Shown: positions 1-64,000 of the stretch, one piece after another
How positions within the stretch are numbered: position 1 is the first letter of the stretch
Layout of the letters: every line of letters starts with the position of its first letter
IMG/VR virus record: IMGVR_UViG_3300025012_000028
Location: 150,554 to 214,553 of that record
Length of the DNA: 64,000 nt
Reading direction: 5' to 3' (one strand)
Position numbers and translations under genes: made by a program
Notes under the pieces: model-generated
Database searches by the model: none
Seen by the model: the letters and a program-made list of their open reading frames with translations, nothing else
What the model was told of the DNA's origin: nothing

Positions 1-274
1 GTATTTCCTGTTCTTTCTTGGGTTTGGTACAATTCCAAGGGATATACTTTCCCTTGCCCTTGTTGTCAATCTCAGGCAAACCATGATACAAACAATCATA
101 ATGCATACGATCATCCATTGGTTTGCTTAATTCACACGCAAGGAAAACCAATGACTGGTCGTTACTCATAATCTTACCCATCATCCATTGTGAATAACCT
201 GACAACTCTTCATTGGAAAGGTGCGGCTTCTTGGTAAAACACATCTTCATTACATCGAATGGTGAAAGTGACAT
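1..274 (-). CDS. gp62: Clamp loader small subunit (T4 gp62-like), runs off window
   Basis: Hand translation from ATG 274: MSLSPFDVMKMCFTKK...YSQWMMGKIMSND...MHYDCLYHGLP...KYIPW; downstream of gp45-gp44 as in T4. Confidence 0.7.
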   Translation of the reverse strand, partial: MSLSPFDVMKMCFTKKPHLSNEELSGYSQWMMGKIMSNDQSLVFLACELSKPMDDRMHYDCLYHGLPEIDNKGKGKYIPWNCTKPKKEQEI

Positions 275-537
275 TATTCATCCCCAAATATGATGGTACT
301 GATTTGACTTCTAATAATGATTTGATTTTGGTTTTTTCTACCACTGTCCTCAAAACTTAATTTAAAAGTGGCGGGTCCAGTTGGATTGTAGAACCATTCA
401 AAAAACTTTTGAAATGATTCCTTATCAGGACTATTCCAATAATATCTCTTACCACCCACCATATCCACAATCAAATAGAAAGAAACCTTTTCTTCAACAG
501 GTTCGGTTTCTTTTGTCTCTTTTCTCCACCAATACAT
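274..537 (-). CDS. Hypothetical protein
   Basis: ORF track; GGAGG RBS, coupled to neighbours. Confidence 0.6.
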   Translation of the reverse strand: MYWWRKETKETEPVEEKVSFYLIVDMVGGKRYYWNSPDKESFQKFFEWFYNPTGPATFKLSFEDSGRKNQNQIIIRSQISTIIFGDE

Positions 538-822
538 TCAAGCCTCCAAATAATACAATTTATTTTTCAACCACCGATTTTCTTCTTCGTAGAATTTTAT
601 TTCTTTATGAGTATCGTCTATTTTTTGTTCTAAATCATAATTTTTATCGGTAAGGGTTCTTATGTCATATTCCGTCCATTTTAGTTCTTCTTCTACATCT
701 TCTTTATTTCCCAAACACCAATTTAAAAGCTGATGAATAATTTCGTATGGGTCTTCGTCCCGGTATCTCCCACAATTCCAACGGTGTTCAAACTCTATGA
801 TAGTGTTTCCTATAATTTCCAT
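538..822 (-). CDS. Hypothetical coiled-coil protein
   Basis: ORF track; start at MEIIG after GAGGAG RBS. Confidence 0.6.
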   Translation of the reverse strand: MEIIGNTIIEFEHRWNCGRYRDEDPYEIIHQLLNWCLGNKEDVEEELKWTEYDIRTLTDKNYDLEQKIDDTHKEIKFYEEENRWLKNKLYYLEA

Positions 823-844
823 AATTTCTCCTCGACAATAATTC

Positions 845-873
845 ATCATACCGCAATTTTTGATGGTGGTCTA
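845..873 (-). promoter_or_regulatory. sigma70-like early promoter TAGACC-17-TATGAT
   Basis: Motif with 17-nt spacer upstream of the 822 start. Confidence 0.5.
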
Positions 874-883
874 TTTTTATTTT

Positions 884-891
884 TATAAATA
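884..891 (+). promoter_or_regulatory. T4-type late promoter TATAAATA
   Basis: Exact consensus upstream of the + strand membrane gene. Confidence 0.7.
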
Positions 892-939
892 AAGTTGATG
901 AATGACAATTCATCCCTATCCCACTCCCAAGAGGTCCAC

Positions 940-1431
940 ATGGAAAATGATGAATTGTTCCAAATTAAAACTGATATAGCAGACCTGAGAGCTAATGTGA
1001 ATACAATCAAATCTGACATTTCAGAGATGAAACATAGTGTTTCAGGTGCTATGGAAAAGATATCCGATTCGTCGGTTCGAATGGCAACAGTTTTGGAAAA
1101 GTTAAATCATAACATTGAAGAACATAAAATCATTCATAAACGCATCGATGATCAAAAAATTAATATAGAATATATTGAAGATGATGTAGAAACTCTCAAA
1201 ACTACATGTAAAATTTGTCAAGAAACCACAAAGATCAGATCACAGACTGAGCAAAATTCCCCTTGGACACTAGCAAAAAATAAAGCCATTGAGTATCTAA
1301 CCATCGGTATTGTTTTGTTAATTTTCTTTATTATGTATATTAATTTGGATCGCTTCGTTAAGAGTTATTTTCCGGTTGCTGATTTACCGGAACAGACAGA
1401 TGTGAATCAACACCACAAACCTAAAAGGTAA
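940..1431 (+). CDS. Late coiled-coil protein with C-terminal TM helix (possibly lysis-related)
   Basis: GAGGT RBS before ATG 940; heptad pattern then YLTIGIVLLIFFIMYI; late promoter. Confidence 0.6.
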   Translation: MENDELFQIKTDIADLRANVNTIKSDISEMKHSVSGAMEKISDSSVRMATVLEKLNHNIEEHKIIHKRIDDQKINIEYIEDDVETLKTTCKICQETTKIRSQTEQNSPWTLAKNKAIEYLTIGIVLLIFFIMYINLDRFVKSYFPVADLPEQTDVNQHHKPKR

Positions 1432-1470
1432 GAAAGCTGGTTAGAATTTTCTAACCAGCTTTTCTTTTTT
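1431..1470. terminator. Bidirectional intrinsic terminator
   Basis: aaagctggttagaa/ttctaaccagcttt inverted repeat with T tract between convergent genes. Confidence 0.8.
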
Positions 1471-2434
1471 ATCTCCACTTCGCCTCTTTCATCAGAGTGA
1501 CGGCACAACATACACACGCCAATTCTTTATCATTACTCATTCCTGCTTTCCACTGCCAATCCCCGATGGTCAGAATAACGTCTGGTTTGGACTCATCTTT
1601 CAGATGTGGTTCTATCACATGATAAAGAACAGAAAAGAAGTTCATGAAATCCACTTCAGAAATAATCTTCCTGACACTATTGAACTTCTTGTTCTTCATC
1701 TCTTCAACTAGATCCTCTATCTTGGACGAATCGGAAGCGGAAAGAATCTTTTCGTCCACACACCCATTCATCTTGACCAACATCTGAAGCTTGTTCAGAG
1801 TTTTGCGGAAATCAGGATAGTGTTTCTGAACGAACTCAGCCAGTACCTTCTTTTCGTATGGTACTTTCTCGTTGTCCAGAATCCAACACAACCTTTTGAA
1901 GTAAGCTTTCATCATGCTTACAGATTCTTCTGTTGCGAAATTGAAATTGATATGTCTACCACAACGAGACTGTAAAGCTTCATTGATCCTAGAAACGTTA
2001 TTGGTAGTGAAGATAAACCGACAGTTCTTCTCCGCAACTTCAATCAGAGATTTCAGAGCGTTCTGAGCACCAGCACCATTGACATTATCAGTAAGACATT
2101 CGGCCTCATCTAAAATTACAACTTTCTTAGCTTGTTCCAAAGAAAAAGTTGTGGCAAACTGCTCAACCTGATTCCTAATAACTTCGATTTTATTATCTTT
2201 GGATGCGTTAATGTAAAGATATTCCGCCCCCACATCACTACACAGAGCGCGAGCTACAGATGTTTTACCCCTTCCCGCCGTACCGGAAAGTAGCATGTTA
2301 TCTATCTCACCGGACGCCACCATATCCAGAAAGTATTTCTTTTCCTTTTCGGGAAGAATCAGATCCTTTACAGTCATGGGCTGATATTTATATTCCCACA
2401 AAGAAGAAGTTCCAATTGATTGCATTTCACTCAT
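1469..2434 (-). CDS. gp44: Clamp loader large subunit (RFC/AAA+)
   Basis: LWEYKYQP, Walker A GTAGRGKT, ILDEAE, LQSRC, PDFRK. Confidence 0.95.
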   Translation of the reverse strand: MSEMQSIGTSSLWEYKYQPMTVKDLILPEKEKKYFLDMVASGEIDNMLLSGTAGRGKTSVARALCSDVGAEYLYINASKDNKIEVIRNQVEQFATTFSLEQAKKVVILDEAECLTDNVNGAGAQNALKSLIEVAEKNCRFIFTTNNVSRINEALQSRCGRHINFNFATEESVSMMKAYFKRLCWILDNEKVPYEKKVLAEFVQKHYPDFRKTLNKLQMLVKMNGCVDEKILSASDSSKIEDLVEEMKNKKFNSVRKIISEVDFMNFFSVLYHVIEPHLKDESKPDVILTIGDWQWKAGMSNDKELACVCCAVTLMKEAKWR

Positions 2435-2631
2435 TATTCAGCACCCTCTTCCATAATTCTCTTCCTAGTCTCGGTCCACTCGACAATCTCGATGCCGTTG
2501 ACACAAACAATACTATTATCTGGACCCATCAGACCCAAACAGTATTCTCCCTCTTTCATATCGGTTCCGTAAAATTCCCAACCGGTAGGATATCCGTGTT
2601 TATCGAAGGTTCCAATTTTAGAAATTTTCAT
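2434..2631 (-). CDS. Hypothetical protein
   Basis: ORF track, overlapping start/stop. Confidence 0.55.
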   Translation of the reverse strand: MKISKIGTFDKHGYPTGWEFYGTDMKEGEYCLGLMGPDNSIVCVNGIEIVEWTETRKRIMEEGAE

Positions 2632-2879
2632 GAATTAATAATCTCCCTCACCTTTTTAAAAGTTGGTAAATCACACATTTTGTTCCACTCTTCAGGAGTA
2701 GTGCAACAAAGATACATTTCATATTCCCACTTCCTCAGATATTCCTTCTGCGCTTCCAAGGAAAGCATTTCAAATTCCCACGATGAAAGATATTCAAAGG
2801 ATGTGGGTTCGTCGGGGAAGTGAACGAATCTCACTTCCCCGCCAATTGATCTGACTTCTCTAAACACTTTGAGCACCAA
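2628..2879 (-). CDS. Hypothetical protein
   Basis: ORF track. Confidence 0.5.
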   Translation of the reverse strand: MVLKVFREVRSIGGEVRFVHFPDEPTSFEYLSSWEFEMLSLEAQKEYLRKWEYEMYLCCTTPEEWNKMCDLPTFKKVREIINS

Positions 2880-3594
2880 TGAAGTATTTCAGATCGACAT
2901 TAGCAGCTTCCCACTTGGTAATACCCTGAGAGCAAACCTGAACCCTGAAATCATCGTTAATCAGTTTGAGTTCTTCGACCTTAACCGCCATTACTTTGGG
3001 AAGTTCATTCTTGGTGATATCTTCCGATTTAATTTCCAGTTCCCAGTTGTTGGTGTTACCTTCAAGTTCATTGCCAGCAGTCACACGAATGGTATCGGGA
3101 GTAGTTTCGAAGAACACAAATTTAGCAGGAAGGATGTTTGCCATCTTCAGGAGCATAGCAAGCTTCTCAGCAGAGAAAACAAAATCAAGTTCGCTGGTAG
3201 CCTTGTCGAAATTGTTTTCAATGCGGTAACGACCACTGGCCTGATCGAAAGGATCGATGGTATTGCCTTTGACTACCTGAAAGTATTTCAGCATTTCAAT
3301 TGGGGAAAGGCCATACCTCACCTTAGAATTTCCTTCGCTGACAGTGAGGAATTTATCCTGAACTTCAATGAAGGGCGTCTTATAAGCTTTGTGGATGGAC
3401 AGGAGACTTGAGATTTCATAGATACCAAAACGTTCAAATTCGAAAGTTTCCTTGGGGCGATAGATCGCAACAAGAGAATCCGCATTAGACCTAACATAGA
3501 ATTTGTCTTTGTCGAGGATTACGTTCTGGTGAACTGTACTGAAATTCTGAAGAATGGACACGTCGGTACTGCTGAATTGAAATTTACTTCCCAT
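2860..3594 (-). CDS. gp45: Sliding clamp
   Basis: ILQNFSTVHQNV, FGIYEISSLLS, LKYFIG; 244 aa; upstream of gp44. Confidence 0.85.
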   Translation of the reverse strand: MGSKFQFSSTDVSILQNFSTVHQNVILDKDKFYVRSNADSLVAIYRPKETFEFERFGIYEISSLLSIHKAYKTPFIEVQDKFLTVSEGNSKVRYGLSPIEMLKYFQVVKGNTIDPFDQASGRYRIENNFDKATSELDFVFSAEKLAMLLKMANILPAKFVFFETTPDTIRVTAGNELEGNTNNWELEIKSEDITKNELPKVMAVKVEELKLINDDFRVQVCSQGITKWEAANVDLKYFIGAQSV

Positions 3595-3627
3595 TAATTA
3601 GTTCCTTCTTTCCTTAATTTAGTTTGT

Positions 3628-3662
3628 GAATTCATCCTACAAGGGAATTCTTTATTTGTCTA
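3628..3662 (-). promoter_or_regulatory. sigma70-like promoter TAGACA-17-TAGGAT, -10 flanked by short IR
   Basis: Motif upstream of gp45. Confidence 0.55.
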
Positions 3663-4173
3663 ATAATTTATTCACGCCGGAAAAACATTTTAAAATCTTT
3701 GTTGGCGGTTCGGATTTCTTCAACATCTTCCTCTTCATGTTCGTCACAATGAACCCACACCCATTTATATCCAATGAGAGTTTTCTCACAACCACAAGGC
3801 AAAACTTCAGTTTCCATTAATACCAAAACTCCTTTTTACTTGATCTTCGTTTTTATTGATGTACCTGAGATGATTTTTCATTTGCTCCATCACTTCATTC
3901 CTATCAGAATATTCAACATCTGAACGGCTCATTATCCACGGACCATACGAAACTCGAACAGTCCATAAAAGTTTACCATTTGCAGGTTCTACAAACCACG
4001 CACTGAAAGTCTTCATTCGTATTCCTCTCTTGTTAGTATTTGTTGACACTCACTGCAAAACCCCCAGATACGGAAAACATCTCTCTCGTTCTTATCCCTG
4101 AAATCTTCCACACGAATATCTTCCAGACATCTAGAGCAATATTCCTGTGTTCCAAAATCACTTTCTATTTCAC

Positions 4174-4365
4174 TCACCGCTTTCTCCCAAAATAATAATT
4201 CAATTCTAATATCTGTTTACCCAAAGTATTAGGTGTCTTTCCTAATCCTTTACATGCCCAACACACTTCAGACACTTCCACCGATATACCGATCTTTGAA
4301 AGTAAGAAGCCTTCACCTTTACATTTCTCACATGTTTCTGTGATAAATTGATTTTCCATTTTCAT
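4174..4365 (-). CDS. Small DnaJ-type Zn-finger protein
   Basis: CEKCKGEG and CWACKGLG. Confidence 0.6.
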   Translation of the reverse strand: MKMENQFITETCEKCKGEGFLLSKIGISVEVSEVCWACKGLGKTPNTLGKQILELNYYFGRKR

Positions 4366-4652
4366 ATCATCTCACCGATCATATAATTTGGAATTATTTC
4401 TATATCCCTGACAAACCCACCAACATTAATTTCGGGTAATTGTTGACTATATTTGAATGCTTCGGATTTTGAATCTATTTTGAAAATAATATTATCTCTT
4501 GCCTGTTTTGTTTCTAAACTTTTAAATTCAAATCTCCCATCTATCTTACATAAAACAAACGTCTCATTTAACCACTTATACCCAAGAGCAAACCACTTAT
4601 CATAACGCAAATCTTTGATGAATGAGCCAACGGTTCTTCCACGTTTATGCAT
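4362..4652 (-). CDS. Hypothetical protein
   Basis: ORF track with RBS. Confidence 0.55.
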   Translation of the reverse strand: MHKRGRTVGSFIKDLRYDKWFALGYKWLNETFVLCKIDGRFEFKSLETKQARDNIIFKIDSKSEAFKYSQQLPEINVGGFVRDIEIIPNYMIGEMI

Positions 4653-4664
4653 TGAATGACTCCA

Positions 4665-4889
4665 TTACATTTCAATTTTGGGTTGGTTTGCATTGCGCTG
4701 AACAGACTTATTATAAGCCTTGATAACCTTCCTGCTCCTTGCCTTGGCAATACGTATTGCCTTGCCCCTAGAACAGCTATTCTCGACCATCAGACGTGAT
4801 ATAATATCATCGAATCTGGTCTTTTGTTGATCCAAAAATTGCTGTTCATCATCATTTGAAATCATTGAATGTGCTGGTGCTTCCGTCAT
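4665..4889 (-). CDS. Hypothetical protein
   Basis: ORF track, AGGAGA RBS. Confidence 0.55.
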   Translation of the reverse strand: MTEAPAHSMISNDDEQQFLDQQKTRFDDIISRLMVENSCSRGKAIRIAKARSRKVIKAYNKSVQRNANQPKIEM

Positions 4890-4899
4890 ATCATCTCCT

Positions 4900-5328
4900 T
4901 TATTTTCCGGTGTATTTTATTTCATGAACTTTCACACCACAATTCTTGGCACGTTTAACCATATCATTACTTCCCGGTGTACCAGTTTTACTCTTCCTGA
5001 TATCGTTGATGATAATGGCATGAGTCGATTTTTCTGCCATCACTTGGTTTCTATTGAAACCAGCAAGGCAATTATATTCTTTTCCATTGCGAGTTTTGAT
5101 CTTACAGATAGGAACAGTGAGGTCATTCCAATCGGCGGGGTTCTCATCGACTTTGAAATTATTTTCTATTGCCCAACGGAAAGCGATATCATCGACACCT
5201 TCCGGTGCCATTCCATCAACAATACATTCGATAAGATTTCTCTTGGGGAGGATTAACTTGTTGAGGGTTCTGTAAATAAAACCAACATCAGTAATCGACC
5301 TACTACCAGCAATCAACAGGCGAATCAT
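4900..5328 (-). CDS. SLOG-fold protein (YspA/DUF2493-like)
   Basis: IAGSR, GMAPEGVD, ADW, AGFNRNQVM, PGSNDMV. Confidence 0.8.
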   Translation of the reverse strand: MIRLLIAGSRSITDVGFIYRTLNKLILPKRNLIECIVDGMAPEGVDDIAFRWAIENNFKVDENPADWNDLTVPICKIKTRNGKEYNCLAGFNRNQVMAEKSTHAIIINDIRKSKTGTPGSNDMVKRAKNCGVKVHEIKYTGK

Positions 5329-5354
5329 TGTAAATCCTCATAACTCAATTTATT

Positions 5355-5861
5355 TCAAATAAAAAACTTGTTGCTGATTTCTACCGTGACTTTCTTGGGT
5401 CTGCCACGTTTCTTCTTTTCACCCGGAATATCGGTGGTAGGTTTCACCACATTTTCTTCTGGTAGTTTTGCTTTCCTACCACGTTTTGATATTTCCTTTT
5501 TAATCATCCTAGCAGTCTTTTTGTCTTCGCGCAATTTCTTTTTTTCAGTTTTTAATAATTCTTTTTCTGCTTTCTTCTGATCCTTGATTTTCTTCTTATT
5601 AAGTTTCTCCAATTCCAAAACTTTCTTTTCAGTTTCGCGCTCTTTTTTAGAGAGTGCCTTTTGTTTGCGCACAATAGAATCAGGAAGTGGGAACAGAGGA
5701 ACCCCGTATTTCTCTAGATAAAAATCCGGAATGGGTTCTTCTTGAAGTCGTTCATAATTTTTGGTATAGGTCGAACATTTGATTTTATCACAGGTTGGAC
5801 AAGAGAAGATACACACCACATGCGGAACCCTCGCTGATTTCAAATCACAAAAAACGTACAT
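5355..5861 (-). CDS. Basic putative DNA-binding protein with Cys-rich N-terminus and AT-hook
   Basis: CIFSCPTC..KC; Lys-rich coil; KKKRGRPKK. Confidence 0.55.
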   Translation of the reverse strand: MYVFCDLKSARVPHVVCIFSCPTCDKIKCSTYTKNYERLQEEPIPDFYLEKYGVPLFPLPDSIVRKQKALSKKERETEKKVLELEKLNKKKIKDQKKAEKELLKTEKKKLREDKKTARMIKKEISKRGRKAKLPEENVVKPTTDIPGEKKKRGRPKKVTVEISNKFFI

Positions 5862-6131
5862 CTATTTCTCCTGAGTAATCTTCAAAGAATCACTGAACAT
5901 TCCAGTCAACTTATAAACATAATTCTTGCGTTTCCATCCGTTTGCGAATTCCCTGATGATTCTTCTATTTATTGTACAATCATCATCCCAAAAATAATCT
6001 TCCTTATATTCACCAGAACATACTGGACATTCCTTATGAATATAATCACTGAAGATGGTCAGTTTGTAAAGCTTACCCGTACCACCACAACATTTGCAGG
6101 ATGGTTTTAATTTCTTAAACCAGTTGAACAC
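5862..6131 (-). CDS. Small Zn-finger protein
   Basis: CKCCGGTG, CPVCSG. Confidence 0.5.
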   Translation of the reverse strand: MFNWFKKLKPSCKCCGGTGKLYKLTIFSDYIHKECPVCSGEYKEDYFWDDDCTINRRIIREFANGWKRKNYVYKLTGMFSDSLKITQEK

Positions 6132-6139
6132 AATAACTC

Positions 6140-6367
6140 CTAACTTTTCGAAAAAGTATGAACAATCTTTGTAAATTTGATATTGCGTGATTCAATTATC
6201 CCATCGATATATTTAATAGCTGCTTCTTCTGTGCTAAAACAAACTTCGCCCAGACAATCCATACATACGCAGGTATACCAACTTTTCCAGAACAGAAACC
6301 ATTTATATTGAGGGACAAATGAAATCGTTTCCCCATTTCTCTTATGTTCTATAATTCTATATTTCAT
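6140..6367 (-). CDS. Hypothetical protein
   Basis: ORF track. Confidence 0.55.
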   Translation of the reverse strand: MKYRIIEHKRNGETISFVPQYKWFLFWKSWYTCVCMDCLGEVCFSTEEAAIKYIDGIIESRNIKFTKIVHTFSKS

Positions 6368-6658
6368 TTACACAACCCCCAAATAATTTAATAAACGCTC
6401 TGCCACGTTATCAGCATCCATTTTATAAAGCTTTCTTATACCCATGCCACTCACAATAAAATTTCCACAACCCTCAAATGCGGTCATGGTACAGGCAATA
6501 CCTTCACCATCATCAATGGTCATTCGTGATCCATTGAATACCCGATGTTGTACTGTCACCACAAGTCCCTTATCCCGCAAGATTTCAGCAACCCGATCAA
6601 ATATAGGTTCGAAGGTCCAATATCGAATATGTGCTGGTCTGAGAGGCCAACGAGACAT
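6368..6658 (-). CDS. Hypothetical protein
   Basis: ORF track. Confidence 0.55.
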   Translation of the reverse strand: MSRWPLRPAHIRYWTFEPIFDRVAEILRDKGLVVTVQHRVFNGSRMTIDDGEGIACTMTAFEGCGNFIVSGMGIRKLYKMDADNVAERLLNYLGVV

Positions 6659-6661
6659 ATA

Positions 6662-6952
6662 TTATCCTTCCACCACGAAGATTTTTCTTGCGGCACGAAT
6701 TTCTTTAACCCTATTTACATCGAAGGAACGATATTGTTTTTTACTCATTTCAAATACCGTCACAATGTTATCAGGAGATGCAGCTTTGTTCTTGGAAGGA
6801 TTTTGGACCAGATGTTTATAAACTCCCCTGCGGCAATTCATCTTGCGTTCCGAACCGTCCTTTTTCTCAAAATGTACAGAAAAAATAGCACTCTTGGGGA
6901 TCATACACAGGATCATCTCAACTTCTTCTTTCGAAATGGATATTTTTCTCAT
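6662..6952 (-). CDS. SH3/WYL-like beta-barrel phage protein (DUF2693-like)
   Basis: FSVHFEKKDGSERKM, VFEM.KKQYRSF. Confidence 0.7.
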   Translation of the reverse strand: MRKISISKEEVEMILCMIPKSAIFSVHFEKKDGSERKMNCRRGVYKHLVQNPSKNKAASPDNIVTVFEMSKKQYRSFDVNRVKEIRAARKIFVVEG

Positions 6953-6954
6953 AA

Positions 6955-7019
6955 AAATTCCTCCTAGAGTATGATTCGAAATCTAGGAGGAATTTACCAC
7001 GGAATTAATTATTTGTCAA
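6955..7019 (-). promoter_or_regulatory. sigma70-like promoter TTGACA-17-TAAATT overlapping 14-bp IR that contains the RBS
   Basis: -35 at 7014-7019, -10 at 6991-6996; aaattcctcctaga/tctaggaggaattt. Confidence 0.75.
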
Positions 7020-7035
7020 GAAATAATTTTCGAAA

Positions 7036-7043
7036 TATAAATA
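7036..7043 (+). promoter_or_regulatory. T4-type late promoter TATAAATA
   Basis: Exact consensus upstream of endonuclease gene. Confidence 0.7.
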
Positions 7044-7141
7044 GAAGTGGCAAGTAAGATTTTTTAGCGGGAACTAAAAAATCGGTCAACGGAGAGTGTG
7101 TTGATTGTCCTTGCTCATTCTATTTATCTTCAAGGAGAGTC

Positions 7142-8023
7142 ATGTCTAGAAAACTCACAAATGAAATCATCGATGAACGTCTACTAGGAAGAAAAATTAT
7201 CAGAATTGGTGACTATAAAACTGCATTAACCAAAATATCATGGAAATGTTTGAAGGATGGTTATGTTTGGAACGCAACACCACACGATATAAATTCAGGA
7301 TATGGATGTCCTGCTTGTGCCAATAAAATACCAATTACGAATGAAACAATAGACATCAAATTACAAAACAGATCTATTGTCCGAATTGGCGATTGTATTG
7401 GACAGAACAATAAAATTTTATTCTGTTGTCAAATATGTGATTATCAATGGGTCACAACACCGAAAAGTATTTTACATGGAAATGGTTGTCCTGAGTGTTC
7501 GGGTAAAGTACCATTAACAAATGAAAGAATCGATAATAAATTATCAAATAGACCAATAAAAAGAATTGGTAATTGTACCGAGGGCAATAAAATTAATATA
7601 GAATGGCAATGTCTTATAGAAACTTGTGGTTCTATATGGAAAGCTTCGCCGGGTAGTGTATTGAACAATTTCAGAGGATGTCCACATTGTAGGTACAAAA
7701 ATGAAAAACGTATATATGACTATTTAAGAGAACAGTATTCCCAATTAAATATTACTCCTCAATATAGAATACATATAAACAACAAACTTTTTGTGATAGA
7801 TTTCAACCTCAATGATATATTCATTGAATATCATGGCATTCAACATTACGAACCAGTTGAATATTTTGGTGGAAAGAAATCTTTTATCAAACAAATTAAA
7901 CGAGATTACTTACTGAGGGAATATTGTAGTGAAAATAAAATCAAACTTATAGAAATACCTCATTGGTTTACGAACGATGAACAATATGAATTGTTACAAT
8001 TTTCGTTAAAAACTTCGACATGA
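7142..8023 (+). mobile_element. Free-standing putative homing endonuclease: 3 Zn-ribbon repeats plus PD-(D/E)XK/Vsr-like domain
   Basis: Three C..C-W.A.P...GCP.C repeats; IDFNL..IFIEYHGIQHY, RD...YC..NKIKLIEI. Confidence 0.8.
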
Positions 8024-9174
8024 TTCCTAGTAGGCCCATATGAAACCATAGCAATGTTTTTATTCTTGATAAATTCTCTCACATTTTGGGAAATAATTTG
8101 GCCTTCATCAATATATTTTATTGTTTCATCTTCCAATTGATCAACACAAGTCATACAAACTTTGTGGATTATACAAACACCTTTGTTGTTGTTTTCAAAT
8201 AAATCTTTTCTGATAGCTTTTCTAATCAAATCAAGGTTTAAAAAACTAAACCTTAAAGTTCCTTGCCATTGATTGGGAATGTTGGTGGCATCGATGATAT
8301 TGCAATAGGGTTTATCTACCAATTCCATTGGCAATGGTCCGTTACCGTGTCGAGTAGTATAAGTTCGCATAACATAGGTAACTTCAATTTCTTTTATATC
8401 CATTTCAACACTCAATTCTATTATATTATTCAACCCCGTCTTGGATCTTGTGACATACGGAAAGAATTCGTTATTTTCATCAAGAAGTAACCCTTGAGCA
8501 CCTTCGAAAATAACGTTTTTATATCTTTCACTTATATCTTTAGCAGACGATAAAATGATTATTCCTTTAAAGAATTCTAAATCTTTAATATACCGATTGA
8601 TCATATTTTCATTTTCCATCAGTGATTTATAATTATCTGGAATAGTTTGAATTTCCAACTTTTGGATTCGTTTATATGCATATTGTTTGATTTTTTTAAG
8701 TTCTTCATATTCGGAAGTTAAATTAAAAATTAGTCCATTTATGTCGTGTCGTTCGATAGTTTCCGAAATGCCCATTCCACAGGAACCATGACGATTACCG
8801 CCACGCATATCTTCCATCATTTGGTTGAGGATCATGTCATATGGAGTGGTCACTTTACAAGAAGGATCGACATACACAATGGGTTTAACCCCCTTGGAAA
8901 CAAGTTCCTCATACTCCTGTCGGAAAATGATGGGATTGACAATGAAATGTTTGGAAAGGAAAGTGGGCGAACCATTGAAGCTACCGCTTCCAAAATGGTG
9001 GAATACATGGCGAACTCCTTCAGGTGTCACTACGGTATGTCCTGCCTGTGCTCCACCGTTAAAACGTACCACCACGGCTTCCTCGTTGTACTTTGCAGAA
9101 AGGTAATCGACCTGTTTCCCTTTTGCACAATCCCCAAACCCCGAACCTATGACAGCAAATCCTTTCATACTCAA
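7960..9174 (-). CDS. purA: Adenylosuccinate synthetase-like protein (divergent family)
   Basis: GFGDCAKGK, RFNGGAQAGHTV, FEGAQGLLLD, FPYVT.S, Y.TRHG.GP. Confidence 0.85.
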   Translation of the reverse strand: MSMKGFAVIGSGFGDCAKGKQVDYLSAKYNEEAVVVRFNGGAQAGHTVVTPEGVRHVFHHFGSGSFNGSPTFLSKHFIVNPIIFRQEYEELVSKGVKPIVYVDPSCKVTTPYDMILNQMMEDMRGGNRHGSCGMGISETIERHDINGLIFNLTSEYEELKKIKQYAYKRIQKLEIQTIPDNYKSLMENENMINRYIKDLEFFKGIIILSSAKDISERYKNVIFEGAQGLLLDENNEFFPYVTRSKTGLNNIIELSVEMDIKEIEVTYVMRTYTTRHGNGPLPMELVDKPYCNIIDATNIPNQWQGTLRFSFLNLDLIRKAIRKDLFENNNKGVCIIHKVCMTCVDQLEDETIKYIDEGQIISQNVREFIKNKNIAMVSYGPTRNHVEVFNENCNNSYCSSFVNQ

Positions 9175-9413
9175 CCCTCCATTGTTTTTAATAGATTTTC
9201 AATATTCCACGAATGTCTGTGTGAACCCTGTTTTAGTGTAGCGCGGATCATCACCCTCTTTAACGATGATCCTTTCCTAATTTTTGTGGCACGAAACCGC
9301 ATCCACTTCCACAGATAAAAACGAATTATCCCAACTTTAAATGGAGTGCCGATACCTCCAAAATAATCGAATACTCGACCACCACTGCGATGAAGGTAAT
9401 AATCGTATTTCAT
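9171..9413 (-). CDS. Hypothetical protein
   Basis: ORF track, ATGA coupling to purA-like gene. Confidence 0.45.
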   Translation of the reverse strand: MKYDYYLHRSGGRVFDYFGGIGTPFKVGIIRFYLWKWMRFRATKIRKGSSLKRVMIRATLKQGSHRHSWNIENLLKTMEG

Positions 9414-9573
9414 TATTTCAACCTATTCATAAATGCCTGAAGTGCTGTCTTCAAATTAGCAGTTTCAAAAGAAACATCGGGCGCTTCGATTAAGAAAATT
9501 TCTTCTGTGATACTGTTTTTATTTTCTCTTTTATGAACGGCAGTTATACTAACCCTATATGTTTCTTCCATCT

Positions 9574-9900
9574 TTATTCCTCCATTAAAAATTTAGATTT
9601 TTCTAACCATTTGTTAATTTGATGCTCGGTGAACGCTATTGGGAGTTTACCTTTCCTATAATATTTTTTAAGATGATCTGGAACAACCCAACCTTTATTA
9701 TCTTCTCTTGCTGGAACCCAATACTCGGTTCTGTGATCGGGTAATGGTTTACAAGAAAAACCCATAAAATAAACCCTTGGGTGGTACTTCACGGCCCATT
9801 TACAATAGGCATCCACACCACCTTTCTTGTGGTCTATCACACCTATCAGGCGATAGACAACATCACCATAATAATCTGAATGGTGGATTTCTGTTTTCAT
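9574..9900 (-). CDS. Hypothetical protein
   Basis: ORF track; start MKTEIH after GGAGG. Confidence 0.5.
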   Translation of the reverse strand: MKTEIHHSDYYGDVVYRLIGVIDHKKGGVDAYCKWAVKYHPRVYFMGFSCKPLPDHRTEYWVPAREDNKGWVVPDHLKKYYRKGKLPIAFTEHQINKWLEKSKFLMEE

Positions 9901-10104
9901 TTTATTATCCCTCCGCAATTCGTTCAAAGTTCATCATATCAAATTTCATTTTGCGTCTACCCATTCTACCCAGACGTTTCAGATCTTTTTTGGGAGGAGC
10001 ACAACAGGAACATTTCCACCCACCAATCCCAATACAAAGATATTTCTCCCTCATACGTCTGGTGATCAAGATTGGTGATTTCATAATTCCTCCTCAGATA
10101 AATT

Positions 10105-10148
10105 AAAAGCCTGAATAAACTTATATCATTTATTCAGGCTTTTGTCAA
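10105..10148 (-). promoter_or_regulatory. Terminator hairpin with embedded promoter TTGACA-17-TATAAG
   Basis: 15-bp IR 10105-10119/10129-10143; -10 in loop. Confidence 0.8.
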
Positions 10149-10166
10149 GATTTATTTCTTATTAAT

Positions 10167-11090
10167 TTAGAACGTCACGATACCACCAGCAACGGTTCCA
10201 TTTGCCGCAAGGTCTTTGATCGCCTTGGAAACTACCACACCAGTCGTTCCATCCCACGAAGCAACCACGTCTGCAACATCGGCGCCCTCGGTTGCCTGAA
10301 TGATGGACACGATAACCTCAGACATCTTGCTTGCATCAGCAAGAGGAATTGCGTTCTGACCGAGAATTTTGCTCCACGAATCACGAACCCTGACACCATG
10401 ACTCATCATGTAGTTGCCCTGTTCCACCATCAGATGGAACACATGATACTTCCTCGATACCATCATCAACAGTTCTTCAGCAGAGAAAGCATCTTTTTCG
10501 GGTCGATACCCAAGATATTTCTCAATCAATCCTGCTTTAATGGGAGGAGGTACACATTCATCACCGGCAGTGAAGAGATAACCTTTTTTTCCACGCTTTT
10601 CAAAGCAGTCGATGGAAGTGTGCATTGCTGCGAAGTACCAAGGAAAAGTGTACGATTCCGATGAGTTACCACCGCCCCGACCTTCCAGATAAATCTTTTG
10701 AAGCTGTTCAGCAATGCGAATGTCTGCTTCAAACTGAGTCACAGACAGCGGAGCGACTTCGTACATCTCTGCATCACCGATTCCCATGAACATGATGTGC
10801 GGATCGGAAATTGGTTTGCGGTCATAAATTTCCGTTGCCAGAGTATTACAACCTTCACGGATCATCATACGCGCAAGAGAACCCATTGAACCGGTCTGAT
10901 CGATGCCAACAATCAGTGCCGTACTGTTGGGGTTATCTGCGCTATCCCTCGATTCCCTAACTGTGACACCCTTGGGATCGAGTTCATTTACCAGAGTTTT
11001 TGTTGTAAAAAGTCCGGCATCCGAAACACCTTTAACATTTGTGGAACTATAGGAGTCCCAACTGCTCCTGCTCCATGCACCAGATCCCAT
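10167..11090 (-). CDS. von Willebrand factor A (vWA) domain protein
   Basis: MIDAS DQTGSM, GIGD, EG.GGGN..ESY, AGDE. Confidence 0.85.
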   Translation of the reverse strand: MGSGAWSRSSWDSYSSTNVKGVSDAGLFTTKTLVNELDPKGVTVRESRDSADNPNSTALIVGIDQTGSMGSLARMMIREGCNTLATEIYDRKPISDPHIMFMGIGDAEMYEVAPLSVTQFEADIRIAEQLQKIYLEGRGGGNSSESYTFPWYFAAMHTSIDCFEKRGKKGYLFTAGDECVPPPIKAGLIEKYLGYRPEKDAFSAEELLMMVSRKYHVFHLMVEQGNYMMSHGVRVRDSWSKILGQNAIPLADASKMSEVIVSIIQATEGADVADVVASWDGTTGVVVSKAIKDLAANGTVAGGIVTF

Positions 11091-11745
11091 TTTCTTTCTC
11101 CTTTTTAGTTAATAGTTCATAGTAAACTTCATGAATTTTTGTTGCTACTTTATCAACATCACTCAATTCTCTATTGGAGAAACGCATTACAAACCACCCC
11201 AAAGATAATAAATATTCATCTCTAATTTTATCCAACTCAATATTATGAGATAAATTACCACTCCCATAATGATCAAGTTCAATATTTAATTTTACATCGG
11301 GGAAATAAAAATCCAAAATATAATACTTACGGCCATAATAAATCCGTTTGCTCCATTTTGGATTCATCATTTGAAAGATGCGATTTTGCCACAAAACTTC
11401 TTCATAATACGTTCTGCCATTATGTGTTTTTCGGTGGTCATTTATTTCTTTTAAATTATTGATGGCATGTGTCGAATATTTTTCTTTATTTTCTGGTTTA
11501 GCATTCGATATATCTCTAGCAATATCTCGTTTGATTACCAATTCTGGATCGTTATTGACCCTTGTGATATTTCGAATTGAATATTCAATTTGTTTCTGTG
11601 ATTTATTTCTTAACAATAATCGTTCTTTGGATAATTGTTTAATTAGTGAATTGTTTTTATTCCTCCAAATAGCCGCACATGATGTGCTACAATATTTTCT
11701 ATTTGGAGGAATAGATTTACCACAACCATTTTCACAAAACTTCAT
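11047..11745 (-). mobile_element. Putative homing endonuclease, Vsr/DUF559-like C-terminal domain
   Basis: YILDFYFP..KLNIELD, D..RDEYL...GW.VMRFSN; N-terminal C..GC..YCS..C. Confidence 0.75.
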
Positions 11746-11835
11746 TTACGCTACTTCTTCGGTTTTTTCGGTTGCTTCGACTTCAACAACTTCTTCGGCA
11801 ACATACTCTTCGATTTTCAGTGCGGGTGCGCCCAT
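11746..11835 (-). CDS. 29-aa acidic peptide MGAPALKIEEYVAEEVVEVEATEKTEEVA
   Basis: Hand translation; strong AAAGGAG RBS; TAA abuts next ATG. Confidence 0.55.
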   Translation of the reverse strand: MGAPALKIEEYVAEEVVEVEATEKTEEVA

Positions 11836-11851
11836 GTCGTTTCTCCTTTCG

Positions 11852-12235
11852 TTAGAGTGAGTTAAGATGAATTGCTACAGACGGTAATGAAATGAAACTG
11901 TTACCACCATTATTCTGAACCATCTTTGCTACTTTGGTCATAGCTTTGAATTTATGAGAACCAATTTCAAACCCCAAGAAACAGAAAATAGTTTTTTCAG
12001 GACGTTTGTTGCTATCATCAACAACTTCCGCCACGGAATAGATATTATCTTCTTCCGAAGTGATTACATAAAGGCAATAATCACATTCTTTGCGCTGCTT
12101 AAGTTCTTCCTCGTAAGCAGCGTCATTCCACGTTCCTTCAGGAAGTTGTGGGTTGAAATAATCAATACACAACATCTGAATTAATTCGTCCCGCCATATG
12201 GATTTGCCACACGTCCCACCCAGAAAAACTTTCAT
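11852..12235 (-). CDS. Nucleoside 2-deoxyribosyltransferase-like protein
   Basis: KVFLGGTC..S.WR, YFNP, YSVAE. Confidence 0.75.
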   Translation of the reverse strand: MKVFLGGTCGKSIWRDELIQMLCIDYFNPQLPEGTWNDAAYEEELKQRKECDYCLYVITSEEDNIYSVAEVVDDSNKRPEKTIFCFLGFEIGSHKFKAMTKVAKMVQNNGGNSFISLPSVAIHLNSL

Positions 12236-12335
12236 TGGTTTCTCTCCCGTTCATAATTTCTTTCCAATATTTCCATACGTGCTAAATGATACAGTTCTGC
12301 TCTTATTTTGTCAATATCTTTATCAAGTTTATTGA

Positions 12336-12569
12336 TTAATTGTTTTTTAAACTTCTCACATAGAGCCGCAAACTTCTTGCAGCATTAGACATTGATAAAC
12401 ATCCACCACTAACTTCTTCTACAAAAAGAGTGGAATTAACCACAAACCTTTTACCTCTCCAATTGAATCGGATGCTACTCGGATATAATTTAAGATCGCT
12501 GATAGTATTAGATTCGGGTAACTTGCTGTACACCGTTTCAATAATTTCTGCTAATGTTTTCTCACTCAT
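12336..12569 (-). CDS. Hypothetical protein
   Basis: ORF track. Confidence 0.5.
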   Translation of the reverse strand: MSEKTLAEIIETVYSKLPESNTISDLKLYPSSIRFNWRGKRFVVNSTLFVEEVSGGCLSMSNAARSLRLYVRSLKNN

Positions 12570-13578
12570 ACACATCCTCCCATTTCAAATCAAGATGGAT
12601 AAATTTTCTCTCACCATAACTCTCTTTTAGAATTTTGGTGTGCCAAGTTTCATATTCCTTGAACGGATCATCCCCCGCACCATATTCCAACCAGTTTTGG
12701 AAAGCTTTGGGAGCCTTGGCCTTCTCCAACAGTTTGCGCCCAAGTGCCTTAACAAATTCACCATCGGTGGTGCAGCTTGCCAGCTTGGATGCCCTGACAG
12801 TAGGAGGAACCGAATTATAAAGGTGTGATGGAACAGCAATCATCTTCTCACCGATATTGGTGGTGAACCACCACCCACCTAGAATTGCGACAGAGTGATA
12901 TTCGGGAGAAATGAAAATTGTTTCCAGAGAAATACTGTTATTAACTATACCATTAAATTTGAAATAACACAACAGATTATTTAATCTACTTTGCATCCAC
13001 GCCACGTGTTTGTCCCACGCCACTGGATAACCTTTGGAATTGTAATGATCATATACATCCTTTAATAGAAGTTGATCGGGTGTTTTGCTCACCACGATAA
13101 CGAACCTGCTATCTTTACATTTGAAGTTTTTCTTAATGGTGGGAAGGTATCTGCTGAACTCCTTTTTCATATCTTCGTTTGCATACTTAAAGGATTTCAC
13201 ATTTCGTAAGTAATTCTCATAGAACTTAATATGATCCTTATCCAGAACATATGCTATGACAGTTTTGGAAATGTACATCTCCCCCAATTCGAATTTATGT
13301 TTCTTCCTGAAACCAATTCGATAGGTGGTATTGTGTTCATCGGTGACGTAGACCACAAAAGGAATTTCCCATTTCCCCTGTTCGATCAGTTCAACCGACT
13401 TGGTGTACATGTCCTTAATGTGAACAAAAACATCGTTGGCATTGGATTCTTTATAACGATCAGGATGAAATTTCATGCTGAGAGTTTTGAATTCACTTTT
13501 AGCCACATCAATATCATTGCTGAAAATCTCACAGGGATTGACAATTTTTAATAGTTCGTTGGCTGTGAAATCTTTCAT
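12562..13578 (-). CDS. J-domain (HPD) fused to protein-kinase-like domain, probably a pseudokinase
   Basis: FKTLSMKFHPDR; HVAWMQSRL, IVNNSIS, ILGGWWF where HxD and DFG are expected. Confidence 0.7.
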   Translation of the reverse strand: MKDFTANELLKIVNPCEIFSNDIDVAKSEFKTLSMKFHPDRYKESNANDVFVHIKDMYTKSVELIEQGKWEIPFVVYVTDEHNTTYRIGFRKKHKFELGEMYISKTVIAYVLDKDHIKFYENYLRNVKSFKYANEDMKKEFSRYLPTIKKNFKCKDSRFVIVVSKTPDQLLLKDVYDHYNSKGYPVAWDKHVAWMQSRLNNLLCYFKFNGIVNNSISLETIFISPEYHSVAILGGWWFTTNIGEKMIAVPSHLYNSVPPTVRASKLASCTTDGEFVKALGRKLLEKAKAPKAFQNWLEYGAGDDPFKEYETWHTKILKESYGERKFIHLDLKWEDVYE

Positions 13579-13797
13579 TTAACTTGTCCTATATTGGATT
13601 TGGTTTTCTTCAAACACTTTAATCGCAGCTTCGAAATAATATTCCTGATCGAAGAGAAATATGAATTCTGAATATCCTATGTCCACCACATTCCTGATTA
13701 ATGGTTCGATCTTCCAGAAAACTTCAGCAGTCTCTTCCCACGAATCGTTCACATAAACAAGCTGAATGATCCATGTTTTAAAAACAGGCCATTCCAT
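13579..13797 (-). CDS. Hypothetical protein
   Basis: ORF track. Confidence 0.5.
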   Translation of the reverse strand: MEWPVFKTWIIQLVYVNDSWEETAEVFWKIEPLIRNVVDIGYSEFIFLFDQEYYFEAAIKVFEENQIQYRTS

Positions 13798-14258
13798 TAG
13801 GCAAGCCTCTTGGATTTGATTAAATCAATGAGTTTATATTCTGGAGACTCGGGTGGAAAATAGTATTGGGAATGAATATTACTATTTTCATCTATTTCTG
13901 AAATATTAAAGTAGTACCCATCATCAAATTTAACTGCATTAAAATATCTTTCTGGAACAATCACCCCACAACAAGTAATAATCCCACCAAGAGAATCTTC
14001 ATCTTCGTGGAACTTATCAAAGGGTAGATCCATAGAAGGGCATATTTCCCAAAGAAGATTAAATATATCCTCAATATCTTTTCGATTGCCCCCATTGAGG
14101 ATGATGATAGTTTTATCATGTCCTGCCCAACGATTATATCTTTTGCTTCTCGCACATTTCTGAGATAGATCACCCACAAGATGTGCCGTTTGTAGGCCAT
14201 GTTGAAGCGGCGAAAGATAAAAAATTACAAATGAATAAAGCCTGAGTTCTTCTTCCAT
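13797..14258 (-). CDS. Peptidyl-tRNA hydrolase 2-like protein
   Basis: LS..Q.GLQTAH, W...KTIIIL, F.E..LGG..T..G. Confidence 0.65.
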   Translation of the reverse strand: MEEELRLYSFVIFYLSPLQHGLQTAHLVGDLSQKCARSKRYNRWAGHDKTIIILNGGNRKDIEDIFNLLWEICPSMDLPFDKFHEDEDSLGGIITCCGVIVPERYFNAVKFDDGYYFNISEIDENSNIHSQYYFPPESPEYKLIDLIKSKRLA

Positions 14259-14277
14259 TTAATTTTCCTCCCAAAAT

Positions 14278-14321
14278 AAAAAACGTATCCGAACTTTACA
14301 TCCGAATACGTTTTTTGTCAA
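14278..14321 (-). promoter_or_regulatory. Terminator of late operon with embedded promoter TTGACA-17-TAAAGT
   Basis: IR aaaaaacgtatccgaa/tccgaatacgtttttt, -10 at loop, T tract follows on minus strand. Confidence 0.75.
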
Positions 14322-14339
14322 TATATTTTTAGATTAATT

Positions 14340-16076
14340 TTAATTAACCATATACCCAAATCCAGATTCATCTTTTAAAAAGTTCCTTGCGTCCAATTGT
14401 TCCCAACCGTCGAACCCGTAGTACGGCTGACTCGTTTTTATTTCAAATCCAATTCCATTTTCCAATTCAAAATCGGAATCAGTTAATAACAACATCACAG
14501 TTTTGAAATTCGTATATACTTTCATTGGTGCCTGATTCCATTTATTATCTACATCATTAATAAATGCCTCATCTTCTAGGTCGTTATATGTTTCCCCTCC
14601 AATTGTTATATCAAAACTTTTCAGCCCACCGTCTAAAGCAGACATCATTTCGTTATATCTGCCACCTTCAATACCTCTCTCCGCTGCCCATCTACATTGA
14701 GTATAAAGATCATCTCCCTCATCTTCCAAAAACTGGAACATATCATCTTCCCAATTTTCTTCATCCTCGTCCGGATATTCTTTTCTAATATACTCTTCAA
14801 CTTTCTTTTCGTCCAACATTTCATAACATTCTCTTATAGTATCATCACTCACTTCTATATCTGGGTCCGAATCTTGGTCTACTATCCATTTGGTTGTATC
14901 GTCACCATAATTTTCAACTAGGTCTTCTAAATCTCTGGCTTCATATATGACTGCAAATTCTTTCTTTTCATCCCACTCTAAAGAATGAAGATCTTTCGAA
15001 ATCCAGAGTTCATTCATTCTCTGCATAAATGAATCGGTTTTTCCTACTTTCTTATAATAATCCATCAAACCCATCAACTCGGGTCGTTGTTCAAATAAAT
15101 CTTCTTTAAATTCATCTGACAAATCTTCGGTACTAAAATCCGAATCTTGTCCATAAGAGGAACGTTCTATCCCTTTGATATAATAACTTTCGGTTCCCTT
15201 GGTTGATGTTACTTCTTTATGGAGCAGCAAATCCAGAATGTACTTGTGGTACTTCTCAACGGGTTTGGTATTTTGTTTGCCCTTCATTTGATATAAGATA
15301 TGATCATCACTACCCATCTCAAAAGTCAGATGGGGTTCCCATAACCACGTAGACGGTTCAGATTTGCGTTTGTTGAGGTATCGGAGGGAAAGTAAGGTAC
15401 TACCATGACTTCCAGTTCCGCAGTGTCCCATTGCCCTACTCTCGTTGCTACAGTAGTTGGTGTTGAGGTCTACCCAATACCAACCGTTCCCATACTCGAT
15501 TATAGGAAAACATCTTTTGTCTGGATAACCTTCTTCATGATCCAATGGTTGTTTGATATACTGAACTGTTCCATCTAACTCTGATGCCCATTCCTTTTCA
15601 ATCTTTTCCATATCGGCAAACACTTCTTCGGGGAATTTACCGGTAGGATTATAATCATCAATCTCTTTTAAGTGAAGATCCAGAAAGTGTTTATATTGAG
15701 TCAATGTTTTTCTAGGTAGAAAATCATTTTGCATTTTACTATCTAATATGTCGGGTCTATCCGCCAGATTAAATTTTTTACATTCGCTTTGTAAAAGTTT
15801 TTTGTAATATTGTTTTATGTTCTGTTCAGCAACTTTATCATCTAGAGTTAAATTGTCTAGTGTCCATGCCATATATATCTGCATTAATTTATTATACCAA
15901 ATAATTCTAAAATTCTTTTTTAAATACTCTGGCGATTGAAGAACATAAGATCTATAATATGTGTCGATTACCGGAGTAACTTTACCCAATTCCAAAACTT
16001 TGGTAAACATCTGCGAATAATCATATGCCTCAAGCAGCAGAGGAGCATGTAAAAAGGTTTTAAAAGAAATCATCAT
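14340..16076 (-). CDS. Putative internal head protein with PcfJ-like central domain
   Basis: Leader MISFKTFL...LLE; E..AMGHC, LLSLR, PHLTFE, QMKGKQN.KP; acidic C-terminus. Confidence 0.6.
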   Translation of the reverse strand: MMISFKTFLHAPLLLEAYDYSQMFTKVLELGKVTPVIDTYYRSYVLQSPEYLKKNFRIIWYNKLMQIYMAWTLDNLTLDDKVAEQNIKQYYKKLLQSECKKFNLADRPDILDSKMQNDFLPRKTLTQYKHFLDLHLKEIDDYNPTGKFPEEVFADMEKIEKEWASELDGTVQYIKQPLDHEEGYPDKRCFPIIEYGNGWYWVDLNTNYCSNESRAMGHCGTGSHGSTLLSLRYLNKRKSEPSTWLWEPHLTFEMGSDDHILYQMKGKQNTKPVEKYHKYILDLLLHKEVTSTKGTESYYIKGIERSSYGQDSDFSTEDLSDEFKEDLFEQRPELMGLMDYYKKVGKTDSFMQRMNELWISKDLHSLEWDEKKEFAVIYEARDLEDLVENYGDDTTKWIVDQDSDPDIEVSDDTIRECYEMLDEKKVEEYIRKEYPDEDEENWEDDMFQFLEDEGDDLYTQCRWAAERGIEGGRYNEMMSALDGGLKSFDITIGGETYNDLEDEAFINDVDNKWNQAPMKVYTNFKTVMLLLTDSDFELENGIGFEIKTSQPYYGFDGWEQLDARNFLKDESGFGYMVN

Positions 16077-16457
16077 TTACCTCAACGTCCCAAGTTTAAT
16101 AAAATCACCCGAATCTAACAGTTCGTGTACTCCGGTTCCATATTTCATCCCAGAATGTTTAACTGCATATTGACTTCCAGATTCCTCTTCACCTATAGTT
16201 TTTGTAAGATACATAGGGGAATCAAATTTAATATTCCAACTATAACCAGTCACCTGATAAACTTTACCAGTCTTATTTGATTTGAATCTATCACCCACTC
16301 CCAAGCGCCATCCTTGGTATGCCTCAATCTTTTCCATCATGTCTTTCACACCAAGCTTAATATCATCCCTCAATTTCTTATGAAACTCCCTTTCGGGTCT
16401 GGTGATAAGAGGAATGGGTTCTTTATCTTCGGTGATAAATTCTTTGAATGAAATCAT
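16077..16457 (-). CDS. Putative internal head protein
   Basis: Leader MISFKEFITE resembles T4 capsid-targeting sequence. Confidence 0.65.
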   Translation of the reverse strand: MISFKEFITEDKEPIPLITRPEREFHKKLRDDIKLGVKDMMEKIEAYQGWRLGVGDRFKSNKTGKVYQVTGYSWNIKFDSPMYLTKTIGEEESGSQYAVKHSGMKYGTGVHELLDSGDFIKLGTLR

Positions 16458-16483
16458 GGAGTTATCCTATATGAATTTTTTAT

Positions 16484-16512
16484 TTGACAATTACGGATTT
16501 CGGAGTTAAAAT
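16484..16512 (+). promoter_or_regulatory. sigma70-like promoter TTGACA-17-TAAAAT, antisense to late operon
   Basis: Near-consensus, intergenic, no credible + ORF downstream. Confidence 0.6.
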
Positions 16513-16571
16513 AATCTTGTCCGTTAGGACATAGACATCTACTGCCTTTTATTATAGGACAATGGACAATC

Positions 16572-17003
16572 CTAGAAATCATCATCTTCATCGGGAGGAA
16601 TGACTTCTACAACATCATATTTCTCACCAATATATTTATTTGAATATAAAAAGTCCTTCATATCTTCTACATCGACCCAACCTAATTTAAGATTGGTGGA
16701 AGTCAGAGTTATAATGCAGCTATACTTTTTAAATTTCTTCATTTCTCCAACAAAGTTAATTTCCAAACACAGAGGTTTTTCTAATTCAAATTTCCGCGCA
16801 ACATCTGTATGTAGAATGGTATCCCCGAAACCATAAACAATTTCACCATCCACAACAACTACTCTCATGATATCCCAACTCTTAACAACCTCTATGGATT
16901 TGATTTCATCAAAGGTGGGATTTTCGAATATAAGTTGTTCCTCACGCTTATACATGTAGGAATCTTTATAATTTTCGGATAAAAATTTTTTGAATGATAT
17001 CAA
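16572..17003 (-). CDS. Putative internal head protein
   Basis: TTG start with GAGG RBS; leader ISFKKFLSE. Confidence 0.6.
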   Translation of the reverse strand: MISFKKFLSENYKDSYMYKREEQLIFENPTFDEIKSIEVVKSWDIMRVVVVDGEIVYGFGDTILHTDVARKFELEKPLCLEINFVGEMKKFKKYSCIITLTSTNLKLGWVDVEDMKDFLYSNKYIGEKYDVVEVIPPDEDDDF

Positions 17004-17216
17004 TGGTTAGTTCCTCGAATGGTTATGTTTACCGTTAGAATGATAATCATTATTAAGGAGTCGTCTCAGTGCAAGATCAAAACGTCTAGCAAGTAAAAAA
17101 TCACACTCAGATATCGACTTGGCCTTTTCTCTTCTCAATCCTTCGATGATTAGTTGTTTCATAACACAATAACCTAAGATGGTAATAACAAAATTATCAT
17201 GTCAGTGGTGCTACTT

Positions 17217-20200
17217 TTATACTAGTGTTAATGTGGTACTCCGCACTGTGCCGTCCGAACCCTTGACTTTTACCGTCAAGGTAGTGTTGTCGGTCAACTC
17301 GAAAGTCATTTCCCCGTTTACTGTTGGTGTTGCCGACGTGAGGGGAAAAGCTGAAACGTAATCCGTTGTAGGGGTGTAGGCTGCTGTACCAAGGTTTGAT
17401 GATTTCACCAGCCCGTTTATTATAAACGTCGAATAAACCCCACCGTCATTAGTGAGTAGATAACCATCGCCGGTCCCTTGATCTTGTTCATACTGGTTAA
17501 TGATAGTTGCCATCATGATGATGCCATCATGAACTGAGACCAAGGAGCCAGAGCCGAACACTGTGGACCCACTTAGACCCGCCCCCGGTGTGGCTTCTCG
17601 TGCCTGAAAGATTGTGCCGACTGCATTGGACGTAGAAACATACCCGACTTGAAGCGGCGTAAAATCAGCATCGGTGTTATTTAGTATCTTATACCACCCT
17701 CCGACCTCAATATTCGTCAAGTTCGTATAAGAAATCGGCGTGCTGGCGAAAATGGCCCTCGATTGCCGTCCAATTCCCTGTTTTGATCTCAGATCGTCAC
17801 CATTGACCCTGAGATTAAGCATATAATAGTTACCAAGAACCACACCGTAACGAACTGCTGGTGTGCCGGAAACATACCCCCCATTGCCATCTACTGTCAT
17901 ATCGAGAGTGCTGGCATACATTCCATAACTAGAGTTGCCCAACCGGAATCCGTGTGAACCGTTCTCTTGTGCTTCTATTGTACCTTGGTGGTTCGCTCCG
18001 GTGAGAATTACCGCACCTTCAAAGTCATTAGCAGCAGTACCGAAATATGGAACAATATCGACAGATGAACCTGTGGTGGAGATGTTGAGCCGTCTAGAAA
18101 GAAAAACTTTGATGTCGGAATACTGAATATTCTTGTTTGCGAATCTCGCCGCCAAACCCCAGTGCATTGCACCGCCAATCTGGATTTTCGACAATTTGCT
18201 ATCGTTGGCCTTGCCGAGGTCCAGCCCCGAACCATCGACCCGCTGAACAATCAGCCCCTCAATTACTAGGTTGCTAGCGTACCCTTCATCGTTACTAACA
18301 ACCACGCCGTGACCACCACTCAACAGATGCGCTCCAGTGCCGGAATCGCGGATATCGTCGGCTGCGAACTCCTCGCGTAGGCCGTACACGCCTCCAGCGG
18401 CCCCCGATCTGTGTCCCGCGAAGAATTCAACTCTGGTGTCGGAAAGCGTCCGGGAATAAGTGTTGTCCACACCTTGGGCAATGTATATGCCGCTCCCCAC
18501 CGAGAACAACCCCCCACCAGCCTGACCATCGACCGTAAGCCCATGGATAGACCCGTACGCGCCGGTCCAGCGAATGACATAAAGCAAGGCGTCAGCGGCG
18601 TCATCTCCGGAAGGTTTGAATCGTATCTTACTGGACGCTGAACCATCCCCGATGAGATGCACTTTTGATTTCAACTCAACATCACGCCACCACGTAACCC
18701 CGCGCGGGACAAAAACGGAGCCGCCGTTTAGCGCGGCTTGCACATCAATCGCGGCTTGCGCGGCTGCCGAATCGTCCGAGCCGTCATATTTCGCGCCGAA
18801 CCATTTAACGTTGACCGCCCCGGTGTAATCCCTCAGCCATGCAGCCGAACCGTCGCCGCCTGTCGGCACAATGACGGTGCCGTTGTTGTCGGTGTAGGTG
18901 CCCGGTGAAGCACCTGAAACCCAACGGAAATGACCTCCCCCACCATCTCCTGCCGAAGTGTGATTCTCAAGGTATATAGATGGCACAGTGCCGTTCGTGA
19001 TGCCTCGTAACGCCGTGAGGTTTGTCACGACCAAGCCATCCATAGCATCTTGCACCGCCTTGACCGCTGCCGAGTTCGCCGCCGTGGTTGTGGAGTTAGA
19101 AGTAGTGGAGGATGAAAGCTCCGATGTTGATACAATATCCCCGAACTTTAAACCACCCACAACTTTCGATGGGTCGAAATTGTGTGGACCCACAAGTACC
19201 GGTTCTAGTGCTGCCGCCACATCAACTTCAGTAGTAGGAGGATATGTCTCTGAGTTAATTTTTCGGAAGGATAAGATTGTAGTTCGTGAAGCATTACCAT
19301 CTATCAAAAGATGTTGTGCATCGGGCGCTGCCGCAGCACCTATGGTGTCCTGTCTTGACATTCCCGAAATAATACTGTTACCTTCCCCACCTGAAATACG
19401 GTAGCTCCTGCCGGGAAACTCAGCAGACCTGTTAATGTTGGCTTCCACACCGGACCCACTCAGAGTTACGGCGTTAGCACCGTCCAACCAAAAACCTAGT
19501 CCGGCCTGTTCGATATATGTGCCGTTTATATTGACTGTAGTTGGACCATATAGATAGACCCCAAGGATAATATCTCGTACACTAGAACTAATAAAAGTAT
19601 GACCGTCACCACCATCTATAAATATTCCGGCATAACCACCTTGAAAAATTTTGACCTGATCATAGGTACAAAATGCACCAGTACCCACATAAAGTGATAT
19701 ATCATTGAGGTAACGTAGATGAACATTACGTACAGTCAAATTAGTAAGTATTTCTTGGGAGCTAACATGAATATCAATACCTTTATTCCCCGTGCCGACC
19801 CATTGACCCGGACCATCTATCCCAAAATTGGATAGATATACCCAATCTGTATCGACACCTAACAATGCTGGACCATCAAAGTCAGCCTTGATAAGTCCTG
19901 AGTCCAATGGTGACACACCGAAAATACGATGTCCGTCGCGCAGTGTAAGGGGTGCTGATATTTTACACCATGCCGGAAGTAGTATACTAGTTTCTGAGTC
20001 AAGTACAGCCTGTATTGCAGCTCTATCATCCGTTATACCGTCACATACAGCGCCTCTTGTTTTAACATTGACCGCATGTGTGTCTATCTGATCCTGCACC
20101 GCCTTGGTTAAAGAGTTAATTGAAGTTTTAACCGAATTACCATTTTGAACAATAGGTACTTTTTCTAAACCAGATAGTGGTATCGTAGCTTCATTAAATT

Positions 20201-20219
20201 CAGATATTTTCTTTGCCAT
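17217..20219 (-). CDS. Tailspike with two tandem pectate-lyase-like beta-helix modules
   Basis: KKIS head; VNVKTRGAVCDG.TDDRAAIQA and VNVKWFGAK.DG.DDSAAAQAA; tail-fibre repeat linker. Confidence 0.85.
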   Translation of the reverse strand: MAKKISEFNEATIPLSGLEKVPIVQNGNSVKTSINSLTKAVQDQIDTHAVNVKTRGAVCDGITDDRAAIQAVLDSETSILLPAWCKISAPLTLRDGHRIFGVSPLDSGLIKADFDGPALLGVDTDWVYLSNFGIDGPGQWVGTGNKGIDIHVSSQEILTNLTVRNVHLRYLNDISLYVGTGAFCTYDQVKIFQGGYAGIFIDGGDGHTFISSSVRDIILGVYLYGPTTVNINGTYIEQAGLGFWLDGANAVTLSGSGVEANINRSAEFPGRSYRISGGEGNSIISGMSRQDTIGAAAAPDAQHLLIDGNASRTTILSFRKINSETYPPTTEVDVAAALEPVLVGPHNFDPSKVVGGLKFGDIVSTSELSSSTTSNSTTTAANSAAVKAVQDAMDGLVVTNLTALRGITNGTVPSIYLENHTSAGDGGGGHFRWVSGASPGTYTDNNGTVIVPTGGDGSAAWLRDYTGAVNVKWFGAKYDGSDDSAAAQAAIDVQAALNGGSVFVPRGVTWWRDVELKSKVHLIGDGSASSKIRFKPSGDDAADALLYVIRWTGAYGSIHGLTVDGQAGGGLFSVGSGIYIAQGVDNTYSRTLSDTRVEFFAGHRSGAAGGVYGLREEFAADDIRDSGTGAHLLSGGHGVVVSNDEGYASNLVIEGLIVQRVDGSGLDLGKANDSKLSKIQIGGAMHWGLAARFANKNIQYSDIKVFLSRRLNISTTGSSVDIVPYFGTAANDFEGAVILTGANHQGTIEAQENGSHGFRLGNSSYGMYASTLDMTVDGNGGYVSGTPAVRYGVVLGNYYMLNLRVNGDDLRSKQGIGRQSRAIFASTPISYTNLTNIEVGGWYKILNNTDADFTPLQVGYVSTSNAVGTIFQAREATPGAGLSGSTVFGSGSLVSVHDGIIMMATIINQYEQDQGTGDGYLLTNDGGVYSTFIINGLVKSSNLGTAAYTPTTDYVSAFPLTSATPTVNGEMTFELTDNTTLTVKVKGSDGTVRSTTLTLV

Positions 20220-20819
20220 TTAGATAAACCCCTTTGAAGCAATAAAATATGCGTCCGTCAAATCCCATCTACCACTACTCATAGAGTATTTAGAAAATTC
20301 ATTTTGAATGTTTTCAGGAAGCTTACAAAAAGTTCTAAATTTTATGTTGGTAGATAAGATCAAATCAATATTATCTTTAGAAAATTGTAGTTTATCTTTT
20401 CTAGTCATTTCTTTATAACCGGCCTTTTCTTTGAGAGAAAGCAATTCTTTTTTTGTAAGACCTAACTCTTTATTCTCTACCTTGGAAAATAGTGGTGACC
20501 GCCATTCCATCACTTTAAAAACCTTCAAAGGTATAGTGGGAAAATCTTGTTTAATTTTGATACGCAAATACCAGTTCTGCCCCGCAATAAGATCCTTTTC
20601 GCCGGAAGGAGAATCATATGATAAATCTTCTAACGTCAACATATCCGGTTTGCAAAATGAAATGAAACTACAAATTTCATTTATATTATGAATTAATAGT
20701 GCTTCATCATTCAAATCTTTAGATGATGATTGAATGAGTTTATAATCAAACAAATTTTTATCTTCTAATAAACAAAGTCCAGAAGATCGTAATGACAAAT
20801 CTATACCTAAAATCCTCAT
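20220..20819 (-). CDS. ruvC: RuvC-like Holliday junction resolvase
   Basis: ILGIDLS..SSG, LTLED, DLTDAYFIA. Confidence 0.75.
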   Translation of the reverse strand: MRILGIDLSLRSSGLCLLEDKNLFDYKLIQSSSKDLNDEALLIHNINEICSFISFCKPDMLTLEDLSYDSPSGEKDLIAGQNWYLRIKIKQDFPTIPLKVFKVMEWRSPLFSKVENKELGLTKKELLSLKEKAGYKEMTRKDKLQFSKDNIDLILSTNIKFRTFCKLPENIQNEFSKYSMSSGRWDLTDAYFIASKGFI

Positions 20820-21373
20820 ACTCTTATGTCTACCATATTAAGTTTTATTTCCGTATCTACTTCTTCTGATAATACTTGATCAATCATATTGCATCTTACT
20901 GCCCATTTACTTTGTACATATGAGAAAATTGATCCGATCATTTCTTTAAATTCAACAAAAGATAGTTGTTGTGTATTATTATCTGCATCACGTATACTCA
21001 TAATTTGATCTGGATTTAATTGCCAAACCATCAAAAGTTTTACCCAATCTATTTGTGCTTCATTTGTAATATCTATATTAAATGTTTTGTTTGTAGATAA
21101 TTCAATTTGTAACTTATAAAGTAATGAATCGATATAATTGGTTTTAATGTTGACCACTTTTTTATTTTTTAAAATATTTAAAGGAACCGGACTGGGGATA
21201 AATGGTTCTTTAACTCCGTTCTTAAATATCCATTTACCTTGTTCAGAAATAAATGATCCCCAATCTTCATCAGATATATTTATTGCTTCTATTGGAATGT
21301 TCGTTGGATCATGTGTATCATCTGAAAAAAAAGCTTGTGGATGACCATCTTCATCAAAAATACCAAATTTCAT
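20816..21373 (-). CDS. Tail fibre assembly chaperone-like (DUF4376-like)
   Basis: FF...H..IP.EAI.ISDE.W; RDADN...LS; follows fibre gene. Confidence 0.7.
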   Translation of the reverse strand: MKFGIFDEDGHPQAFFSDDTHDPTNIPIEAINISDEDWGSFISEQGKWIFKNGVKEPFIPSPVPLNILKNKKVVNIKTNYIDSLLYKLQIELSTNKTFNIDITNEAQIDWVKLLMVWQLNPDQIMSIRDADNNTQQLSFVEFKEMIGSIFSYVQSKWAVRCNMIDQVLSEEVDTEIKLNMVDIRV

Positions 21374-21382
21374 AAAAACTCC

Positions 21383-22528
21383 TTAATACCCTATCGCAAA
21401 TATTGTTGCCCATGAATTTACTGTATCATTACCAGCAATTGATTGTCTTGTCACAACCACAGAACTTGTTGTGGGGGTTCCAATTATCTGGAATACAACG
21501 TCTCCACCTACTGTATATGAAGCTATCGAAGTTCCTACTATTGCAGTCAGACAAGCATTAGGAAAGGCAATAGGAAATGTGATTGTCTGTGCTGCCGATT
21601 CGCCCCCAGGTGTTACCTCCGCTGAAACACACCACTGTAATATAACACCGCTTGGAAGTTTCTGGTAACCAAAATTACCCACAACATCTTTCTGAAAATC
21701 TGTCAAATCGAGTGCATCAGATACCATTTGAAAATCTGAGATTGGTTTGCCATTAAAAAAATTAGCATCCAATCCAGATCCCACACCATCAACACTTTTA
21801 ATTTTTGTCAATAATGATGTTGGTGTATCAGCCAAAGCAATAGGAACCCAACTTGAACCATCACCAGTTATTTTCCACGAATATATGCCGATAGGATCAT
21901 AAAATGAATCATGAGAATACTTGACATTCTCTAAAAAGAAATGTTTATCCAATATATCAAATAATTCTAAACTTCCTTTTGATAACGAAAGTTTTTTGAT
22001 TGTAATTTCATTATCACCACTATAATTATTTTTAATCTTAAATGAAATATTGGAAAAGACTTCTGAGGTTTTAAATAAGAAATAATTATCGTATGATGTA
22101 ATTAAATCAGTGGGTGTAAAAGAAGTAGATAGAATACTGTTGTTAGATAAATTTATAAACCCAGAAGAGTTGGTAAGTTCAAATCCACAATTTTGTGATG
22201 CTTCTATACTTACAACAAGAAGATAAGTTGTAGATGGTTCTAACTTGTCTGTAATATCCTGTGAAATATATTGGTTTGTTGTTCCTGAAATAAAATTTAC
22301 CACAGAATAATATCCATCGATGTCAATATCAACAGAACCTGTGTCCGCTGCCACACTCCACCCAAAAGGTAGTGTATTACCATTTAAAAAGAATTTAAGT
22401 TTAGAGTTGATTAATAAATTTTGTAAAGAAGTTTTAGCCAAACCAGTAACTATTTGATTTAGATTATTTTTCAATCCAATTAATGATGTGGTCTGTGTGG
22501 ATAAATAATTCTCATTTATTTTTGACAT
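21383..22528 (-). CDS. Tail fibre protein
   Basis: LLTKIK.VDG.GSGLDA; C-terminal GYQKLPSGVILQW, ITFPIAFPN, FAIGY. Confidence 0.8.
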   Translation of the reverse strand: MSKINENYLSTQTTSLIGLKNNLNQIVTGLAKTSLQNLLINSKLKFFLNGNTLPFGWSVAADTGSVDIDIDGYYSVVNFISGTTNQYISQDITDKLEPSTTYLLVVSIEASQNCGFELTNSSGFINLSNNSILSTSFTPTDLITSYDNYFLFKTSEVFSNISFKIKNNYSGDNEITIKKLSLSKGSLELFDILDKHFFLENVKYSHDSFYDPIGIYSWKITGDGSSWVPIALADTPTSLLTKIKSVDGVGSGLDANFFNGKPISDFQMVSDALDLTDFQKDVVGNFGYQKLPSGVILQWCVSAEVTPGGESAAQTITFPIAFPNACLTAIVGTSIASYTVGGDVVFQIIGTPTTSSVVVTRQSIAGNDTVNSWATIFAIGY

Positions 22529-22538
22529 ATAATCCCCA

Positions 22539-24428
22539 TTAAATTATTAATGTAAATGATTCAACTGATGTAATGAATTTACGGTATAATGGTTGTTTGT
22601 TGGATAAATAAACAACTGTACCCAAATCCCATTGATGTGTAATAGGATTAAACAATCTATGTTCTATATCTTCTACATATGATATATCAGTACAGGTGAT
22701 TACTTCATTATCTATATTTAGATATTTAGGTTCGTGACATATTGCTATCTGTCTATATATCCCATCATAAATATCAAACAATTCGGAACTTTTGCCAAGT
22801 TGTACATCAACCATTATAGAAGTCATATCAAATTTTAAGGCATCTTCATAAGAAGAACAAAGAGCAAATTCGATTGATATATTGGTTGTTGATGGTTCAT
22901 GTAACATCACTTGTGGGTTAATTCTTGTGTCTGTGGTGGAAGGTATAATATCTATAGTTCCTAATGGTTTATCGACTCCAATATACATATTATTGTAGTC
23001 GATGGATGTGATTGTAAAGTAAGAAGATAAAGGGTAATATGTATTACTGGTTGTTTGTTTTCTAAACCTAATTTTATCTCCCACAATAAAATCGACAGAC
23101 CATAAATATAGACGCTTATCAGTGGAAAGATAAGGCGCACCATTTGGTTTTGGTCGGATATTGCCATACCTAATAATTCCTGAAGAGTTGAGAATATCGA
23201 TGGTGTGAATCTTTTTGGATGTGGTAGTAAAACCATAATCTTCAATATACTTTCGTTTTTCTTCTGAACTTCTTATCTCCCTCACAAACGAGAAGTTAGT
23301 ATATAAACTTCCATCTGTTGATGGATACTCTTTCTGTAACCGAATTAAGTTTTTTATATCGAAAAGACTAGCTTCAATATTACCATGTCTCAAATATGAA
23401 TTGGATAGGGATGGTGGAACAGCATCAGATACCGACGAAAAGTCATGAATTTTTTCATTGAAAATGGCTAAAGTATTATTGGGCGACTCGTAAGTTATTT
23501 TTAATGTAGCTTCTTGTGCCACAAAATCTTTGAAAGTGAAAATAATATATCTGATACCTTTCGAATCCACATTAAAGATATTATTGTTTATGTGTTTTAA
23601 ATATAAATTAGGTGAAATTTGTAAGTTGTTGGAATCGGCCAAATAAAAATAAAACCCAGAAGAGCTATTAGAAATATTAACATATTCCAAATATTCATTA
23701 TTAATCTTAGTAGTATTGATTGTCTCATCCAAACCAACTGTTCCAAATCCATTGTCAGACAATCCTTTGATCACCACTTCTCCCAATAAAGAAGTATACT
23801 TCACCAAATTTAAAACCTTCAAAGTATCAAACCTAGAAGAATGATTTGAGTCTGGGGGCGAACTCAATACTAACTTTACATTTTCTGTATATGAAATATA
23901 ATCTTCAGGTATTTCTTTAATCTTCACCATATTAGAAATTATGGGGTGAAGAGGATAAGTATCATTCTGATCCACAAAAATATAATATTTATTTCCATTT
24001 TCATTATTCAAAAACTCTGAATGGTTATATGGTAAACCTTTTATCGAACACCAACTATTATTCATATGAATTAGTGTTAGATTGACATCCTCTAATTCTT
24101 CAATAGAAGAATAATTATTCATATTTGAATTAAAATCGGATGTGGTAGATATTGTTTTATATATTCGGATCTTCGTAAATGATTGGGATATATCATAACC
24201 ACTACAATTCTTATCTACAAATAACCCATCAGTTTCGATTCCTGAAGCTAAAATGTCTGTGATGCTATCGACATTGGGTGGTAAAGAAATATTAATCAAA
24301 GCACAACTACCCCAAGCTTCTTCTGAACGTAGAAACGCAAGATAAAAATTTTCCTTTTCGAATTCTTTGAAAAGTAACTTAGTATTAGAATTTATATGCG
24401 ATCCAGAAATTTGATTATAGTTATTCAT
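22539..24428 (-). CDS. Baseplate wedge subunit, gp8-like (expanded)
   Basis: FYLAF.R..AW; YRQIAI..EP; G.VVY..NK.P..R...E...II. Confidence 0.6.
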   Translation of the reverse strand: MNNYNQISGSHINSNTKLLFKEFEKENFYLAFLRSEEAWGSCALINISLPPNVDSITDILASGIETDGLFVDKNCSGYDISQSFTKIRIYKTISTTSDFNSNMNNYSSIEELEDVNLTLIHMNNSWCSIKGLPYNHSEFLNNENGNKYYIFVDQNDTYPLHPIISNMVKIKEIPEDYISYTENVKLVLSSPPDSNHSSRFDTLKVLNLVKYTSLLGEVVIKGLSDNGFGTVGLDETINTTKINNEYLEYVNISNSSSGFYFYLADSNNLQISPNLYLKHINNNIFNVDSKGIRYIIFTFKDFVAQEATLKITYESPNNTLAIFNEKIHDFSSVSDAVPPSLSNSYLRHGNIEASLFDIKNLIRLQKEYPSTDGSLYTNFSFVREIRSSEEKRKYIEDYGFTTTSKKIHTIDILNSSGIIRYGNIRPKPNGAPYLSTDKRLYLWSVDFIVGDKIRFRKQTTSNTYYPLSSYFTITSIDYNNMYIGVDKPLGTIDIIPSTTDTRINPQVMLHEPSTTNISIEFALCSSYEDALKFDMTSIMVDVQLGKSSELFDIYDGIYRQIAICHEPKYLNIDNEVITCTDISYVEDIEHRLFNPITHQWDLGTVVYLSNKQPLYRKFITSVESFTLII

Positions 24429-24458
24429 TTAAACCTCAATATAAATATACTTTATTGT

Positions 24459-24466
24459 TATTTATA
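24459..24466 (-). promoter_or_regulatory. T4-type late promoter TATAAATA
   Basis: Exact consensus upstream of 24428 start. Confidence 0.75.
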
Positions 24467-24468
24467 AC

Positions 24469-24501
24469 AAAAAAACCTCCCATATCAATGGGAGGTTTTT
24501 T
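24469..24501. terminator. Intrinsic terminator (bidirectional)
   Basis: aaaaaaacctcccat-atca-atgggaggtttttt. Confidence 0.85.
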
Positions 24502-24521
24502 GAATTGTGGGGTTTTACAAA

Positions 24522-26855
24522 TTAAACCAATGTACCTTCTGATGTAAAAACAGGAGCTACATAGGACACGACACCACCAATAACGGTGTTGGTTGCGGTA
24601 GTATCTACAGTCACATTAGTTCCGGATATAGAGACTACTTTTTTTGATGTGGTTCCTCCAATCCCCGCTACAGTGATGAAGTTTCCAACAACAATACCGG
24701 ATGTACTATCTACCACGATCACATTGCTTCCTGCTGTGGTATTTCCTGTGGTATTTCCTGAGTTCAATGTTCCGGCAGTTCCAGCAGCAGTACATGTCCA
24801 TGCGCGTATTTGCCCCACTAAGGCGGGAGTTCGTACCACTCTATCATTAATTTTCCATGTGCCAGTAGTAGGAATTGCTGATTGATAAACTGTCCGATAT
24901 GCATTGGTAACTATAGTCGCATGACTTCCGCTGATAGATGATGCGATATTATTCAGTATGTAACTCTTACCAATACAATATATCACATCACTATAATTGC
25001 CTTTTAGAACATTATTGGTGATGATTGCGGTGGCATTAACGTCACCGCCCACTAACATAGAATATGAGTCATATGAATTGTTGGTGATTGTGTTACCATC
25101 AAATATTGACGTACCCGTCAAAGATGGGTTCAATACTACGGCACTATTGCCCCCATCAAAATGCGCCCCCATCACAGAACTATGCTCTGCATAAGCAATA
25201 TATAGAGTACGCTCGGTGTTTTTGAAGATACCACCTTGGATCTTGATATATGCGTTGGCCGATAATGATCTAAATCCGTTTCGCACTGTTGAGTTTAGAC
25301 CTACCTGTAAATTATGGAACTCCAACTTTTTATAGGTAGAATCGCTTTCTATCAACACCCCATATTCTGCATTATCCACTCTGACATTTGATATTATCAC
25401 GTTCTGTGTGGGGTAACCAACAAAGTAGAGTCCCTCTGTTCCTTTACCGACATAGACAGTCGGGGGGTCGGGTGGTACTGATGCGGGTGGAATAATTACT
25501 GTGGTGTCTGTGTAACCACTCCCACCATCATCGACAATGTAATTAACCACTTTATCACTTTCATCGCCCGTACCAAGCACAGCATGTATCTGTGCGATTC
25601 TTCCACCCGCTCCGTAAATGCGAACATTCGGCGCGGTAACATAACCCTCTCCTAACGTTACGGGCGTCACGGCAGTGACAGCATCACCTATTACCGTGGC
25701 AATTGCTGTAGCACCCGATCCACCACCATCATTTGCTAGGTAGCCAGAAATCCGCACGTTGTCGATAAAACCAACCACATTACCCGAAAACCGAATACCA
25801 TGTGTCGAGGTTGCTAACGTGTTTCGCATCCAACAATTGTTGATATTAAAGGTAGTTGTTTGGTAAGTGGTTGGGTCCATACCACCCACACTCATACAAT
25901 CCCTATAATGAGATCCATCAAATTTACATTCACTGATATTACAGTTTCTTGATTCCCACAAATAAATATTGGATCTAGGAGTACGTCCGAAATAACAGCG
26001 AGAAACATAAACATCGTTAGACATTGATGTAATGAACCCATACCCAACTCCAATGTCACCGGGAAGGTCTTTGATGATCATATCTACCATTTTAAATCCA
26101 TCTACTTTGTAGATATGAACTCCGGTCGTACCATTTGTTGTGGTAACTTCGGATATATTACCATCAATTGTTATTCCATATATGGCAATATTTTTGGTGA
26201 ACGACGATGGATCAGTATTTTCGTCCCAACTAATTGTGGTATCATTTCCTAAGAAGTACCTAGTAGTAGTATAACTCCCCGCCTCAAGTTTGAGTGTTGC
26301 ACCATAACCCATGATGGTGGTATTATCATATATGCGCAACAGATCACCACTGACAGTATAGGTTTTTCCTGATGTAAACTCCACTGTCTGTCCTGCTCCT
26401 GCCTTTAGTGCCTGAATTATTGCGGGGGCATCGTTAGTACCCTCACCTTTGGCACCAAACCACCCAACTTTAACTGTACCTTTTAATCCAGTTATATACC
26501 CTGTACCATCAAATTTTTGTTCGTCAGTCCATTTTGATGTACTGCCACCATAAAAAATGCTATGTGATCCATGAATTATCTTTGCTCCATTGAATGGAAG
26601 TAACTCGATGTTAGATTCAATTGATAGAGGAGCAGTAATTGGTAAATCTGTTTCATATACCAATGCAACTTTGGTTGTAGTTCCTATAGCACTGACTGCT
26701 GCGACTAAAGAACCATATTGAGCAACATTTACCCAAGGGTGAAGATCCTTCAATTTGGTATGGACGTTATCACCATCTTGAACTAACGGCAAAAGTTCTT
26801 CGCCAGTTAAGGAGGTCACGTTAGTAGTTTCTGAAATCTTCTTAGACATTATCAA
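24522..26855 (-). CDS. Tailspike, beta-helix
   Basis: KKIS head; VKVGWFGAKG.GTNDAPAI; beta-helix repeats; PTTGTW..DRV C-terminus. Confidence 0.85.
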   Translation of the reverse strand: MIMSKKISETTNVTSLTGEELLPLVQDGDNVHTKLKDLHPWVNVAQYGSLVAAVSAIGTTTKVALVYETDLPITAPLSIESNIELLPFNGAKIIHGSHSIFYGGSTSKWTDEQKFDGTGYITGLKGTVKVGWFGAKGEGTNDAPAIIQALKAGAGQTVEFTSGKTYTVSGDLLRIYDNTTIMGYGATLKLEAGSYTTTRYFLGNDTTISWDENTDPSSFTKNIAIYGITIDGNISEVTTTNGTTGVHIYKVDGFKMVDMIIKDLPGDIGVGYGFITSMSNDVYVSRCYFGRTPRSNIYLWESRNCNISECKFDGSHYRDCMSVGGMDPTTYQTTTFNINNCWMRNTLATSTHGIRFSGNVVGFIDNVRISGYLANDGGGSGATAIATVIGDAVTAVTPVTLGEGYVTAPNVRIYGAGGRIAQIHAVLGTGDESDKVVNYIVDDGGSGYTDTTVIIPPASVPPDPPTVYVGKGTEGLYFVGYPTQNVIISNVRVDNAEYGVLIESDSTYKKLEFHNLQVGLNSTVRNGFRSLSANAYIKIQGGIFKNTERTLYIAYAEHSSVMGAHFDGGNSAVVLNPSLTGTSIFDGNTITNNSYDSYSMLVGGDVNATAIITNNVLKGNYSDVIYCIGKSYILNNIASSISGSHATIVTNAYRTVYQSAIPTTGTWKINDRVVRTPALVGQIRAWTCTAAGTAGTLNSGNTTGNTTAGSNVIVVDSTSGIVVGNFITVAGIGGTTSKKVVSISGTNVTVDTTATNTVIGGVVSYVAPVFTSEGTLV

Positions 26856-26873
26856 TCCCTCTTAAAATATACT

Positions 26874-28625
26874 TTAGGTTTCATCTTCTAATATTATTTC
26901 GCCTGATTCTGTTGTCATCACATCACCATCTTCGGTTAAACATACACTTTGGAGAAAGGAGAAATCAGTTTCCAACATTAATTCTTCACCACTTATTTCA
27001 AAAATAAACGATCCATCATTTTCAGTTAACAAATAATTTTCAGACACAAACTCTTTTTGTATTGTATGAACAAAATCATTATTTATCAATGTGACCGAAA
27101 GAATGAACTCACCGGACAATAAAGATAAAGGAACTTCTGAGAAAAAGAGTGGATCGTTAGTCTGAAGTTCTTGAAACACATTTCCCGTATTTTTATTTAT
27201 GATCTTAAATAAATATTGTAATGCTACACCAGTCAGTAAATATTCCATACTGATATAATACATGTTTTCATTTTTGTTCATTATTTGAACTTTAAATTTA
27301 CTAGGTATATCTAGCAAAGATAATAGTTCAATATCATTATAATCATATTCAGTACTATAAATAGAAGGTTTGAAATTGATTCTATTATGTGTTTCAAAAT
27401 CCCCCACAGCAGCACCTTCATAATAATAAGGAACTGCTGTGGTTGTGCTAAGATTCTTATCCAGATATGAAACTGGATATTCTATCAATTGACCGATATT
27501 AGATTTGATGATGCTTTGTTCGTGTATCAGACCCATGATATTAATGTTGGGTAATATGGTAGAGGTATCAATGAAAATATATTCATCTCTCCACGAAACT
27601 GGATGGACAATATGCTTTATGTATTTTGTCCAATAAAACTTTGGTAGGTTGGATGTGATTCGGTATGTGAAATTCTTTTCACCTTCTTCCACTAAATAAA
27701 AATATCCACCCATTGCTTCACAAAACAGCCCGAATAAATTTTGTATGCCTACCAATACACCTTGTATAGAAGAGTGAAGCAGTTTGTGGTTATTAAATAA
27801 AAGTTTTTTTATTTCAATCACCAAATCTTGATTTGATGCTTGTTCTTCTAAAACAGTTATATAATTCTGATATCCATCCAAATATTGAGATATATATAAA
27901 GTCTCAAATTGTTTTGTAATATTTTCTTGGATTAATATTGGAGGTTCTATTTTTCCTTGGTGGTTGAGAGTGGGAGAAAATTGATAATTAAATTTATTTC
28001 CATTGAATATATCAGAAAAATTTTTCCGTTTGAATATGGGATTGATTGGGGCATTTGGAAAATTTATAACGAGTGACGTTTGATTTTCAGTGACAAAATC
28101 AAACGTCACTATATTTCGTTCATCGGACCACCCAAACATAATGTTAAAGTCGATATGAACCGAATAAATGGTTTGGTATTCGAAAATTGTTTTGGAGGAA
28201 ACCCCACCCTTTGGCCCACTCAATAAAGAAATATTTACAACACCACCCTCTATTTCGTTACATTGAAAAAGTAATTGAGTAGAATCTTTAATATTCTGTG
28301 GTATAAGTGTTTCTGTTTTTTTTCTATAAAGTTGAACTGCTAAATTTTCATTTTCACCTTCATATGAATAGAGAGTCTTATTTTTATTATTGGTTAAAAT
28401 AAACTGACTTAAAATGTCAGTTATGTTTGTAAATGTAGATAATATATAATTAACATCACCATATTGAGCTTCAAAGTATTGTGATTCTGCATCGTTCAAA
28501 AAAATGGAGAAAGAAAAATAATCTTCAACCAACAAATCTTTCGACAAGTCATTGTTAATTATTATTGTAAATTCTCTAAGGTTGTTTAAACTATCATATA
28601 AAGTAATCGGTACAGATATTGACAT
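26874..28625 (-). CDS. Baseplate protein (gp7-like position) with acidic LxTExG tail
   Basis: IKHIVHP motif; position between gp6 and gp8-like; C-terminal repeats. Confidence 0.5.
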   Translation of the reverse strand: MSISVPITLYDSLNNLREFTIIINNDLSKDLLVEDYFSFSIFLNDAESQYFEAQYGDVNYILSTFTNITDILSQFILTNNKNKTLYSYEGENENLAVQLYRKKTETLIPQNIKDSTQLLFQCNEIEGGVVNISLLSGPKGGVSSKTIFEYQTIYSVHIDFNIMFGWSDERNIVTFDFVTENQTSLVINFPNAPINPIFKRKNFSDIFNGNKFNYQFSPTLNHQGKIEPPILIQENITKQFETLYISQYLDGYQNYITVLEEQASNQDLVIEIKKLLFNNHKLLHSSIQGVLVGIQNLFGLFCEAMGGYFYLVEEGEKNFTYRITSNLPKFYWTKYIKHIVHPVSWRDEYIFIDTSTILPNINIMGLIHEQSIIKSNIGQLIEYPVSYLDKNLSTTTAVPYYYEGAAVGDFETHNRINFKPSIYSTEYDYNDIELLSLLDIPSKFKVQIMNKNENMYYISMEYLLTGVALQYLFKIINKNTGNVFQELQTNDPLFFSEVPLSLLSGEFILSVTLINNDFVHTIQKEFVSENYLLTENDGSFIFEISGEELMLETDFSFLQSVCLTEDGDVMTTESGEIILEDET

Positions 28626-28633
28626 AATTACCT

Positions 28634-29401
28634 TTAAATATCAGATTCCAGCATCTCAAGAAATGTTTTAGTTAGGTTGGGCATAAAATTATATTCTTCA
28701 AAATATTTTGGTTTGAACATATTCTTGTAAAATAAAGATGGATAATAATGATTGTCATTTAATAATATCGTTGTGGATGACTCTACTATCATATTATTTA
28801 TGATGAAAGGAAACTCAGAAGTTACGATACAATCACGCATTTCAACTTTAACTCCACTAATGACCACATCGAATAAAGGTGTCTCTTCATCATATAAAAA
28901 AATCTGTGACAAATTAAAATATGACCCACCATTGAGAAATTTATATAGTATTTCATACTCTTCTTGAGAAACCACGATTGGTATATTGTTCTGTGTATAA
29001 AAAGAAAATATTTGGTTATTATAATAATCGATCTTTATAATTTTCCCTTCCATCTTTTCTATTATTATTTGATCTGCCTCCTCCAAACCACTTTCATCTA
29101 ATGAAATTGATGAGAATTTATAATAATTAAATTTGCGCCATGTTATATTATCCAAGGAATAATAAAATGATACATCACCTACAAAATTGGACGAATACTC
29201 TAAATCAACAAACCGAATGGTTGAGGGTGCAGAAAGAAATAAAGTTAGATCGATATTTCTTACAACGGGTTCCGTGATAATTAGTTCTATTTCATCACGG
29301 AACCCATATTCACCTTCAATATTATCAACTTCGGTCATGTCCGCTGAGTATGTGGTGCAGTTTAATTTATTCTTTTGATTATAAACTAAATTAAGGATCA
29401 T
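28634..29401 (-). CDS. Probable baseplate structural protein
   Basis: In late operon; YYSLDNITW motif. Confidence 0.45.
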   Translation of the reverse strand: MILNLVYNQKNKLNCTTYSADMTEVDNIEGEYGFRDEIELIITEPVVRNIDLTLFLSAPSTIRFVDLEYSSNFVGDVSFYYSLDNITWRKFNYYKFSSISLDESGLEEADQIIIEKMEGKIIKIDYYNNQIFSFYTQNNIPIVVSQEEYEILYKFLNGGSYFNLSQIFLYDEETPLFDVVISGVKVEMRDCIVTSEFPFIINNMIVESSTTILLNDNHYYPSLFYKNMFKPKYFEEYNFMPNLTKTFLEMLESDI

Positions 29402-32400
29402 TATATTGTTTCCACTTCTCTAACATTGGTGATGATAAATTGATTGAATTTAGTATCGAACTCTGTTTTGTCTGTTTTAAACCGTATAATATCCATTTGT
29501 ATATCGCTTGAGTTGTAATTCTCATATTTGAAAATATCACTCAATGGTGTGATGCCTCTACTCTCTGTGATATCATCCAATCTCTCATTGATCTTGGGAA
29601 ATAAATTCAACACTCCATTGTAGTAGTCTAATTCACCTATAGAAACATTGTGATGTACATCTTCCACATATATCACCATCACGTTATCTGTTTTTTGATC
29701 TACCTTTAGGTCTGCATTAAAACCTTCATTATTGATTTCTATTTTATTTAGTTGATAAACATTTGCTGGTTTTGCTTTGACCCAATTGGTTCCAGTATAA
29801 ATTAAGAGGTCTTTATGTTTGAAAAGTTTATTACCATTATATAATGGTACAGATAACCTAGAATCGTTATTGAAGTTTCCCGAATCAACCACTTCAACCA
29901 TATCTCCAACGTTTGCCGTCTGTGCATCAGCAATTGGTGTTAAACCCAATACTGAGAATTTTTTCCATAAATCATCACCACCGATATATATAATTTGTTC
30001 ACCCGAATTATATTGTGTGGTATTTGTTTGTCCATTGAAGTTTTTGTTTGGTGCTACATCGGATGATATTATTTCAAATACATCACCCATCTCAATATTA
30101 ATAGGAAATTCTGAATTAGAATTTACAACATCAATGTTATTCTCATATATATCATCATCGAAAATTTTCCATTTGTCAGATCCAATATAAATTATATAGT
30201 CTCCACCATTGAGAAGGTTGTCTGATGGTGGATTAACAAACTTCGAAAGTTGATCTGTGATATCAATATCTGCGACGATTTTGAAAATTTGATAATAGTA
30301 TGGTGTTTCGGGTAATGATTCAATGTCTGAAGTTGGTTCGGCATGAACATAAACACGATCATAATTGAAGTATTCTTGGACCGATCCGACCTTGAATGAT
30401 GCACCAGTACCAGTACCAACATAAGCCTCTATTTCTAATTCTTGATTTGATAAAAACCCATATGCCGAATATAAAACCAACACGGAACTCACTTTACCAG
30501 TAGTTTCCAATGAGTTTACATTGAATGATGCACCAGTACCAGCACCAATATAGGATTGGACAGTCAACAATTCGTTAGTCGAAAATCCATAATCGGAAGT
30601 AGAAATTGCAATTGAATTGATACCGGCATTTCCAACAGAACCTACTTTAAAAGTTGCACCAGTACCAGTACCACCATATGTCTCCACAGTTAAAACTTCA
30701 TTTATTAAGAAATTATAATCGGAAGAAGATATTGAGATGCTAGCAATTCCAAAACCCCCGTTCACTGTTATATTTCCAGATATCAAATCACCATTCAAGT
30801 TTTTAAGAACAATATTTTCTCCATTAATATACCCCTCACCATCTGTCATCAATGTGATTGATGTACACTTATATGTGACGTTAATGGTTCCAGCTACCAC
30901 ATCATTGTCCGTATTCTTTAATATAATAGATTCGTTTGCAACATATCCACTACCTTTGAGATTGATGTTGATTCCATTACATTTGTATGATGCTGTAATG
31001 AGTCCAGATGTCAAATTCCCCGAAGCATTTTTAAACTCAATATTTTCGCCCGAAATATAACCAGTTCCACCAGTCACCACTTCTATTTCGGAACATTTAA
31101 TTCCTATTAAATCGTTAATATTTTCAACCAGATACCAACCAACTCCAACTAACTTGTTCTCATCGTTGTTATAGATCATCAGGTCGCCATTAAAAACTTT
31201 CTTGCTTGTGATCGATTCCCAAGTCAGATCATTCTTTATGCGATATAAATTATCGATTTTGTTGGTTTCTAATGATGGATAAGTCACCGAAACACCTTCA
31301 ACATCATGTATTTGATCGACTATCACCTTCACCAACATATCATTTTCTAATTTTTTTGGTAGAAGTTGGCTAGAGTCTACAGTTTTAGCGACAAAATTGA
31401 CTGTCGTGGTGTCCATAATTTCTTCATTATATACAACATAATCCGAACCACTAGTAAATATATCACCCTGCTCAAAGTTGGTATTGAGTAGATTAAGATT
31501 TAAACAAGATACAGTTCTTTTTATTTGACATTTGGTCAACCCATCTTCCCCAACAAACCCAAAATCATTTGGAAAATAATTGATACCATGAACTCTATCA
31601 TATACGAAATCGGTAAATAAGTAATAATCGCCCTCTTCATTCTGTGAAAAATCTATATTATTAAAATTGGAAGAGTCAATATACCCCCTGAACTTTTCAA
31701 TAGAATTTATTTCTAAAACTGCCACAATTTTATTATTCAGTTTGATGTTGGAATAAATCGCATTTACATTTTCAAAAGACCAATTTGTAATCTTTGAACT
31801 CATATTTACAACATCATAATTTCCCGATGTGATTGAGACATTAAACAAATCATTCCTACTATCAATCAAGAGTTGTGATGTATATGTGTTAGTTAACAAC
31901 TCCAACGAATAACTATTTACAGAATTGGTGATAATTTTAAAAGGACTTTTATCGTTTTCATTACCATAAAATTGGTATTTGGTTTCATCTATACCGAAAT
32001 AAAATAAAAGATCTTCCTTCTGTATCGAAGTAATAGTGGGTGAACCATCAACAACTTTTAAGGTCGCCACTTCTTTATCTATAATTATACCACCAATTTC
32101 ATATGAAAAAACTATTTTTCTATTGATCACTGAACCTTCAGCAACTTCGACCACTTTGACCACAACATTTCTTTTGAAAGAATCTTGATAATTATAAGTT
32201 TTAAAATAAAGAGAGTCGGAAACCAAAACCAAATCTATGATTTTAACATTTTTTATATCCCTATTATAAATATTTCTATGTAAAGAAGGGTTTATAAGGC
32301 CACCCGACCCCGAAAATAAAGAACAGTCAGAAGGTGCGATATTCGTTTGAAGATAATTCAACAAAACCAGTTTTGAAATGTACTGATCAATAAAAATTTC

Positions 32401-34128
32401 TGATAAGGAATCGGTGGTTTTATTTAAAATATTCCAATCTTCTGTGGGGAGTAGTTCAGTTTTAATAATGTCTATATTAGTTTTGATAAAATTGGTCGAT
32501 TCGACAAAATTCCCTGTAGTGTCCCTCACATCAACAACCGGAAGATATAAAGCATTAGTAGTGTTTGTAATTCCCGAAACTGTATTATTGTTGATGATGA
32601 ATGAATGAACAAACTTAAGCTTATAAGATTTGATTGATTCTAAATCGTTGATATCGGAAATTGTAGATTCTCTGAAAGGAATCTGTAAAGCATTATATTT
32701 GCCGTCGTAATAATCTTTTAATAATTTCTTAACTTGTATTTTTATTTTATTTTTGGTTGTAGTTGTTAAGTCCTTATCAATCTCAATGGTTGGAATAACA
32801 TCAACCATGAGATAATTAGGATTCCAAAAGTGACGTTTGGTGGCTGTTACAACTCTCGATTTGATTTTGGCAATTATCTCATTCTTTATATTGGATGATA
32901 TATAAATATTATTATCATTCAAGAATTCAGATATATTGAATGTTGGAGTTAGACAGAAATATATATTACCTAACTTAGAGTCATCTGGAAATAGTTCATC
33001 CCCACCGATGACAGAATAAGAACCAACACCATCCGTATTGGAAAGTTCAAATAGATAATCATAAGTTTTAGTTATACTTCCACCAGACGCATATACTTTC
33101 GGTGCGCTGAATTTAATGCTATCTAAGGATTCAACATCAGATCCTCCTGAAGATTTGTTATATATATTTTGATATAAAGTAGTTTCGAAGTTATTAATAT
33201 TGAAGTTGTTTCCTATTGACAACTTACTCACATCATAATAAACGTAAGTATTCGGTAAACCATCTTTGGTTAAAGATGGTGGAAGTGATGTTAAGTTCTC
33301 ATTGTTTGCAGCATAACCTTTCGTTTCGAAGTATTCACATATAATGACGTCTGTATCTGAGGGTACAGTCGCATTCACATTGGAATTACCAAATACAATC
33401 CTTGGAAAACCTTCTAAGGTAATATCTTCCTCAAGATAAAAAATCTTTGAAGAAAATATTTCATTGAAGTTTTTAATTAAAGACCATTTATAATCCAACA
33501 ATTCGTTGATGCGATAAGGCTGTTCTAATAAGTTATATTCTGCCAGTTTTGACATCGGTACTACGAAGAGAGAGAAATTTTCCTCATCCACATTTTTATT
33601 GTTAATGAGGAATGAAAAATTAGATTCTCCTGTTGGATAAGTAATATTATACTGAAATGATCCTTGGGATAGAAGGTATTCACCCTCCAACTCCGTAGGA
33701 TTACCATTGTACTTAAGTTCAATGGGTTGCATATTGAAGTATATGTTTCCAAAACTACCTTGGAAGGGCGAACGAGAATAGATGATCAACTTACTATTCT
33801 CGTTGAAGTTACTTCCATTGTAGACCAGTTTCCCGCTGAATTTTGCAGAGTAAGGACGTTTGGGTGTATAGTTAAGTTCCTTAGCCTTGGAAACCCCATT
33901 CTTTCGAATCTCCGTCGAATCCAGAAAGATGTTATTCGCCAAAAGAGAAGTATTAAACCCCTCGATCATGGCGATATACGACATACTATCAATAAAATAA
34001 CTTAGGTTACTAGAACTAAAATCGAATTGACCACCATTTAGCGTGGAGTCGGACGATTTCTGGTTAAAGTATTCGATTGTCTGTTTTTTAATGTCCTGAA
34101 ATTTTAAAAGATTGAGCGCCAATTTCAT
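29401..34128 (-). CDS. gp6: Baseplate wedge protein gp6, greatly extended
   Basis: L.FQDIK, FDF.SSNLS..ID.MSY, FLDS..IR..VS.AK.LNY.P, GGSD.ESLDSIK..AP. Confidence 0.85.
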   Translation of the reverse strand: MKLALNLLKFQDIKKQTIEYFNQKSSDSTLNGGQFDFSSSNLSYFIDSMSYIAMIEGFNTSLLANNIFLDSTEIRKNGVSKAKELNYTPKRPYSAKFSGKLVYNGSNFNENSKLIIYSRSPFQGSFGNIYFNMQPIELKYNGNPTELEGEYLLSQGSFQYNITYPTGESNFSFLINNKNVDEENFSLFVVPMSKLAEYNLLEQPYRINELLDYKWSLIKNFNEIFSSKIFYLEEDITLEGFPRIVFGNSNVNATVPSDTDVIICEYFETKGYAANNENLTSLPPSLTKDGLPNTYVYYDVSKLSIGNNFNINNFETTLYQNIYNKSSGGSDVESLDSIKFSAPKVYASGGSITKTYDYLFELSNTDGVGSYSVIGGDELFPDDSKLGNIYFCLTPTFNISEFLNDNNIYISSNIKNEIIAKIKSRVVTATKRHFWNPNYLMVDVIPTIEIDKDLTTTTKNKIKIQVKKLLKDYYDGKYNALQIPFRESTISDINDLESIKSYKLKFVHSFIINNNTVSGITNTTNALYLPVVDVRDTTGNFVESTNFIKTNIDIIKTELLPTEDWNILNKTTDSLSEIFIDQYISKLVLLNYLQTNIAPSDCSLFSGSGGLINPSLHRNIYNRDIKNVKIIDLVLVSDSLYFKTYNYQDSFKRNVVVKVVEVAEGSVINRKIVFSYEIGGIIIDKEVATLKVVDGSPTITSIQKEDLLFYFGIDETKYQFYGNENDKSPFKIITNSVNSYSLELLTNTYTSQLLIDSRNDLFNVSITSGNYDVVNMSSKITNWSFENVNAIYSNIKLNNKIVAVLEINSIEKFRGYIDSSNFNNIDFSQNEEGDYYLFTDFVYDRVHGINYFPNDFGFVGEDGLTKCQIKRTVSCLNLNLLNTNFEQGDIFTSGSDYVVYNEEIMDTTTVNFVAKTVDSSQLLPKKLENDMLVKVIVDQIHDVEGVSVTYPSLETNKIDNLYRIKNDLTWESITSKKVFNGDLMIYNNDENKLVGVGWYLVENINDLIGIKCSEIEVVTGGTGYISGENIEFKNASGNLTSGLITASYKCNGININLKGSGYVANESIILKNTDNDVVAGTINVTYKCTSITLMTDGEGYINGENIVLKNLNGDLISGNITVNGGFGIASISISSSDYNFLINEVLTVETYGGTGTGATFKVGSVGNAGINSIAISTSDYGFSTNELLTVQSYIGAGTGASFNVNSLETTGKVSSVLVLYSAYGFLSNQELEIEAYVGTGTGASFKVGSVQEYFNYDRVYVHAEPTSDIESLPETPYYYQIFKIVADIDITDQLSKFVNPPSDNLLNGGDYIIYIGSDKWKIFDDDIYENNIDVVNSNSEFPINIEMGDVFEIISSDVAPNKNFNGQTNTTQYNSGEQIIYIGGDDLWKKFSVLGLTPIADAQTANVGDMVEVVDSGNFNNDSRLSVPLYNGNKLFKHKDLLIYTGTNWVKAKPANVYQLNKIEINNEGFNADLKVDQKTDNVMVIYVEDVHHNVSIGELDYYNGVLNLFPKINERLDDITESRGITPLSDIFKYENYNSSDIQMDIIRFKTDKTEFDTKFNQFIITNVREVETI

Positions 34129-34160
34129 GTGGAGGTTACCTTATTTTGGTTGTTTGTATT

Positions 34161-34168
34161 TATTTATA
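34161..34168 (-). promoter_or_regulatory. T4-type late promoter TATAAATA
   Basis: Exact consensus upstream of gp6. Confidence 0.7.
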
Positions 34169-36266
34169 CTGTAGTTCCTGATCCATCTTTCCAGACTGTA
34201 CCATTCCATACTATGAGTTTATTTAATGTAGTATCAAAATGTTGTTGAAATGATGTTGGGTATATTGGTCGGTAATTTGTGGACGATGCGGGCAATATCA
34301 TTTGGTTGTAACCAATTAAGGTTGTGTCGGACACAAGTTTAATTCGTCCATGACTTTCATTTATAAGACTGTTATTTACGCCATCAACATCCCTAATATG
34401 AATTTCATATGCTCCACCAACAATTTTATATGAATTATCTTTAAATATACTACCCACAGCTTTTTCGGTATCTATGACCCTAGTTACATTTTTTACATCA
34501 AAAATATTATTGGTCACTTTCATATTAATTACTGTCAAGTGATTGGGGTGTGATCCGGTGATTGAAATACCTCTAGCATATATGAGATTGTCAGTAGTAT
34601 ATTCGTTCAAAATGCAGCTAAAAATATTATTGGATATAATTGTATTGATGCCATTATAATTTAAAATTCCGCCCAGTCGAAACACATTATTGGAAATGAT
34701 TGTATTTTTTGCACTATATATCTGAATACAATACTGTTCAGTATTTGAGACCGGATCAGAATTTGGTGTTGGTTCATTACTAAAATAGAGTATATTATTT
34801 GAGATGGTTGTATTATGTTCTATTGTGTTTTCATCCAATCCAGTAGCATCCCATTCTGCTTGTGTTGGTACATATTTCCAACTTCCATAACTAAATGAAC
34901 TGTATGATGTAGAATCAATACCAGTAAGGGAAAAATTATTGGAATCAATAACTAATATCACCGCACTTGCCCCATTAATTTGTGTCATACCCCAATTTGC
35001 GCTTGTGGTAATTTTTACGGTCTGACCAGTGGTGCGCCCATGACCCGTACTGTTTACGACCGCAGGGTTGGCGTTGGTAATGTTTTGAATGGTTGCGGTT
35101 GGTTGAAGTGGTTCGTCCCACAATTTATTGACAAATATATTAGCCACTTTATTATCGTAAATAATATTATTTGAAATTGTAACATGACCTACCATATCAT
35201 TTGGATAATCGTAAGACTCGCCAGCATTAATACCATAGTAATTGTCATGTATATGAGCACCAGTTATAGATAAGTTAAGTGCTCCTTGATGTACCCCAAT
35301 ACCAGAGTCGTGTATATTGTGGTGCCAGTGACCACCAATTATAGTAATTCCTATAACTTTACCTGAGTGCAATCCTTTCTTGCCGTTATGGTGTGAGTGA
35401 ACATTTATAAAAGAACAACCATCAGCACCAATAGGAACACCACACCCATTTCCAGTTATATTACGACACTCAACATTTTCGAGAGTACCGTTATCTGCAA
35501 GAAAGGAGACGCCATAATTGGCGTTGGCATTCCACAGCCAACTGCTATTGGTTCCGCCTGTTTCGGTCCAGTTACCATCAGCAGTCAGGCCGGATACTGT
35601 TGAACCTACCGCAGTTACAGAAATGACAGTAAAAGCAGAAGATGTAGCATCAAAAGGTAAACCTGTTATCGTACTAGTACCAGTTTTGATTGGTGCATAG
35701 TCCATAATTTTGATTATTGTATTTCCTGCACCAACTCCTTTTAAATTGACCCCCTCTTTATTGAGTGACACTTCATCCGAAATAATGTAAGTTTTACCCC
35801 TCAAAAGGACTTCACCCCGAACTACAGATTGAATTGCTTTATTAATCTCTATTTGGTCCGATACACCATCTATTCCCCACCACTCAGGTCGTGCCTCACT
35901 CAAATTCTGAATCAAACCCAATCCTTTGAAACAATCATCAGAACCCTTAAATAATCCATTAATAGTCACATCGTTACTATTATTTAAAGCCCCACCAGCC
36001 ATATATATATCTGCGTTTAATGTGGTCGGCACAACTGTCCATTCTTTATAGATAAAGAGAGTTTTATTTGAGGCTAGAGCAACGCTATCTGCCTCACTTA
36101 ACGTTTCAAATTCTAAATCACTTATCCACCCTACTCGACCATCCAACAGTACAATTTTATCATATAAATATAAAAAGTTTTCATCCATCTCATCCATCGT
36201 CAGCGGAATTAATGATTTAGTTATATCATCTTCTATTCTGTCGGTTGATCTAGTTCTTAATGTCAT
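34164..36266 (-). CDS. Tailspike, beta-helix
   Basis: PLT.DEMDENF attachment motif, PEWWG, ISNNI repeats. Confidence 0.85.
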   Translation of the reverse strand: MTLRTRSTDRIEDDITKSLIPLTMDEMDENFLYLYDKIVLLDGRVGWISDLEFETLSEADSVALASNKTLFIYKEWTVVPTTLNADIYMAGGALNNSNDVTINGLFKGSDDCFKGLGLIQNLSEARPEWWGIDGVSDQIEINKAIQSVVRGEVLLRGKTYIISDEVSLNKEGVNLKGVGAGNTIIKIMDYAPIKTGTSTITGLPFDATSSAFTVISVTAVGSTVSGLTADGNWTETGGTNSSWLWNANANYGVSFLADNGTLENVECRNITGNGCGVPIGADGCSFINVHSHHNGKKGLHSGKVIGITIIGGHWHHNIHDSGIGVHQGALNLSITGAHIHDNYYGINAGESYDYPNDMVGHVTISNNIIYDNKVANIFVNKLWDEPLQPTATIQNITNANPAVVNSTGHGRTTGQTVKITTSANWGMTQINGASAVILVIDSNNFSLTGIDSTSYSSFSYGSWKYVPTQAEWDATGLDENTIEHNTTISNNILYFSNEPTPNSDPVSNTEQYCIQIYSAKNTIISNNVFRLGGILNYNGINTIISNNIFSCILNEYTTDNLIYARGISITGSHPNHLTVINMKVTNNIFDVKNVTRVIDTEKAVGSIFKDNSYKIVGGAYEIHIRDVDGVNNSLINESHGRIKLVSDTTLIGYNQMILPASSTNYRPIYPTSFQQHFDTTLNKLIVWNGTVWKDGSGTTV

Positions 36267-36275
36267 TTTTTACTC

Positions 36276-36659
36276 CTATCTAATACTTTTAAAATCTATA
36301 ACCATTTCTTGATTAGAGTTTGTAAAATTAATTTCAAAATTCAAATAAATGATATATGTTTGTAGATCTTCATCACCAATTACTTGAACTTGTATATTAT
36401 TTATTCTGGGTTCATATCTTTTTAGTCCCATTTCGATATCTATCTTCATCATTGCTGCACTCAAATCATCAATAGGATCAAATAGATAACGATCCAAATC
36501 CAAACCTATTTCTGGGTTCATGGGAACTGTGAATGGTTGGGTTTGAAAAAGATTCATGATAGATTCTTTTACTGTTTGTTCGTTAGTGAGCATGGGAATA
36601 TCTTTAGTTCCCAATAAATCTCTACCCTTCTTAGAAATGTCATAGTAATAAATTGTCAT
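36276..36659 (-). CDS. gp25: Baseplate wedge subunit
   Basis: VKESIMNL..T...PMNPE.G..L..YLF.P, YEPRI. Confidence 0.9.
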   Translation of the reverse strand: MTIYYYDISKKGRDLLGTKDIPMLTNEQTVKESIMNLFQTQPFTVPMNPEIGLDLDRYLFDPIDDLSAAMMKIDIEMGLKRYEPRINNIQVQVIGDEDLQTYIIYLNFEINFTNSNQEMVIDFKSIR

Positions 36660-36683
36660 ATCGAACCTTATTTTAGTTTCTCT

Positions 36684-36691
36684 TATTTATA
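36684..36691 (-). promoter_or_regulatory. T4-type late promoter TATAAATA
   Basis: Exact consensus upstream of gp25, right after terminator. Confidence 0.8.
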
Positions 36692-36723
36692 AAAAGAAAA
36701 GCCCCCAAGATTTTCTTGGGGGC
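36691..36723 (-). terminator. Intrinsic terminator after gp32
   Basis: gcccccaag...cttgggggc stem plus T-rich tract on minus strand. Confidence 0.85.
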
Positions 36724-36752
36724 CAATTGCATTGCAAGGAGGTTCGGATTTG

Positions 36753-37733
36753 TTATTTGATTGCGTGTTTGAAGAATTCATCATCTTCATCTTCGGCTGA
36801 AGATGAAGTGCTGGTTGAAGTTTCAGGAGCAGCTTCAGAAGAAGTAGCCGTAGAATCAGAACCAAAATCAGGAATCTGATCATCTTCGCCGGAACCGAAG
36901 AAGTTATCAAGTCCCTCTCCGGTTTCGGGTTCTTCAGGTTCGCCACCACCCTCTTCTTCACGTTCTTCAATGGACATACCAAACACATGACCAACGAGAG
37001 CAATCACTTCATCGTTGGTAGGATATTTGGTTGGATCGATAAATTCATCCAGCAGAACTGATTTATCCATGACCGCATCAATTTTAGCTTCATCACCACC
37101 CATAAACGCTTTCTGGGGCATGAATCTAGATTCTGCATAGGAAGGGATAGACGTACCATTATCGAACTTTCCATTCTCCTTAGACGTAAGGAAGAAGTCT
37201 GCACCATCAAACAGATCGCAAGGAACGAATTCGATGAAATCCGGTGCTTCTTTATCCTTGTCGGTGGGGAACATTTTCTGTTTGTACTTGGCGATTACAG
37301 GTGCCATATCATAAAGAAAAGTTTTACCTTCATCATCGGGACGATCAGAATGTTTGATTACGTGAAGGTTGCAAACAAAATGCTCTTTCCTGCAAAGCTT
37401 CTTACCTTCTTTTTTGTCGGACTCAAAAGCGGATTCGTGATATTCCCAAGACTTCTTGCAGATCGGACATTCCTTTTCATACCCAAAGGTGTTGATGCAT
37501 TTTTTCCAATACTTCTTCTTCTCTTTTTTATCATTGGTGTAATCGAAAGAGTGATCCAGATACTTCACGAAAGGAGTACCATCGGGAGCCGGAAGGAAAC
37601 GGATCAGAGCGGAACAAACACCATCTTTGAAAACTGGACGCCAAAACCTTTCATCTTTGGTAAACCCTTTCTTTTCATCATCCTTCTTCAGCTTCTCTTT
37701 CACTTCGGTAAAATCGAATCGATATTTACTCAT
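36753..37733 (-). CDS. gp32: Single-stranded DNA-binding protein
   Basis: DERFW, IRFLPA, H.F, C..T.G...CPIC, GADF.L, SY.ES.F, acidic tail. Confidence 0.93.
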   Translation of the reverse strand: MSKYRFDFTEVKEKLKKDDEKKGFTKDERFWRPVFKDGVCSALIRFLPAPDGTPFVKYLDHSFDYTNDKKEKKKYWKKCINTFGYEKECPICKKSWEYHESAFESDKKEGKKLCRKEHFVCNLHVIKHSDRPDDEGKTFLYDMAPVIAKYKQKMFPTDKDKEAPDFIEFVPCDLFDGADFFLTSKENGKFDNGTSIPSYAESRFMPQKAFMGGDEAKIDAVMDKSVLLDEFIDPTKYPTNDEVIALVGHVFGMSIEEREEEGGGEPEEPETGEGLDNFFGSGEDDQIPDFGSDSTATSSEAAPETSTSTSSSAEDEDDEFFKHAIK

Positions 37734-37800
37734 CTTTACTTCTCCTTTTGTTACTGCACATTGGCAGTTTAAATTACTAGCGAAAGGCTAGTTTATAAAT

Positions 37801-38334
37801 TTAATTAGATGGAAAATTTAACCAAGCAAACTCACCATATTCTTTTAATACCGCATCATCATAAGCTTTTGCTGCTTCAAGTTCGGTCGCATAATGACCA
37901 ACATGTTTACCTTTACTTTTTATTTTTCCAGCTTCATCTACAAAAGTTATACTAATTCTGACTTTATATTTGTTGGGAGTTTTGTGGTGCTTGTAATAAC
38001 TCACTCCTTTATATTTAGATGTACAATCTTTTCCACTATACATTTTTTGTTTTCTTGTATTATATTGATTTTGTCTATCAGTAACCAATCTTAAATTAGA
38101 CTTTGTGTTATCTAACAAATTGTTATTAATGTGGTCTATTTCATTAACTGAATCATAAAAATTTAAAATAAACCTATGTAAATACACCTGTGGGGTGTTG
38201 CGCTCAATTGTGGCTCTAACATATCCTCTAGTGCTTACATACCATTTATGTCGATTAACTCTGTCGTAATCTTCATCGGAAACCAGTGTTACTTTACCTT
38301 TTCCATGTTTACCATTGAGTTTAATTTCTTTCAT
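37801..38334 (-). mobile_element. HNH-AP2 homing endonuclease
   Basis: LHRFI, DHINNN.LDN.KSNLR, SKYKGV, EAAKAYD.A...YGEFA.LNF. Confidence 0.9.
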
Positions 38335-38581
38335 ATAAATATGAAATCACTTCCTTCCTTTTTTCAAAATTGTTTTGAGATAAATCTATTTTGGTATATA
38401 AAACCACCATTTCTACCCACATCTCTTCGAGCGAATCAATGAAGGATTCTACCAAAGATATTGGAAACGACACGAAAGGAACTAAGATAATATATGTGAA
38501 GATTCCATAACAGACCCACAAATAATAATTCCAGAAAAGAAATTTAACAATATATTTCATTTTACTTTCCTTTGTTTCCAA
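38321..38581 (-). CDS. Hypothetical membrane protein
   Basis: Hydrophobic N-half. Confidence 0.45.
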   Translation of the reverse strand: METKESKMKYIVKFLFWNYYLWVCYGIFTYIILVPFVSFPISLVESFIDSLEEMWVEMVVLYTKIDLSQNNFEKRKEVISYLYERN

Positions 38582-38651
38582 AGTCTAATAATTTTTCTTA
38601 TGCGCGAAAAGAAAACACCATCAACTCTATCTGTTCCAAACCAGAATTCTT

Positions 38652-38876
38652 TCATTCAAAGAAATCTTTTAGAGAGTTTTCAATTTTATCTCTGGATAAA
38701 AATTTCTTAGCTTTGAATTCTGTTTTTACCTTTTCCAGTAAGATTGGATGAAGAAGTTCAACAACATCTTCGAAGTCGTAGATTCCCTTTTCTTCACATA
38801 GATTAATGATTGCTTCTATGTAGCCACCATCACGTAATGCTCTGGCTTCTATATCCATATTAAAATTATCAATCAT
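38652..38876 (-). CDS. gp33: Late transcription co-activator
   Basis: YIEAI..LCEE.GI, L...L.EKVK.E; between rnh and gp32 as in T4. Confidence 0.75.
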   Translation of the reverse strand: MIDNFNMDIEARALRDGGYIEAIINLCEEKGIYDFEDVVELLHPILLEKVKTEFKAKKFLSRDKIENSLKDFFE

Positions 38877-39126
38877 TCTGCTTCTCCTGCTGATCCATAT
38901 ACCAATCGTGTTGCTGTGCAACAGACTCCATTTCATCGAAATAAATTAAAGCACAATGCAAACGACAAATAAGATCTTTGACTTCTTCGGGAGAAAGATC
39001 ATAACCACTGACATATTGGTCATCGTTGGTTTTGATCATCAGACCAATCTTACCAATTTCCCACATGTTTTGAGCATCAATAAAACCTTCTATTTTTTTC
39101 CCTTCTTCATCTCTTTTTATAAACAT
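38869..39126 (-). CDS. Hypothetical protein
   Basis: ORF track. Confidence 0.5.
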   Translation of the reverse strand: MFIKRDEEGKKIEGFIDAQNMWEIGKIGLMIKTNDDQYVSGYDLSPEEVKDLICRLHCALIYFDEMESVAQQHDWYMDQQEKQND

Positions 39127-39422
39127 TCTTTCCCCGCTTCGTTAGTTCCACACATTTCAGGATAACCACAACATTCATCTATCGCTTGATCTTTATCATA
39201 ATACAAACAACATATAAATGTATCGGAACAGAATGGATGATCGTAAATTTTCCCATCATGTAACCACACAGAATTCTTCTTCCACTTAAATCCATTCCAA
39301 CATTTCTGTGAATCAAATTTGGGAATAGGAGTTGCGTTATCTACATGACCATCTTCGATATGATTGTGTTCATATTCCTTCCGGTCTGCGTTGTACTTAT
39401 ACCATATTGTGATAGGTTTCAT
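39117..39422 (-). CDS. Hypothetical protein
   Basis: ORF track. Confidence 0.5.
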   Translation of the reverse strand: MKPITIWYKYNADRKEYEHNHIEDGHVDNATPIPKFDSQKCWNGFKWKKNSVWLHDGKIYDHPFCSDTFICCLYYDKDQAIDECCGYPEMCGTNEAGKECL

Positions 39423-40382
39423 TTAGAAAAAGTCCTCTAATGTTTTGTCTTGCCATTCCTTCAATTCATTTTTAGTTTGGTGGTGCATATTGAGTGAAGT
39501 ATTTTTCATTTGTTCGGATAATTTAAAAGCCATCACTCGTTCACCAATAGCATTTAAACTATATTTCCTAAACAGTTTAATCAGATTCATTGCGTTATAG
39601 GTATATTTACCATCGTGGTTAGTCCATTCGGTTAAAATACTATCTACAATATAATCTGGAATTTCGTCAAAGTCTATTAATTTTTTATTGAATTCAAACC
39701 TTGCTTTCATTTCAGGATTGATTTGTAATTCTTCATCAAGTCTGGGAAGAAGTTTCAGAACAGTTTTTTCTCCGAGTCCACGTTTGACATTCTTAATATT
39801 ATCATCACCAGCAAGTAGAAAGTGAAGGGTTTTATATTCTTCCACGTTGGTCTGAGGAACAAAAATATTCTTGATAGGATTAAAAATATCAACCACATCA
39901 CATTGACATTGAACAAAGTCACCATCAGTCGAAATGATTCTACATGGTTTTTTCTCTGCTGCACATTTCTTAGCGAGGATAGCAATTATATCGTCTGCCT
40001 CACAATTAGGAACTTTCATTACATGGAAGTCGGAATTGTGTTTAAGACAGTCAACAATCTCATCGTTGATTTCGTTGATGGTATCCCAAGGAATGGTTTC
40101 GTCCTTGACCCTATCCCCTTTATAGGTCTGGAACCCTTGACCGTCCTTAGAGGCATATTCGGGGAAACCGGTACAGTTCTCTGAATAAAAGGCATGTCTC
40201 CAAGTAGGTTTGGAGTCGCAACACAATACCATAGGATTGTGCCTAGATGCCCCAAAACGCTCACTTAGATTCAGGATCATAGTAAGGGTTACGTGTGAAA
40301 GATAGTCGGGGTTTTCGATGATCTTAGCTTTGTTGGGGAAGATTCCCCGATTGAGGAGGTTATGCCAGTCCACCAGATTCAT
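39423..40382 (-). CDS. rnh: T4-type RNase H (5'-3' exonuclease)
   Basis: D...WR, YKG.R, EADDIIA, STDGDFVQ, GDDNI, N.KLIDF..IP. Confidence 0.9.
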   Translation of the reverse strand: MNLVDWHNLLNRGIFPNKAKIIENPDYLSHVTLTMILNLSERFGASRHNPMVLCCDSKPTWRHAFYSENCTGFPEYASKDGQGFQTYKGDRVKDETIPWDTINEINDEIVDCLKHNSDFHVMKVPNCEADDIIAILAKKCAAEKKPCRIISTDGDFVQCQCDVVDIFNPIKNIFVPQTNVEEYKTLHFLLAGDDNIKNVKRGLGEKTVLKLLPRLDEELQINPEMKARFEFNKKLIDFDEIPDYIVDSILTEWTNHDGKYTYNAMNLIKLFRKYSLNAIGERVMAFKLSEQMKNTSLNMHHQTKNELKEWQDKTLEDFF

Positions 40383-40529
40383 TTATTAGTTCCTTTATAA
40401 TAATCGTTATGCCACTCAGGACAGTTTTGGTTCCTCCCATACCCATAATATTGGGATATCGAGACAACTTCTAACCATTTGGTTATACCTTTCAATCTCA
40501 GAGGAAAAAATAAAAACTTAGTAACAGTT

Positions 40530-40784
40530 CTAATTTCTCCAATTGATGGGTGGGTAAATGTCATTTGTTAGTTCCTTTAATTCATTCTTGAATTTATCTT
40601 CATTTCTTTTTTCTTGGTTGGTTTTTTGTTTGAAATATTTACGTGGATTACCACACATAAAACAAGAACACGGAGTAGGAGTTTCAACAACCATTCCCAA
40701 TTCTTCTTTCGATAATACACGGTTCCAATGAGTCCGTCTATTATTTTTTAATCTTTCTATGTGGTGTCTGCGAATAGCTCTCAT
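40530..40784 (-). CDS. Conserved phage hypothetical protein
   Basis: TP.PCSC.MCGNPR motif. Confidence 0.6.
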   Translation of the reverse strand: MRAIRRHHIERLKNNRRTHWNRVLSKEELGMVVETPTPCSCFMCGNPRKYFKQKTNQEKRNEDKFKNELKELTNDIYPPINWRN

Positions 40785-40788
40785 AAAC

Positions 40789-40953
40789 TCACTTAATTAC
40801 AATTGGTTTAGTTTTGCTCGCCTCAACAAAAACCTTTTTCTTATCCTTGGTGTAGAACATAACCCCATTCTTATTGGTGGGGGATAACAGTCTCAATAAT
40901 TCAATTGATGTTAGATCAATAGCAACTGCTTCGATATTTGGAAGTTTGTTCAT
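40789..40953 (-). CDS. 54-aa hypothetical protein
   Basis: Hand translation MNKLPNIEAV...PIVIK; AGGAG RBS. Confidence 0.5.
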   Translation of the reverse strand: MNKLPNIEAVAIDLTSIELLRLLSPTNKNGVMFYTKDKKKVFVEASKTKPIVIK

Positions 40954-40990
40954 ATAGTTCTCCTTGGGGAAATTGTACTACTTATATTTA

Positions 40991-42373
40991 TCAATCCCCA
41001 AAATCAAATAACGCAATTGCTTCTTCACTGGCATCTCTTTTTTGTTGTTGTGCTTTCATTTGATCTTTGATGTGTAAAGGAATCTCTTGTTGATCGGCTG
41101 AAAGGTTGTGCATACGCATTTTATCATAATCAATTCCGATGGTATAAATCTTACCCTTGTTCTTTCCAAAACGAGTTTTCATGTTCTTGACAAGATACTT
41201 GCCTTGTTCTCTCAATTCGTCCGTCTGTATCAGCGCCCCTGCCCAATCCCCCGTCTGACTGATAGCATAAGCTTCACCAACATCTTCAAGGTCTGCTGCT
41301 TCTTTCTTTGCTTTAGCACCACGATTGAACTGTGCATTAGACAGCAGAGCATAGTTCATTTCCATTGCCAACGCTCTTTGTTCTTCTGCCACGTTCTTCA
41401 CATAGATCGGTGATCCTGCCTGAGAAGGGGGAAGTTTACTGGAAGCGAAGTTGTTGATACCATCAAGGATCACAACCACCGGAACAAAGTTCTGTTTCAG
41501 TTTCAGTTCCATCAACAGGTTTTTAACGTGAAGCGCACTGGCAGCACCAGTCGGAAATTCTTTGACCTTCAGCCGTCCATGTGCCTTGGAACAAAGTTCT
41601 TTAAATCTAGAATTGAAAAGGTTCTTATCCAAAGTTTTATTCAGACTATCCATTCCAATGTCCAACAGGTTTGCATCATTCTTTTTTAAAATCTCTTCTT
41701 CACTTTCCTCACCAGTAACATAAAGAACATCAATACCCAACCTTACTAAAGCAGATGCACAATGACAAAGAATAATAGTCTTACCCACATTGGTTGATGC
41801 CATAAATAGAAACATTGCTTTCCTGACAAGACCACCACCCATAGCAACATTGAGCAGTTCTATATCAAGAGGAATTTTATCATGTTCATTGAAATAATTG
41901 TCCCTGCGCTTTTCAGCATCATCAAAATAGTCATGACCAATTTCGACCACAAACTGAATTGCCATTGCTTCTTTGATCTTTTCTATCTTGGTTGCCTTAT
42001 CTGGCTTACCTTTCTCTAATGATTCGATGAAATCATAGGTTGCAATTTCAATTGCCCTGTTGCGAACCCATTCTTCAGTTTCATCTATTAGCAGTTGTTC
42101 ATCATCAATCAGGTCTGTTTTCCTGAGACTATTAAGTTTATCTTTGATGATCTGTGTATCTTCCACCGAAATATCTGTATCGGTATCAATGGTCAATTTT
42201 AAATTTGGGTATGTGGGAATCTTATTATATTTGTCTTGGTAATCTTTAATCTTTTTGAAAAGAAACTGATCCTCTTTGGCGGTGAAATAATCTCTCTTAA
42301 GGTGTGGGAAAACGATGCGATAAAAGTTGGAGGATTTAATCAAGTAAACAAAAATATTATCAATCAGCATCAA
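40991..42373 (-). CDS. gp41: Replicative helicase (DnaB-like)
   Basis: GHDYF, A.TNVGKT, KEFPTG, AEE.RALA.E, QFNR, KTRFG. Confidence 0.93.
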   Translation of the reverse strand: MMLIDNIFVYLIKSSNFYRIVFPHLKRDYFTAKEDQFLFKKIKDYQDKYNKIPTYPNLKLTIDTDTDISVEDTQIIKDKLNSLRKTDLIDDEQLLIDETEEWVRNRAIEIATYDFIESLEKGKPDKATKIEKIKEAMAIQFVVEIGHDYFDDAEKRRDNYFNEHDKIPLDIELLNVAMGGGLVRKAMFLFMASTNVGKTIILCHCASALVRLGIDVLYVTGEESEEEILKKNDANLLDIGMDSLNKTLDKNLFNSRFKELCSKAHGRLKVKEFPTGAASALHVKNLLMELKLKQNFVPVVVILDGINNFASSKLPPSQAGSPIYVKNVAEEQRALAMEMNYALLSNAQFNRGAKAKKEAADLEDVGEAYAISQTGDWAGALIQTDELREQGKYLVKNMKTRFGKNKGKIYTIGIDYDKMRMHNLSADQQEIPLHIKDQMKAQQQKRDASEEAIALFDFGD

Positions 42374-42426
42374 TTACTCCATAAACTAATAAAGTACCAA
42401 ATTCTATTAACGGTTCAATATTGTCT

Positions 42427-42816
42427 TTAGAAATCATGGAATCTCTCCTGTGCTATATCCACGACCAGCGCAACCGCAATCTCTTTAGAGACTTCCGACA
42501 CTATCTGTTTATATATTTCAAATTTATCGACATTCCCCGATAAACGGTCCACCTTTATCTGACCCTTTATTTCTTTTCCATTCAGGTTTACAATGTATCT
42601 ACAATTCCTTTTGAACGAAATATAATCATCATAAATATAACCACAAACGTTCAGAATGTTATTATTGATTTGAAATGAATCTAGAATGGAATTATAAGCT
42701 TTCTCTTTCATCTCTTCATAGAGTTTAATACTTTCATCCGTGGGAGCACGGTTGATTGTAACACTCTTTTCATATGGTATATAATCTGTTCTTGAGTTGT
42801 AATGTTTATCGAACAT
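42427..42816 (-). CDS. Hypothetical protein
   Basis: ORF track; RAPTDES motif. Confidence 0.55.
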   Translation of the reverse strand: MFDKHYNSRTDYIPYEKSVTINRAPTDESIKLYEEMKEKAYNSILDSFQINNNILNVCGYIYDDYISFKRNCRYIVNLNGKEIKGQIKVDRLSGNVDKFEIYKQIVSEVSKEIAVALVVDIAQERFHDF

Positions 42817-43440
42817 TTAGAAATGCTCCTCTTCTTCATTGGTAAAAGCTTCAACTGCCCTCGCCAGTTCGGGAGGATTGATAATATCTTCCATTCTCTT
42901 ACAAGAAGGGCAATTATCTTTATTGGGTTCTCCGTGATGGTTTTCACACCATGTCACATAACAACGAATTTCTTCAGGTATCCCATTCCAAATTTCATGC
43001 TTTTTAATTTGTGTAATCGGGAATATGAGCTTGGGCAATTCGGATCGACATAGCCCTTGCATTGAATTGTAGATGGTTTTAATTTCATCCAGAAACGAAA
43101 TTGCATCATCATTCATTACATAACCAATCGCAACCTCATCAACATCTTGAGGGATGATATAAGGCAACATTAAGAACAGAGGGGGATAAGACAGACACCA
43201 ATTATTATTACTGCACCTGACTGAGAAATCGATTGGTTCACCGATATATTCAAAGTTCCACTTCTCAAAAAACGGTCGTATTTTGGAGATTGCTTCTAGT
43301 TCTCGTTTGGTCTGTTCACCATTACCAACCAGATTTATATAACCCGCCTTGACTTTATGCCCTTCTTTTAAAAGACGCCAAATCAAATAGGTACTATCAA
43401 CACCACCACTCCAAAGAACAAATTTAGTTTTTTCTTTCAT
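42817..43440 (-). CDS. queC: QueC-like PP-loop ATPase
   Basis: LWSGGVDST; C-terminal WC...CPSC. Confidence 0.6.
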   Translation of the reverse strand: MKEKTKFVLWSGGVDSTYLIWRLLKEGHKVKAGYINLVGNGEQTKRELEAISKIRPFFEKWNFEYIGEPIDFSVRCSNNNWCLSYPPLFLMLPYIIPQDVDEVAIGYVMNDDAISFLDEIKTIYNSMQGLCRSELPKLIFPITQIKKHEIWNGIPEEIRCYVTWCENHHGEPNKDNCPSCKRMEDIINPPELARAVEAFTNEEEEHF

Positions 43441-43804
43441 TTTGATTGTCTTGCCTCTCTATATTGTTCTATGTATTTTTGATAATCTTCAAGGTTCTTA
43501 TTGTTGAGTTCAAATAACATATGAAAAGCATTACCCACTCTCAAAGGAGGACCAAGAGGAGGTTTTGAAATATCGATAATATTTTCTCCTTTAGGATCAA
43601 ATATTCTCAATTTCATTTCATCTTCCTTACTTCTTTACGTTTAACATCTCGTTTTTCTTTGGTATCATATAGACACGGTTTACCATCTTCCATTACATGG
43701 TGCCACGCTCCATCAACTAATACATCCAAACCATAACTAACTGTCATTGTGGTTGTATTCAACCAATCGTTCGTTTTTGTTCTCATATTTTCTCCTTAAA
43801 AATA

Positions 43805-43856
43805 AATAAGAGCTATCAATATGTTTCATGATAGCTCTTATTATTTCGGAAGTCTA
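43805..43856 (-). promoter_or_regulatory. Terminator hairpin overlapping promoter TAGACT-17-TATCAT
   Basis: 14-bp IR 43805-43818/43829-43842. Confidence 0.7.
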
Positions 43857-43873
43857 TTAATTTTTATGTGAGT

Positions 43874-44143
43874 TTACGCTAATCTGTCCAGAAGATATTT
43901 AGTTTTAATTTTCCCATATTTTTGGTATTCACCAATCATCTGTTTCATCAAATCCAACTTTTCCTGTTCTTCGGGAGTCATAGAATCGAACTTCACAATT
44001 GCCTTGGAAATCTTTTTGAACACGTCTGATATTACTCCTTCTGTTAGAGTTTTGTCGGATGTGATTCTTTTAATTTCTTTAAGGTAGAAATTTAAATCTT
44101 CAGTTTCAGTTAATAGATGTAAAGTCTTCTGGAAATTGTTCAT
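43874..44143 (-). CDS. Putative internal head protein
   Basis: Leader MNNFQKTLHLLTE. Confidence 0.55.
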   Translation of the reverse strand: MNNFQKTLHLLTETEDLNFYLKEIKRITSDKTLTEGVISDVFKKISKAIVKFDSMTPEEQEKLDLMKQMIGEYQKYGKIKTKYLLDRLA

Positions 44144-44485
44144 CTATTTTTCTTCCTTGGGAACTTTACCAACCTCAAAAATCCCCTCGTTGTCAGTTGC
44201 CGTGCTCAACTTGAAAGCTTTGATGATGTCAGCAGCTTTACACCCCTTCAGTGGTTTGCACATAGCTGCAAGCTTCTTGAGGGTACCATAACCGGCAGTT
44301 GGATTTTCTTTAATATAAGCCTTTTGAACATTTCTATATTGGTCGGCAGTAGCCCTTTCCTTGAACTTGAGAATGGTTTTACCATCGGGAAGCACAACCC
44401 CATTCTCTTCTCTTGATTCTACAATCACTTCTGTTTCTTTCGCTTCAGTAAGCGTCTTCAGAATTCGGTTAAAATTGTTTTCCAT
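44144..44485 (-). CDS. Putative internal head protein
   Basis: Leader MENNFNRILKTLTEA; own late promoter. Confidence 0.6.
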   Translation of the reverse strand: MENNFNRILKTLTEAKETEVIVESREENGVVLPDGKTILKFKERATADQYRNVQKAYIKENPTAGYGTLKKLAAMCKPLKGCKAADIIKAFKLSTATDNEGIFEVGKVPKEEK

Positions 44486-44510
44486 TTATGTTTCTCCTTG
44501 AAAGTTTATT

Positions 44511-44690
44511 TTATTTATAATACCAACTAATCTTTACTAATGATCCATCAACTTTATCTACAAAACTACCCAAGTAATCATCTTGTTGAAGCGTTCCAGA
44601 ACGTATGATAGGTTTGATGGAAATTGAATCTGGAGGTCGCACATTGACACAACCAGAAAGAAAAATACATATTAAAATCATTTTAAACAT
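44511..44690 (-). CDS. 59-aa late lipoprotein
   Basis: Hand translation MFKMILICIFLSG|CVNVRPP...ISWYYK; lipobox LSGC. Confidence 0.7.
   Translation of the reverse strand: MFKMILICIFLSGCVNVRPPDSISIKPIIRSGTLQQDDYLGSFVDKVDGSLVKISWYYK
44512..44519 (-). promoter_or_regulatory. T4-type late promoter TATAAATA
   Basis: Exact consensus upstream of 44485 start. Confidence 0.75.
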
Positions 44691-44730
44691 AGAAATCCCT
44701 CATTACGTTTATTTATAATGAGGGATTTCT
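44691..44730 (-). promoter_or_regulatory. 15-bp RBS-occluding hairpin with late promoter TATAAATA (44710-44717) in loop
   Basis: agaaatccctcatta-taaataaacg-taatgagggatttct-ATG on minus strand. Confidence 0.8.
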
Positions 44731-44734
44731 TTTC

Positions 44735-45940
44735 CTATTCTGTTACTTCTTCTACTTCAAGATCATCGGCAATCCCTTCGGAAGCTGAACAATAATTAAA
44801 CTTGGCTCTCATATAATCGGCCAATCCATGTTTCAAAAACTCTTCCCAAAATGCGGGAGTCATTTTCGCCTTGGTCATAAGATCATCTTTCTTATGAGCT
44901 AAGGAAGGTATTTTTTCAGGATTGATCTTATAGGAACTCTTTTCCTTCAGAAAGATTCCTTCTTCCTCATAACAGAATTCGAACAGACCGGAATAAGGTG
45001 TAAGCCCTTCTTCAAAATCAATATTGAACTTGATTTTAGTTTTCTCTTTTGCGGTCCTACATTTGACATTGGTGCTTGTGATCCTCGCCCCAATTACTTC
45101 ATCTTCTTTATCATTCTTAACCTGTGCTTTTGAGAAATCACTAATGATGGAGGAATTGTAAAGCGAACCTTCACCACCCGATATCACCTTACCACCATAC
45201 CCACCAATCTGAGAATATACATGGTTGATGGGAACGATAGGAACATTTTTGATACCAGCTTTGAGTGTTACTGTCCTGAACAATGCGCGGAGTGCCTGTT
45301 GCTTTGTCATATCCCTTGAATCAGTTCCAGTGGTTTTATCCGCAAGTTCTTTCTTCGAACTGATATTACCAATGGAGTCGATACCAATAAAAACTTTATC
45401 ATCGGGATCGAGTTCATCGATTATGTTGATCAGTTGTGTATTAAGTTCTTCAATGGTAGGAACCGGAATGAACAGCATGTTCTCAGTATCAATTCCACGT
45501 TTCTTCAGATCTTCTTTGGAGTTGTTGGACATCTCAGTTTCAAATAGAACGAAGAAGTATCCAAGGTCGCGCTGTGCGTGTTTAGCAGTCTCTAACATGA
45601 GATAAGTCTTACCGACCGAGTTCAGACCCGCCAATTGCCACACCCTACCAGACGGCATACCCTTATACGGATCGCCACTAATTTGAGCATTGAAAAGATA
45701 ATTACCAGTATTAATCCAGTCACGGATGGGATACTTATCTATTTCGTTGTCGCCCATTAACTGCGCGTACTCAGAACCAGACACATGTTTCAGACGTTCA
45801 CCAAAAGACATTGCTTTCTTTTTAGCTTTTTCTTCGGCAGAATTGTCTTTGAGAATTTTCTTCTCTTCTTTTGAGAGTTTGATGTTGTTTTCTAATTTGA
45901 TTTTAAGTTCTTTCAACACGTCTTCTGAAACAATAGCCAT
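44735..45940 (-). CDS. uvsX: RecA-like recombinase
   Basis: TG.Y.FNA.ISG, AGLNSVGKT, IDSIGN, DMT, INHVY, GG.G..Y. Confidence 0.92.
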   Translation of the reverse strand: MAIVSEDVLKELKIKLENNIKLSKEEKKILKDNSAEEKAKKKAMSFGERLKHVSGSEYAQLMGDNEIDKYPIRDWINTGNYLFNAQISGDPYKGMPSGRVWQLAGLNSVGKTYLMLETAKHAQRDLGYFFVLFETEMSNNSKEDLKKRGIDTENMLFIPVPTIEELNTQLINIIDELDPDDKVFIGIDSIGNISSKKELADKTTGTDSRDMTKQQALRALFRTVTLKAGIKNVPIVPINHVYSQIGGYGGKVISGGEGSLYNSSIISDFSKAQVKNDKEDEVIGARITSTNVKCRTAKEKTKIKFNIDFEEGLTPYSGLFEFCYEEEGIFLKEKSSYKINPEKIPSLAHKKDDLMTKAKMTPAFWEEFLKHGLADYMRAKFNYCSASEGIADDLEVEEVTE

Positions 45941-46162
45941 TCACACTTCTCCTTTAGTATTTCTCGTCAAGTAAAAAACCACACCGGTTGGTGCTGATAA
46001 TGGTTCTATTCCAACCAATTCTTTCGCATTTAAACTAGGATAAACTCTTTTGCCTAATAAAGTGAAGAATCGTTCTACAAATTTCTTATGGTACTTTTTC
46101 CTTATTCGTTTCTTTTTATGAGTGATGAATTTGAAATAATTTATGTGGCGGTTTCTTTTCAT
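45941..46162 (-). CDS. Small basic protein containing gp23 major-capsid-like segment
   Basis: KRVYPSLNAKELVGIEPLSAPTGVVFYL vs T4 gp23 RRAIPNLIAFDICGVQPMNSPTGQVF. Confidence 0.6.
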   Translation of the reverse strand: MKRNRHINYFKFITHKKKRIRKKYHKKFVERFFTLLGKRVYPSLNAKELVGIEPLSAPTGVVFYLTRNTKGEV

Positions 46163-46362
46163 TCGTCACAAACTCCCTTCCATGCATCATAAAGTTCATA
46201 CCAATCTTCTTTCAACTCATAATATCTAGGCGCAGTTTCCCCACCAAATTTTTCATTCAGGAACTTGACTATATGTTCCCCATAGAACTTTCCCACATTT
46301 TCAACAACCAGTTCATCACTGACAGAATCTCTATCGAAATTATCCTTTCCCACAATTTTCAT
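46159..46362 (-). CDS. Hypothetical protein
   Basis: ORF track. Confidence 0.6.
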   Translation of the reverse strand: MKIVGKDNFDRDSVSDELVVENVGKFYGEHIVKFLNEKFGGETAPRYYELKEDWYELYDAWKGVCDE

Positions 46363-46595
46363 TATTTCATTACTCCTTTGGTAAATGGAAAGATGAATTC
46401 TGAATGATATTCATCACTCAACTTTGTGGGTTTCTTGCCTATTTCTATATCAAACACTTGTGGAAGATGTCTAAATGAATCCCACATATCTGTTATAGAT
46501 AACAGAAATTGTTGAACCTCTTCGGTATTATTGAAAATTCTAATGGAGGTTTGATGAATTGTTCCTAAATGTCCAAATGGTGTGAGCATTAACAT
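46362..46595 (-). CDS. Hypothetical protein
   Basis: ORF track. Confidence 0.5.
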   Translation of the reverse strand: MLMLTPFGHLGTIHQTSIRIFNNTEEVQQFLLSITDMWDSFRHLPQVFDIEIGKKPTKLSDEYHSEFIFPFTKGVMK

Positions 46596-46795
46596 TATTT
46601 GTAATTCTCCAAATTATCTTTCATTTCCTGATGAAATATACTTCCACTCGCAATGTAAGTGGATTTGTTTGTGTCCAGATATTTATCCATCTCTCTGATC
46701 AGTTTTATTGCAGCATGTAGTCTTAATTGTGAATCTGTTGTGGTCATGGGAATGTATGGTGCATAAACATATCCCGGTTCAAAATCTGTTTTCAT
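46595..46795 (-). CDS. Small protein with gp23 C-terminal-like motif
   Basis: EPGYVYAPYIPM resembles gp23 (D/E)AG.(Y/F)Y(A/C)PY. Confidence 0.45.
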   Translation of the reverse strand: MKTDFEPGYVYAPYIPMTTTDSQLRLHAAIKLIREMDKYLDTNKSTYIASGSIFHQEMKDNLENYK

Positions 46796-47140
46796 TTAAA
46801 GATCCTCTTTTTCAAACATAAAAGTTTTGAATGGAGTTACCACGCTGCACCTTTCCTGTTCCAAGTTCTTCATCAGAATTTTGGCGAGTGTATATGCCTT
46901 TTCGTTGATGTTGTTGGCGGTATCTGGGAACCGAGGATAGTTGATTAGACCCACAATAATTCCCGGTTCATCACCTTCCACATAAACAAAATTGGTAAGA
47001 GTAATTGTAAGACCAAGTTTGACCTTATCACAATAATCCTTACACATTTTAAATGCCATTTCAAATGGCATCACCTTTTCCGAATAACCAGAACGCAGAC
47101 CCATATAAATTTTTACTTCATGTGTATTACATTTTTGCAT
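46796..47140 (-). CDS. Conserved phage hypothetical protein
   Basis: G.EPG..VGLINYPRFP motif. Confidence 0.65.
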   Translation of the reverse strand: MQKCNTHEVKIYMGLRSGYSEKVMPFEMAFKMCKDYCDKVKLGLTITLTNFVYVEGDEPGIIVGLINYPRFPDTANNINEKAYTLAKILMKNLEQERCSVVTPFKTFMFEKEDL

Positions 47141-47402
47141 TATCAGTTCCTTTATAGATTAGATTTAGAACTATATGATCAATGTGTTTACTAAGTGTGA
47201 TGATATCTTGAGCAAGTTTTTCTTCTTCGAATATATTACATTCTCTCCACAATACACATTTTTCTTTACCATCATAACCACAAAATCCACACCACTCATT
47301 GGTATCGTTGAGACATTCTTTTGAGGGCGGCATATGCCCAAAACATCGTTTAGGATATATACCGTTGGTAAGATTTTGAATGTCCTCTAAAGAATAGTTC
47401 AT
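47127..47402 (-). CDS. Hypothetical Cys-containing protein
   Basis: ORF track. Confidence 0.5.
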   Translation of the reverse strand: MNYSLEDIQNLTNGIYPKRCFGHMPPSKECLNDTNEWCGFCGYDGKEKCVLWRECNIFEEEKLAQDIITLSKHIDHIVLNLIYKGTDNAKM

Positions 47403-47572
47403 TACATATTCTCCATAAGAGTTTCACTTACACTTTCCTTATAAGATGCCATTACTTCATTCCTACCCCATCCAGTTTTAACTTGAAGCTTTTGAGCAAA
47501 CACTTCCTCAATTCGTTTAAGCAATTCTTTAGTGTTCATAAAAAATATCTCCTATAAATGTTAAATATCATA

Positions 47573-48859
47573 TCACGGAAAAACAGGATCGATTTTCGAT
47601 AAAATAGATTTAATTTGGTCAACTTCTTCTACACCATAATCGTGGTATTGTTCCATAAGATCGAATATGACACCACAAGATTGAAACGCCCATTTTCTAG
47701 AAAATGGGTATCCTTTCCCGTCGTTGTCGGAATCTACATATCTCCACACTTCCTGTAAAAAGGTTTTAAAATCCGTCTTAGAAGCGTTTCGTAAAATGCT
47801 TCGGTGATCGCCAATAAAAGTTAGTGTTGAGTTATGAGATGGTGGTACTAATCCAGTTCTCAAAAAGTTTAAAATTCTAGACATGTCAGATTTATCTCTG
47901 AATAACAATTCATTTATTTCGTCTAATGATCTGACAGCTTTAGTGAGATAGTCTTTATTGTTGAGTTTATCTATAACAGTAAAGGCATCTTTGGAAAGAA
48001 AGAACGCTTGCATAGGTTCGGATGGATGGATATAACCACGTCCCGATTTATCTGCAAAACCAGTATAGCCACAGGTTCTCAACACCCAATTCCACTTGGA
48101 TGAAACCACATTACCATATGACGCAGTAGCCACAAACATCGCCACAAAGCGCGACATCTGCCAAAAGGCCATGATAGGATTTTCTTCTTTCCTAGTCTCC
48201 AAACACACAGCAACCAAAACCATCCAACATTCAGAAACGAATTTATCGATCAATTTTGGATTTATAATATATTCATAATTTTCTGAAATGAAAAATTTAC
48301 TTTTGAAATTGTCCCTAAAATCCCTGTATATCTCATTGCTCGGATATTCATTGATCGTGAATAATCTCTGCAACAAACCATGCATGTCCATAAAACGATT
48401 TCCAGCTTCAAATTCTTTGGCGCGTTTCATGAAGATGTTTCTGAGAGTTCTGTAATCCGCATCATAATTATTACTGGTGTAGTTGGAATACATATCATTC
48501 ACAAACCCATCGGAGTCTTTCGCTTTCAGAACCCACATAAAAGGTCTATCAGCAGCGAAAGGAAGACCCCTTAAAGACTTCGTTCTGTCTACCTCATATT
48601 TCTCCCACGCCTCTACAAGTGGATAACAGTAAATGCCCAATGGTGTGTTGTAATTCGATCTAGGATTTATACCTATCTTTGTCTGACCTCTGTTCTTCTG
48701 TTTTAAATTTGATCGTTGATGATTAACCAAATCATCCGTAAACCCAATGTAAATGGTCGGATCGTTCTTATACTTCTTCAGATATTCGTATGCGGAAATC
48801 TTGGGATTAGAATCGGGGTGGGATCTTGCTTCAGCTATAAATTCCTTGAATCGTATCAT
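47573..48859 (-). CDS. Putative internal head protein, possible ADP-ribosyltransferase-like fold
   Basis: Leader MIRFKEFIAE; TPLGIYCYP, GY.G..D, EP.QA; late promoter 48947-48954. Confidence 0.6.
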   Translation of the reverse strand: MIRFKEFIAEARSHPDSNPKISAYEYLKKYKNDPTIYIGFTDDLVNHQRSNLKQKNRGQTKIGINPRSNYNTPLGIYCYPLVEAWEKYEVDRTKSLRGLPFAADRPFMWVLKAKDSDGFVNDMYSNYTSNNYDADYRTLRNIFMKRAKEFEAGNRFMDMHGLLQRLFTINEYPSNEIYRDFRDNFKSKFFISENYEYIINPKLIDKFVSECWMVLVAVCLETRKEENPIMAFWQMSRFVAMFVATASYGNVVSSKWNWVLRTCGYTGFADKSGRGYIHPSEPMQAFFLSKDAFTVIDKLNNKDYLTKAVRSLDEINELLFRDKSDMSRILNFLRTGLVPPSHNSTLTFIGDHRSILRNASKTDFKTFLQEVWRYVDSDNDGKGYPFSRKWAFQSCGVIFDLMEQYHDYGVEEVDQIKSILSKIDPVFP

Positions 48860-48946
48860 CACAATCCTTCCTGAAAACATTCATCACATTGTTCGTCTTC
48901 GATATGATCATGTTTGAAATATTCTCTACCACACACTTTACAGATG

Positions 48947-48954
48947 TATTTATA
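48947..48954 (-). promoter_or_regulatory. T4-type late promoter TATAAATA
   Basis: Exact consensus. Confidence 0.6.
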
Positions 48955-48965
48955 TATGTGTTTTT

Positions 48966-49229
48966 TCATTCCTCTTTGAGTTTAGAAACTTTAATGTTCC
49001 TGATATTGAAAGCACCATCCCCATCGATTCCAAAGGATTTCTTTTGATCGACATCCCCATCAGGATCTACGATAACCTCAAAAGAATGTCCACCATCACT
49101 ATTGCTCTTGATGTGCTCCAACATCCTCTGCAACGAGTTTTCACTATCACTTACCTGAATGGTGATGATGGTATCACCCTCCGATTTATACTCATTCAGA
49201 ATGTTCAAAATGTCTTGATACTTCTTCAT
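48966..49229 (-). CDS. Putative internal head protein
   Basis: Leader MKKYQDILNILNE; GGAGG RBS; late promoter 49255-49262. Confidence 0.6.
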   Translation of the reverse strand: MKKYQDILNILNEYKSEGDTIITIQVSDSENSLQRMLEHIKSNSDGGHSFEVIVDPDGDVDQKKSFGIDGDGAFNIRNIKVSKLKEE

Positions 49230-49254
49230 TATCTTCCTCCAACCATTTTAAATC

Positions 49255-49262
49255 TATTTATA
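49255..49262 (-). promoter_or_regulatory. T4-type late promoter TATAAATA
   Basis: Exact consensus. Confidence 0.7.
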
Positions 49263-49265
49263 AAC

Positions 49266-49754
49266 TTAATGGAATGTGCTGTTAGGAAGATCGATACCAC
49301 AGATTTTGCAATATCCTGTTTGTTCATCGATGATTGATCGTGGAACATACCGCTCACAAACGGGGCATTTAACAAACCCTCGATCAGTATGAATTTGTTC
49401 TTCAAATTTGGTATAAGCAGTCGGCCCGAAATAGAACTTTTTGTTCTTTTCATCTATGTAATTGTCTTCATGAATTGAAAGTTGGGATTGGAAATATAAA
49501 GAGAGGATGTGAGTGTACCACGCGACATCTTGGATGTTGTAGTTATTGACAGTAAAACTCAAAAGATACTGAACATCTGTCTGTTCATCTTTGGGGGGAA
49601 CTGCGAGGAGGATAAATCTTTTGGTGAAGTAGCATTGGTACTCTGCACCATTAAACTTGATTGGAACTATCTTGCCCTGTAAATCCTCCTTGCCCCGTTC
49701 AACCACTTCACAAATGTTCATCGCCTCTTTCAAATTCTCTTTGATAAATTCCAC
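49266..49754 (-). CDS. Hypothetical protein with C-terminal Zn ribbon
   Basis: CPVC...CKIC. Confidence 0.55.
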   Translation of the reverse strand: MEFIKENLKEAMNICEVVERGKEDLQGKIVPIKFNGAEYQCYFTKRFILLAVPPKDEQTDVQYLLSFTVNNYNIQDVAWYTHILSLYFQSQLSIHEDNYIDEKNKKFYFGPTAYTKFEEQIHTDRGFVKCPVCERYVPRSIIDEQTGYCKICGIDLPNSTFH

Positions 49755-49782
49755 GATATCTCCATTAAAAATAAAATAACAA

Positions 49783-49823
49783 AAAAGCTACACCACAATA
49801 TCATGAATGTAGCTTTTCGCCAA
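49783..49823 (-). promoter_or_regulatory. Terminator hairpin with embedded promoter TTGGCG-17-TATTGT
   Basis: aaaagctaca/tgtagctttt IR, -10 in loop. Confidence 0.6.
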
Positions 49824-49834
49824 AGGTTTTTTTG

Positions 49835-50074
49835 TTAAATGTTTTTTAAAAACACCGGGGTCTTTTCACCGGAACAATAAGTATATTCAGTTAAGAATTT
49901 ATCAATCTCCCTATCCACGATACTTTTCAGTTCCAATGATCCATCTTCCCTGAGTTCAAAAAAGTAAAGGGCAATATCACCCACCCGATATTCTCCATAG
50001 ATAGACTTACCCTTGAATTTAGAAAGGTCTATGATCGGAATGAACTGCTCAAGCTGTTCTTTGAAATAATTCAT
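49835..50074 (-). CDS. Hypothetical protein
   Basis: ORF track. Confidence 0.5.
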   Translation of the reverse strand: MNYFKEQLEQFIPIIDLSKFKGKSIYGEYRVGDIALYFFELREDGSLELKSIVDREIDKFLTEYTYCSGEKTPVFLKNI

Positions 50075-50349
50075 TTGTCTCTAAACTCCCTCGGTGCCAA
50101 CGGAAAGAAAGCCCAATGTGTTATTTTATCTGCCCAATATGTGTGGGGTGTTCCGCCAATATAACGCCATTCACCATTAGAACAATATTCCGCAAACCCC
50201 ACATTGGAAATTTCATTTGGTTCGGTATAGTCGGAAAAGTGTACCAACACATCTATAATGATATTAAATTGTCCTTGATTAGTATACTCTTCCAACGGAA
50301 GACAATCTTTGATACTGAACCATTCTATCTCTACTTTATCAGGTTCCAC
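50071..50349 (-). CDS. DUF551-like protein
   Basis: WFSIKD.LP...ITHW...P.AP. Confidence 0.65.
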   Translation of the reverse strand: MEPDKVEIEWFSIKDCLPLEEYTNQGQFNIIIDVLVHFSDYTEPNEISNVGFAEYCSNGEWRYIGGTPHTYWADKITHWAFFPLAPREFRDK

Positions 50350-52154
50350 ATCTGCTCCTCTGTTTTAATTTCCACACCAAGTTTCTGTGCTTTAGTATAT
50401 TTATTACTCTTGTCCCACGAATCTTCCGCACAGAAAAGAATGTCCAAATTCTTATTCACAGAGTCCACAATGGTAGCTCCCAATTCCACACACCTAGCTT
50501 CCAGCTTTGCTTTCTTCTGGGAGAAGCTACCAGTGAAGAGAACTTTCTTACCGGACAAGATACCATCTACAATAACAACTTCTTCTTTGGGTTCCGGTTT
50601 CTTGTAACGGACACTATTGATGATCCTTTCCTTTATGCCCCAATTGACATCAAAAGAAAGTTTAGCTTTCTCCAATGTACGCACACCAATCCCAGACGGA
50701 AGGGAAGTAGTATTGGGATTTTCAAATGTAATTTTCATACTCTCAAGACTACCTACATGGTTCAGTAGACTATCGAAAAGTGTGGTTCCCAAACCGTTGT
50801 ATGGCAGATGTCTCATGATGTTTTCAGCAGTTGTCTCATAGACTTTTTCCTGTAAAGCCACATGGAAGTCGTTTTGAGATTTGTAAGATACATCAGGACA
50901 CCACGAAAGTAAAGCGTCAAATGACGTGACATTCCAATTCAAGAGGGACGATTCAGACACGTTTTCAATCCCAATCGACTTAATGAACGATTCCACACGT
51001 TTGACCTCACCACACTCAAGGTTGGGGCATTGAAGATCAACACCGTCCCACCCAAGAACCTCACCACATTCAGGACACTTGTTAGGTAAGGCGACGGCAG
51101 AGGTTTCGATGATTTCGATAATTTTGGGGATCACACATCCACTTTTGATAATTCCAACCCTAGCCCCGATCCCAAGACCTCTATCTAAAATCCACTGCGC
51201 ATTGTTACCAGTGCAACGTGAAATCGTGCTGCCATCGATATCCACAGGATTCACAAGAGCGACCGGTTTCAGTTTCCTCTCTTTGCTCAAGTTCCATTCA
51301 TAACCCAAGATGGTAGTTTCTGTGAAATCCGAATTAACCTTGAAAGCACTTTTCCTTTCAGGAAGGAATTTATCATTTTCATTCTTCCACTCGGAATCAC
51401 TTATAACCAAACCATCAATGTCGTATTGTGCTTCGTCCTTTGAATTAAGATAATATGCCTCCATGCGATCAATGAGGCTTTCTCCAACACTAAATATACA
51501 ATGTTCAGGAGTTTGAAATCCCTGTACCTTGAGGAAATTGAACTGTTCAACCACATTCAGATTATCTGACAGAACTTGATAAGCAAATGCCTCGACCATA
51601 TGAATATTTTCGGAAACCACATCCCTATTCATAAGGCCAACGGTTCCGTTGCGGCGATTCTTGAAAGAAAGGTGTTCGTGACTGTTATCAGTAAGGGTGA
51701 ATTCACCACGGACATCAGTAGGCTCAAGATATGAAATGGTTTTTGGAATGGAAGGGATTTTCATTGCTTTGTCCGTCCAATCGACACCAGACTCCCCATC
51801 ACCACGACTCGTAACTTTCTTAAGATTGCCGTTACGGTATTCCGCATACCAACTACACCCATCAATTTTCAGAGAAGCAAAAAGGTTTTTAATGTTATTC
51901 TTTTTGATCCATTTCCAAAATTTATCAGGTTCGTCTGATTTGAGTTTTTCTAATGAACCGATAACATAATCAAATTTTACATCTCCTGATGTTTCAGTTA
52001 GAGATTCCTTAAACTCAATAAACTCGTCCCACTTAAGTTCTTTCTGAATCTCTTCCAGAAGAAGGTCATAGGCCGCATCCGAAACCAGTTCGTCGCCGTT
52101 CCGATACGCCTTGTTATATTTTACAGCCAGTTCCATTTTTTCTGCTATGTTCAT
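50331..52154 (-). CDS. ligA: NAD-dependent DNA ligase
   Basis: Y..G...VSD..YD, KIDG, SRGDG..G.D, RGE, DGLV, Zn finger CP.C, C-terminal BRCT. Confidence 0.92.
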   Translation of the reverse strand: MNIAEKMELAVKYNKAYRNGDELVSDAAYDLLLEEIQKELKWDEFIEFKESLTETSGDVKFDYVIGSLEKLKSDEPDKFWKWIKKNNIKNLFASLKIDGCSWYAEYRNGNLKKVTSRGDGESGVDWTDKAMKIPSIPKTISYLEPTDVRGEFTLTDNSHEHLSFKNRRNGTVGLMNRDVVSENIHMVEAFAYQVLSDNLNVVEQFNFLKVQGFQTPEHCIFSVGESLIDRMEAYYLNSKDEAQYDIDGLVISDSEWKNENDKFLPERKSAFKVNSDFTETTILGYEWNLSKERKLKPVALVNPVDIDGSTISRCTGNNAQWILDRGLGIGARVGIIKSGCVIPKIIEIIETSAVALPNKCPECGEVLGWDGVDLQCPNLECGEVKRVESFIKSIGIENVSESSLLNWNVTSFDALLSWCPDVSYKSQNDFHVALQEKVYETTAENIMRHLPYNGLGTTLFDSLLNHVGSLESMKITFENPNTTSLPSGIGVRTLEKAKLSFDVNWGIKERIINSVRYKKPEPKEEVVIVDGILSGKKVLFTGSFSQKKAKLEARCVELGATIVDSVNKNLDILFCAEDSWDKSNKYTKAQKLGVEIKTEEQMWNLIK

Positions 52155-52176
52155 ATCTTCTCCTCACTTCAAAATA

Positions 52177-52219
52177 AAAACTCATGATTACTTATACCAC
52201 ATAATCATGAGTTTTGCAA
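52177..52219 (-). promoter_or_regulatory. Terminator hairpin with embedded promoter TTGCAA-17-TATAAG
   Basis: 14-bp IR 52177-52190/52202-52215. Confidence 0.75.
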
Positions 52220-52413
52220 ATCATTTTTTTTTATTTTCGTTAAATCAAATCATCACCACTTTCATCCCAATACGGAACCTCGTAATCATCGGGAAAATGG
52301 ATGGATTCGACTTCGATCAATTCTCTGAGCATACTAATTGAAATGTGTCTCAGTTGATCCTCGTCCAGATCGTTAATCCACTCTTCTATTTTCCGTGATG
52401 TAAACATTTTCAT

Positions 52414-52770
52414 TTAATCTTCCTCCACGTCTATTGTCGATAAAAAGTAAAATGGTCGTTCGTATTCATTGCTAAAGCCAGTACCATCGATGGTAACAAT
52501 CTCTGCTAGTTTTTCTTCATATAGTTTGTTACACTCCATATCCACACGTTCGTAATCTTCATCACTACTATTATTATCTAGCCCCACATACCTGTTGATG
52601 CTTTTATCTCTAAATTCATCAATAATAAAATCCCCAAATCTTTTGGATTCTTCCTGACATTGTGTTAAACATTCGTTGGCGCGTTCTTCATTGAAGAAAG
52701 CTTTGGTAACATACTCATATCTATCTTCATAATCACCCAATACACCCATAATACAATAAACAGTTTTCAA
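52414..52770 (-). CDS. Hypothetical acidic protein
   Basis: ORF track. Confidence 0.55.
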   Translation of the reverse strand: MKTVYCIMGVLGDYEDRYEYVTKAFFNEERANECLTQCQEESKRFGDFIIDEFRDKSINRYVGLDNNSSDEDYERVDMECNKLYEEKLAEIVTIDGTGFSNEYERPFYFLSTIDVEED

Positions 52771-52771
52771 T

Positions 52772-53194
52772 TTAGTTGTTCTCCTTAATCATAAAATCAA
52801 ACCTTCGGATGGCATAATTATTAGTGACCATCGAACCACTTAAACTAGACATTGCCACAACAGAACTTCGTACCAGTTTATGTTCAATCAATGAAGCTAA
52901 CAATTTACCTTTTGGTGTTGGTAAAATTTGAAACTTACCAAAATATTTTTCTTTGTCTTTATGGATGTTGATTAACACATGGGAAACATTTATCAGATGA
53001 AGATCGAATTTTATTTCCTCTGGTGTATTGTATGCAGTTCCTAAACTTCTATTATTAGGAATGCAGTTCACCATATATTGATCTACCGCTTTATTTAATA
53101 TGTCTTCTGGATATATATTTCCATTTGGATCAGTATATTGTTTATGTTCCTCATTATATATGAACGTTGGAAATAACTGAAAGGTTTCAAACAT
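52772..53194 (-). CDS. Degenerate prohead protease (gp21) paralog
   Basis: NGNIYP..IL.KAV..Y, RSLG, INVSH, GK.QIL.TPKGK. Confidence 0.65.
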   Translation of the reverse strand: MFETFQLFPTFIYNEEHKQYTDPNGNIYPEDILNKAVDQYMVNCIPNNRSLGTAYNTPEEIKFDLHLINVSHVLINIHKDKEKYFGKFQILPTPKGKLLASLIEHKLVRSSVVAMSSLSGSMVTNNYAIRRFDFMIKENN

Positions 53195-54937
53195 CTATAT
53201 CTCCTCAATAGTGCTGAACCCACCCACTCTTTTTACAGAGTAATGGTTATCGATATACTTCACCGGAACATCGTTATGACTCATGATCATAGTACATTTT
53301 TTATTCTCGGCTGTAAATTCTTTTAGAATTTCGTAGAAAGTATTTTGCAGATTCTTGTCCAGACCTGTTCCCACTTCATCCAGAATCAACAAGTTGGAAG
53401 CACTCTGACTGTATTTTAAATTGCAGAAAGAGATGAACGCAAAGATGATTGCCAAATCGGAAATTCTTTTCTGACCTTCCGAAAGACTTTCATATTTGAA
53501 ATTCTCTTTGTGTCTGGTTAAGAATTCCTCATTCCATTCTTCATCAAACCGGAACAGAACATCTGCTCCAAATTTCTGAAGGTAAAGACTCAGGAACTTA
53601 TTGATACTAGGAAGATATTTCTTAACCACAAACGCTTTGATCTTATCGTCTGTCAGAAGTGTTCTACCATAGGCATAATGTTTTTTATCATATGCCTTAT
53701 CGTTATAATCTTTCTCAAGCTGTTTCTTTTGTTCGATATAACCTTTCAGCTTTGAATCATCAATCTTAATCTCTTGATCTTTCTCAACTTGAATTTGTTT
53801 CTTGAGATTTGCAATCTGTCTTGTGCCACTTGTTATGGCTTCCTGAAACCCTCGCTCCATATTGATATACTCTTGACACTTATCAATCTTGGGTTGGAAG
53901 GATCTTATCTCAGTTTCTTTTTGGGCCAGTTGTTCTTTGAGGATGGTTTGTTCTTTGAGAATGATAGTGTTATCAGCCGGTCTGTTCATCTCTTCTTCAA
54001 ACGCTTTTATCTTAGAACAAGTCCCACACGTCTTCTGAAGGAACTGAATCTTCTTTCCCTGATTTGCTCTTTCTGTTTCTTGTGCAGCAAGTGTGACATC
54101 GATGTTCTTTAATTTCTGTTCTATCTCACGATATTGATTCTTTAAAGTCTGTACTTCGTTGGATAATTCTGTTTTCTTGGTTTTATACTTTTGAATCTTC
54201 TCAACAGCCAATGTTTTTTTGTCAATTCCTTCTTGCAATTCAACTATTTGGGAATTGATTTCATCTATTTTTGCCGATGTTATTGCCGTTCTTTCATCCT
54301 TAAGCTGTTTCAGTCTTAGAAGGTGATCCTTCTCCTGAGTGATAAGAACATCGGTATAGTTCATATCTTTATTCAAGGAAGCAATCTCTTTGTCGAGAGC
54401 ATCAACTTTGAGTTTGGCAAGCTTGTTCATTGAGGTATACAGTTGAATGTTCAACATCGGCTCAACAACTTCACGCTTCTTGTCTTTGGTAAGTGTCAAG
54501 AAAGATGAATTCTTTGTCAGAGATTTGTAACTAACCTGCTCAAAAATGTTGGGAGTTGTTTTGAGATGATCCTGTTCAATAATTTCTTGATAAGATCGTG
54601 AAGATGATGGGACCGGAACTATCACATCATTTTTATACATACGAAGATAGTTCGGCTTAAGACCACGTTCAATCCTATAAGGAACAGAATTGATGTTGAA
54701 AAAATAATGGACCTCTGTTTCTTTTTTGTTGATGGAATTTATAAGATCTGGTAAATTGAATTTGCGGTATGGTTTACCAAAACACGCAAAATAAACCGCT
54801 TCAGTGATAGAACTTTTGCCCTCACCCGTTTCACCAGATAGTTTGTTCACACCCTGTTTAAAGTTAAACTCGGTCCAGTTGTTGCCATAACTTTGGAAGT
54901 TCCTGATCCTGATCTTTTCAGCTTCAATCATCAACAT
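53195..54937 (-). CDS. gp46: Recombination ATPase (Rad50/SbcC-like)
   Basis: NFQSYGN, GETGEGKS, FGKPYR, coiled coil with C..C hook, LSEGQ, LILDE. Confidence 0.93.
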   Translation of the reverse strand: MLMIEAEKIRIRNFQSYGNNWTEFNFKQGVNKLSGETGEGKSSITEAVYFACFGKPYRKFNLPDLINSINKKETEVHYFFNINSVPYRIERGLKPNYLRMYKNDVIVPVPSSSRSYQEIIEQDHLKTTPNIFEQVSYKSLTKNSSFLTLTKDKKREVVEPMLNIQLYTSMNKLAKLKVDALDKEIASLNKDMNYTDVLITQEKDHLLRLKQLKDERTAITSAKIDEINSQIVELQEGIDKKTLAVEKIQKYKTKKTELSNEVQTLKNQYREIEQKLKNIDVTLAAQETERANQGKKIQFLQKTCGTCSKIKAFEEEMNRPADNTIILKEQTILKEQLAQKETEIRSFQPKIDKCQEYINMERGFQEAITSGTRQIANLKKQIQVEKDQEIKIDDSKLKGYIEQKKQLEKDYNDKAYDKKHYAYGRTLLTDDKIKAFVVKKYLPSINKFLSLYLQKFGADVLFRFDEEWNEEFLTRHKENFKYESLSEGQKRISDLAIIFAFISFCNLKYSQSASNLLILDEVGTGLDKNLQNTFYEILKEFTAENKKCTMIMSHNDVPVKYIDNHYSVKRVGGFSTIEEI

Positions 54938-54955
54938 TCTCCATGTACAAAAATA

Positions 54956-54996
54956 AAAGGATAAATCAATCTACCACGATTTATCCTTTCAGTCTA
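54956..54996 (-). promoter_or_regulatory. Terminator hairpin with embedded promoter TAGACT-17-TAGATT
   Basis: 12-bp IR 54956-54967/54978-54989. Confidence 0.7.
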
Positions 54997-55018
54997 TTAA
55001 TTGATCAATTATTATTTT

Positions 55019-55201
55019 CTAATCGATTCCCAATTCTTTTCTGGCCCATGCTATATCTTCTTCATTTGGTTCTTCAAATCCACTTGTCGCTGTCACAAAG
55101 AACACATAAGCACTTATGGCTTTCTCTTTGTCAGAGATACCAAAATACCTGAACAACATATCCTCAAACGCTTTTAATTGATATTCGACATCTTCATTCA
55201 T
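55019..55201 (-). CDS. Hypothetical protein
   Basis: ORF track. Confidence 0.5.
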   Translation of the reverse strand: MNEDVEYQLKAFEDMLFRYFGISDKEKAISAYVFFVTATSGFEEPNEEDIAWARKELGID

Positions 55202-55461
55202 AATTCATCCTCATTATCACACTCATGATAACCCACAATTTCACAAATCTGTTCTAAGAAATCGGGAGTATTTAAAAGAATTTCATCTACCTGCCAAATA
55301 GATTCGGAGCAAGAAATGTGGTGGTCTTTGATATAAGCTTGACAAATAACCCAAAGAGTTTCATATCTTCTAAGTAAATCGTTCAGTTCTTTTTCTTGAA
55401 GTCTTAATCTAGTAATTCGATTAGCCAAACTTAAACAGATGGGTTCATTACACTGATTCAT
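55198..55461 (-). CDS. Hypothetical protein
   Basis: ORF track. Confidence 0.5.
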   Translation of the reverse strand: MNQCNEPICLSLANRITRLRLQEKELNDLLRRYETLWVICQAYIKDHHISCSESIWQVDEILLNTPDFLEQICEIVGYHECDNEDEL

Positions 55462-55812
55462 TTAAACTCCTTCCTTTTCCAGAAGCAAAGCTTCCTTATA
55501 TAGAATGTCAAAACACTCTTTCAGTTTATCAGGATCGATATCGGTTCCCATATCCAGTTCGTTGGTGTAAGCCGCAACCACTTCGATGGGAGAACTTTCT
55601 TGATTTACACTCTCTTCCATCTTATTCAGGTCAACAGATTCAAGGATTTCACATGCCTCAATGACCTCGACCTTATAATTGTTCTTAGATGAAGATAGCA
55701 TTGATTCAAGGAACTTGTCAAATTTTTTCTGTGATTTGCAATCCTTGATAATTATTTTTATGTAGTTATTTTTTACTAATTCAAGAGCTTCCTTCTCTGT
55801 AATTTTTCTCAT
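55462..55812 (-). CDS. gp47 C-terminal domain as separate gene
   Basis: YIKIII...FDKF, acidic linker, Y...L, LYKEA matches gp47 C-terminus. Confidence 0.65.
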   Translation of the reverse strand: MRKITEKEALELVKNNYIKIIIKDCKSQKKFDKFLESMLSSSKNNYKVEVIEACEILESVDLNKMEESVNQESSPIEVVAAYTNELDMGTDIDPDKLKECFDILYKEALLLEKEGV

Positions 55813-56039
55813 TTATTAAAGAACCTCTCTATTGTCTGCATTTCATTTTTAGCAGCATCCCACATATCCATCTTATCACAAAGCCAATTCTGCATTTTGA
55901 TAATTGAATCTCTAAGCTGATAAGGTACAATCAATGTATAATCAGAGTTATCTTCACTCCAATTACCACATATCATAGTTTTATTACTTTCGTGGGCATA
56001 CCATTTCGAATATAAGATACCTCTAAGATCATCAAACAT
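55809..56039 (-). CDS. Hypothetical protein inserted between gp47 halves
   Basis: ORF track, coupled at both ends. Confidence 0.55.
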   Translation of the reverse strand: MFDDLRGILYSKWYAHESNKTMICGNWSEDNSDYTLIVPYQLRDSIIKMQNWLCDKMDMWDAAKNEMQTIERFFNK

Positions 56040-56792
56040 TTATTCCCCCAGAACTGATAAACCGTCTTTTTCGCTGTAGAATATTTTCAAAAATTTGGGA
56101 CTAATTGTATTTGGTTGAAATTCTAAATCAAAGTTCTCACCGAGCGTAAAAAAACCCTTGGGTTCTAGAAAATCTCCGAAGTCCTTTTGATAGGGATTAC
56201 CGATATTAATTACATTTTTGTATTGGCTTTGGATATGCATATGACCATTCAAAACGTAGTGGTACTGTGCAAACGAATTTATTTCAAACCCGTCCTTACA
56301 ATCGATCCCTTTAGTGAATCTCATCCCCTTCATATCAGAATGTGTAAGACAAATATCTGCCGGTTTTAAGTCAACATCAGACAAATTTCCTGTGACCCAA
56401 GGAATTGCATAGAATGTATACTTACCAATCTCAAAAATGGTTGGTGTGTCGATATAAGTACAATATTTATACTCATTAAAATTTTCCACAAAGAAGTTAT
56501 GGCTAGTAGTATTCTTGTGGTAACAGGAGTGATTGCCCAACAGATATTTAATATTAACTTGATTCTGTTCAAACCAACCAAACATTCTCTGTTTTAGTTC
56601 TTGAAGAATATAAAGATCGATGTGATCGCGTTTGTCTGTAATATCTCCTAAAGATATTACATATTTGATGTTGTTTTTTAAAATAAATGGAAAGAGTTGT
56701 TTTTCGTAGAACTCCATTTGTGTTTCAAACACCAATTTATTACCATTATTACAACCCATATGTTCGTCTGTTAAAAATAAAATGTCGCCCAT
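56040..56792 (-). CDS. gp47: Recombination nuclease (Mre11/SbcD-like), catalytic domain
   Basis: TD.H.G, LGD..D.R, GNH, GH.H, GNPY...GD; start MGDIL after AAGGAG. Confidence 0.9.
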   Translation of the reverse strand: MGDILFLTDEHMGCNNGNKLVFETQMEFYEKQLFPFILKNNIKYVISLGDITDKRDHIDLYILQELKQRMFGWFEQNQVNIKYLLGNHSCYHKNTTSHNFFVENFNEYKYCTYIDTPTIFEIGKYTFYAIPWVTGNLSDVDLKPADICLTHSDMKGMRFTKGIDCKDGFEINSFAQYHYVLNGHMHIQSQYKNVINIGNPYQKDFGDFLEPKGFFTLGENFDLEFQPNTISPKFLKIFYSEKDGLSVLGE

Positions 56793-56796
56793 TCCT

Positions 56797-56855
56797 TCTC
56801 CTTTATATTTATTTATACAAACAAATCTCCTAAACATAAATAAATATAAAGGAGA
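56797..56855. repeat. Perfect 20-bp inverted repeat carrying both divergent RBSs and late-promoter motifs
   Basis: tctcctttatatttatttat / ataaataaatataaaggaga. Confidence 0.9.
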
Positions 56856-56861
56856 TTAAAA

Positions 56862-57647
56862 ATGATAATTTTGAAACCATATCCTTGTGAAACCTGTGGC
56901 AAAGAACGAAATTTTAAATTTAACACAAAAACTGAAAAAGTTTATATGTATAAATCTACTTGTCAGACATGCACTCTTATCGAACGAAATAAAAAACAAA
57001 ATTTTTCTCCACGAAAACATCCCATTGTAGATTATTTTGAATCTATAGATACCCAAGAGAAAGCATATATTTTTGGGTTTCTGTGGGCAGATGGGTGTAT
57101 GAGAGATGCCACACGTAAAAAGGGTGTAAATATTAAAAGTTTAATGTTAGGTATACACCCAAAAGACAAAGAAATTTTAGATTTCATCGTAGCTCATTTT
57201 GGTGGATCGTATAAAGACATCACCTTTCTTGATAAACGGTCTAATAAACGTTACAACAGATCACAGTGGCATTTAAACTCTAAGGAAGTTTATATGAATT
57301 TCATTGGCCTCAATTTCAGAAAAAATTCATTATCAGTTCCAAATCATCTATTCAATCATTTCCTTCGTGGACTTATAGATGGAGATGGATGTTTTCATGT
57401 TAGAAAAAATAAAACAAATTCGATAGAAATTAAGATTACATCAAATTATGACCAAGATTGGTCGTTCATTACTGATAGAATTGATTTCCCACACACAATT
57501 GCCAGATCTGAATATAATTCAGAAAAACGATCTAACTTACATATTTTGGGTGATAAAGTTCAATTTTTAACCTACCTATATAATGATGCTTCATTTTACT
57601 TAAAACGAAAATATAGATTGGCTGAAAAATTCATTATTCGTCCTTAA
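56862..57647 (+). mobile_element. LAGLIDADG homing endonuclease
   Basis: KAYIFGFLWADG and FLRGLIDGDG, LKRK. Confidence 0.9.
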
Positions 57648-57834
57648 GATCTATCTCTAGTTGTTCAACATAAGAACGTTTTGTGACAATCCAATCCTTT
57701 TCGGAATGTACCGAGCGGTATCCTTTTGCGCCATCTTCTAGTAACCGTTCATACCACTGTACTTCTTTTTGAAGTCGAGCTATTTCATTCCTCATATCCT
57801 GACGGGTGGGAAATTTCAATTCATTATAATCCAT
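57634..57834 (-). CDS. Hypothetical protein
   Basis: ORF track. Confidence 0.45.
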   Translation of the reverse strand: MDYNELKFPTRQDMRNEIARLQKEVQWYERLLEDGAKGYRSVHSEKDWIVTKRSYVEQLEIDLKDE

Positions 57835-57997
57835 TAATCTTCCTCTTCTCTCAGATGTTCCAGTAGCAATTGTGCCGGAAGACCTCTAGCAAAGGAACCA
57901 TCATCATGAGAAATTTCTAAAGGATGGATGGTACACATCGTCCATCCATGTCTCTCAAGAAGTTCTTCGTCCATTTTTATCAATCGATCAATAAATG

Positions 57998-58759
57998 TCA
58001 TTCCAATTCCTTCCTAAGTTTCTTCAGGATGTTCCGCTCTATTTCCATCACCCTTTGTTGAGAAATATTGAAATGATCTGCCAGTTCTCGCATGGTCATT
58101 TTATTCTCAGCAATAATTCGATTATAAACGATATACTGTTCTCTGTCATTTAAAATCGACAATGCTTTATTAATTTTTTCTTTTAAATTATTTTCTTCCT
58201 GATAAGCAATCAACATATCTTCTTGGTTGTCGCGTTCATCGGGAATGATATCTTTAAACGAATCCCCATCACCATCTATAATATCCTCTAATGAATGTTC
58301 ACCCTTCAGTCTTTCGGCCATTTCCTGAACCTTATCTTCTGCGACATCAGTATGTGAATCAGTATTGAAGAACAATTTCTTCTGAAGTTGGGTCGTTCCA
58401 ATCTTAACCAGACTCCATGAATGCATTATATAATCTTGGATGTGCGCTCTGATCCAAAATACCGCATATGAAATGAGACGAACACCTTTATGTGGATTGA
58501 ATTTCCTGACAGCTTTCATCAAACCAATATTGCCCTCTTGGATTAAATCGAGTATATTAAGGCCATATTCTTTATACTCAAGGGCAACCTTAAGGACGAA
58601 CCTCAAATTGGATTCTATGAGTATCCTTGCGGCTTCTAGGTTGTTATTTTCATATAAATCTATCGCAAGTCGTTTTTCCTCTTCATGTGTCAGAAGAGGG
58701 AACTTTCTAATTTCTTGTGTGTAAAGTTCAAAATTATCTATGGTGGTTATGTTGTTCAA
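57998..58759 (-). CDS. rpoH: sigma70-family sigma factor, RpoH (sigma32)-like
   Basis: PLLT.EEE, DLIQEGNIGLMKAV.KF.P..G.RL.SYA.FWI, RpoH box TTQ.QKKLFFN, region 4 HTH. Confidence 0.85.
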   Translation of the reverse strand: MNNITTIDNFELYTQEIRKFPLLTHEEEKRLAIDLYENNNLEAARILIESNLRFVLKVALEYKEYGLNILDLIQEGNIGLMKAVRKFNPHKGVRLISYAVFWIRAHIQDYIMHSWSLVKIGTTQLQKKLFFNTDSHTDVAEDKVQEMAERLKGEHSLEDIIDGDGDSFKDIIPDERDNQEDMLIAYQEENNLKEKINKALSILNDREQYIVYNRIIAENKMTMRELADHFNISQQRVMEIERNILKKLRKELE

Positions 58760-58782
58760 AAGTTACCTCCTTTAAATAAGGT

Positions 58783-58811
58783 TGTGCCAGAACATTCAAT
58801 GTTCTGGCACA
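58783..58811. promoter_or_regulatory. 29-bp palindrome upstream of sigma gene
   Basis: tgtgccagaacatt-c-aatgttctggcaca. Confidence 0.6.
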
Positions 58812-58827
58812 TGGGGTTTACAATCTC

Positions 58828-59445
58828 TTACATTTTCCTGCGTACCAGATGAACCATAAATTCATCGAATACACTACCAGCACTATGTTCTAGAACTCTC
58901 CATTCGTATTTTGAAACATCATAGATTTCATCACCCTCAACACATACTTCACCATCGTTGAGAAGACGGTAAACTGGTGTTTCAATTTTTCTACGAATTT
59001 GACAAGACCAATATTCTGGATAAGTTATATCCCAATAACATTCATCTAACGTTACCCATTCATCACGAATACTAAAATATTCATCTCCCTCTTTCAACAT
59101 TTCACCGATAGAAAGAAACCTGTACCCTTTTTCACATAAAAATTTAACAGGTTCTTCATCGCAGATAGTTTTGGGTTCGAAATATTTTTCCAGGATCTCC
59201 ATTAGAACTTCATCGATTGTAATGTTCATTTCATCTGCTTTTTCATAAAGGGCATCCATCAGTTTGTATGGAACTTCGCATGGGATTTCCACGCTCTCTT
59301 CGATCTTCAGACAGTCTTTGAAATAATACTTTTTGATGACACCGTAAGTGTCACCCACTTCGATGGTTAAGTTTAGTCCAACTTCCATAAAGTTGTTTAC
59401 CATTTTACCAACTTCAATCCACTCCCTCTTTTCACGAAAATCCAT
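58828..59445 (-). CDS. Hypothetical protein with two C-terminal repeats
   Basis: YR.L..GE...EGDE...W...RRK twice. Confidence 0.55.
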   Translation of the reverse strand: MDFREKREWIEVGKMVNNFMEVGLNLTIEVGDTYGVIKKYYFKDCLKIEESVEIPCEVPYKLMDALYEKADEMNITIDEVLMEILEKYFEPKTICDEEPVKFLCEKGYRFLSIGEMLKEGDEYFSIRDEWVTLDECYWDITYPEYWSCQIRRKIETPVYRLLNDGEVCVEGDEIYDVSKYEWRVLEHSAGSVFDEFMVHLVRRKM

Positions 59446-59456
59446 TTCATTTCTCC

Positions 59457-60422
59457 TTAATTTAATTTTTCGATAACTCCACGGCCACCACAACATTCAC
59501 ATTCTACCAGTTCTTTATTGATCATGTCAATTAATTCTTCCAGATAAACCTTAATATTATTTCGAAGATCTTCATAATTCTTACCTTCAAATTCCTTGGT
59601 TCTAGTATATCCTTTGTAAACTCCTTCCCTGCCCCCTCTATCGGGTGCAGTTTCAAAAACTTGAACATCCCTGTTGTGACGATACCGCACTTCGAATTTA
59701 GGTTTCTTGGGGCGCTTGCTGAAGAAATCCAAATTAACATCCACTTCATATACTTCTGGAACTGCCAATGGAATCATCTTCTGAACAACTAAACAAAACT
59801 CATAATCACTGGAAAGCCTTGCGACCTTTCTATCAATATTCTCCTGAAGATATTGACGAATGATCTTAAAACTTTCCGCCGAAGAAAGCTTACAGGGTTT
59901 GGTTGTCAGAAGAACCGGATGAGTGTTGAGTTGATCCAACAGATTATATTGCAGTTCAAATTTCTGATCTACAATCTTGAACTGATCCAGTTCTTCAATG
60001 ATGTTAAGTTCAAATGGAACATCTTCTAACGTCTCTTCGGTTGTGTCATACTGACATTCATAGAGGGATTGAAACGGACTTATATTGGGTGGAAAGAAGA
60101 ATGTAGTATATTCATCCTCACCATACTTTTTATATTCAATTATTGCAGGCAATACATTGGTTGGTGTAATTTCTTGATTCAATACCCATCTTCTATTAAT
60201 CATCTGAGGAGGAATTACTTTCTCAATCTTAGTTGGAAGCTTTGCAATTTCAAACCACTGAGATTTAAAGGTGGATAATGGTTGTTTTCCATCAAACAAA
60301 AGATCAGAAATGTTTGGGTAATTGACCCAAGATTTATTGCTAAGGTCAGCGGAAATATATACACAGGTCTTGGTTTTGATTGCAATCAATTGTAAGACTG
60401 AATTGGGTGTGAATTCTTTCAT
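59457..60422 (-). CDS. Hypothetical phage protein
   Basis: 321-aa ORF, C-terminal C.CC.G.G. Confidence 0.65.
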   Translation of the reverse strand: MKEFTPNSVLQLIAIKTKTCVYISADLSNKSWVNYPNISDLLFDGKQPLSTFKSQWFEIAKLPTKIEKVIPPQMINRRWVLNQEITPTNVLPAIIEYKKYGEDEYTTFFFPPNISPFQSLYECQYDTTEETLEDVPFELNIIEELDQFKIVDQKFELQYNLLDQLNTHPVLLTTKPCKLSSAESFKIIRQYLQENIDRKVARLSSDYEFCLVVQKMIPLAVPEVYEVDVNLDFFSKRPKKPKFEVRYRHNRDVQVFETAPDRGGREGVYKGYTRTKEFEGKNYEDLRNNIKVYLEELIDMINKELVECECCGGRGVIEKLN

Positions 60423-60436
60423 CTTCTCTCCTTCAA

Positions 60437-60479
60437 AAACGTGGAACCGAAACCCTTCTAAGATTTCAGTTCCACGTTT
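60437..60479 (-). terminator. Intrinsic terminator
   Basis: aaacgtggaac.../...gttccacgttt IR. Confidence 0.65.
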
Positions 60480-60486
60480 CGGGCAA

Positions 60487-61059
60487 TTAACGCTTCGGTT
60501 TCAGTTCCATAGCATCATCGACACCAGTCGTGAACGTTTCTTGCGTCTTGCTAGACATTACCATTTTCAGAGTGTCGAGATTGAATCTAGGGAACCCAAG
60601 CGAACTAAGAACCCAACCTTTAGGAAAATTATCGGGGTCGGTGTTGGTCTTGTAACCCGCAGTCATATCGAGAAGAACTTTCTGGTTCTGTTCGAAATCT
60701 TTACGTCCTGCCTCAACCCTGTTTACCACTTTGGTGAATGCAGTCTGATCATATGCCACGTTGTTTTCTTTAAGCCACTGGAACATTGCCTGTGATCCAT
60801 TCTTACCATACCTGCCCTGCATCGTTGCCCCAACAACTTCTTTGACAGAATCTTTCTGGATATCTGCCACCTGAAGCATTTCGACAATGCTATTGGTGAA
60901 GTTGCTATAGTTGTTCTGGTTCTGTTTGTACTGAGCCTGAAGTGCATTCTCAGTTTTTACTGCGTACTGTTTATATGAAACTACAGTACATCCACCAAAA
61001 CCCGCAACCACTACCAGACTTGCCATAATCACCGATACAATTACTTGCCATCTTTTCAT
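60487..61059 (-). CDS. LemA-like membrane-anchored protein
   Basis: N-terminal TM, helical body, FP..W. Confidence 0.55.
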   Translation of the reverse strand: MKRWQVIVSVIMASLVVVAGFGGCTVVSYKQYAVKTENALQAQYKQNQNNYSNFTNSIVEMLQVADIQKDSVKEVVGATMQGRYGKNGSQAMFQWLKENNVAYDQTAFTKVVNRVEAGRKDFEQNQKVLLDMTAGYKTNTDPDNFPKGWVLSSLGFPRFNLDTLKMVMSSKTQETFTTGVDDAMELKPKR

Positions 61060-62190
61060 TTACCATCTCCTTTTAGAATTGAATTTATTGTACCTAACAC
61101 GCCGCTTTAGAAAATCCCAATCATTGATAATTGCCGTACTACCAACACACATCAACAAACTTATGATCGAAGCAAATACTATCACCCAGATTGGCATATT
61201 GATCTGAGCCTTGAGGTATTCAAAATCTTTCATCGACTTGCGTTTAAAATTTTGCATCACATTCGAACTAACCAGTTCTATAAATTTATCGCTGGTGGTA
61301 ATCGTTTTCATGTCCATCAGTTCTTGTTCTAGCTGGACTTGAAATAGATTGTTATTGCAAAGAGCGAATACCTTTACCCAAGAAATTTCAGGATAATTCG
61401 GCGTACCAACAACAACCACTATATCATTTTTCTTGGCACCATTCCATTTCTTTCTTGCTGCATACGCATATTCTTTATCGGTATTTTTAGTAAAGAGAAG
61501 AATAATATTCGCTTCCCTTTGTGTACCCAACAACCTAAGAGCATTGGACAGATCCAGATTCCATTTGTTAATGTCCGTTAAAGGAACTCCGTTAGATATC
61601 ACCCTAACAATATAATGATAATCGTAAATGTTGCCGGGATAATCAGGAATACTGCTCATAAACTTTTCATAATCACCCTTAGAAACATTGAACAGTGATT
61701 CAGGAACCGCCTTGATGTAATTGGTATAAACATGTTGTGTCGCCATTGGATCATCTATTTTGGCCTTAGTCCATCGGGGAGGTTCAACAATCCCCTGCCT
61801 ATCCACACGATCAATGGTGATGGCATTATCAATCGAATCTTCCAATACCCAAATAAAATCTTCGGAGTGTTCATAACAAGTATCACAGACTGTAGTTGTG
61901 GTTTGATCCTTACCGGAACCAGATGTTACAGTTCTACAGTTGCAAGTATAAGAATGTTCACATGGTACGGACTTTTTATATTTTTTGACGATTCTACTAT
62001 TCCAAATCTCAAAATCCGATGTCTGAGAACGAAATGCCCAATACTGCAAACTACAACCAATGATGATGGTAATGACTGCTATAACACCGGCAATTCTATA
62101 ATCAATTTCTTGTTTAAACCACAAATGAGAGACGGAATACCAGACGATAGGAATGAGCAACAGCAGAAGAACCCAAGGATTAAAATGCAT
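61060..62190 (-). CDS. Membrane protein, 3 TM with large extracytoplasmic domain
   Basis: C.HSY.CNC...CDTCY.H; W.G.KKND.VVV; C-terminal TM. Confidence 0.65.
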   Translation of the reverse strand: MHFNPWVLLLLLIPIVWYSVSHLWFKQEIDYRIAGVIAVITIIIGCSLQYWAFRSQTSDFEIWNSRIVKKYKKSVPCEHSYTCNCRTVTSGSGKDQTTTTVCDTCYEHSEDFIWVLEDSIDNAITIDRVDRQGIVEPPRWTKAKIDDPMATQHVYTNYIKAVPESLFNVSKGDYEKFMSSIPDYPGNIYDYHYIVRVISNGVPLTDINKWNLDLSNALRLLGTQREANIILLFTKNTDKEYAYAARKKWNGAKKNDIVVVVGTPNYPEISWVKVFALCNNNLFQVQLEQELMDMKTITTSDKFIELVSSNVMQNFKRKSMKDFEYLKAQINMPIWVIVFASIISLLMCVGSTAIINDWDFLKRRVRYNKFNSKRRW

Positions 62191-62203
62191 TTATTTCCTC
62201 CAA

Positions 62204-62452
62204 TTAAAGTTTAATTCCGTTTTCGCGCCAAATAAAATCGCCAAATTTAGATTCAAATCTACATTTAAGACCCATCGAAGCACCCACGATACCAAACATA
62301 TTACAGGGGTTCTTTATATCTGAATAGGTATGTATTTCTCTATTTGCCAAAGATAAATAACGCTCCACAATCTTCTTATCTTCTATCGAAGAAGTATCGA
62401 TCAGACGTTTCATTTTCTGAAATGGAGTCATTGCGTCTTCGTAATTTATCAT
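62204..62452 (-). CDS. Hypothetical protein
   Basis: ORF track. Confidence 0.45.
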   Translation of the reverse strand: MINYEDAMTPFQKMKRLIDTSSIEDKKIVERYLSLANREIHTYSDIKNPCNMFGIVGASMGLKCRFESKFGDFIWRENGIKL

Positions 62453-62626
62453 TTCTGCACACAGAATGCTTTGATCTGTCTTGAGTGATTCATCAATATG
62501 TGTGCCGCGCTTTTACAACGGTCTATATCAAAGAACTCCTGTGTGGTTACTGGATAAAAATTTCCCGATGATGTGCCGGTGATGATCAAAATATAAATTA
62601 TGGCTGAAGACATTATTGTTCTCCTT

Positions 62627-62965
62627 TTAAGTTAAATAAACATTAATTTCATAACGACCAGTAGATTGTTTGTACCAATAAAGGGAAACCAAAACCTTGG
62701 GAACGTTTCCTTCTTCGTTGGCGATTTGAAGATAACAGGAACCTTCCACGCCACAGAAAACCCCCTCCCACGGTGTGCCATCTTCCTGAATCAAATGGTA
62801 GCCAATTTCATTGACGATTGCCTCAATATCGGCAATGGGAATGTGAGGATGATATACTTTGGAAAGAAGGTAGAAACCAGCACCAACTTTCTTTCTCTGA
62901 GCCTGTGTAATTTTAGGAACGATGGGAGTCGAATAGAGTCCTGTAATTTCTTTGATATAATTCAT
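62627..62965 (-). CDS. Hypothetical protein
   Basis: ORF track, AGGAG RBS. Confidence 0.6.
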   Translation of the reverse strand: MNYIKEITGLYSTPIVPKITQAQRKKVGAGFYLLSKVYHPHIPIADIEAIVNEIGYHLIQEDGTPWEGVFCGVEGSCYLQIANEEGNVPKVLVSLYWYKQSTGRYEINVYLT

Positions 62966-63234
62966 ATCTTAACTCCTTTCCGTTTATTTGAAATCCTTCT
63001 CTGTCTATCTTTACCTTTGTGGATTTCAGAACCCCTCATTCCTTCCAGAAATGAATAACGTTTTTCTTCCCATCCTTTTGAGTGGGGAAAACTTTCATCC
63101 CACAAATCCATAGCGCGATGTCCGTCAAATGATTCTAGGAGTTGGATAATTTCGGCTTGGAGTTTCTTGTGTGCATTCTTCAACTCTTTATACCGTTTCT
63201 TTAAATCTTCGTGTTGAAGTTCTAATGAAATCAT
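62962..63234 (-). CDS. Hypothetical protein
   Basis: ORF track, AGGAGG RBS. Confidence 0.55.
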   Translation of the reverse strand: MISLELQHEDLKKRYKELKNAHKKLQAEIIQLLESFDGHRAMDLWDESFPHSKGWEEKRYSFLEGMRGSEIHKGKDRQRRISNKRKGVKI

Positions 63235-63258
63235 AACTATCCTCCTTTAAATAAAAAA

Positions 63259-63306
63259 TTCCCCAAACCGTAGATAGAATATATCAGGGTTTGGGGAAAT
63301 TGTCAA
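63259..63306 (-). promoter_or_regulatory. Terminator hairpin with embedded promoter TTGACA-17-TATATT
   Basis: ttccccaaacc/ggtttggggaa IR, -10 in loop, T tract. Confidence 0.8.
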
Positions 63307-63323
63307 GATAATTTACAATTTAA

Positions 63324-63710
63324 TTATTTTTCGAATTTAGCCTTCAATTCTTCAAAAATTCTTAACTCATTTGCCTGTGCTTCTTCTATCTTCTTGCGCT
63401 CCCTTTCCAATCCATCTTCCAAAGCTTTGCGCTTTTCTTCTAAAATCTCAGAAGTAATTTTGGAACGGCATTCATCGGAATATATGAACTCGGTGGGCAT
63501 AGAACCATGATGTCGTTCATGACCACCATAACGCCAATATTCATCACCTTCAAAACATATTTCCGATACTCCTATATGAGTAATTTCACTAAAAAACTGA
63601 AACGAATATTCTTCTTTCACTTCAAAATATTCTTTAGCATAATCCCAAATGGCAGATTCAAGATCGGATTTAAGAGACAAATAGGTTTTTAGCTTTTTCT
63701 CATTATTCAT
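63324..63710 (-). CDS. Hypothetical protein
   Basis: Start MNNEKK after AGGAGG. Confidence 0.55.
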   Translation of the reverse strand: MNNEKKLKTYLSLKSDLESAIWDYAKEYFEVKEEYSFQFFSEITHIGVSEICFEGDEYWRYGGHERHHGSMPTEFIYSDECRSKITSEILEEKRKALEDGLERERKKIEEAQANELRIFEELKAKFEK

Positions 63711-63720
63711 TTGAGCCTCC

Positions 63721-64000
63721 TTAAGCTGCTTCAAATTCTTCGGTGTACTCGCCCTCTGCCTCTTCAGCATCTACAAACCCCATATCTTTTACAAGCCCCT
63801 CTAGGCACTTAAAGAGGAACCCCTTGTTTTTCTTGATCTTCACCTTCCCATCCAGACCTTCAATGCGAACACATACACCTTCCTTCGGATGTGAAGGATC
63901 GATAGGGTCGTGGTTTTCATCTTCAGTTAGACTTTCGATGCGCTCTTTCAGGAACGCGACCTGAGATACATCAGTAATAAGGTGACGTTCAAACTCCACA
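63721..64000 (-). CDS. RNA ligase (Rnl2-like) C-terminal part, truncated by window edge
   Basis: EGVCVR and K.K...F nucleotidyltransferase motifs, D.EE tail. Confidence 0.6.
   Translation of the reverse strand, partial: VEFERHLITDVSQVAFLKERIESLTEDENHDPIDPSHPKEGVCVRIEGLDGKVKIKKNKGFLFKCLEGLVKDMGFVDAEEAEGEYTEEFEAA

Follow-up and report, generated by a model that had tools for sequence, protein, structure and literature searches.

The last 64 kb of a 214.5-kb IMG/VR record from an uncultured T4-like phage, which form the window analysed here, contain seven open reading frames (ORFs) that begin with a T4-type capsid-targeting-like leader, and across the whole genome we counted 28. By analogy with T4, we consider it quite probable that these shared N-termini are T4-type capsid-targeting propeptides. 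The leader set is an unusually large example of an already known T4-type system, with all 28 ORFs lying on the minus strand and together making up 9.7% of the genome. The preliminary description of this DNA had named seven such N-termini in two leader subtypes, and all seven were found where it placed them, on the minus strand; however, its set was too small, given about 28 genome-wide, and its subtypes were too few, given the three that we found across the genome. Its view that the proteins are unrelated was upheld by all-against-all BLAST, in which the 28 mature parts gave just four weak or paralogous pairs, and its capsid-targeting reading gained support, as every sequence-level prediction open to testing was borne out.

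Leader types and their recurrence

Subtype A (M-I-S-F-K-x-[FY]-[LI]-x-E) is carried by 20 ORFs and occurs in long variants besides the canonical 10-residue form, while subtype B, an extended form ending in L-L-x-E, and subtype C (M-x-I-L-x-K-I-L-x-E) are found on four ORFs each. We derived a position matrix from the type-A leaders and took the other ~4,900 candidate starts of the genome as background; 17 ORF starts scored 19.6–30.7 bits, and two long variants reached 15.5 and 9.0 bits, compared with 1.5 bits for the best background start. The pattern I[SRT]FK.F[IL].E occurred 12 times in the six-frame translation, every time directly behind a start codon, and neither it nor the type-B pattern had a single match in 20 shuffled genomes. 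The recurrence of the leader far exceeds chance.

Within the 17 canonical leaders, F4 and E10 were invariant, position 7 was always F or Y and position 8 always L or I, and residues were free to vary at positions 6 and 9. Mutagenesis of the T4 leader has shown that targeting is governed by residues 4 and 7, and processing by residues 8 and 10 (PMC9026906). Type B matches at positions 4, 8 and the terminal L-x-E, with I or T at position 7, and type C has L or F at position 4 and I at position 7; both are more distant than type A from the leader of the T4 internal proteins (IPs), and the analogy is correspondingly weaker for them. The T4 reference propeptides, taken from NC_000866, were MKTYQEFIAE for IPII and IPIII and MKTFKEFTSTTTPVSTITE for IPI.

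The same leader was present in at least 119 IMG/VR stretches, in 111 of which it stood at the start of an ORF, and some of these loci held 3–8 tagged ORFs each, with consensus forms specific to the genome. Cargo varied between phages. Leader and gp21-type protease co-occur in other phage genomes: Peptidase_S77 was encoded by all four near-complete leader-bearing records, and by 6 of 10 leader-bearing records overall.

Head genes, late promoters and tagged genes of the window

A predicted gp21-type prohead protease is encoded at genome positions 67720–68406 (Peptidase_S77, PF03420; 60.2 bits, above the curated cut-off) and starts with MAELLIE, where T4 gp21 starts with MNEPQLLIE. The capsid protein shared 28% identity with T4 gp23 (E = 7e-44) and has the sequence YLME at its residues 49–52, and we also found a gp24-like vertex protein (PF07068, 1.5e-40) and a portal protein matching T4 gp20 (E = 8e-59). 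BLAST detected no homologue of T4 gp22 in the genome, and the scaffold gene was placed by position alone, between the protease and capsid genes. Because UvsX was at most 38% identical to that of any cultured phage, and the capsid protein 28% identical to gp23, sequence comparison indicates that T4 is no more than a distant relative of this phage.

The tagged genes form tandem clusters that are scattered outside the head-gene cluster. Homing-endonuclease-like ORFs are interspersed among them. Judging from its placement, TATAAATA is used by this phage as a T4-type late promoter: 26 of its 69 occurrences genome-wide sat 10–45 nt upstream of a same-strand gene start, compared with 1–6 of 21–55 when eight octamers of identical composition served as controls, and the box was also found upstream of tagged-gene clusters elsewhere in the genome. 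Promoters had previously been put at 44512, 48947 and 49255 in the window, and minus-strand TATAAATA boxes lay exactly there (44512–44519, 48947–48954 and 49255–49262). They precede the ATGs at 44485, 48859 and 49229 by 26, 88 and 25 nt, respectively, and each ATG has a Shine-Dalgarno sequence. The assignment of the 48947 box as the promoter of the 428-aa gene is less certain because 88 nt exceeds the usual spacing of 16–41 nt.

Three of the tagged genes (14340–17003), all on the minus strand, come after a tail-fibre-like gene. The 577-aa protein (14340–16073; M(M)ISFKTFLHAPLLLE, with an alternative in-frame ATG at 16076) has a long type-A leader, MISFKTFLHAPLLLE, encoded at 16029–16073, and in its homologues the conserved part begins right behind LLE, with AYDYxQMF. 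Its AF2 model (pLDDT 86) gave PcfJ-like matches in a Foldseek search of AFDB (E = 2e-4 to 3e-4); Pfam PcfJ (PF14284) did not match the protein itself and matched 6 of 33 homologues (best E = 1e-4), and we describe the modelled mature part as PcfJ-like. The 126-aa protein (16077–16457), with the type-A leader MISFKEFITE at 16428–16457 (27.8 bits), had no family in Pfam, PHROG or NCBIfam; Atlas gave weak DUF1653-like shape matches, and its nearest named feature hit there, an IpIV internal head protein cluster (score 0.72), is a lead only. The acidic 143-aa protein (16572–17003) begins at a TTG codon, 8 nt downstream of a GAGGA Shine-Dalgarno sequence, with the type-A leader (M)ISFKKFLSE at 16974–17003 (28.0 bits), and family searches including Pfam, PHROG and NCBIfam gave no match. 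We saw no convincing terminator between the tail-fibre-like gene and the tagged genes behind it, and the earlier suggestion that the tagged genes lacking their own promoter end the late operon is plausible.

Further along the minus strand, the 89-aa gene (43874–44143) carries the type-B leader MNNFQKTLHLLTE at 44105–44143, and begins immediately behind the stop codon of its upstream neighbour, with which it is therefore probably co-transcribed. The 113-aa protein (44144–44485) has the type-B leader MENNFNRILKTLTE at 44444–44485, and three metagenomic homologues, 65–82% identical, retain a leader of the same type. A third type-B leader, MKKYQDILNILNE at 49191–49229, begins the 87-aa protein (48966–49229, minus strand), and the fourth, MNNFIKTLNLLQE, is found on an unrelated 62-aa ORF at genome positions 107680–107868. 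The mature part of the 87-aa protein is a ~65-aa domain that gave matches in 375 representative proteins (E ≤ 1e-3); it is also found within large phage proteins of the polyvalent type, where it adjoins NUDIX plus DUF2213, InPase or PBECR3 domains; many of its small homologues begin with a short leader ending in [LI]-x-E.

The 428-aa protein (47573–48859, minus strand) has the type-A leader MIRFKEFIAE at 48830–48859 (24.0 bits), the nearest match to the T4 IPII/IPIII leader. In its 72 further homologues the conserved part begins right behind the leader Glu (E followed by ARRNPEQNPKISAYE); among homologues of this and the 577-aa protein leaders vary by lineage, and the conserved sequence always begins right after the Glu. 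AF2 models of both proteins have a separate short helix followed by a low-confidence linker. With its model (pLDDT 81), the 428-aa protein found ART-PolyVal-like structures in BFVD (E = 4.7e-3, TM by target 0.54), in AFDB (E = 0.26–0.5) and in rows 3, 4, 7 and 10 of the ESM Atlas results; Pfam, including ART-PolyVal (PF18760), gave no match, hhalign against the genome's own ART-PolyVal protein gave a probability of 6%, and there was a weak match to a cyanophage A4 pre-ejectosome chain. The model suggests that the mature part probably comprises an ART-PolyVal-like fold, with helices inserted into it, and a C-terminal domain that is also helical. In a by-eye reading of the alignment, the first His of the ART-PolyVal motif appears to be missing from the family, and the fold may for this reason not be an active ADP-ribosyltransferase.

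Because family and structure searches gave no recognisable fold or family for five of the seven window proteins, "effector" is a putative label for those five. Outside the window, two tagged ORFs were ART-PolyVal ADP-ribosyltransferases by Pfam (3e-19 and 1e-7), one of them fused to a GNAT acetyltransferase.

Alternative readings and the proposed route

T4-type phages shuffle genes in hyperplastic regions, and tagged genes in tandem clusters with homing-endonuclease-like ORFs among them would suit a DNA cassette, repeated where genes begin, through which modules are shuffled, the leader likeness being a by-product of recombination and the peptide functionless. We regard this as scarcely credible, since nucleotide identity fell from 0.70 in the leader to background in the flanks (0.31 upstream and 0.29 downstream), no long identical DNA stretches were found around the leader starts, and the longest exact DNA in common was too short for homologous recombination. 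Synonymous positions were far less conserved than non-synonymous ones (identity in conserved leader codons of 0.54 at position 3 vs 0.86 at positions 1 and 2), and Leu-8 was written with six different codons; conservation of the leader acts on the peptide, not on the DNA. The variable third codon positions also make selection at the mRNA level unlikely, which speaks against the leader being a translation-initiation enhancer or, more broadly, an N-terminus for some non-capsid purpose, such as a chaperone tag, a localisation or secretion signal or a degron. A conserved start could affect translation, and packaging of the tagged proteins is a prediction, but we hold a non-capsid purpose to be very improbable: lacking both a hydrophobic core and a lipobox, the leader is no Sec or Tat signal; at the residues whose function has been mapped, it is almost the same as the targeting sequence defined by experiment in T4; gp21-type proteases co-occur with it; and it always ends in the protease motif, where the conserved domains begin.

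The leaders could instead be protease-recognised propeptides of prohead core or scaffold parts that are later degraded or expelled, like T4 gp22, gp67 and gp68, and are not effectors. This is unlikely in our judgement, because type-A leaders specifically fit the IP targeting sequence and are borne by proteins of up to 801 aa, including ones with ART-PolyVal, GNAT and PcfJ-like domains, that have no evident scaffold use, while the tagged genes are dispersed outside the head cluster and the cargo is diverse and differs among phages. Nevertheless, T4 gp22, gp67, gp24 and gp21 likewise start with a short leader ending in [LI]-x-E, several of the window proteins are small, with no fold of an enzyme, and the type-C group includes a 165-aa protein of pI 4.1 and an 88-aa protein of pI 11.2, both core-like in composition. 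Some tagged proteins, especially the very acidic or basic ones of type C, may be core or scaffold parts that are degraded and not delivered.

If the leaders are capsid-targeting propeptides, the tagged proteins would be made late in infection from the TATAAATA late promoters, and the amphipathic leader of 10–15 residues would bind the scaffolding core while the prohead assembles, thereby enclosing the protein. The gp21-type prohead protease would then cut behind the Glu of [LI]-x-E and free the mature protein inside the head, from which it would exit with the DNA at the next infection and act ahead of any phage gene expression. We infer core binding, cleavage, copy number, injection and the action of each cargo; copy number per protein would be modest because 28 species would compete for the same core sites. 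Where a fold can be recognised, the cargo points to enzymes acting on host molecules by modifying them, and anti-defence is one of several possible roles.

We see about an even chance of a wider pattern, in which this phage and a broad range of uncultured T4-like phages devote about a tenth of the genome to a large set of head-delivered enzymes, including several that are ADP-ribosyltransferase-like and each tagged with its own capsid-targeting sequence (CTS), as an "unbundled" counterpart of polyvalent proteins. If this is true, the simple signature M-x-x-[FY]-[KQ]-x-[FY]-[LI]-x-E, taken together with the presence of a gp21-type protease, would allow thousands of injected effectors to be mined from metagenomes in general. 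The tagged ORFs make a ready list of candidate host-takeover or anti-defence effectors.

Comparison with known systems

The CTS of T4 IPI, IPII and IPIII is a propeptide of 10–19 residues with an aromatic residue at position 4, F/Y at 7, I/L at 8 and Glu at the cut, and type A is built likewise. Both phages have short and long leader forms (the long one of T4 being that of IPI), keep one leader on unrelated mature proteins and encode a gp21-type protease and a gp23-type capsid protein. The T4 IP genes are late and lie outside the head cluster; the tagged genes here also lie outside it and are predicted, from their promoters, to be late. BLAST found no homologue of T4 IPI–III among the tagged proteins, and the sets differ in size and character: 28 ORFs here compared with three IPs plus Alt in T4, and many large, neutral or acidic proteins and predicted enzymes compared with small, basic, DNA-associated IPs.

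T4 Alt is an ART that is delivered from the head and targets proteins of the host as infection begins (PMC5512222), and here two tagged ARTs were identified by Pfam and one ART-like window protein by predicted fold. However, Alt belongs to the R-S-E (Alt/VIP2) clade, whereas the proteins here match ART-PolyVal, of the HYD2 clade, which according to the study of polyvalent proteins is not known in an Alt-like packaged context (PMC5512222). In giant phages of the SPN3US/phiKZ type, as two reports describe, many head-internal proteins are matured by a T4-like (gp21-related) protease and ejected into the host (PMC7411985; PMC10052503). The proposed cargo would resemble these ejection proteins in being internal to the head and matured by such a protease. 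A short leader of uniform sequence at the N-terminus, like that of the T4 IPs, is not known from SPN3US/phiKZ-like phages, whose propeptides are long and varied.

ART-PolyVal and polyvalent-protein modules have already been predicted to be virion-delivered (PMC5512222). The polyvalent proteins (Iyer et al., 2017; PMC5512222) overlap with the present set in repertoire, namely ART-PolyVal, GNAT and the ~65-aa module found next to NUDIX, InPase or PBECR3 domains, and the role proposed for them, as effectors delivered with the DNA, is the one that we propose here. In polyvalent proteins, the domains are joined in one giant polypeptide that is often MuF- or portal-anchored, whereas in this phage they are encoded by separate genes, each with a leader of its own.

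Probable capsid-targeting leaders across the genome

The preliminary description had listed seven proteins bearing a T4-type capsid-targeting leader, and we located all of them, with the N-termini claimed, on the minus strand of the window: proteins of 577 aa (14340–16073/16076), 126 aa (16077–16457), 143 aa (16572–17003), 89 aa (43874–44143), 113 aa (44144–44485), 428 aa (47573–48859) and 87 aa (48966–49229). The 577-aa protein has two adjacent candidate ATGs, at 16076 and 16073, and we consider the second, which would give MISFK, the likelier start because the other leaders begin likewise; the 143-aa protein has a TTG start with GAGGA upstream. The seven are real, but scanning every start codon of the whole record (referred to here by genome coordinates) raised the total to 28 tagged ORFs, all on the minus strand, which together encode 6,952 residues and take up 9.7% of the genome, and the inventory resolved three leader types, A, B and C, where two subtypes had been proposed.

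Type A, M-I-S-F-K-x-[FY]-[LI]-x-E, has 17 canonical members and three variants, two of them long and ending in LVE and LLE; its genes lie mostly in tandem clusters (genome 57.6–59.8, 82.9–88.6 and 138.2–146.9 kb; window 14.3–17.0 kb). Type B has four members, three in the window and the fourth at genome 107680–107868. The four members of type C, M-[SNK]-I-[LF]-x-[KS]-I-L-x-E, which include a 710-aa protein, form one late-promoter-headed cluster (genome 110832–114303). Within it, a 188-aa type-C protein (7596–8162 of L129, a stretch of this genome; genome 111596–112162, minus strand) gave a borderline match to the Pfam YscJ/FliF ring family (24.3 bits, E 3e-5; cut-off 24.4). Three ORFs with GIY-YIG-like N-termini by motif reading (7105–8079, plus strand, of L006, a further stretch of this genome; genome 104531–105340, minus; genome 109705–110802, plus) resemble Seg-type homing endonucleases; one lies inside the largest tagged-gene cluster on the opposite strand, and one adjoins the type-C cluster.

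Scored on 4,926 candidate starts, a position matrix derived from the canonical type-A leaders gave 19.6–30.7 bits for 17 starts and 15.5 and 9.0 bits for the two long variants, with all other starts at or below 1.5. The strict leader peptide occurred 12 times in the six-frame translation, each time immediately 3′ of a start codon, and neither the type-A nor the type-B pattern occurred in twenty locally shuffled genomes. We also considered whether the repeated element might be a recombination cassette or DNA repeat, or an mRNA element, rather than a peptide. Between genes, the 30-nt leader-coding segment is indeed 70% identical; the flanking 30 nt, at 31% and 29%, are at background. Within the conserved leader codons identity is 86% at positions 1 and 2 and 54% at the third, with Phe-4 encoded by TTT and TTC in a ratio of 8:9 and six codons used for Leu-8. 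The restriction of identity to the leader, the variable third positions and the mixed codon use show that selection acts on the peptide, and rule out these nucleotide-level explanations.

Proteins carried behind the leaders

As had been proposed, the tagged proteins are largely unrelated: their mature parts, which follow the Glu of the leader, are almost all without similarity to one another. The predicted cut would fall after Glu-10 in type A, Glu-13 or Glu-14 in type B and Glu-15 in the 577-aa protein. Metagenomic relatives numbered 72 for the 428-aa protein and 34 for the 577-aa protein. Although leaders vary by lineage among these homologues (e.g., MKRFKEFIAE, MKSFKKFISE, MLSYKEYLDE, MKRYKPLFE and MKLLEVLPLLE), the conserved part always begins one residue past the Glu, with E followed by ARRNPEQNPKISAYE in the 428-aa family and LLE followed by AYDYxQMF in the 577-aa family. 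We regard these alignments as the strongest indirect support for the predicted propeptide boundary. The type-B leader of the 113-aa protein is likewise retained in its close relatives.

None of the seven window proteins matched a family in Pfam, PHROG or NCBIfam, searching PDB sequences with profiles of the 428-aa and 577-aa families yielded nothing significant, and Foldseek searches of the PDB with AF2 models of these two proteins gave no match at E ≤ 0.001. The 428-aa model (pLDDT 81) has an alpha/beta core, a helical insertion and a helical tail, and found ART-PolyVal-like matches in BFVD, AFDB and ESM Atlas alike, the best in BFVD being a Yersinia phage protein (E 4.7e-3, TM by target 0.54). 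It also weakly matched a cyanophage A4 pre-ejectosome chain (Foldseek E 4e-3; VIA Z 7.0, residues 32–304), and an hhalign comparison of the family with the ART-PolyVal protein encoded in this genome paired only one short motif, at 6% probability. From the model, this protein probably has a divergent ART-PolyVal-like fold. Elsewhere, a tagged 170-aa ORF and the untagged 378-aa ORF that overlaps it (L006 5505–7090; genome 142505–144090, minus strand) jointly resemble the conserved N- and C-terminal motifs of the 428-aa family (GIYxYPL, then GY.G...EP.QA.FF) and look like a split or frameshifted paralogue.

The AF2 model of the 577-aa protein (pLDDT 86) matched PcfJ-like proteins in AFDB (E 2e-4), and 6 of its 33 homologues touched Pfam PcfJ; a MYST-acetyltransferase assignment, based on weak Foldseek PDB matches (probability ≤0.6), was set aside. 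In the 87-aa protein we found a domain of ~65 residues with 375 representative relatives, whose neighbours in larger proteins are NUDIX+DUF2213, InPase or PBECR3. Such architectures are those of polyvalent proteins, which are predicted to be packaged and injected (Iyer et al., PMC5512222). Many of the small relatives of the 87-aa protein start with a short [LI]-x-E leader of their own. No fold assignment was obtained for the 126-, 143-, 89- and 113-aa proteins, Atlas searches with the 126-, 143- and 113-aa proteins giving sub-threshold leads only.

Pfam assigns two tagged proteins from outside the window to ART-PolyVal: one, matching at 3e-19, is fused to a GNAT acetyltransferase, and the other matches at 1e-7. 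A by-eye likeness of the tagged 226-aa protein (genome 146233–146913) to kinases found no support in Pfam or a PDB sequence search and was abandoned. A YH[YFH]T...L.SIL domain just past the leader is common to proteins of 176 aa (L003 2479–3009), 801 aa (L004 4165–6570) and 309 aa (L006 3489–4418), with BLAST E values of 2.5e-11 and 3.6e-4; the latter two have canonical leaders, and that of the 176-aa protein, which is outside the 28-ORF inventory, is doubtful (MTLFEQLIQD). As a lead only, resting on one Pfam match for one of the three (Tox-ART-HYD1, E 0.022), these may be further ADP-ribosyltransferase-like (HYD1-type) cargo.

The source phage and predicted late expression of tagged genes

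The window forms the final 64 kb (bases 150554–214553) of an IMG/VR virus record (214,553 bp, ~90% complete, 36.5% G+C) whose genes mark it as a T4-like phage, though a distant one. No cultured phage has a UvsX more than 38% identical to its own, cyanomyoviruses giving the best matches, and megablast of window 14.3–20.2 kb against GenBank phages returned no match. The genome encodes a major capsid protein (28% identity to T4 gp23, E 7e-44), a gp24-like vertex protein (PF07068, 1.5e-40), a portal (against T4 gp20, E 8e-59) and a gp21-type prohead protease (genome 67720–68406; PF03420, 60 bits, exceeding the curated cut-off). A putative scaffold gene, assigned by its place between the protease and capsid genes, is at genome 66960–67757. 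The protease itself starts with MAELLIE, the gp24-like protein has FLKE at residues 15–18, and the capsid protein has YLME at 49–52, immediately N-terminal to its conserved core, so that [LI]-x-E specificity appears to have been retained. Two small minus-strand ORFs of the window also recall head genes. A 140-aa ORF (52772–53194), which neighbours a gp46/SbcC-like gene a long way from the head genes, gave a second, sub-threshold PF03420 match (22.8 bits, E 5.5e-6, profile positions 57–144), and a 73-aa ORF directly downstream of uvsX (45941–46162) contains 28 residues 43% identical to T4 gp23 100–127, a conserved N-terminal capsid motif (BLAST E 5e-4), and may be a capsid-protein fragment or mimic.

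The T4-type late promoter box TATAAATA lies 10–45 nt upstream of a same-strand gene start in 26 of its 69 copies, compared with 1–6 of 21–55 copies for eight control octamers of identical composition, and it precedes the capsid, protease and portal genes; its distribution here is that of a genuine promoter element. The three copies reported in the window, at 44512, 48947 and 49255, are all there on the minus strand. The box stands 25–28 nt ahead of four tagged genes: those heading the clusters at genome 144090 and 146913, and those starting at 44485 and 49229 in the window. Before the gene of the tagged 801-aa protein the distance is 37 nt. The 43.8–49.3 kb genes sit amid replication and recombination genes (UvsX, NAD-dependent ligase), in keeping with the remark in the preliminary description that those in early regions carry boxes of their own. 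Upstream of the 14.3–17.0 kb cluster lies a tail-fibre-like gene of 1000 aa, and no convincing terminator separates the two; late-transcript read-through is plausible. Scans for sigma-70 promoters and terminators did not exceed shuffled expectation. Nearby on the minus strand, a 59-aa ORF (44511–44690) between uvsX and the type-B tagged genes has a lipoprotein-type signal (a hydrophobic stretch ending LSGC) and its own TATAAATA at 44710, 19 nt upstream, and a 207-aa ORF (42817–43440) has a PP-loop motif, SGGVDS, with a QueC-type likeness by eye that may link it to 7-deazaguanine DNA modification.

Comparison with T4 and other phages

We took T4 leader sequences from NC_000866. IPII and IPIII both begin with MKTYQEFIAE then Ala, and the likeness claimed to this leader holds: MIRFKEFIAE-Ala is identical to it at 6 of 10 residues, including the last five. 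IPI begins with MKTFKEFTSTTTPVSTITE then Ala; the MISFK type resembles its start, and its long form has a counterpart in the 15-residue leader of the 577-aa protein. Related leaders also open other T4 substrates of gp21, namely gp24 (MAKINELLRE), gp22 (MLKEQLIAE), gp21 (MNEPQLLIE) and gp67 (MEGLIE). In IPIII, the first ten residues suffice for incorporation, and amber-suppressor substitutions place targeting mainly at residues 4 and 7 and processing at 8 and 10 (PMC9026906, a review of Black laboratory work). In T4, an Asp at position 10 prevents processing yet leaves targeting intact (PMC9026906). The constrained positions in our leaders are exactly 4, 7, 8 and 10, with 6 and 9 free to vary.

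An exact-pattern scan of IMG/VR with the back-translated type-A leader found it in at least 119 stretches, against a rough hand estimate of ~1–10 expected by chance, and among the matches listed it lay at an ORF start in 111 of 119. Also among the matches listed, several loci had 3–8 tagged ORFs whose downstream sequences are unrelated and whose leaders follow a consensus particular to each genome, such as MKTFKQFIxE in the contigs L019/L064 and MITFKQFLxE in the contig L121, with 7–8 tagged ORFs within ~10 kb. This is the pattern that would be expected if leaders had co-adapted to each phage's own core. Across ten leader-bearing records queried, Peptidase_S77 was above cut-off in all four that were ≥90% complete and in two of six fragments. 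One strict pattern occurred 14 times in the source genome and 10 times in a 118-kb, 52%-complete record; one complete genome had 4 copies and three others had 1 each, so large repertoires are neither universal nor unique to the source phage.

Taken together, these results make T4-type capsid-targeting propeptides the best explanation of the leaders; the seven window proteins are best viewed as belonging to a head-delivered set with 28 members. Such a set would follow the known T4 mechanism of core binding, cleavage and injection; we infer these steps, along with copy number and function. Some tagged proteins, the acidic and basic type-C ones above all, may instead be core components rather than effectors. 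For a head-delivered set, timing matters: proteins injected with phage DNA act ahead of all phage gene expression, and are therefore prime candidates for redirecting host transcription and for countering first-line defences such as restriction. To our knowledge, only a handful of injected proteins are known in T4 (IPI, against GmrSD, and Alt). Here one address label marks 28 candidates in a single genome, and it is common among environmental phage contigs, so that capsid content, formerly an experimental question, becomes searchable by sequence. The tagged set is a defined list for defence-system screens, and the leaders suggest natural tags by which foreign proteins might be loaded into T4-like capsids.

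The capsid-targeting sequence, the polymorphism of internal proteins among T-even phages and their anti-restriction role are known from the literature (PMC3012670, PMC9026906, PMC13326640); in what is freely readable we found no account of a repertoire this large, nor of the leader in non-T-even phages. The mechanism would be the one known from T4. The novelty lies in how large the set is, in its presence in a T4-like lineage very far removed from T4, and in the kind of cargo it carries. The finding ties ART-PolyVal and polyvalent-protein domains to the T4 delivery route: these cargo domains are otherwise seen in polyvalent proteins, whereas here each domain has its own tag.

What the first reader, a model, noticed from the sequence alone, without database searches (positions are those of the whole stretch)
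17217..20219. Double tailspike: two beta-helix modules in one chain, with in-frame flanking repeat and GC-rich imported segment
Seen: two tailspike entry motifs, each preceded by KAVQD. The DNA repeat atc(t/c)tgcaccgccttg occurs at 19047-19062 and 20091-20106, 1044 bp apart (in frame). GC is 43/60 at 18361-18420 versus 11/60 at 21121-21180. Inference: recent module capture from a high-GC donor; recombination between the repeats would delete module 1 cleanly, giving a host-range switch.
Basis: partly seen in the sequence, partly recalled or inferred. Interest (0 to 1): 0.6.

Follow-up and report, generated by a model that had tools for sequence, protein, structure and literature searches.

The report
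Two-in-one phage tailspike protein
A giant groundwater phage encodes one 1000-residue tail protein that joins two different sugar-cutting "tailspike" modules, which in other phages of the same aquifer are separate, interchangeable proteins; this is an unusual but not unprecedented product of the ordinary shuffling of host-recognition modules.

Summary
ORF 17217-20219 (minus strand, 1000 aa) lies in the tail-gene block of a 214.5-kb viral contig. It contains two unrelated right-handed beta-helix tailspike modules, residues 48-361 and 398-942. A Ser/Thr-rich linker with a helical KAVQD neck (362-397) joins them.

- **Structure:** each module folds confidently on its own. Both match CBA120 TSP2 best.
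- **Stand-alone relatives:** module 1 has P0002 (399 aa, 81% identity). Module 2 has P0014 (639 aa, 87%). These two are alternative alleles at one syntenic locus in other phages of the same aquifer.
- **Real fusion:** the same ORF was assembled on 13 contigs from several samples.
- **Selection:** both modules are under strong purifying selection.
- **GC import:** only the linker plus module 2 is compositionally foreign (GC3 about 0.46-0.61, against 0.12-0.34 for the anchor and neighbouring genes). This stretch includes the GC maximum of the whole genome. Module 1 looks native (GC3 0.31).
- **The repeat:** the 16-nt repeat is real and in frame, but it simply encodes the conserved KAVQD neck motif that each module carries. 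No deletion joint was found.

"Recent" capture and a repeat-driven host-range switch remain unproven. Tandem beta-helix fibre proteins have been predicted before, so I file this as a new variant of a known kind.

The parts
17217..20219 (-). Whole gene: 1000-aa hetero-tandem double tailspike (P0001), including the stop codon at 17217-17219
   Evidence: an identical ORF is found on 13 contigs
20109..20219 (-). N-terminal virion anchor, residues 1-37. It is AT-rich (GC3 about 0.12) and shared with the second tailspike of this phage.
   Evidence: 46% identity to the N-terminus of the ORF at 24522-26849; GC3 profile
20091..20106 (-). Repeat copy 1: encodes KAVQD (residues 39-43), the helical cap directly before the module 1 entry motif
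   Evidence: helix 30-47 in the model
19137..20078 (-). Module 1: right-handed parallel beta-helix, residues 48-361, GC3 0.31 (native-like)
   Evidence: pLDDT above 90. Foldseek best match is CBA120 TSP2, E 1e-7. The stand-alone homolog P0002 is 81% identical, and many 337-370-aa homologs end at this boundary. Predicted homotrimer ipSAE 0.97, best control 0.00.
19029..19136 (-). Inter-module linker, residues 362-397: a Ser/Thr-rich stretch followed by a helical neck with a Phage_fiber_2-like motif. GC3 is 0.58, and the compositional break lies at its 5' edge.
   Evidence: The same linker (73% identity) joins modules in P0143. The 87 nt at 19038-19124 are 85% identical to a different contig in all four runs.
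19047..19062 (-). Repeat copy 2: encodes KAVQD (residues 387-391) in the neck helix of module 2
18822..19028 (-). N-domain of module 2, residues 398-466 (precomputed PF27114 Phage_tail_beta). This is the most widely shared part of the protein.
17394..18821 (-). Module 2: right-handed parallel beta-helix, residues 467-942, GC3 0.46-0.61
   Evidence: PF12708 at 55 bits. AF2 pLDDT 88.5. Foldseek best match is CBA120 TSP2, E 4e-14. P0014 is 87% identical.
17220..17393 (-). C-terminal tail, residues 943-1000: a disordered stretch followed by a small three-stranded beta domain (about 971-998). The stand-alone module 1 and module 2 proteins both carry this domain.
   Evidence: 67% identity to the C-terminus of an 825-aa protein of Sinorhizobium phage AP-16-3

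Best explanation
This is a genuine single-chain receptor-binding tailspike of a roughly 215-kb groundwater phage, built from two different complete tailspike cassettes joined head to tail. The order of parts is: a 37-residue anchor shared with the phage's other tailspike, then beta-helix module 1, then a Ser/Thr-rich linker and helical neck, then a small N-domain, then beta-helix module 2, then a small C-terminal beta domain. By analogy with solved tailspikes it should assemble as a homotrimer, with a proximal trimer of module 1 helices and a distal trimer of module 2 helices. That would present two different glycan-binding or glycan-cleaving surfaces on one spike (inferred). The likeliest origin is that a GC-rich piece (linker, N-domain, module 2 and C-domain) from a higher-GC phage lineage was recombined onto the 3' end of a P0002-like gene (anchor, module 1, C-domain). 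The right-hand crossover would lie in or beyond the homologous C-terminal domain. The left-hand crossover would lie just after the last rung of module 1 (inferred). The two KAVQD-coding 16-mers are each module's own conserved neck motif, not target-site duplications. What is shown: the two folds, the modular homologs, the allelic cassette locus in relatives, the compositional break, purifying selection on both modules, and the reality of the fusion. What is inferred: two enzymatic specificities, the stacked trimer, and the order of events.
For: Two independent beta-helix folds were predicted (module 1 pLDDT 84.8 with residues 48-361 above 90; module 2 pLDDT 88.5). A low-confidence linker lies between them. 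Both models match phage tailspikes best, with CBA120 TSP2 first. The two modules share no significant sequence similarity. Stand-alone homologs exist: P0002 (399 aa, 81% identity over residues 50-373) and P0014 (639 aa, 87% over 398-999). P0002 and P0014 occupy the same locus between 79-83% identical flanks and share their first 97 and last 103 nt, so they are cassette alleles. In 1.84 billion representative proteins, every hit matches only one of the two modules. The fusion ORF is identical on 13 contigs from several samples and assemblers, and a 26-kb contig spans it without differences. GC3 steps from about 0.31 to 0.58 at residue 365 or so. This stretch is the GC maximum of the genome. P0015, 51% identical to module 2, sits in a 61%-GC phage contig. 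Selection is purifying: module 1 has dN 0.12 with saturated dS; module 2 has dN 0.089, dS 1.74, ratio 0.05. All family-conserved acidic and polar residues are retained in both modules. The module 1 homotrimer model scores ipSAE 0.97 against a best control of 0.00. That mark was reached by 20 of 30 solved pairs and 1 of 23 single chains; contact agreement was at least 92% and pLDDT at least 93. The anchor is shared with the second tailspike. The same linker joins modules in P0143.
Against: No full-length or full-length-trimer model could be made. The only whole-chain alignment (A1) was misaligned, so the relative arrangement of the two modules is not modelled. Enzymatic activity, substrates and host are unknown. 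The order of fusion events is inferred from composition and domain boundaries only. The representative library clusters at 50% identity, and P0001 itself is hidden under P0014, so other fused relatives could be hidden in the same way. The trimer pass may reflect the model's memory of solved tailspike trimers.
Confidence: 0.75

Rival explanations
1. One reading: the two 16-nt KAVQD repeats act as a recombination switch. Deletion between them removes module 1 in frame and changes host range. The double form is then one state of a recurrent switch.
For: The repeat is real and 1044 nt (348 codons) apart. The predicted product (anchor, KAVQD, N-domain, module 2) would have the same architecture as the natural protein P0014. 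The G-ending codons of the N-terminal copy are unusual for the AT-rich anchor, p about 0.008. A RuvC-like resolvase gene abuts the tailspike start.
Against: Only 12 consecutive identical bases are shared. No contig in four runs joins the copies. No protein of 550-1750 aa with this anchor other than P0001 itself was found in 5.8 billion clusters. The motif is a generic neck motif found in many fibre proteins. Comparable short repeats are common in this region.
Confidence: 0.08
2. Module 1 is no longer an enzyme or receptor binder. It serves only as a rigid trimeric stalk or adapter that holds the distal, functional module 2 away from the tail.
For: Module 1 sits where other module 2-type proteins carry N-terminal anchor domains of 100-330 aa. 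P0063 also has a module 1-type helix at its N-terminus, followed by a long fibre and an S74 chaperone domain. Compared with P0002, module 1 has lost its C-terminal domain.
Against: dN is 0.12 with saturated dS against the stand-alone P0002. All family-wide conserved acidic and polar residues are retained: D123, D173, D205, E237, E259, D291, E331. Many stand-alone homologs also lack a C-terminal domain. Purifying selection would, however, also act on a purely structural stalk.
Confidence: 0.15
3. The ORF yields two proteins, either by proteolysis in the Ser/Thr-rich linker or by internal initiation at Met393. The virion would then carry two separate spikes, as in the relatives.
For: The linker is predicted to be disordered (pLDDT below 50 for residues 364-379). 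An in-frame ATG (Met393) lies 5 codons before the N-domain.
Against: No convincing Shine-Dalgarno sequence at proper spacing precedes Met393, and no promoter-like site lies near the linker on the coding strand. A module 2 product made this way would lack any anchor. No S74-type self-cleaving domain was detected.
Confidence: 0.07
4. The fusion is a metagenome assembly chimera that joined two tailspike genes through the shared motif.
For: The stand-alone relatives of both modules occur in the same aquifer samples. The linker is shared with other contigs.
Against: The identical ORF occurs on 13 contigs from at least five assemblies and several samples made with different assemblers, up to 214 kb long. 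A 26,450-nt contig in X1 and X2 has no differences. The relatives are only 75-78% identical in DNA, too divergent to be co-assembled.
Confidence: 0.02

Closest known systems
Bacteriophage CBA120 tailspike TSP2 (PDB 5w6p, 6w4q) and other trimeric beta-helix tailspikes (Sf6, Det7, Acinetobacter and Klebsiella depolymerases)
   Same: Right-handed parallel beta-helix fold. It is the best structural match for both modules (E 1e-7 and 4e-14). Both have an N-terminal attachment part followed by a helix. Module 1 is predicted to form a trimer.
   Different: The solved tailspikes listed carry one beta-helix per chain, whereas this protein has two unrelated ones in series. Sequence identity is only 14-18%.
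Multi-spike phages with separate chains (Klebsiella KP32 gp37/gp38, phiK64-1, the branched TSP complexes of Ackermannviridae)
   Same: One virion carries several glycan specificities, and modules are swapped between anchors (PMC8262889; abstracts). This phage also has a second tailspike with the same anchor.
   Different: In those phages each specificity is a separate polypeptide docked on another. Here two modules are covalently joined in one chain.
Tail fibre proteins of gut phages BK025033_ct6IQ4 and BK046881_ctckW2 (phAss-1 group) with 'two pectate lyase domains' (PMC10607447)
   Same: [quoted passage not shown]
   Different: No sequence relationship was tested or seen. Stand-alone allelic homologs of each module, a compositional break and a linker motif were not reported there.
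P0169 (703 aa, metagenomic phage, next to baseplate genes)
   Same: Two beta-helix units in tandem in one phage tail protein. Both belong to the module 1 family.
   Different: It is a homo-tandem: an internal duplication in which both halves are 24-27% identical to module 1. It has no Ser/Thr linker and no second family.
Phage tail fibre repeat PF03406 (Phage_fiber_2) as found in mosaic tail fibres
   Same: The linker motif matches residues 368-392. The same motif separates modules in P0143, where it passes the Pfam cut-off at 29.7 bits.
   Different: In P0001 the match (19.1 bits) is below the 22-bit cut-off, and there is a single copy rather than a repeat array.

Membership tests
Phage tailspike / pectate-lyase-like beta-helix (PF12708 Pect-lyase_RHGA_epim) | Sequence match to the family model above its curated cut-off | tested here: met
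   55 bits against a cut-off of 27, in 2 stretches, best at 469-538. Module 1 alone is weak in Pfam, but its homologs carry PF12708.
Phage tailspike / pectate-lyase-like beta-helix (PF12708 Pect-lyase_RHGA_epim) | Right-handed parallel beta-helix fold | tested here: met
   AF2 models of both modules have high confidence. The top Foldseek hits are tailspikes.
Phage tailspike / pectate-lyase-like beta-helix (PF12708 Pect-lyase_RHGA_epim) | Homotrimer with helices packed side by side | tested here: met
   Tested for module 1 only, and by prediction only. ipSAE was 0.97 against a best control of 0.00. That mark was reached by 20 of 30 solved pairs and 1 of 23 single chains; contacts agreed at 92% or more and pLDDT was 93 or more. 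The interface runs along residues 48-365. Module 2 and the full chain were not tested.
Phage tailspike / pectate-lyase-like beta-helix (PF12708 Pect-lyase_RHGA_epim) | Encoded among tail genes, with an N-terminal virion-attachment part | tested here: met
   The neighbours include a tail fibre (PF21882, phrog_4209), a second tailspike and a 1575-aa protein. The anchor is shared with the second tailspike.
Phage tailspike / pectate-lyase-like beta-helix (PF12708 Pect-lyase_RHGA_epim) | Polysaccharide depolymerase or binding activity | not testable with these tools
   The only indirect evidence is conserved acidic residues and low dN/dS.
PF27114 Phage_tail_beta (N-domain of module 2) | Match to the family model | tested here: met
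   A precomputed Pfam hit is listed for P0001 and for most homologs of residues 397-510. The local Pfam copy does not hold this model.
PF03406 Phage tail fibre repeat | Match above the curated cut-off | tested here: inconclusive
   19.1 bits against a cut-off of 22, E 0.00096, at residues 368-392. The 73%-identical linker of P0143 passes at 29.7 bits.
Endosialidase-type tailspikes with a C-terminal intramolecular chaperone (PF13884 Peptidase_S74) | S74 chaperone domain at the C-terminus | tested here: not met
   P0001 has no hit. The C-terminus is a small beta domain shared with P0002 and P0014. P0063, a relative of module 1, does have S74.
Programmed DNA-rearrangement host-range switches (repeat-mediated deletion or inversion) | Both rearranged forms detectable in the population | tested here: not met
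   No joint links the repeats in the contigs of 4 runs. No protein with the deleted architecture and this anchor was found. Only contigs were available, so rare forms would be missed.

The most novel reading that the evidence does not exclude
The Ser/Thr-rich stretch with its KAVQD neck may be a general in-frame splice joint for tailspike cassettes. If so, the double spike would be a caught intermediate of host-range change by an 'add first, lose later' route. A phage would append a foreign module distal to its old one, keep both under selection so that it has dual specificity, and could later shed either one through the short neck homology. The linker would then be a portable connector that lets whole trimeric beta-helix modules be stacked in series.
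Probability: 0.2. Interest if true: 0.7.

Novelty: new variant of a known kind. Interest (0 to 1): 0.45.

Why it matters
Tailspike modules set phage host range and are the parts swapped when phages are engineered. In this natural case two complete, selectively maintained modules from different families sit in one chain. Their single-module versions still circulate as alleles in the same aquifer. The case therefore defines exact domain boundaries and a natural connector for stacking modules. It also gives a concrete system for testing whether two specificities can work in series on one spike. Finally, it shows that modules move between unrelated phage lineages with very different GC content.

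Tried and rejected
- **Phage collection:** megablast of the gene and of 14 kb of neighbouring genes found nothing. tblastn found only a 45-aa C-terminal match.
- **Whole-chain alignment:** alignment A1 put the N-terminal parts of module 2 homologs onto module 1. I discarded it and folded the modules separately, so there is no full-length model.
- **Solved structures by sequence:** only marginal hits to iota-carrageenase, E 0.015.
- **Relatives of the jumbo phage in IMG/VR:** searches with the two upstream proteins and with module 2 gave nothing. The state of this locus in close kin is therefore unknown.
- **Other proteins with this anchor:** a search with residues 1-50 found only P0001 itself.
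- **Deletion joint:** none in the contigs of four runs. Only Logan contigs were available, not raw reads.
- **Simple read-through fusion of adjacent genes:** rejected, because the relatives carry the modules as alleles at one locus rather than as neighbouring genes.
- **High GC as an amino-acid effect:** rejected for module 2, where GC3 is itself high. Accepted for module 1.
- **Internal promoter or terminator at the linker:** nothing convincing.
Full report
**Context.** The window is the last 64 kb of a 214,553-bp linear IMG/VR virus record, estimated 90% complete, with 36.5% GC. The finding is one ORF, 17217-20219 on the minus strand, encoding 1000 aa (P0001). It lies in a run of co-oriented structural genes:
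- a 1575-aa protein;
- a 775-aa tailspike-like protein at 24522-26849;
- a 381-aa tail fibre (PF21882 Gp53-like_C, phrog_4209);
- a 199-aa RuvC-like ORF that ends exactly where the tailspike starts.

**Checking the observation.**
- KAVQD occurs at residues 39-43 and 387-391. Beta-helix entry motifs begin at residues 50 and 469.
- The 16-nt repeat (19047-19062 and 20091-20106) matches at 15 of 16 positions and is 1044 nt apart, so it is in frame. It is the only such pair in the window, with none expected in shuffles.
- The GC counts of 43/60 and 11/60 are exact.
- The repeat is the coding sequence of the pentapeptide plus one base. Given the peptide, the codon match has p of about 0.008 under this phage's codon usage.
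- The same 4.5 kb holds nine other short two-copy repeats. As DNA, the repeat is only mildly remarkable.

**Anatomy.**
- Pfam finds PF12708 (55 bits, two stretches), a sub-threshold Beta_helix match in residues 157-270, and a sub-threshold Phage_fiber_2 match at 368-392. PHROGs gives tail, tailspike and EPS-depolymerase families.
- AlphaFold2 on separate alignments gave two confident, independent right-handed beta-helices. In the module 1 model, residues 48-361 have pLDDT above 90, preceded by a helix at 30-47.
- The module 2 model has a neck helix at 379-394, a small N-domain at 398-466, a long beta-helix to about 942, a disordered stretch, and a three-stranded C-terminal domain at about 971-998.
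- Residues 364-379 are of low confidence in both models.
- Both models match phage tailspikes best, with CBA120 TSP2 first.
- The two modules share no significant sequence similarity beyond short motifs. This is a hetero-tandem, not an internal duplication.
- Three copies of module 1 (residues 45-365) gave a predicted trimer. ipSAE was 0.97 against a best control of 0.00. That mark was reached by 20 of 30 solved pairs and 1 of 23 single chains. Contacts agreed at 92% or more and pLDDT was 93 or more. The interface runs the length of the helix. This is support, not proof, and it may reflect the model's memory of solved tailspike trimers.

**Modular homologs.**
- Module 1 has stand-alone relatives of 337-564 aa. 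The closest is P0002 (399 aa, 81% identity over residues 50-373). Many of these relatives end exactly where module 1 ends.
- Module 2 has P0014 (639 aa, 87% identity over residues 398-999) and many more distant relatives.
- P0002 and P0014 come from the same aquifer study as the window. They sit at the same locus in two related phages, whose flanks are 79-83% identical. One is on a 95-kb viral contig, L018.
- P0002 and P0014 share their first 97 nt (87% identity) and last 103 nt (83% identity) but have different cores. This is a classic cassette exchange between a common short anchor and a common C-terminal domain.
- P0001 carries both cores in one chain, behind a different anchor. The C-terminal domain that follows module 1 in P0002 is missing after module 1 in P0001. 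It is present only once, at the end of the chain.
- In a search of 1.84 billion representative proteins, every listed hit matched only one of the two modules. One caveat applies: clustering at 50% identity hides P0001 itself under P0014.

**Is the fusion real?** The identical 1000-aa ORF occurs on 13 contigs. These come from at least five assemblies and several samples and were made with different assemblers.
- In runs X1 and X2, a 26,450-nt contig covers 16537-21000 without a single difference.
- In X4, which is not marked as a possible source, perfect pieces cover 18753-19129 and 19156-20036. The listed pieces leave 26 nt at the module 1/linker boundary unbridged.
- The stand-alone relatives are only 75-78% identical in DNA, too divergent to be co-assembled.
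- A chimera is therefore very unlikely.

**Composition.** Third-position GC separates amino-acid effects from foreign origin.

| Segment | GC3 |
|---|---|
| Anchor (first 35 codons) | about 0.12 |
| Module 1 | 0.31 |
| Linker | 0.58 |
| Module 2 N-domain and first half of helix | 0.59-0.61 |
| Module 2 second half of helix | 0.46 |
| C-terminal tail | 0.50 |
| Neighbouring genes | 0.17-0.34 |

- The step lies at about residue 365, the boundary between module 1 and the linker.
- Window 18196-19095 is the GC maximum of the whole genome (z = 5.3).
- The imported part is therefore the linker plus module 2, not module 1.
- P0014 has the same GC3 (0.61) inside another low-GC phage.
- P0015, 51% identical to module 2, lies in a 61%-GC phage contig with GC3 of about 0.72.
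- A high-GC phage lineage as the source is thus plausible.
- 'Recent' is not shown. Module 2 and P0014 differ at saturated synonymous sites (dS 1.74), so they are not a fresh common import.

**Selection.**
- Module 1 against P0002 has dN 0.12 with saturated dS.
- Module 2 against P0014 has dN 0.089 and dN/dS of about 0.05.
- P0001 keeps every family-wide conserved acidic or polar residue in both modules.
- Neither module looks like a decaying remnant.

**The linker and the repeat.**
- The N-domain boundary, a conserved (L/I)-x-A-L-R motif at residues 400-404, is conserved in many relatives that have quite different upstream parts.
- The Ser/Thr-rich stretch with its AVKAVQD neck recurs in P0069, directly before the same N-domain.
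- It also recurs at 73% identity in P0143, where it sits between a beta-helix part and a different C-terminal part and passes the PF03406 cut-off.
- In the metagenomes, 87 nt of the linker (19038-19124) are 85% identical to another contig in all four runs, with unlike sequence on both sides.
- The linker therefore behaves as a shared joint between fibre modules.
- The N-terminal KAVQD belongs to the helical cap just before the module 1 entry motif, which module 1 relatives also carry in similar form.
- The two 16-mers are best read as each module's own neck motif.

**Deletion switch.**
- Deletion between the repeats would be in frame. It would yield an architecture like that of P0014.
- But no joint was found, and no such protein with this anchor exists in the searched collection.
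- Only 12 bases match perfectly.
- Because only contigs were available, rare variants cannot be excluded.

**Anchor.** Residues 1-37 are 46% identical to the N-terminus of the second tailspike at 24522-26849. This suggests that both spikes dock to the same virion site or adaptor through a common peptide (inferred).

**Mechanism proposed.**
- One trimeric spike carries a proximal module 1 trimer and a distal module 2 trimer.
- This gives the phage two glycan specificities on one attachment site. They could serve alternative hosts, or they could act on successive surface layers of one host.
- The likeliest origin is the addition of a GC-rich piece (linker, N-domain, module 2, C-domain) to the 3' end of a P0002-like gene, with the right-hand crossover in the homologous C-terminal domain.
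- Shown: the folds, the modularity, the allelic cassettes, the compositional break, the purifying selection, and the reality of the fusion.
- Inferred: catalysis, the stacked geometry, and the order of events.

**Comparison with what is known.**
- Beta-helix tailspikes, module swapping, and multi-spike virions built from separate chains are well known (PMC8262889; abstracts).
- Tandem pectate-lyase-like domains in one tail fibre chain have been predicted for a group of gut phages (PMC10607447).
- P0169 is a metagenomic homo-tandem of module 1-type helices.
- New here is a hetero-tandem whose two parts both still exist as stand-alone alleles in the same habitat, with a clear compositional seam and a recognisable connector.
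- I rate it a new variant of a known kind, of moderate interest.

**Limits.**
- There is no full-length model and no raw reads.
- Host and substrates are unknown.
- No close relatives of the jumbo phage were found.

Noticed in passing
window 24522-26849 (-): A second tailspike-like protein (775 aa from the ATG at 26849). It has its own beta-helix entry motif. Its N-terminal 37 residues are 46% identical to the anchor of the double tailspike. Its residues 42-200 are homologous to the tailspike gene that lies downstream of the P0002/P0014 cassette in the related phages. It has no Pfam hit.
   Followed up: partly
window 20220-20819 (-): A 199-aa ORF ends exactly where the tailspike gene starts. 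It looks like a phage RuvC-family Holliday-junction resolvase (phrog_159, E 1.8e-6; ESM Atlas feature score 0.94 to RuvC clusters). This is a recombination enzyme gene inside the tail-fibre block. Any link to module exchange is untested.
   Followed up: partly
window 21383-22528 (-): A 381-aa tail fibre protein with a Gp53-like C-terminal domain (precomputed PF21882; phrog_4209, E 2e-16). The phage therefore carries at least three receptor-binding candidates in 10 kb.
   Followed up: no
G000:C1:99202-103643 (outside the window): A second GC-rich island in the same genome (900-nt peaks of 0.559 and 0.521 against a mean of 0.365). It may be another imported segment or RNA genes. I did not examine it.
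   Followed up: no
window 17220-17360 (-); L017 4001-4135: The last 45 or so residues of the protein are 67% identical to the C-terminus of an 825-aa hypothetical protein of Sinorhizobium phage AP-16-3 (OP484857.1, 17756-20233). They are also shared by P0002 and P0014. This is a small, widely travelled C-terminal domain of unknown role.
   Followed up: partly
L005 483-1304 versus L003 2-1327: In the related phages, the gene upstream of the tailspike cassette is itself mosaic. Its last 95 or so residues are conserved, but the N-terminal part is replaced in L005 by a different 273-aa ORF. This is a second exchange point in the same locus.
   Followed up: no
window 18930-18948 and 19599-19617: A second short repeat between the two modules (19 nt, 84% identity). 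It encodes the Gly-rich motifs DGGGGH (module 2 N-domain) and DGGDGH (module 1). It is probably convergent motif coding.
   Followed up: no
window 18648-18902 in run X5 (sediment metagenome): Contig pieces about 88-91% identical to part of module 2 occur alongside perfect pieces. Closer variants of module 2 than P0014 therefore exist in a second study. Their gene context is unknown.
   Followed up: no

What the first reader, a model, noticed from the sequence alone, without database searches (positions are those of the whole stretch)
44511..44730. Hidden late lipoprotein under an RBS-sequestering hairpin switch
Seen: a 59-aa LSGC lipoprotein absent from the ORF track. Its RBS lies in the 3' arm of a perfect 15-bp hairpin whose loop holds TATAAATA. 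Known: T4 genes e, soc, 49 and I-TevI use this design to block translation from early read-through RNA. Inference: the product is harmful if made early, e.g. a lysis/spanin component or a receptor-blocking lipoprotein.
Basis: partly seen in the sequence, partly recalled or inferred. Interest (0 to 1): 0.65.

Follow-up and report, generated by a model that had tools for sequence, protein, structure and literature searches.

The report
Late-only switch on a phage lipoprotein gene
A T4-like groundwater phage carries a tiny lipoprotein gene just after its recombinase gene uvsX, wired with the known T4 "late promoter inside an RBS-hiding hairpin" design; the regulation is a clear new example of a known trick, while the protein's job is unknown.

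Summary
A 59-aa ORF (44511-44690, minus strand) has a signal peptide ending in the lipobox LSGC. A perfect 15-bp hairpin sits just upstream. Its 3' arm holds the Shine-Dalgarno sequence (SD) GAGGGA and ends 1 nt before the ATG. TATAAATA straddles the 5' arm/loop boundary.

The phage uses T4-type late transcription: it has a gp55 homologue, and 40 TATAAATA motifs are followed by an SD and a start codon. Opening this translation start costs about 22 kcal/mol on read-through RNA and about 1 kcal/mol on RNA started at the loop promoter. That is the largest gap among the 40 late genes. Five other genes use the same design, including a LAGLIDADG homing endonuclease.

A 59%-identical homologue in other metagenomes keeps the lipobox, the promoter and the hairpin, with one compensatory base-pair change. 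dN/dS is about 0.3.

The hairpin probably also acts as the uvsX terminator, because relatives have a terminator followed by a late promoter at this site.

The gene is accessory: it is absent from the closest complete relative and sits in a hypervariable slot with a sharp recombination junction at the hairpin base. The spanin criteria are not met, and "toxic if made early" does not follow from the design. It was "hidden" only because it is one residue under a 60-aa cutoff. New member of a known kind.

The parts
44735..45940 (-). uvsX (RecA-like recombinase, 401 aa), the upstream co-oriented gene whose transcripts would read into the hairpin
   Evidence: Pfam RecA 2.5e-13 and PHROG 97 UvsX-like 1.3e-55. 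Its stop codon lies 4 nt before the stem.
44716..44730 (-). 5' arm of the hairpin (AGAAATCCCTCATTA on the minus strand), present only on RNA started upstream
   Evidence: It is conserved in the homologous loci, and its single change is compensated.
44710..44717 (-). T4-type late promoter TATAAATA, straddling the 5' arm/loop boundary
   Evidence: Its flanks (A at +1, +2, +6, +7) fit the genome's gene-proximal motifs; it ranks 27 of 40.
44704..44704 (-). Inferred late transcription start (A, 6 nt after the motif), the second base of the 3' arm. It would give a 14-nt leader without the 5' arm.
   Evidence: Inferred from the enrichment of A at +6..+8 in 40 promoter-gene pairs and from T4 knowledge. 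It has not been mapped.
44691..44705 (-). 3' arm of the hairpin, containing the Shine-Dalgarno GAGGGA (44696-44701), 5 nt before the ATG
   Evidence: Opening energy is 21.9 (read-through) against 0.9 kcal/mol (late).
44511..44690 (-). 59-aa prolipoprotein gene: signal peptide codons 1-13 (44652-44690), lipobox LSGC (44649-44660), predicted mature part Cys14-Lys59
   Evidence: Homologue P0003 is 59% identical and keeps the lipobox. dN/dS is 0.27-0.34.
44512..44519 (-). Second TATAAATA, overlapping the lipoprotein stop codon, 26 nt before the start of the 113-aa gene
   Evidence: In the homologous loci it reads TATAGATA, so both genes would be co-transcribed there.
44144..44485 (-). 113-aa gene of unknown function, a conserved resident just upstream of the gp41-like helicase gene in related phages
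   Evidence: No Pfam or PHROG hit. No transmembrane segment.
43874..44143 (-). 89-aa gene of unknown function, the last gene before the terminator-like hairpin
43805..43842 (-). Perfect 14-bp hairpin followed by a T-rich tail; the likely 3' end of the late transcripts from the two promoters

Best explanation
The element is a compact three-in-one junction at the 3' end of uvsX. It makes a small accessory lipoprotein a strictly late product.

1. RNA started upstream (uvsX message) contains both arms. It folds into a 15-16-bp hairpin of about -21 to -23 kcal/mol. The hairpin buries the Shine-Dalgarno GAGGGA and abuts the AUG, so ribosomes cannot load. The same hairpin, with its UUUCU-rich 3' side, probably also terminates part of these transcripts, as the uvsX terminators of related phages do.
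2. When the gp55-type late sigma factor is active, RNA polymerase starts at the TATAAATA in the loop, about 6 nt downstream (around 44704). That RNA lacks the 5' arm, so the ribosome binding site is free.
3. The product has a 13-residue signal peptide with the lipobox LSGC. It is expected to be lipidated at Cys14 and, having Val rather than Asp at +2, sorted to the outer membrane of a Gram-negative host.

Shown: the sequence anatomy, the energetics, the conservation, and the genome-wide use of the design. Inferred: the transcription start, the timing of uvsX transcription, lipidation and localisation.

The biological role is not shown. My best guess, at low confidence, is a stand-alone envelope factor of the Llp/Cor type that masks a receptor late in infection so that progeny are not lost on debris, rather than a spanin.
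For: - Hairpin and fold statistics.
- TATAAATA is enriched: 19 in the window against 6.7 expected, and 69 in the genome. Forty are followed by SD plus a start at 16-62 nt.
- A gp55 homologue is present, E = 2.6e-8.
- The opening-energy gap of 21.1 kcal/mol is the largest of the 40 late genes, and 0 of 60 shuffled upstream controls reach it.
- The same design occurs at a LAGLIDADG endonuclease gene, an SbcD-like gene and three small genes.
- The T4 gene e leader shows the same layout, and the reviews describe it.
- The homologous loci L080, L081 and L082 keep the hairpin, promoter and lipobox. One U-A pair becomes C-G. All 4 substitutions in the element keep or extend pairing, while synonymous sites differ at 0.52-0.64.
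- The terminator role rests on a nested hairpin in L001 and on classic terminator-then-late-promoter arrangements after uvsX in seven more distant loci.
- For a stand-alone accessory envelope factor: the gene is absent from the complete 77%-UvsX relative, sits in a hypervariable slot, and has dN about 0.30 against 0.10-0.15 for its neighbours.
Against: - There are no expression data. No RNA run holds this phage.
- The transcription start is inferred, not mapped.
- Covariation rests on 3 distinct sequences and one compensatory pair, which is not significant on its own (157 of 500 shuffles).
- The promoter's flank score is only mid-to-low (rank 27 of 40).
- The signal peptide is very short. Cys at position 14 lies just outside the PROSITE PS51257 range of 15-35.
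- Known receptor-blocking lipoproteins such as T5 Llp are made early, so late timing argues against classical superinfection exclusion.
- The host is unknown.
Confidence: 0.72

Rival explanations
1. The hairpin is simply the intrinsic terminator and 3' stabiliser of the uvsX transcription unit. The late promoter in its loop is a compaction of the usual 'terminator then late promoter' arrangement. The overlap of the 3' arm with the SD is incidental, and late-only expression comes from termination alone.
For: - L001 (58% UvsX identity) has, right after uvsX, a 13-bp perfect hairpin with TATAAAT in its 10-nt loop and a TTTTCT tail. No SD or start codon is in or next to the arm; the next ATG is 44 nt away.
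- Seven more distant uvsX loci have a classic GC-stem plus T-run terminator, often followed by a late-promoter-like motif.
- This genome has three 'terminator then TATAAATA' junctions.
- Most of its long perfect hairpins are A-tract/T-tract terminators.
- The sequence after the GC core here is T-rich (TTTCTATGTTT).
Against: - The consensus scan did not call it a terminator. After the full stem only 4 of 8 bases are T.
- The SD is placed exactly in the arm and the AUG 1 nt after it, both here and in the 59%-identical homologue despite an indel at the start codon.
- Five other late genes in the genome sequester their SD without any terminator-like tail.
- L002 has no hairpin after uvsX at all, so the hairpin tracks the cassette rather than uvsX.
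- The two roles are compatible and are not exclusive.
Confidence: 0.2
2. The lipoprotein is the outer-membrane subunit of a spanin, or another lysis component, and the switch exists because early synthesis would lyse or poison the cell.
For: - It is a small lipoprotein with late-only expression.
- T4 uses the same switch for its lysozyme gene e.
- No T4-lysozyme or amidase_2 endolysin, and no other SD-preceded lipobox ORF next to a membrane protein, was found in the genome. The lysis cassette is therefore unidentified.
Against: - No adjacent or overlapping gene encodes an N-terminal transmembrane partner; the neighbours are uvsX and a soluble 113-aa protein.
- The mature part has no Cys besides the lipid Cys, whereas 505 of 526 spanin pairs have at least one periplasmic Cys.
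- There is no C-terminal transmembrane segment, so it is not a unimolecular spanin.
- There are no Pfam, PHROG or NCBIfam hits.
- The gene is absent from the complete closest relative, which is unexpected for a core lysis function.
- The switch is also used for non-toxic genes (soc in T4).
Confidence: 0.12
3. The ORF and the hairpin are a chance coincidence, or the ORF is not a real gene.
For: - The ORF is only 59 aa.
- It has no family hits.
- All 12 contigs read that carry the identical protein are the same at the nucleotide level across the hairpin and ORF, so they give no comparative signal.
Against: - A homologue with 59% identity was found among 1.84 billion representatives, E = 2.3e-15.
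- The lipobox is conserved, the signal-peptide indel is in frame, and dN/dS is about 0.3 with dS about 1.
- An SD lies at optimal spacing.
- About 0.01 perfect 15-bp hairpins would be expected by chance in the genome (my own estimate), and fold shuffles give 0 of 200.
Confidence: 0.02

Closest known systems
T4 gene e (lysozyme) leader: late promoters plus an RBS-sequestering hairpin
   Same: TATAAATA lies between the two strands of a helix whose 3' strand carries the SD. RNA started upstream is translationally silent, and late RNA lacks the 5' strand. I verified this on the T4 sequence and in PMC3014915.
   Different: - The helix here is longer and stronger: perfect 15-16 bp at about -23 kcal/mol, against about -15 for T4 e in the same 81-nt test.
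- It sits directly on the stop codon of the upstream gene and probably doubles as its terminator.
- It controls an unrelated, accessory lipoprotein.
T4 soc, 49, I-TevI, I-TevII, I-TevIII, segB and Aeh1 mobE leaders
   Same: These are late genes, or mobile genes, embedded in early or middle units. They are silenced by a hairpin over the SD/AUG and released by a late promoter placed so that the 5' strand is not transcribed. This phage also uses the design for a LAGLIDADG homing endonuclease.
   Different: In soc the promoter lies just upstream of the 5' strand rather than in the loop. None of these genes encodes a secreted or lipidated protein.
T5 Llp and phi80/N15 Cor receptor-blocking lipoproteins
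   Same: [quoted passage not shown] Like them, this protein is small and evolves fast.
   Different: No sequence or fold similarity was detected. Llp is made early, whereas this gene is wired for late expression. It is not next to a receptor-binding protein gene.
o-spanins (lambda Rz1, T4 PseT.2)
   Same: They are small outer-membrane lipoproteins made late in infection.
   Different: There is no adjacent i-spanin gene, no periplasmic cysteine, no proline-rich stretch and no homology.
Intrinsic terminator followed by a late promoter at the uvsX 3' end of related T4-like phages
   Same: The genomic position is the same, and so is the logic: stop upstream transcription, then restart with a late promoter. 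L001 has the promoter-like motif nested in the loop as here.
   Different: Here the 3' arm also carries the SD of the next gene, which adds a translational block. The U-tract is weaker than in the canonical terminators.

Membership tests
T4-type late-promoter / RBS-sequestering hairpin switch | The SD and/or AUG is paired in a stable helix on RNA started upstream | tested here: met
   The SD lies in the 3' arm of a perfect 15-bp stem and the AUG abuts it. Opening energy is 21.9 kcal/mol, and 0 of 60 shuffled controls reach it.
T4-type late-promoter / RBS-sequestering hairpin switch | A TATAAATA late promoter is placed so that the late transcript lacks the 5' strand of the helix | tested here: met
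   The motif is at 44717-44710. The inferred start at 44704 lies inside the 3' arm. Opening energy of the late leader is 0.9 kcal/mol. The start site is inferred, not mapped.
T4-type late-promoter / RBS-sequestering hairpin switch | The phage has gp55-dependent late transcription | tested here: met
   A gp55 homologue lies at G000:13533-13871, E = 2.6e-8. TATAAATA is enriched and positioned before SD plus start at 40 genes, including large ones of 450 to 1,575 aa that I take to be structural but did not annotate.
T4-type late-promoter / RBS-sequestering hairpin switch | The gene lies inside or downstream of an early/middle transcription unit, so that read-through RNA exists | tested here: inconclusive
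   The gene is co-oriented with uvsX and 44 nt after it. uvsX is early/middle in T4 (established knowledge). Timing and read-through in this phage could not be tested, and no RNA runs exist.
T4-type late-promoter / RBS-sequestering hairpin switch | Translation from long transcripts is measurably lower than from late transcripts | not testable with these tools
   This needs reporter fusions, toeprinting or ribosome profiling.
Bacterial lipoprotein (signal peptidase II substrate) | Lipobox [LVI][ASTVI][GAS]C after an uncharged hydrophobic stretch, with a basic residue near the N-terminus | tested here: met
   The N-terminus MFK-MILICIF-LSGC passes a PS51257-style pattern. Genome-wide, only 2 SD-preceded ORFs pass it. 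The lipobox is invariant in the homologue.
Bacterial lipoprotein (signal peptidase II substrate) | Cys between positions 15 and 35 (positional rule of PROSITE PS51257) | tested here: not met
   Cys is residue 14 in the window protein, one short of the range. In the homologue it is residue 16 (TTG start) or 20 (ATG start). This is a borderline miss and not disqualifying.
Bacterial lipoprotein (signal peptidase II substrate) | Actual lipidation and cleavage | not testable with these tools
   This needs globomycin and palmitate labelling and a C14A mutant.
Two-component spanin, o-subunit | The gene is embedded in, overlapping or adjacent to an i-spanin gene that encodes an N-terminal transmembrane protein | tested here: not met
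   The neighbours are uvsX and a 113-aa protein without any hydrophobic segment. Criteria are taken from PMC6139136.
Two-component spanin, o-subunit | Periplasmic cysteine(s) or homology to a known o-spanin family | tested here: not met
   There is no Cys after the lipid Cys. No Pfam, PHROG or NCBIfam hit.
Unimolecular spanin (T1 gp11 type) | N-terminal lipoprotein signal plus a C-terminal transmembrane segment | tested here: not met
   The C-terminus, SLVKISWYYK, is not hydrophobic, and no 19-residue window exceeds the threshold.
Llp/Cor receptor-blocking lipoproteins | Homology to Llp or Cor; early expression; blocks a receptor | tested here: not met
   No sequence or fold match. The wiring is late rather than early. 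Receptor blocking cannot be tested here.
Intrinsic (Rho-independent) terminator | A GC-rich stem directly followed by a U-tract | tested here: inconclusive
   The consensus scan did not call it. However, the GC core is followed by TTTCTATGTTT, and the positional equivalents in relatives are terminators.

The most novel reading that the evidence does not exclude
The hairpin-promoter-lipoprotein unit may be a self-insulated, mobile 'late moron' that moves between T4-like phages by recombination at the hairpin. L080 and L081 are 99.9% identical from the hairpin base onward but unalignable just upstream. On this reading its product is a new kind of stand-alone late outer-membrane factor. It could be a single-component outer-membrane disruptor that replaces spanins, or a late-made receptor mask that protects the burst from debris.
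Probability: 0.15. Interest if true: 0.6.

Novelty: new member of a known kind. Interest (0 to 1): 0.38.

Why it matters
- It shows that the T4 e/soc/I-TevI expression logic is kept, and used repeatedly (about 6 of 40 late genes), in a very distant environmental T4-like phage whose UvsX is only about 35% identical to those of cultured phages. That makes the logic a usable annotation rule for late genes embedded in early regions.
- It gives a clean natural example of one 40-nt element that combines terminator, promoter and translational lock, which is of interest as an insulator part.
- It flags a two-member family of small, fast-evolving phage lipoproteins whose function (envelope remodelling, receptor masking or lysis) is open and cheaply testable.

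Tried and rejected
- Megablast of the region against the phage collection gave no match.
- tblastn of the lipoprotein against phages gave only noise, E at least 3.
- Pfam, PHROGs, NCBIfam and PADLOC gave no family for the lipoprotein, and none for the 113-aa neighbour either.
- The ESM Atlas feature search gave no usable hit.
- The single-sequence AlphaFold model was all-beta with mean pLDDT 66, too weak to use. Foldseek against PDB gave nothing below E = 1. The PDB sequence profile search gave nothing.
- Protein-pattern scans of viral contigs and metagenome contigs for more homologues found only the window's own contig.
- All 12 contigs read that carry the identical protein are identical in DNA across the hairpin and ORF; one base differs upstream, inside uvsX. 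They give no comparative signal, and the 56-aa 'variant' is only a different start call.
- T4 gp40 against the 113-aa protein, and T4 Sp against the lipoprotein, showed no meaningful similarity.
- Searches for an endolysin with PF00959 and PF01510 were negative, so the lysis cassette stays unlocated.
- The other SD-preceded lipobox ORF (window 60487-61059) is a PHROG 'virion structural protein', not a spanin.
- Covariation statistics on three sequences are not significant alone.

Full report
**Where the window lies**

The window is bases 150554-214553 of a 214,553-bp IMG/VR virus record estimated 90% complete. The record has about 36% G+C, and most genes lie on the minus strand. It is a distant T4-like phage:
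- The gene upstream of the finding is a UvsX-type recombinase (Pfam RecA, PHROG 97). Its best cultured relatives are cyanophage UvsX proteins at only 33-38% identity.
- A DnaB/gp41-like helicase lies 2.1 kb downstream on the same strand.
- Identical copies of the region occur on contigs from one groundwater study.

**Observation**

All the points below are confirmed.
- On the minus strand, the ORF 44511..44690 encodes 59 aa beginning MFKMILICIFLSGC.
- A perfect 15-nt inverted repeat (44716-44730 and 44691-44705, 10 nt apart) lies between the uvsX stop codon and the ORF.
- As RNA it forms 16 pairs. The 81-nt context folds at -23.4 kcal/mol, z = -6.1, and 0 of 200 shuffles fold as well.
- TATAAATA occupies 44717-44710. 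Two of its bases close the 5' arm and six are in the loop.
- The SD GAGGGA (44701-44696) is in the 3' arm, and the ATG follows the stem after a 5-nt spacer that is itself paired.
- Genome-wide there are 46 perfect hairpins with a stem of at least 10 bp and 10 with at least 15 bp. This is the only one enclosing TATAAATA.
- The gene is 'hidden' only because 59 aa is below a 60-aa cutoff. Public gene calls include it. The 56-aa form on two contigs has identical DNA and is just another start call.

**Does the phage use T4-type late promoters?**

Yes.
- TATAAATA occurs 19 times in the window against 6.7 +/- 2.8 expected, and 69 times in the genome.
- Forty copies are followed at 16-62 nt by an SD and a start codon. 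These include large genes of 450 to 1,575 aa that I take to be structural but did not annotate.
- Their flanks show A at +1/+2 and at +6 to +8, consistent with initiation about 6 nt after the motif. The copy in the hairpin has A at +1, +2, +6 and +7 and scores 27th of 40, well above non-genic copies.
- A homologue of the T4 late sigma factor gp55 is present (E = 2.6e-8).

**Energetics of the switch**

For each of the 40 promoter-gene pairs I computed the free-energy cost of unpairing positions -15 to +5 around the start codon. I did this twice: on a leader extended 45 nt upstream of the motif (read-through RNA), and on a leader starting 6 nt after the motif (late RNA).
- The lipoprotein gene ranks first: 21.9 against 0.9 kcal/mol, and none of 60 controls with a shuffled upstream segment reaches the observed value.
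- Five further genes show gaps of 10-16 kcal/mol:

| Gene | Evidence |
|---|---|
| 256-aa LAGLIDADG homing endonuclease | Pfam PF14528, PHROG endonuclease |
| 87-aa gene at window 48966-49229 | |
| 43-aa ORF | |
| 47-aa ORF | |
| SbcD/gp47-like gene starting at window 56792 | 21-bp stem at -24 kcal/mol, z = -5.6 |

- The large genes show no such gap.
- The design is therefore a recurrent, deliberate feature of this genome. As in T4, it marks mobile or embedded late genes.

**The T4 precedent, checked rather than recalled**
- In T4 (NC_000866) the gene e leader reads TATAAATA between the two strands of a helix whose 3' strand holds GGAGG.
- The soc leader has the promoter just before a helix over the AUG.
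- Uzan and Miller (PMC3014915) state that e, soc, 49 and I-TevI are silenced in this way. They report a 100-fold effect for e.
- Edgell et al. (PMC2988022) extend the design to I-TevII, I-TevIII, segB and Aeh1 mobE.

**Comparative evidence**
- The exhaustive HMMER search over 1.84 billion representatives found one true relative, P0003: 65 aa, 59% identity, E = 2.3e-15. It lies on three short contigs from other samples, L080-L082.
- There too the gene follows uvsX directly and precedes a homologue of the 113-aa gene that is 82% identical.
- The lipobox LSGC, the Val at +2, and the motifs PDSIS, QDD and VKI-WYY are conserved. The signal peptide differs by an in-frame two-codon indel.
- dN/dS is 0.27-0.34 with dS about 1, so this is a real, constrained gene. 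Its dN (0.30) is two to three times that of the neighbouring uvsX 3' end (0.15) and the 113-aa gene (0.10).
- The hairpin and promoter are the best conserved stretch of the alignment.
- Within the element the two lineages differ by four substitutions and a 3-nt loop indel:
  - Two substitutions are a compensatory U-A to C-G exchange.
  - The other two turn a U-G pair and an A/C mismatch at the top of the stem into U-A and A-U.
- With synonymous sites differing at 0.52-0.64, about half of 35 neutral positions would be expected to differ (my arithmetic: P of at most 4 differences is about 2e-6). Part of that constraint is owed to the promoter and the SD themselves.
- The 5' arm has no other known role. 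It shows one change in 12 shared positions, and that change is compensated.
- With only three distinct sequences the formal covariation test is not significant (157 of 500 shuffles).
- The relative's opening energies are 17.5-22.4 against 0.6-1.9 kcal/mol.
- A 1-nt deletion in the relative removes the A of the window's ATG. That leaves a TTG at that position and puts an ATG inside the 3' arm in frame. Either start is covered by the hairpin.

**The hairpin is probably also the uvsX terminator**
- L001 (UvsX 58% identical) has, immediately after the uvsX stop, a perfect 13-bp hairpin with a 10-nt loop containing TATAAAT and a TTTTCT tail. No SD or start lies in or next to the arm.
- Seven more distant uvsX loci carry classic terminators there, several followed by a late-promoter-like motif.
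- This genome has three 'terminator then TATAAATA' junctions elsewhere.
- In the window element the GC core is followed by a T-rich stretch. After the full stem the tail is weak, and the consensus scan does not call it a terminator.
- L002 (UvsX 77% identical, complete genome) has no hairpin. Its uvsX stop overlaps the next start.
- My reading is that the element combines partial termination with a translational lock on whatever reads through. The two effects point the same way, and I cannot apportion them computationally.

**Genomic status of the gene**
- Neither the lipoprotein nor the 113-aa protein has any match in the complete genome of the closest relative.
- Homologues of the 113-aa protein sit just upstream of the helicase gene in other phages. 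In those phages the slot between uvsX and that gene holds unrelated cargo: a papain-like peptidase in one, and 322-, 83- and 47-aa genes in another.
- L080 and L081 are 897/898 identical from the base of the hairpin onward. Upstream of it only a 71-nt stretch aligns, at 80%. Their UvsX C-termini are 43% and 78% identical to the window's.
- The hairpin base is therefore a recent recombination junction, and the lipoprotein gene is accessory cargo of a hypervariable slot.

**What the protein does**

This is not shown.
- It is predicted to be a lipoprotein, with a basic N-terminus, a 7-residue hydrophobic core and the lipobox. Its signal peptide is unusually short: Cys14 is one position short of the PROSITE PS51257 range, while the relative has Cys16 or Cys20.
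- T4-like phages are known only from Gram-negative hosts (established knowledge). The genome's strong SD usage argues against a Bacteroidota host (compare PMC6847099, listed). Outer-membrane sorting is therefore plausible but inferred.
- The spanin criteria from PMC6139136 fail. There is no adjacent transmembrane partner, no periplasmic Cys and no C-terminal transmembrane segment.
- There is no similarity to Llp, to Cor, or to any family or solved structure.
- The stand-alone, accessory and fast-evolving character resembles the receptor-blocking lipoproteins. Those are made early, so I rate a late receptor-masking role as the best guess at about 0.3. I rate lysis-related roles at about 0.12-0.15, and something else at more than half.
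- 'Harmful if made early' is not implied by the switch, because T4 uses it for the harmless capsid protein Soc.

**Verdict**
- The regulatory interpretation is well supported by anatomy, energetics, genome-wide recurrence and conservation, with the added point that the hairpin likely doubles as a terminator.
- The functional guess about the product is not supported.
- This is a new member of a known regulatory kind, attached to an uncharacterised two-member lipoprotein family.

Noticed in passing
window 56797-56855 (hairpin), gene start 56792 (-), neighbouring gene 56862-57647 (+): A 21-bp helix (-24 kcal/mol, z = -5.6) pairs a CT-rich segment with TATAAATA plus the SD of an SbcD/gp47-like nuclease gene. 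The same palindrome supplies an AAGGAGA SD for a divergently oriented LAGLIDADG endonuclease gene on the plus strand.
   Followed up: partly
G000:C1:35147-35940 (locus L074 274-1044): A 256-aa LAGLIDADG homing endonuclease gene has its start region paired with its own late-promoter region (opening energy 17.5 against 1.5 kcal/mol). This mirrors the T4 I-TevI arrangement.
   Followed up: partly
window 48966-49291 (-): An 87-aa ORF of unknown function has TATAAATA (49262-49255) enclosed by a helix that pairs ATCTTCCT with the SD AGGAAGAT (opening energy 16.2 against 1.3 kcal/mol; fold z = -3.8).
   Followed up: partly
window 59457-60422 (-): There is a full-length match to Gad1, the Gabija anti-defence protein (Pfam PF25705, E = 4e-96).
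   Followed up: no
window 57998-58759 (-): The phage encodes a sigma-70 family factor (regions 1.2, 2 and 4) in addition to the gp55-like late factor. This may drive early or middle transcription.
   Followed up: no
window 42817-43440 (-): A QueC-like (7-cyano-7-deazaguanine synthase family) gene lies between uvsX and the helicase gene. It hints at a deazaguanine DNA modification pathway.
   Followed up: no
L080 310 / L081 284: There is a sharp mosaic junction. The two contigs are 897/898 identical from the hairpin base onward but barely alignable upstream, within the uvsX 3' end.
   Followed up: yes
L084 1621-1643: In this relative TATAAATA starts 5 nt after the uvsX stop and ends 5 nt before the next ATG. 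A late transcript would therefore be nearly leaderless.
   Followed up: no
L001 4066-6429; L018-L021: The DnaB-like helicase gene of L001 is split into two matching blocks about 1 kb apart, with ORFs in between that suggest an intein or endonuclease insert. The uvsX matches of L018-L021 are also split by an insertion of about 550 nt.
   Followed up: no
window 43805-43842: A perfect 14-bp hairpin with a T-rich tail lies after the 89-aa gene. An SD and the ATG of the next gene follow directly. It probably ends the late transcripts that start at 44704 and about 44506.
   Followed up: partly

Follow-up and report, generated by a model that had tools for sequence, protein, structure and literature searches.

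The uvsX-proximal locus

We analyzed a 64,000-nucleotide stretch of DNA (the window), which is the last 64 kb of a 214,553-bp groundwater metagenome contig, JGI 3300025012 Ga0209727_1000023, also recorded as IMGVR_UViG_3300025012_000028. The phage is a distant T4-type myovirus, a member of the T4 superfamily: the window encodes homologues of T4 gp32, gp41, gp44, gp45, gp46, gp47 and gp55, RNase H, gp33-like and gp25-like proteins, and baseplate/fibre genes. Its UvsX is only about 35% identical to that of any cultured phage, including cyanophage UvsX, and a megablast search found no close DNA relatives among cultured phages. Listing of open reading frames revealed an ATG-initiated ORF of 73 codons (ORF73) directly upstream of uvsX, in a tightly packed, codirectional run of genes. 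The following features were identified at the locus.

45941..46162 (-): ORF73, a 73-aa basic protein made of an N-terminal basic helix (predicted) and a C-terminal gp23 Gol-like motif
45968..46051 (-): codons for aa 38-65, the Gol-like motif KRVYPSLNAKELVGIEPLSAPTGVVFYL, equivalent to T4 gp23 residues 100-127
46052..46162 (-): codons for aa 1-37, a lysine/arginine-rich predicted helix that is not derived from the capsid protein (the carrier)
46173..46179 (-): Shine-Dalgarno-like AAGGGAG, 10 nt before the ORF73 ATG
46159..46161 (-): stop codon of the upstream 67-aa ORF67 (46159-46362), overlapping the ORF73 start (ATGA)
45949..45954 (-): AAGGAG Shine-Dalgarno of uvsX, embedded in the last codons (T-K-G-E-V) of ORF73
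45941..45943 (-): ORF73 stop codon, abutting the uvsX ATG at 45940
44735..45940 (-): uvsX (RecA-like recombinase; Pfam RecA, and PHROG 97 UvsX with E 1e-55)
46595..46795 (-): ORF66, a companion mini-protein whose first 20 residues carry the conserved capsid-protein C-terminal motif (GYVYAPYIPMTTT)

ORF73 has a pI of 10.8, with 19 K+R against 4 D+E, and 14 of the K+R lie in aa 1-37 (pI 11.6). A sequence-only reading had described a basic 73-aa ORF with this peptide among early small ORFs lacking TATAAATA, and this description was confirmed. The absence of the late promoter motif TATAAATA holds locally. The motif is enriched in the window (19 copies against 6.7 expected), but the nearest copy upstream on the coding strand is 2.8 kb away, at 48947-48954, and the copies at 44710-44717 and 44512-44519 lie downstream of uvsX. 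A sigma-70-like site at 46215-46186 is no more than chance would give. The designation "early" is an inference from the neighbors (uvsX, gp41 helicase, ligase, gp46/47). Only DNA sequencing runs contained the region, and the three RNA runs listed shared none of its sequence words.

The neighboring small ORFs are conserved accessory genes unrelated to capsid protein. ORF67 belongs to small PHROG families of unknown function (19873, E 6e-10; 21874, E 5e-9), and the 114-aa ORF at 46796-47140 matches PHROG 4848 (E 4e-22). Further genes of the window include a 404-aa adenylosuccinate-synthetase-like protein at 7960-9174 (-), which matches PHROG 1211 (E 5e-68) and Pfam Adenylsucc_synt and resembles the PurZ-type enzymes of phages with 2-aminoadenine DNA, and a QueC-like protein at 42817-43440 (-). 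The only sizeable plus-strand gene in this part of the window, at 56862-57647 (+), is a homing-endonuclease-like ORF (PHROG 4645 endonuclease / 5046 HNH; faint LAGLIDADG Pfam hits), which is inserted in the gp55-gp47 interval just upstream of gp47.

ORF73 carries a stand-alone gp23 segment

To test whether the resemblance to gp23 is more than chance, we performed profile and sequence searches. Pfam Gp23 (PF07068) matched aa 36-67 to profile positions 11-42 of 376 with E 7.1e-5; the score of 22.8 bits is just under the curated gathering cut-off of 24.4 bits. PHROG 138 (major head protein) gave E 4.7e-4, and Pfam and PHROGs gave only capsid-protein matches. HMMER aligned aa 38-65 without gaps to RRAIPNLIAFDICGVQPMNSPTGQVFAL, residues 100-127 of the 521-aa T4 gp23 chain 6uzc_a, with 12 of 28 residues identical (16 of 28 to the family consensus), showing that the T4 segment named in the sequence-only reading was correct. 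An exhaustive phmmer scan of 1.84 billion representative proteins returned nine other proteins at E<1e-3, and all nine carry this Gp23 block. The resemblance is more than chance.

No other Gp23-like sequence exists in the 64-kb window, indicating that ORF73 stands alone and is not part of a capsid gene. With 73 aa and less than 10% of the profile covered, it has no HK97-fold body and cannot be a capsid subunit. ORF73 is a fragment homologue and not a member of the capsid protein family in any functional sense. The capsid gene of the phage itself was not recovered by searches with ORF73 8-mers, with a capsid protein (P0005; no hit on the 214,553-bp contig), or with motif patterns, one of which was searched only in part. 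The contig ends inside a gene at 63721-64000 (-), which is complete on another assembly of the same phage (L082 287-1684) and encodes a 465-aa noncapsid protein; the 214,553-bp contig may therefore not be the complete genome.

According to the T4 head structures, gp23 residues 66-105 form the flexible N-arm and residues 132-160 form I-domain linker 1 (PMC9546572), placing the motif at the end of the N-arm and the first P-domain strand. The Gol region is reviewed as a 29-residue segment with a 20-residue core, which is the most conserved part of gp23, binds EF-Tu domains II/III, inhibits the EF-Tu GTPase, and licenses Lit cleavage of EF-Tu (PMC3014915). Lit cleaves EF-Tu at Gly59-Ile60.

AlphaFold2, run with the family alignment, gave a low-confidence model (mean pLDDT 60, pTM 0.26) with one helix over residues 5-40 (pLDDT 61-69) and a coil over the motif (pLDDT about 50). 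This is what one expects of a strand excised from a larger fold, which orders only on binding a partner. The ESM Atlas gave only subthreshold Gp23-cluster leads.

ORF73 is maintained by purifying selection

The identical protein was found on 19 contigs of groundwater assemblies. The 10 contigs that were read have identical DNA over the ORF and its flanks and are thus uninformative about selection. However, a positional orthologue, P0004 (101 aa), lies upstream of uvsX on another metagenomic contig (L074), together with three shared neighboring genes. Amino-acid identities between the window and L074 were as follows.

UvsX: 57%
114-aa ORF: 64%
91/87-aa ORF: 63%
66/61-aa ORF: 48%
ORF73/P0004: 45-47% over 51-53 aligned residues

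P0004 passes the Pfam cut-off with 32.3 bits. In this single orthologous pair, Nei-Gojobori counts showed synonymous sites at saturation (pS 0.712) and a pN of 0.335 (pN/pS 0.47, dN/dS about 0.2), essentially the same as for uvsX (pN 0.296, pS 0.704). The APTGVVF stretch within the motif is conserved despite synonymous changes in the Gly and Val codons. A terminator-like hairpin inside the motif codons (45994-45981) has its 3' arm broken in the orthologue, so conservation is at the protein level and not the RNA level. Thus, ORF73 is a selected protein-coding gene and not a decaying fragment. The sequence-only reading had named a missing gp23 profile match, or neutral decay without expression, as grounds for rejection; the profile match is significant, although marginal for ORF73 alone, and the gene is not decaying.

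The gene is dispensable. The two closest relatives found through UvsX (L013 and L014; 77% and 58% identical) have gp46, two small ORFs and then uvsX, and they lack both ORF73 and the about 7 kb of extra genes present in the window. L014 has an HNH endonuclease gene directly upstream of uvsX.

Capsid-fragment mini-proteins recur in other phages

Next, we asked whether ORF73 is a single oddity. A profile built from the first hits retrieved 982 short proteins at E<1e-3. Many sit on tiny contigs and are truncated capsid genes, and several longer ones have the capsid prodomain and body and look like frameshifted capsid genes. However, at least 18 of the top 120 are 150 aa or shorter and sit on contigs of at least 10 kb. 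Eight short relatives other than P0004 score 39-53 bits against Pfam Gp23. Seven contexts were checked, four of them on contigs of 66-293 kb.

P0004 (101 aa): upstream of uvsX
P0006 (76 aa): between a T4-type baseplate gene and deoxyhypusine synthase/NUDIX genes
P0009 (110 aa): flanked by opposite-strand genes
P0165 (143 aa): 214,514-bp contig (L092)
P0219 (89 aa): run of small ORFs on a 261-kb contig
P0188 (81 aa): directly after nrdB, nrdA and a DnaB-type helicase
P0010 (169 aa): run of small ORFs on a 293-kb contig

None of the seven lies in a head module. The shared part is about 40 residues and the flanks are unrelated, comprising basic helices (ORF73, P0002, P0004 and P0010), twin-arginine-like or hydrophobic N-termini (MNRRxFLK...; P0219, P0242 and P0207; L093 5001-5270), and various tails, some of them acidic. 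The twin-arginine-like N-termini suggest membrane or periplasmic targeting of the capsid peptide, which is unexplained by any model considered here. ORF73 is the most divergent member, with E for the nearly invariant Q, L for M and N for I.

Among 50,697 cultured-phage records, the motif is almost always single-copy (2074 places in 2072 records). Second tblastn places in the cyanophages S-CAM4 and ACG-2014e had E values of 1-2 and spanned two unrelated small CDS, and were rejected as chance. Hits in RM378 and RAS14 are full-length capsid genes, not stand-alone copies. Literature searches found no description of such ORFs.

A companion ORF carries the C-terminal capsid block

ORF66 lies two genes and 430 bp upstream of ORF73 and begins with the 13-residue stretch GYVYAPYIPMTTT, which reproduces the conserved C-terminal capsid block (about residues 445-457 in T4 gp23). 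A degenerate-codon search in 2.9 million viral contigs found only five sites: this one and four stand-alone ORFs of roughly 100 aa on IMG/VR contigs of 89-135 kb (L087-L090). The four share 14 contiguous identical residues with ORF66 and continue with a capsid-like C-terminal tail. One of them (L090 13761-14069), which sits between a tail-fibre-like gene and unrelated genes, matches Pfam Gp23 positions 302-335. A relaxed 7-residue version of the pattern is expected by chance about 0.005 times in a 64-kb six-frame translation, as estimated from residue frequencies, and occurs once in the window.

The pairing of the two blocks recurs. P0004 carries the C block immediately after its Gol-like block. 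On L092 (4633-5432), a 123-aa ORF with the C block (29.8 bits, positions 302-355) overlaps by ATGA with P0165, which carries the N block, and the two tandem paralogues share the same roughly 45-residue N-terminal domain. Thus, the blocks are co-located in three different phages and once sit on a common carrier. This modular display argues against random debris.

Another head-morphogenesis fragment may be present in the replication region. A 140-aa ORF directly after the gp46-like gene, at 52772-53194 (-), matches the T4 prohead protease family Peptidase_S77 over profile positions 57-144 of 198 (E 1.7e-5, 24.9 bits, below the 27-bit cut-off); prohead proteases are reported immune triggers (PMC13728456). 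In addition, a 321-aa protein at 59457-60422 (-), about 13 kb from ORF73, is a strong homologue of Gad1, the Gabija anti-defence protein (Pfam PF25705, E 4e-96), showing that the phage carries at least one recognized counter-defence gene.

Possible function of ORF73

ORF73 thus represents a loose, to our knowledge undescribed class of phage mini-proteins, which display a conserved capsid-protein fragment (the N-terminal Gol-like block or the C-terminal YAPY block) on unrelated carrier sequences, are encoded outside the head gene module, and recur in many large uncultured phages. Our data demonstrate the ORF, its homology to gp23, orthology, purifying selection, recurrence and modularity, whereas its expression and timing, its binding partner and the direction of its effect are inferences from sequence and context. 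The sequence-only reading, which had proposed an excised capsid epitope acting as a decoy of capsid-sensing immunity, an EF-Tu binder or an assembly interferer, is therefore partly supported: its structural claim of a stand-alone capsid-peptide mimic is supported, and its three functions remain hypotheses.

We tentatively favor molecular mimicry. In this view, the gene would be expressed from the replication/recombination transcription unit, so that its product would be present before or independently of bulk capsid protein, and the displayed peptide would compete with nascent or unassembled capsid protein for whatever reads that segment. The only experimentally known ligand is EF-Tu domains II-III, a complex sensed by Lit, and several other defence families (CapRel, Avs7/8/10, Thoeris) sense capsid proteins, Avs7 together with EF-Tu (PMC13581612, PMC9712102). 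The most likely role would therefore be a Gol-type EF-Tu/sensor ligand that blunts or pre-empts capsid-triggered abortive infection. The predicted helix followed by a disordered motif fits a displayed linear peptide. However, an early Gol peptide would be expected to activate a Lit-like protease, not block it, unless it binds without activating. Tat-like N-termini of some relatives fit a cytoplasmic EF-Tu ligand poorly, ORF73 is divergent and on its own falls below the Pfam cut-off, the gene is dispensable, and a second motif copy is almost never seen in cultured phages.

More speculatively, and doubtfully on present evidence, large gp23-type phages may encode early-expressed "trigger mimics" on interchangeable carriers, displaying the very capsid peptides that host immune sensors and EF-Tu recognize, to saturate or misdirect capsid-sensing abortive-infection systems. 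This would be a new counter-defence principle and would also explain why the Gol segment has an autonomous, EF-Tu-related activity.

A less likely alternative is a capsid-assembly modulator or interphage weapon. The N-terminal strand (ORF73) and C-terminal strand (ORF66) could insert by strand complementation into folding or assembling gp23-type capsid protein, either chaperoning or timing the phage's own head assembly or poisoning, as dominant-negative fragments, that of a co-infecting relative. In support, both of the most conserved capsid blocks are displayed and co-located, and in T4 the N block lies in P-domain strands that take part in intercapsomer contacts (PMC9546572). The deviation of ORF73 from nearly invariant positions would be expected if it must not poison its own capsid protein, although such self/non-self discrimination is hypothetical. 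Against this, the gene sits in the recombination/replication run and not the late head module, there is no late promoter motif within 2.8 kb upstream, and a basic helix and Tat-like carriers have no obvious role in assembly.

It is unlikely, but possible, that ORF73 is a host-takeover factor unrelated to defence, in which the Gol-type peptide would bind EF-Tu:GDP and the basic helix would bind RNA or the ribosome, damping or redirecting host translation or recruiting EF-Tu as a cofactor. The very basic N-terminal half and the placement among early/middle-type genes fit this view. However, no direct evidence supports it, EF-Tu makes up 6-10% of the E. coli proteome (PMC13581612), making stoichiometric inhibition by a small accessory protein demanding, and carriers differ widely between family members.

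Least likely is a nonfunctional relic, a piece of a capsid gene carried into the uvsX region by illegitimate recombination or homing-endonuclease traffic and surviving only because it is wedged in an operon or translationally coupled to uvsX; the hyperplastic gp46-uvsX region, the HNH gene in L014, the embedded uvsX Shine-Dalgarno and some detection bias of profile searches toward the conserved block would fit, but the intact ORF and motif are retained where synonymous sites are saturated, the flanks are not capsid-derived, stand-alone copies occur independently on a shared carrier domain, and a decayed capsid gene was rejected because the C motif precedes the N motif with ORFs of other PHROG families or without a match in between.

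Why the Gol segment binds EF-Tu has been unexplained since the Lit/Gol work (PMC3014915). Free-standing, selected copies of just this peptide suggest that it has an activity of its own, separable from the capsid fold, and the same applies to the conserved C-terminal block; the question thus becomes directly testable with small, easily expressed proteins. Because capsid proteins trigger many defence systems (Lit, CapRel, Avs7/8/10, Thoeris; PMC13581612, PMC9712102), a phage-encoded copy of the trigger would be a new kind of player in that arms race, whether as decoy, competitor or assembly poison.

Comparison with known systems

The closest known element is the T4 gp23 Gol peptide, the trigger of the e14 Lit protease through EF-Tu. 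ORF73 aligns with this conserved block without gaps, but Gol is an internal segment of a 521-aa late structural protein, whereas ORF73 is a free 73-aa protein with a basic helix (predicted), encoded next to uvsX and differing at several consensus positions (Q to E, M to L); the equivalence is one of sequence. Compared with the T4-type major capsid proteins (PF07068, PHROG 138), the homology is significant but local. PHROG 12830, a 128-position family annotated "major head protein," is matched by 9 of 10 aligned family members (best E 2e-6) and weakly by ORF73 (E 0.018), with the motif at the C-terminal end of the profile, as in ORF73; this PHROG may, however, consist of split or truncated capsid genes.

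Phage mimic-type counter-defences, for example orphan antitoxin-like proteins against DarTG (PMC11825919), share only the concept of an accessory gene that copies part of another protein to intercept an immune interaction. Those mimic a host antitoxin or DNA, whereas here the copied element is the phage's own conserved structural trigger, a case for which we found no description in the literature searches. Satellite-encoded capsid-redirecting proteins (P4 Sid, SaPI CpmA/B, PICI Ccm) are small or capsid-like proteins that interfere with a helper phage's capsid assembly and provide an analogy for assembly interference. They have no sequence relation to ORF73 and are encoded by satellites and not by the phage itself, and Ccm is a full HK97-fold protein, not a peptide.
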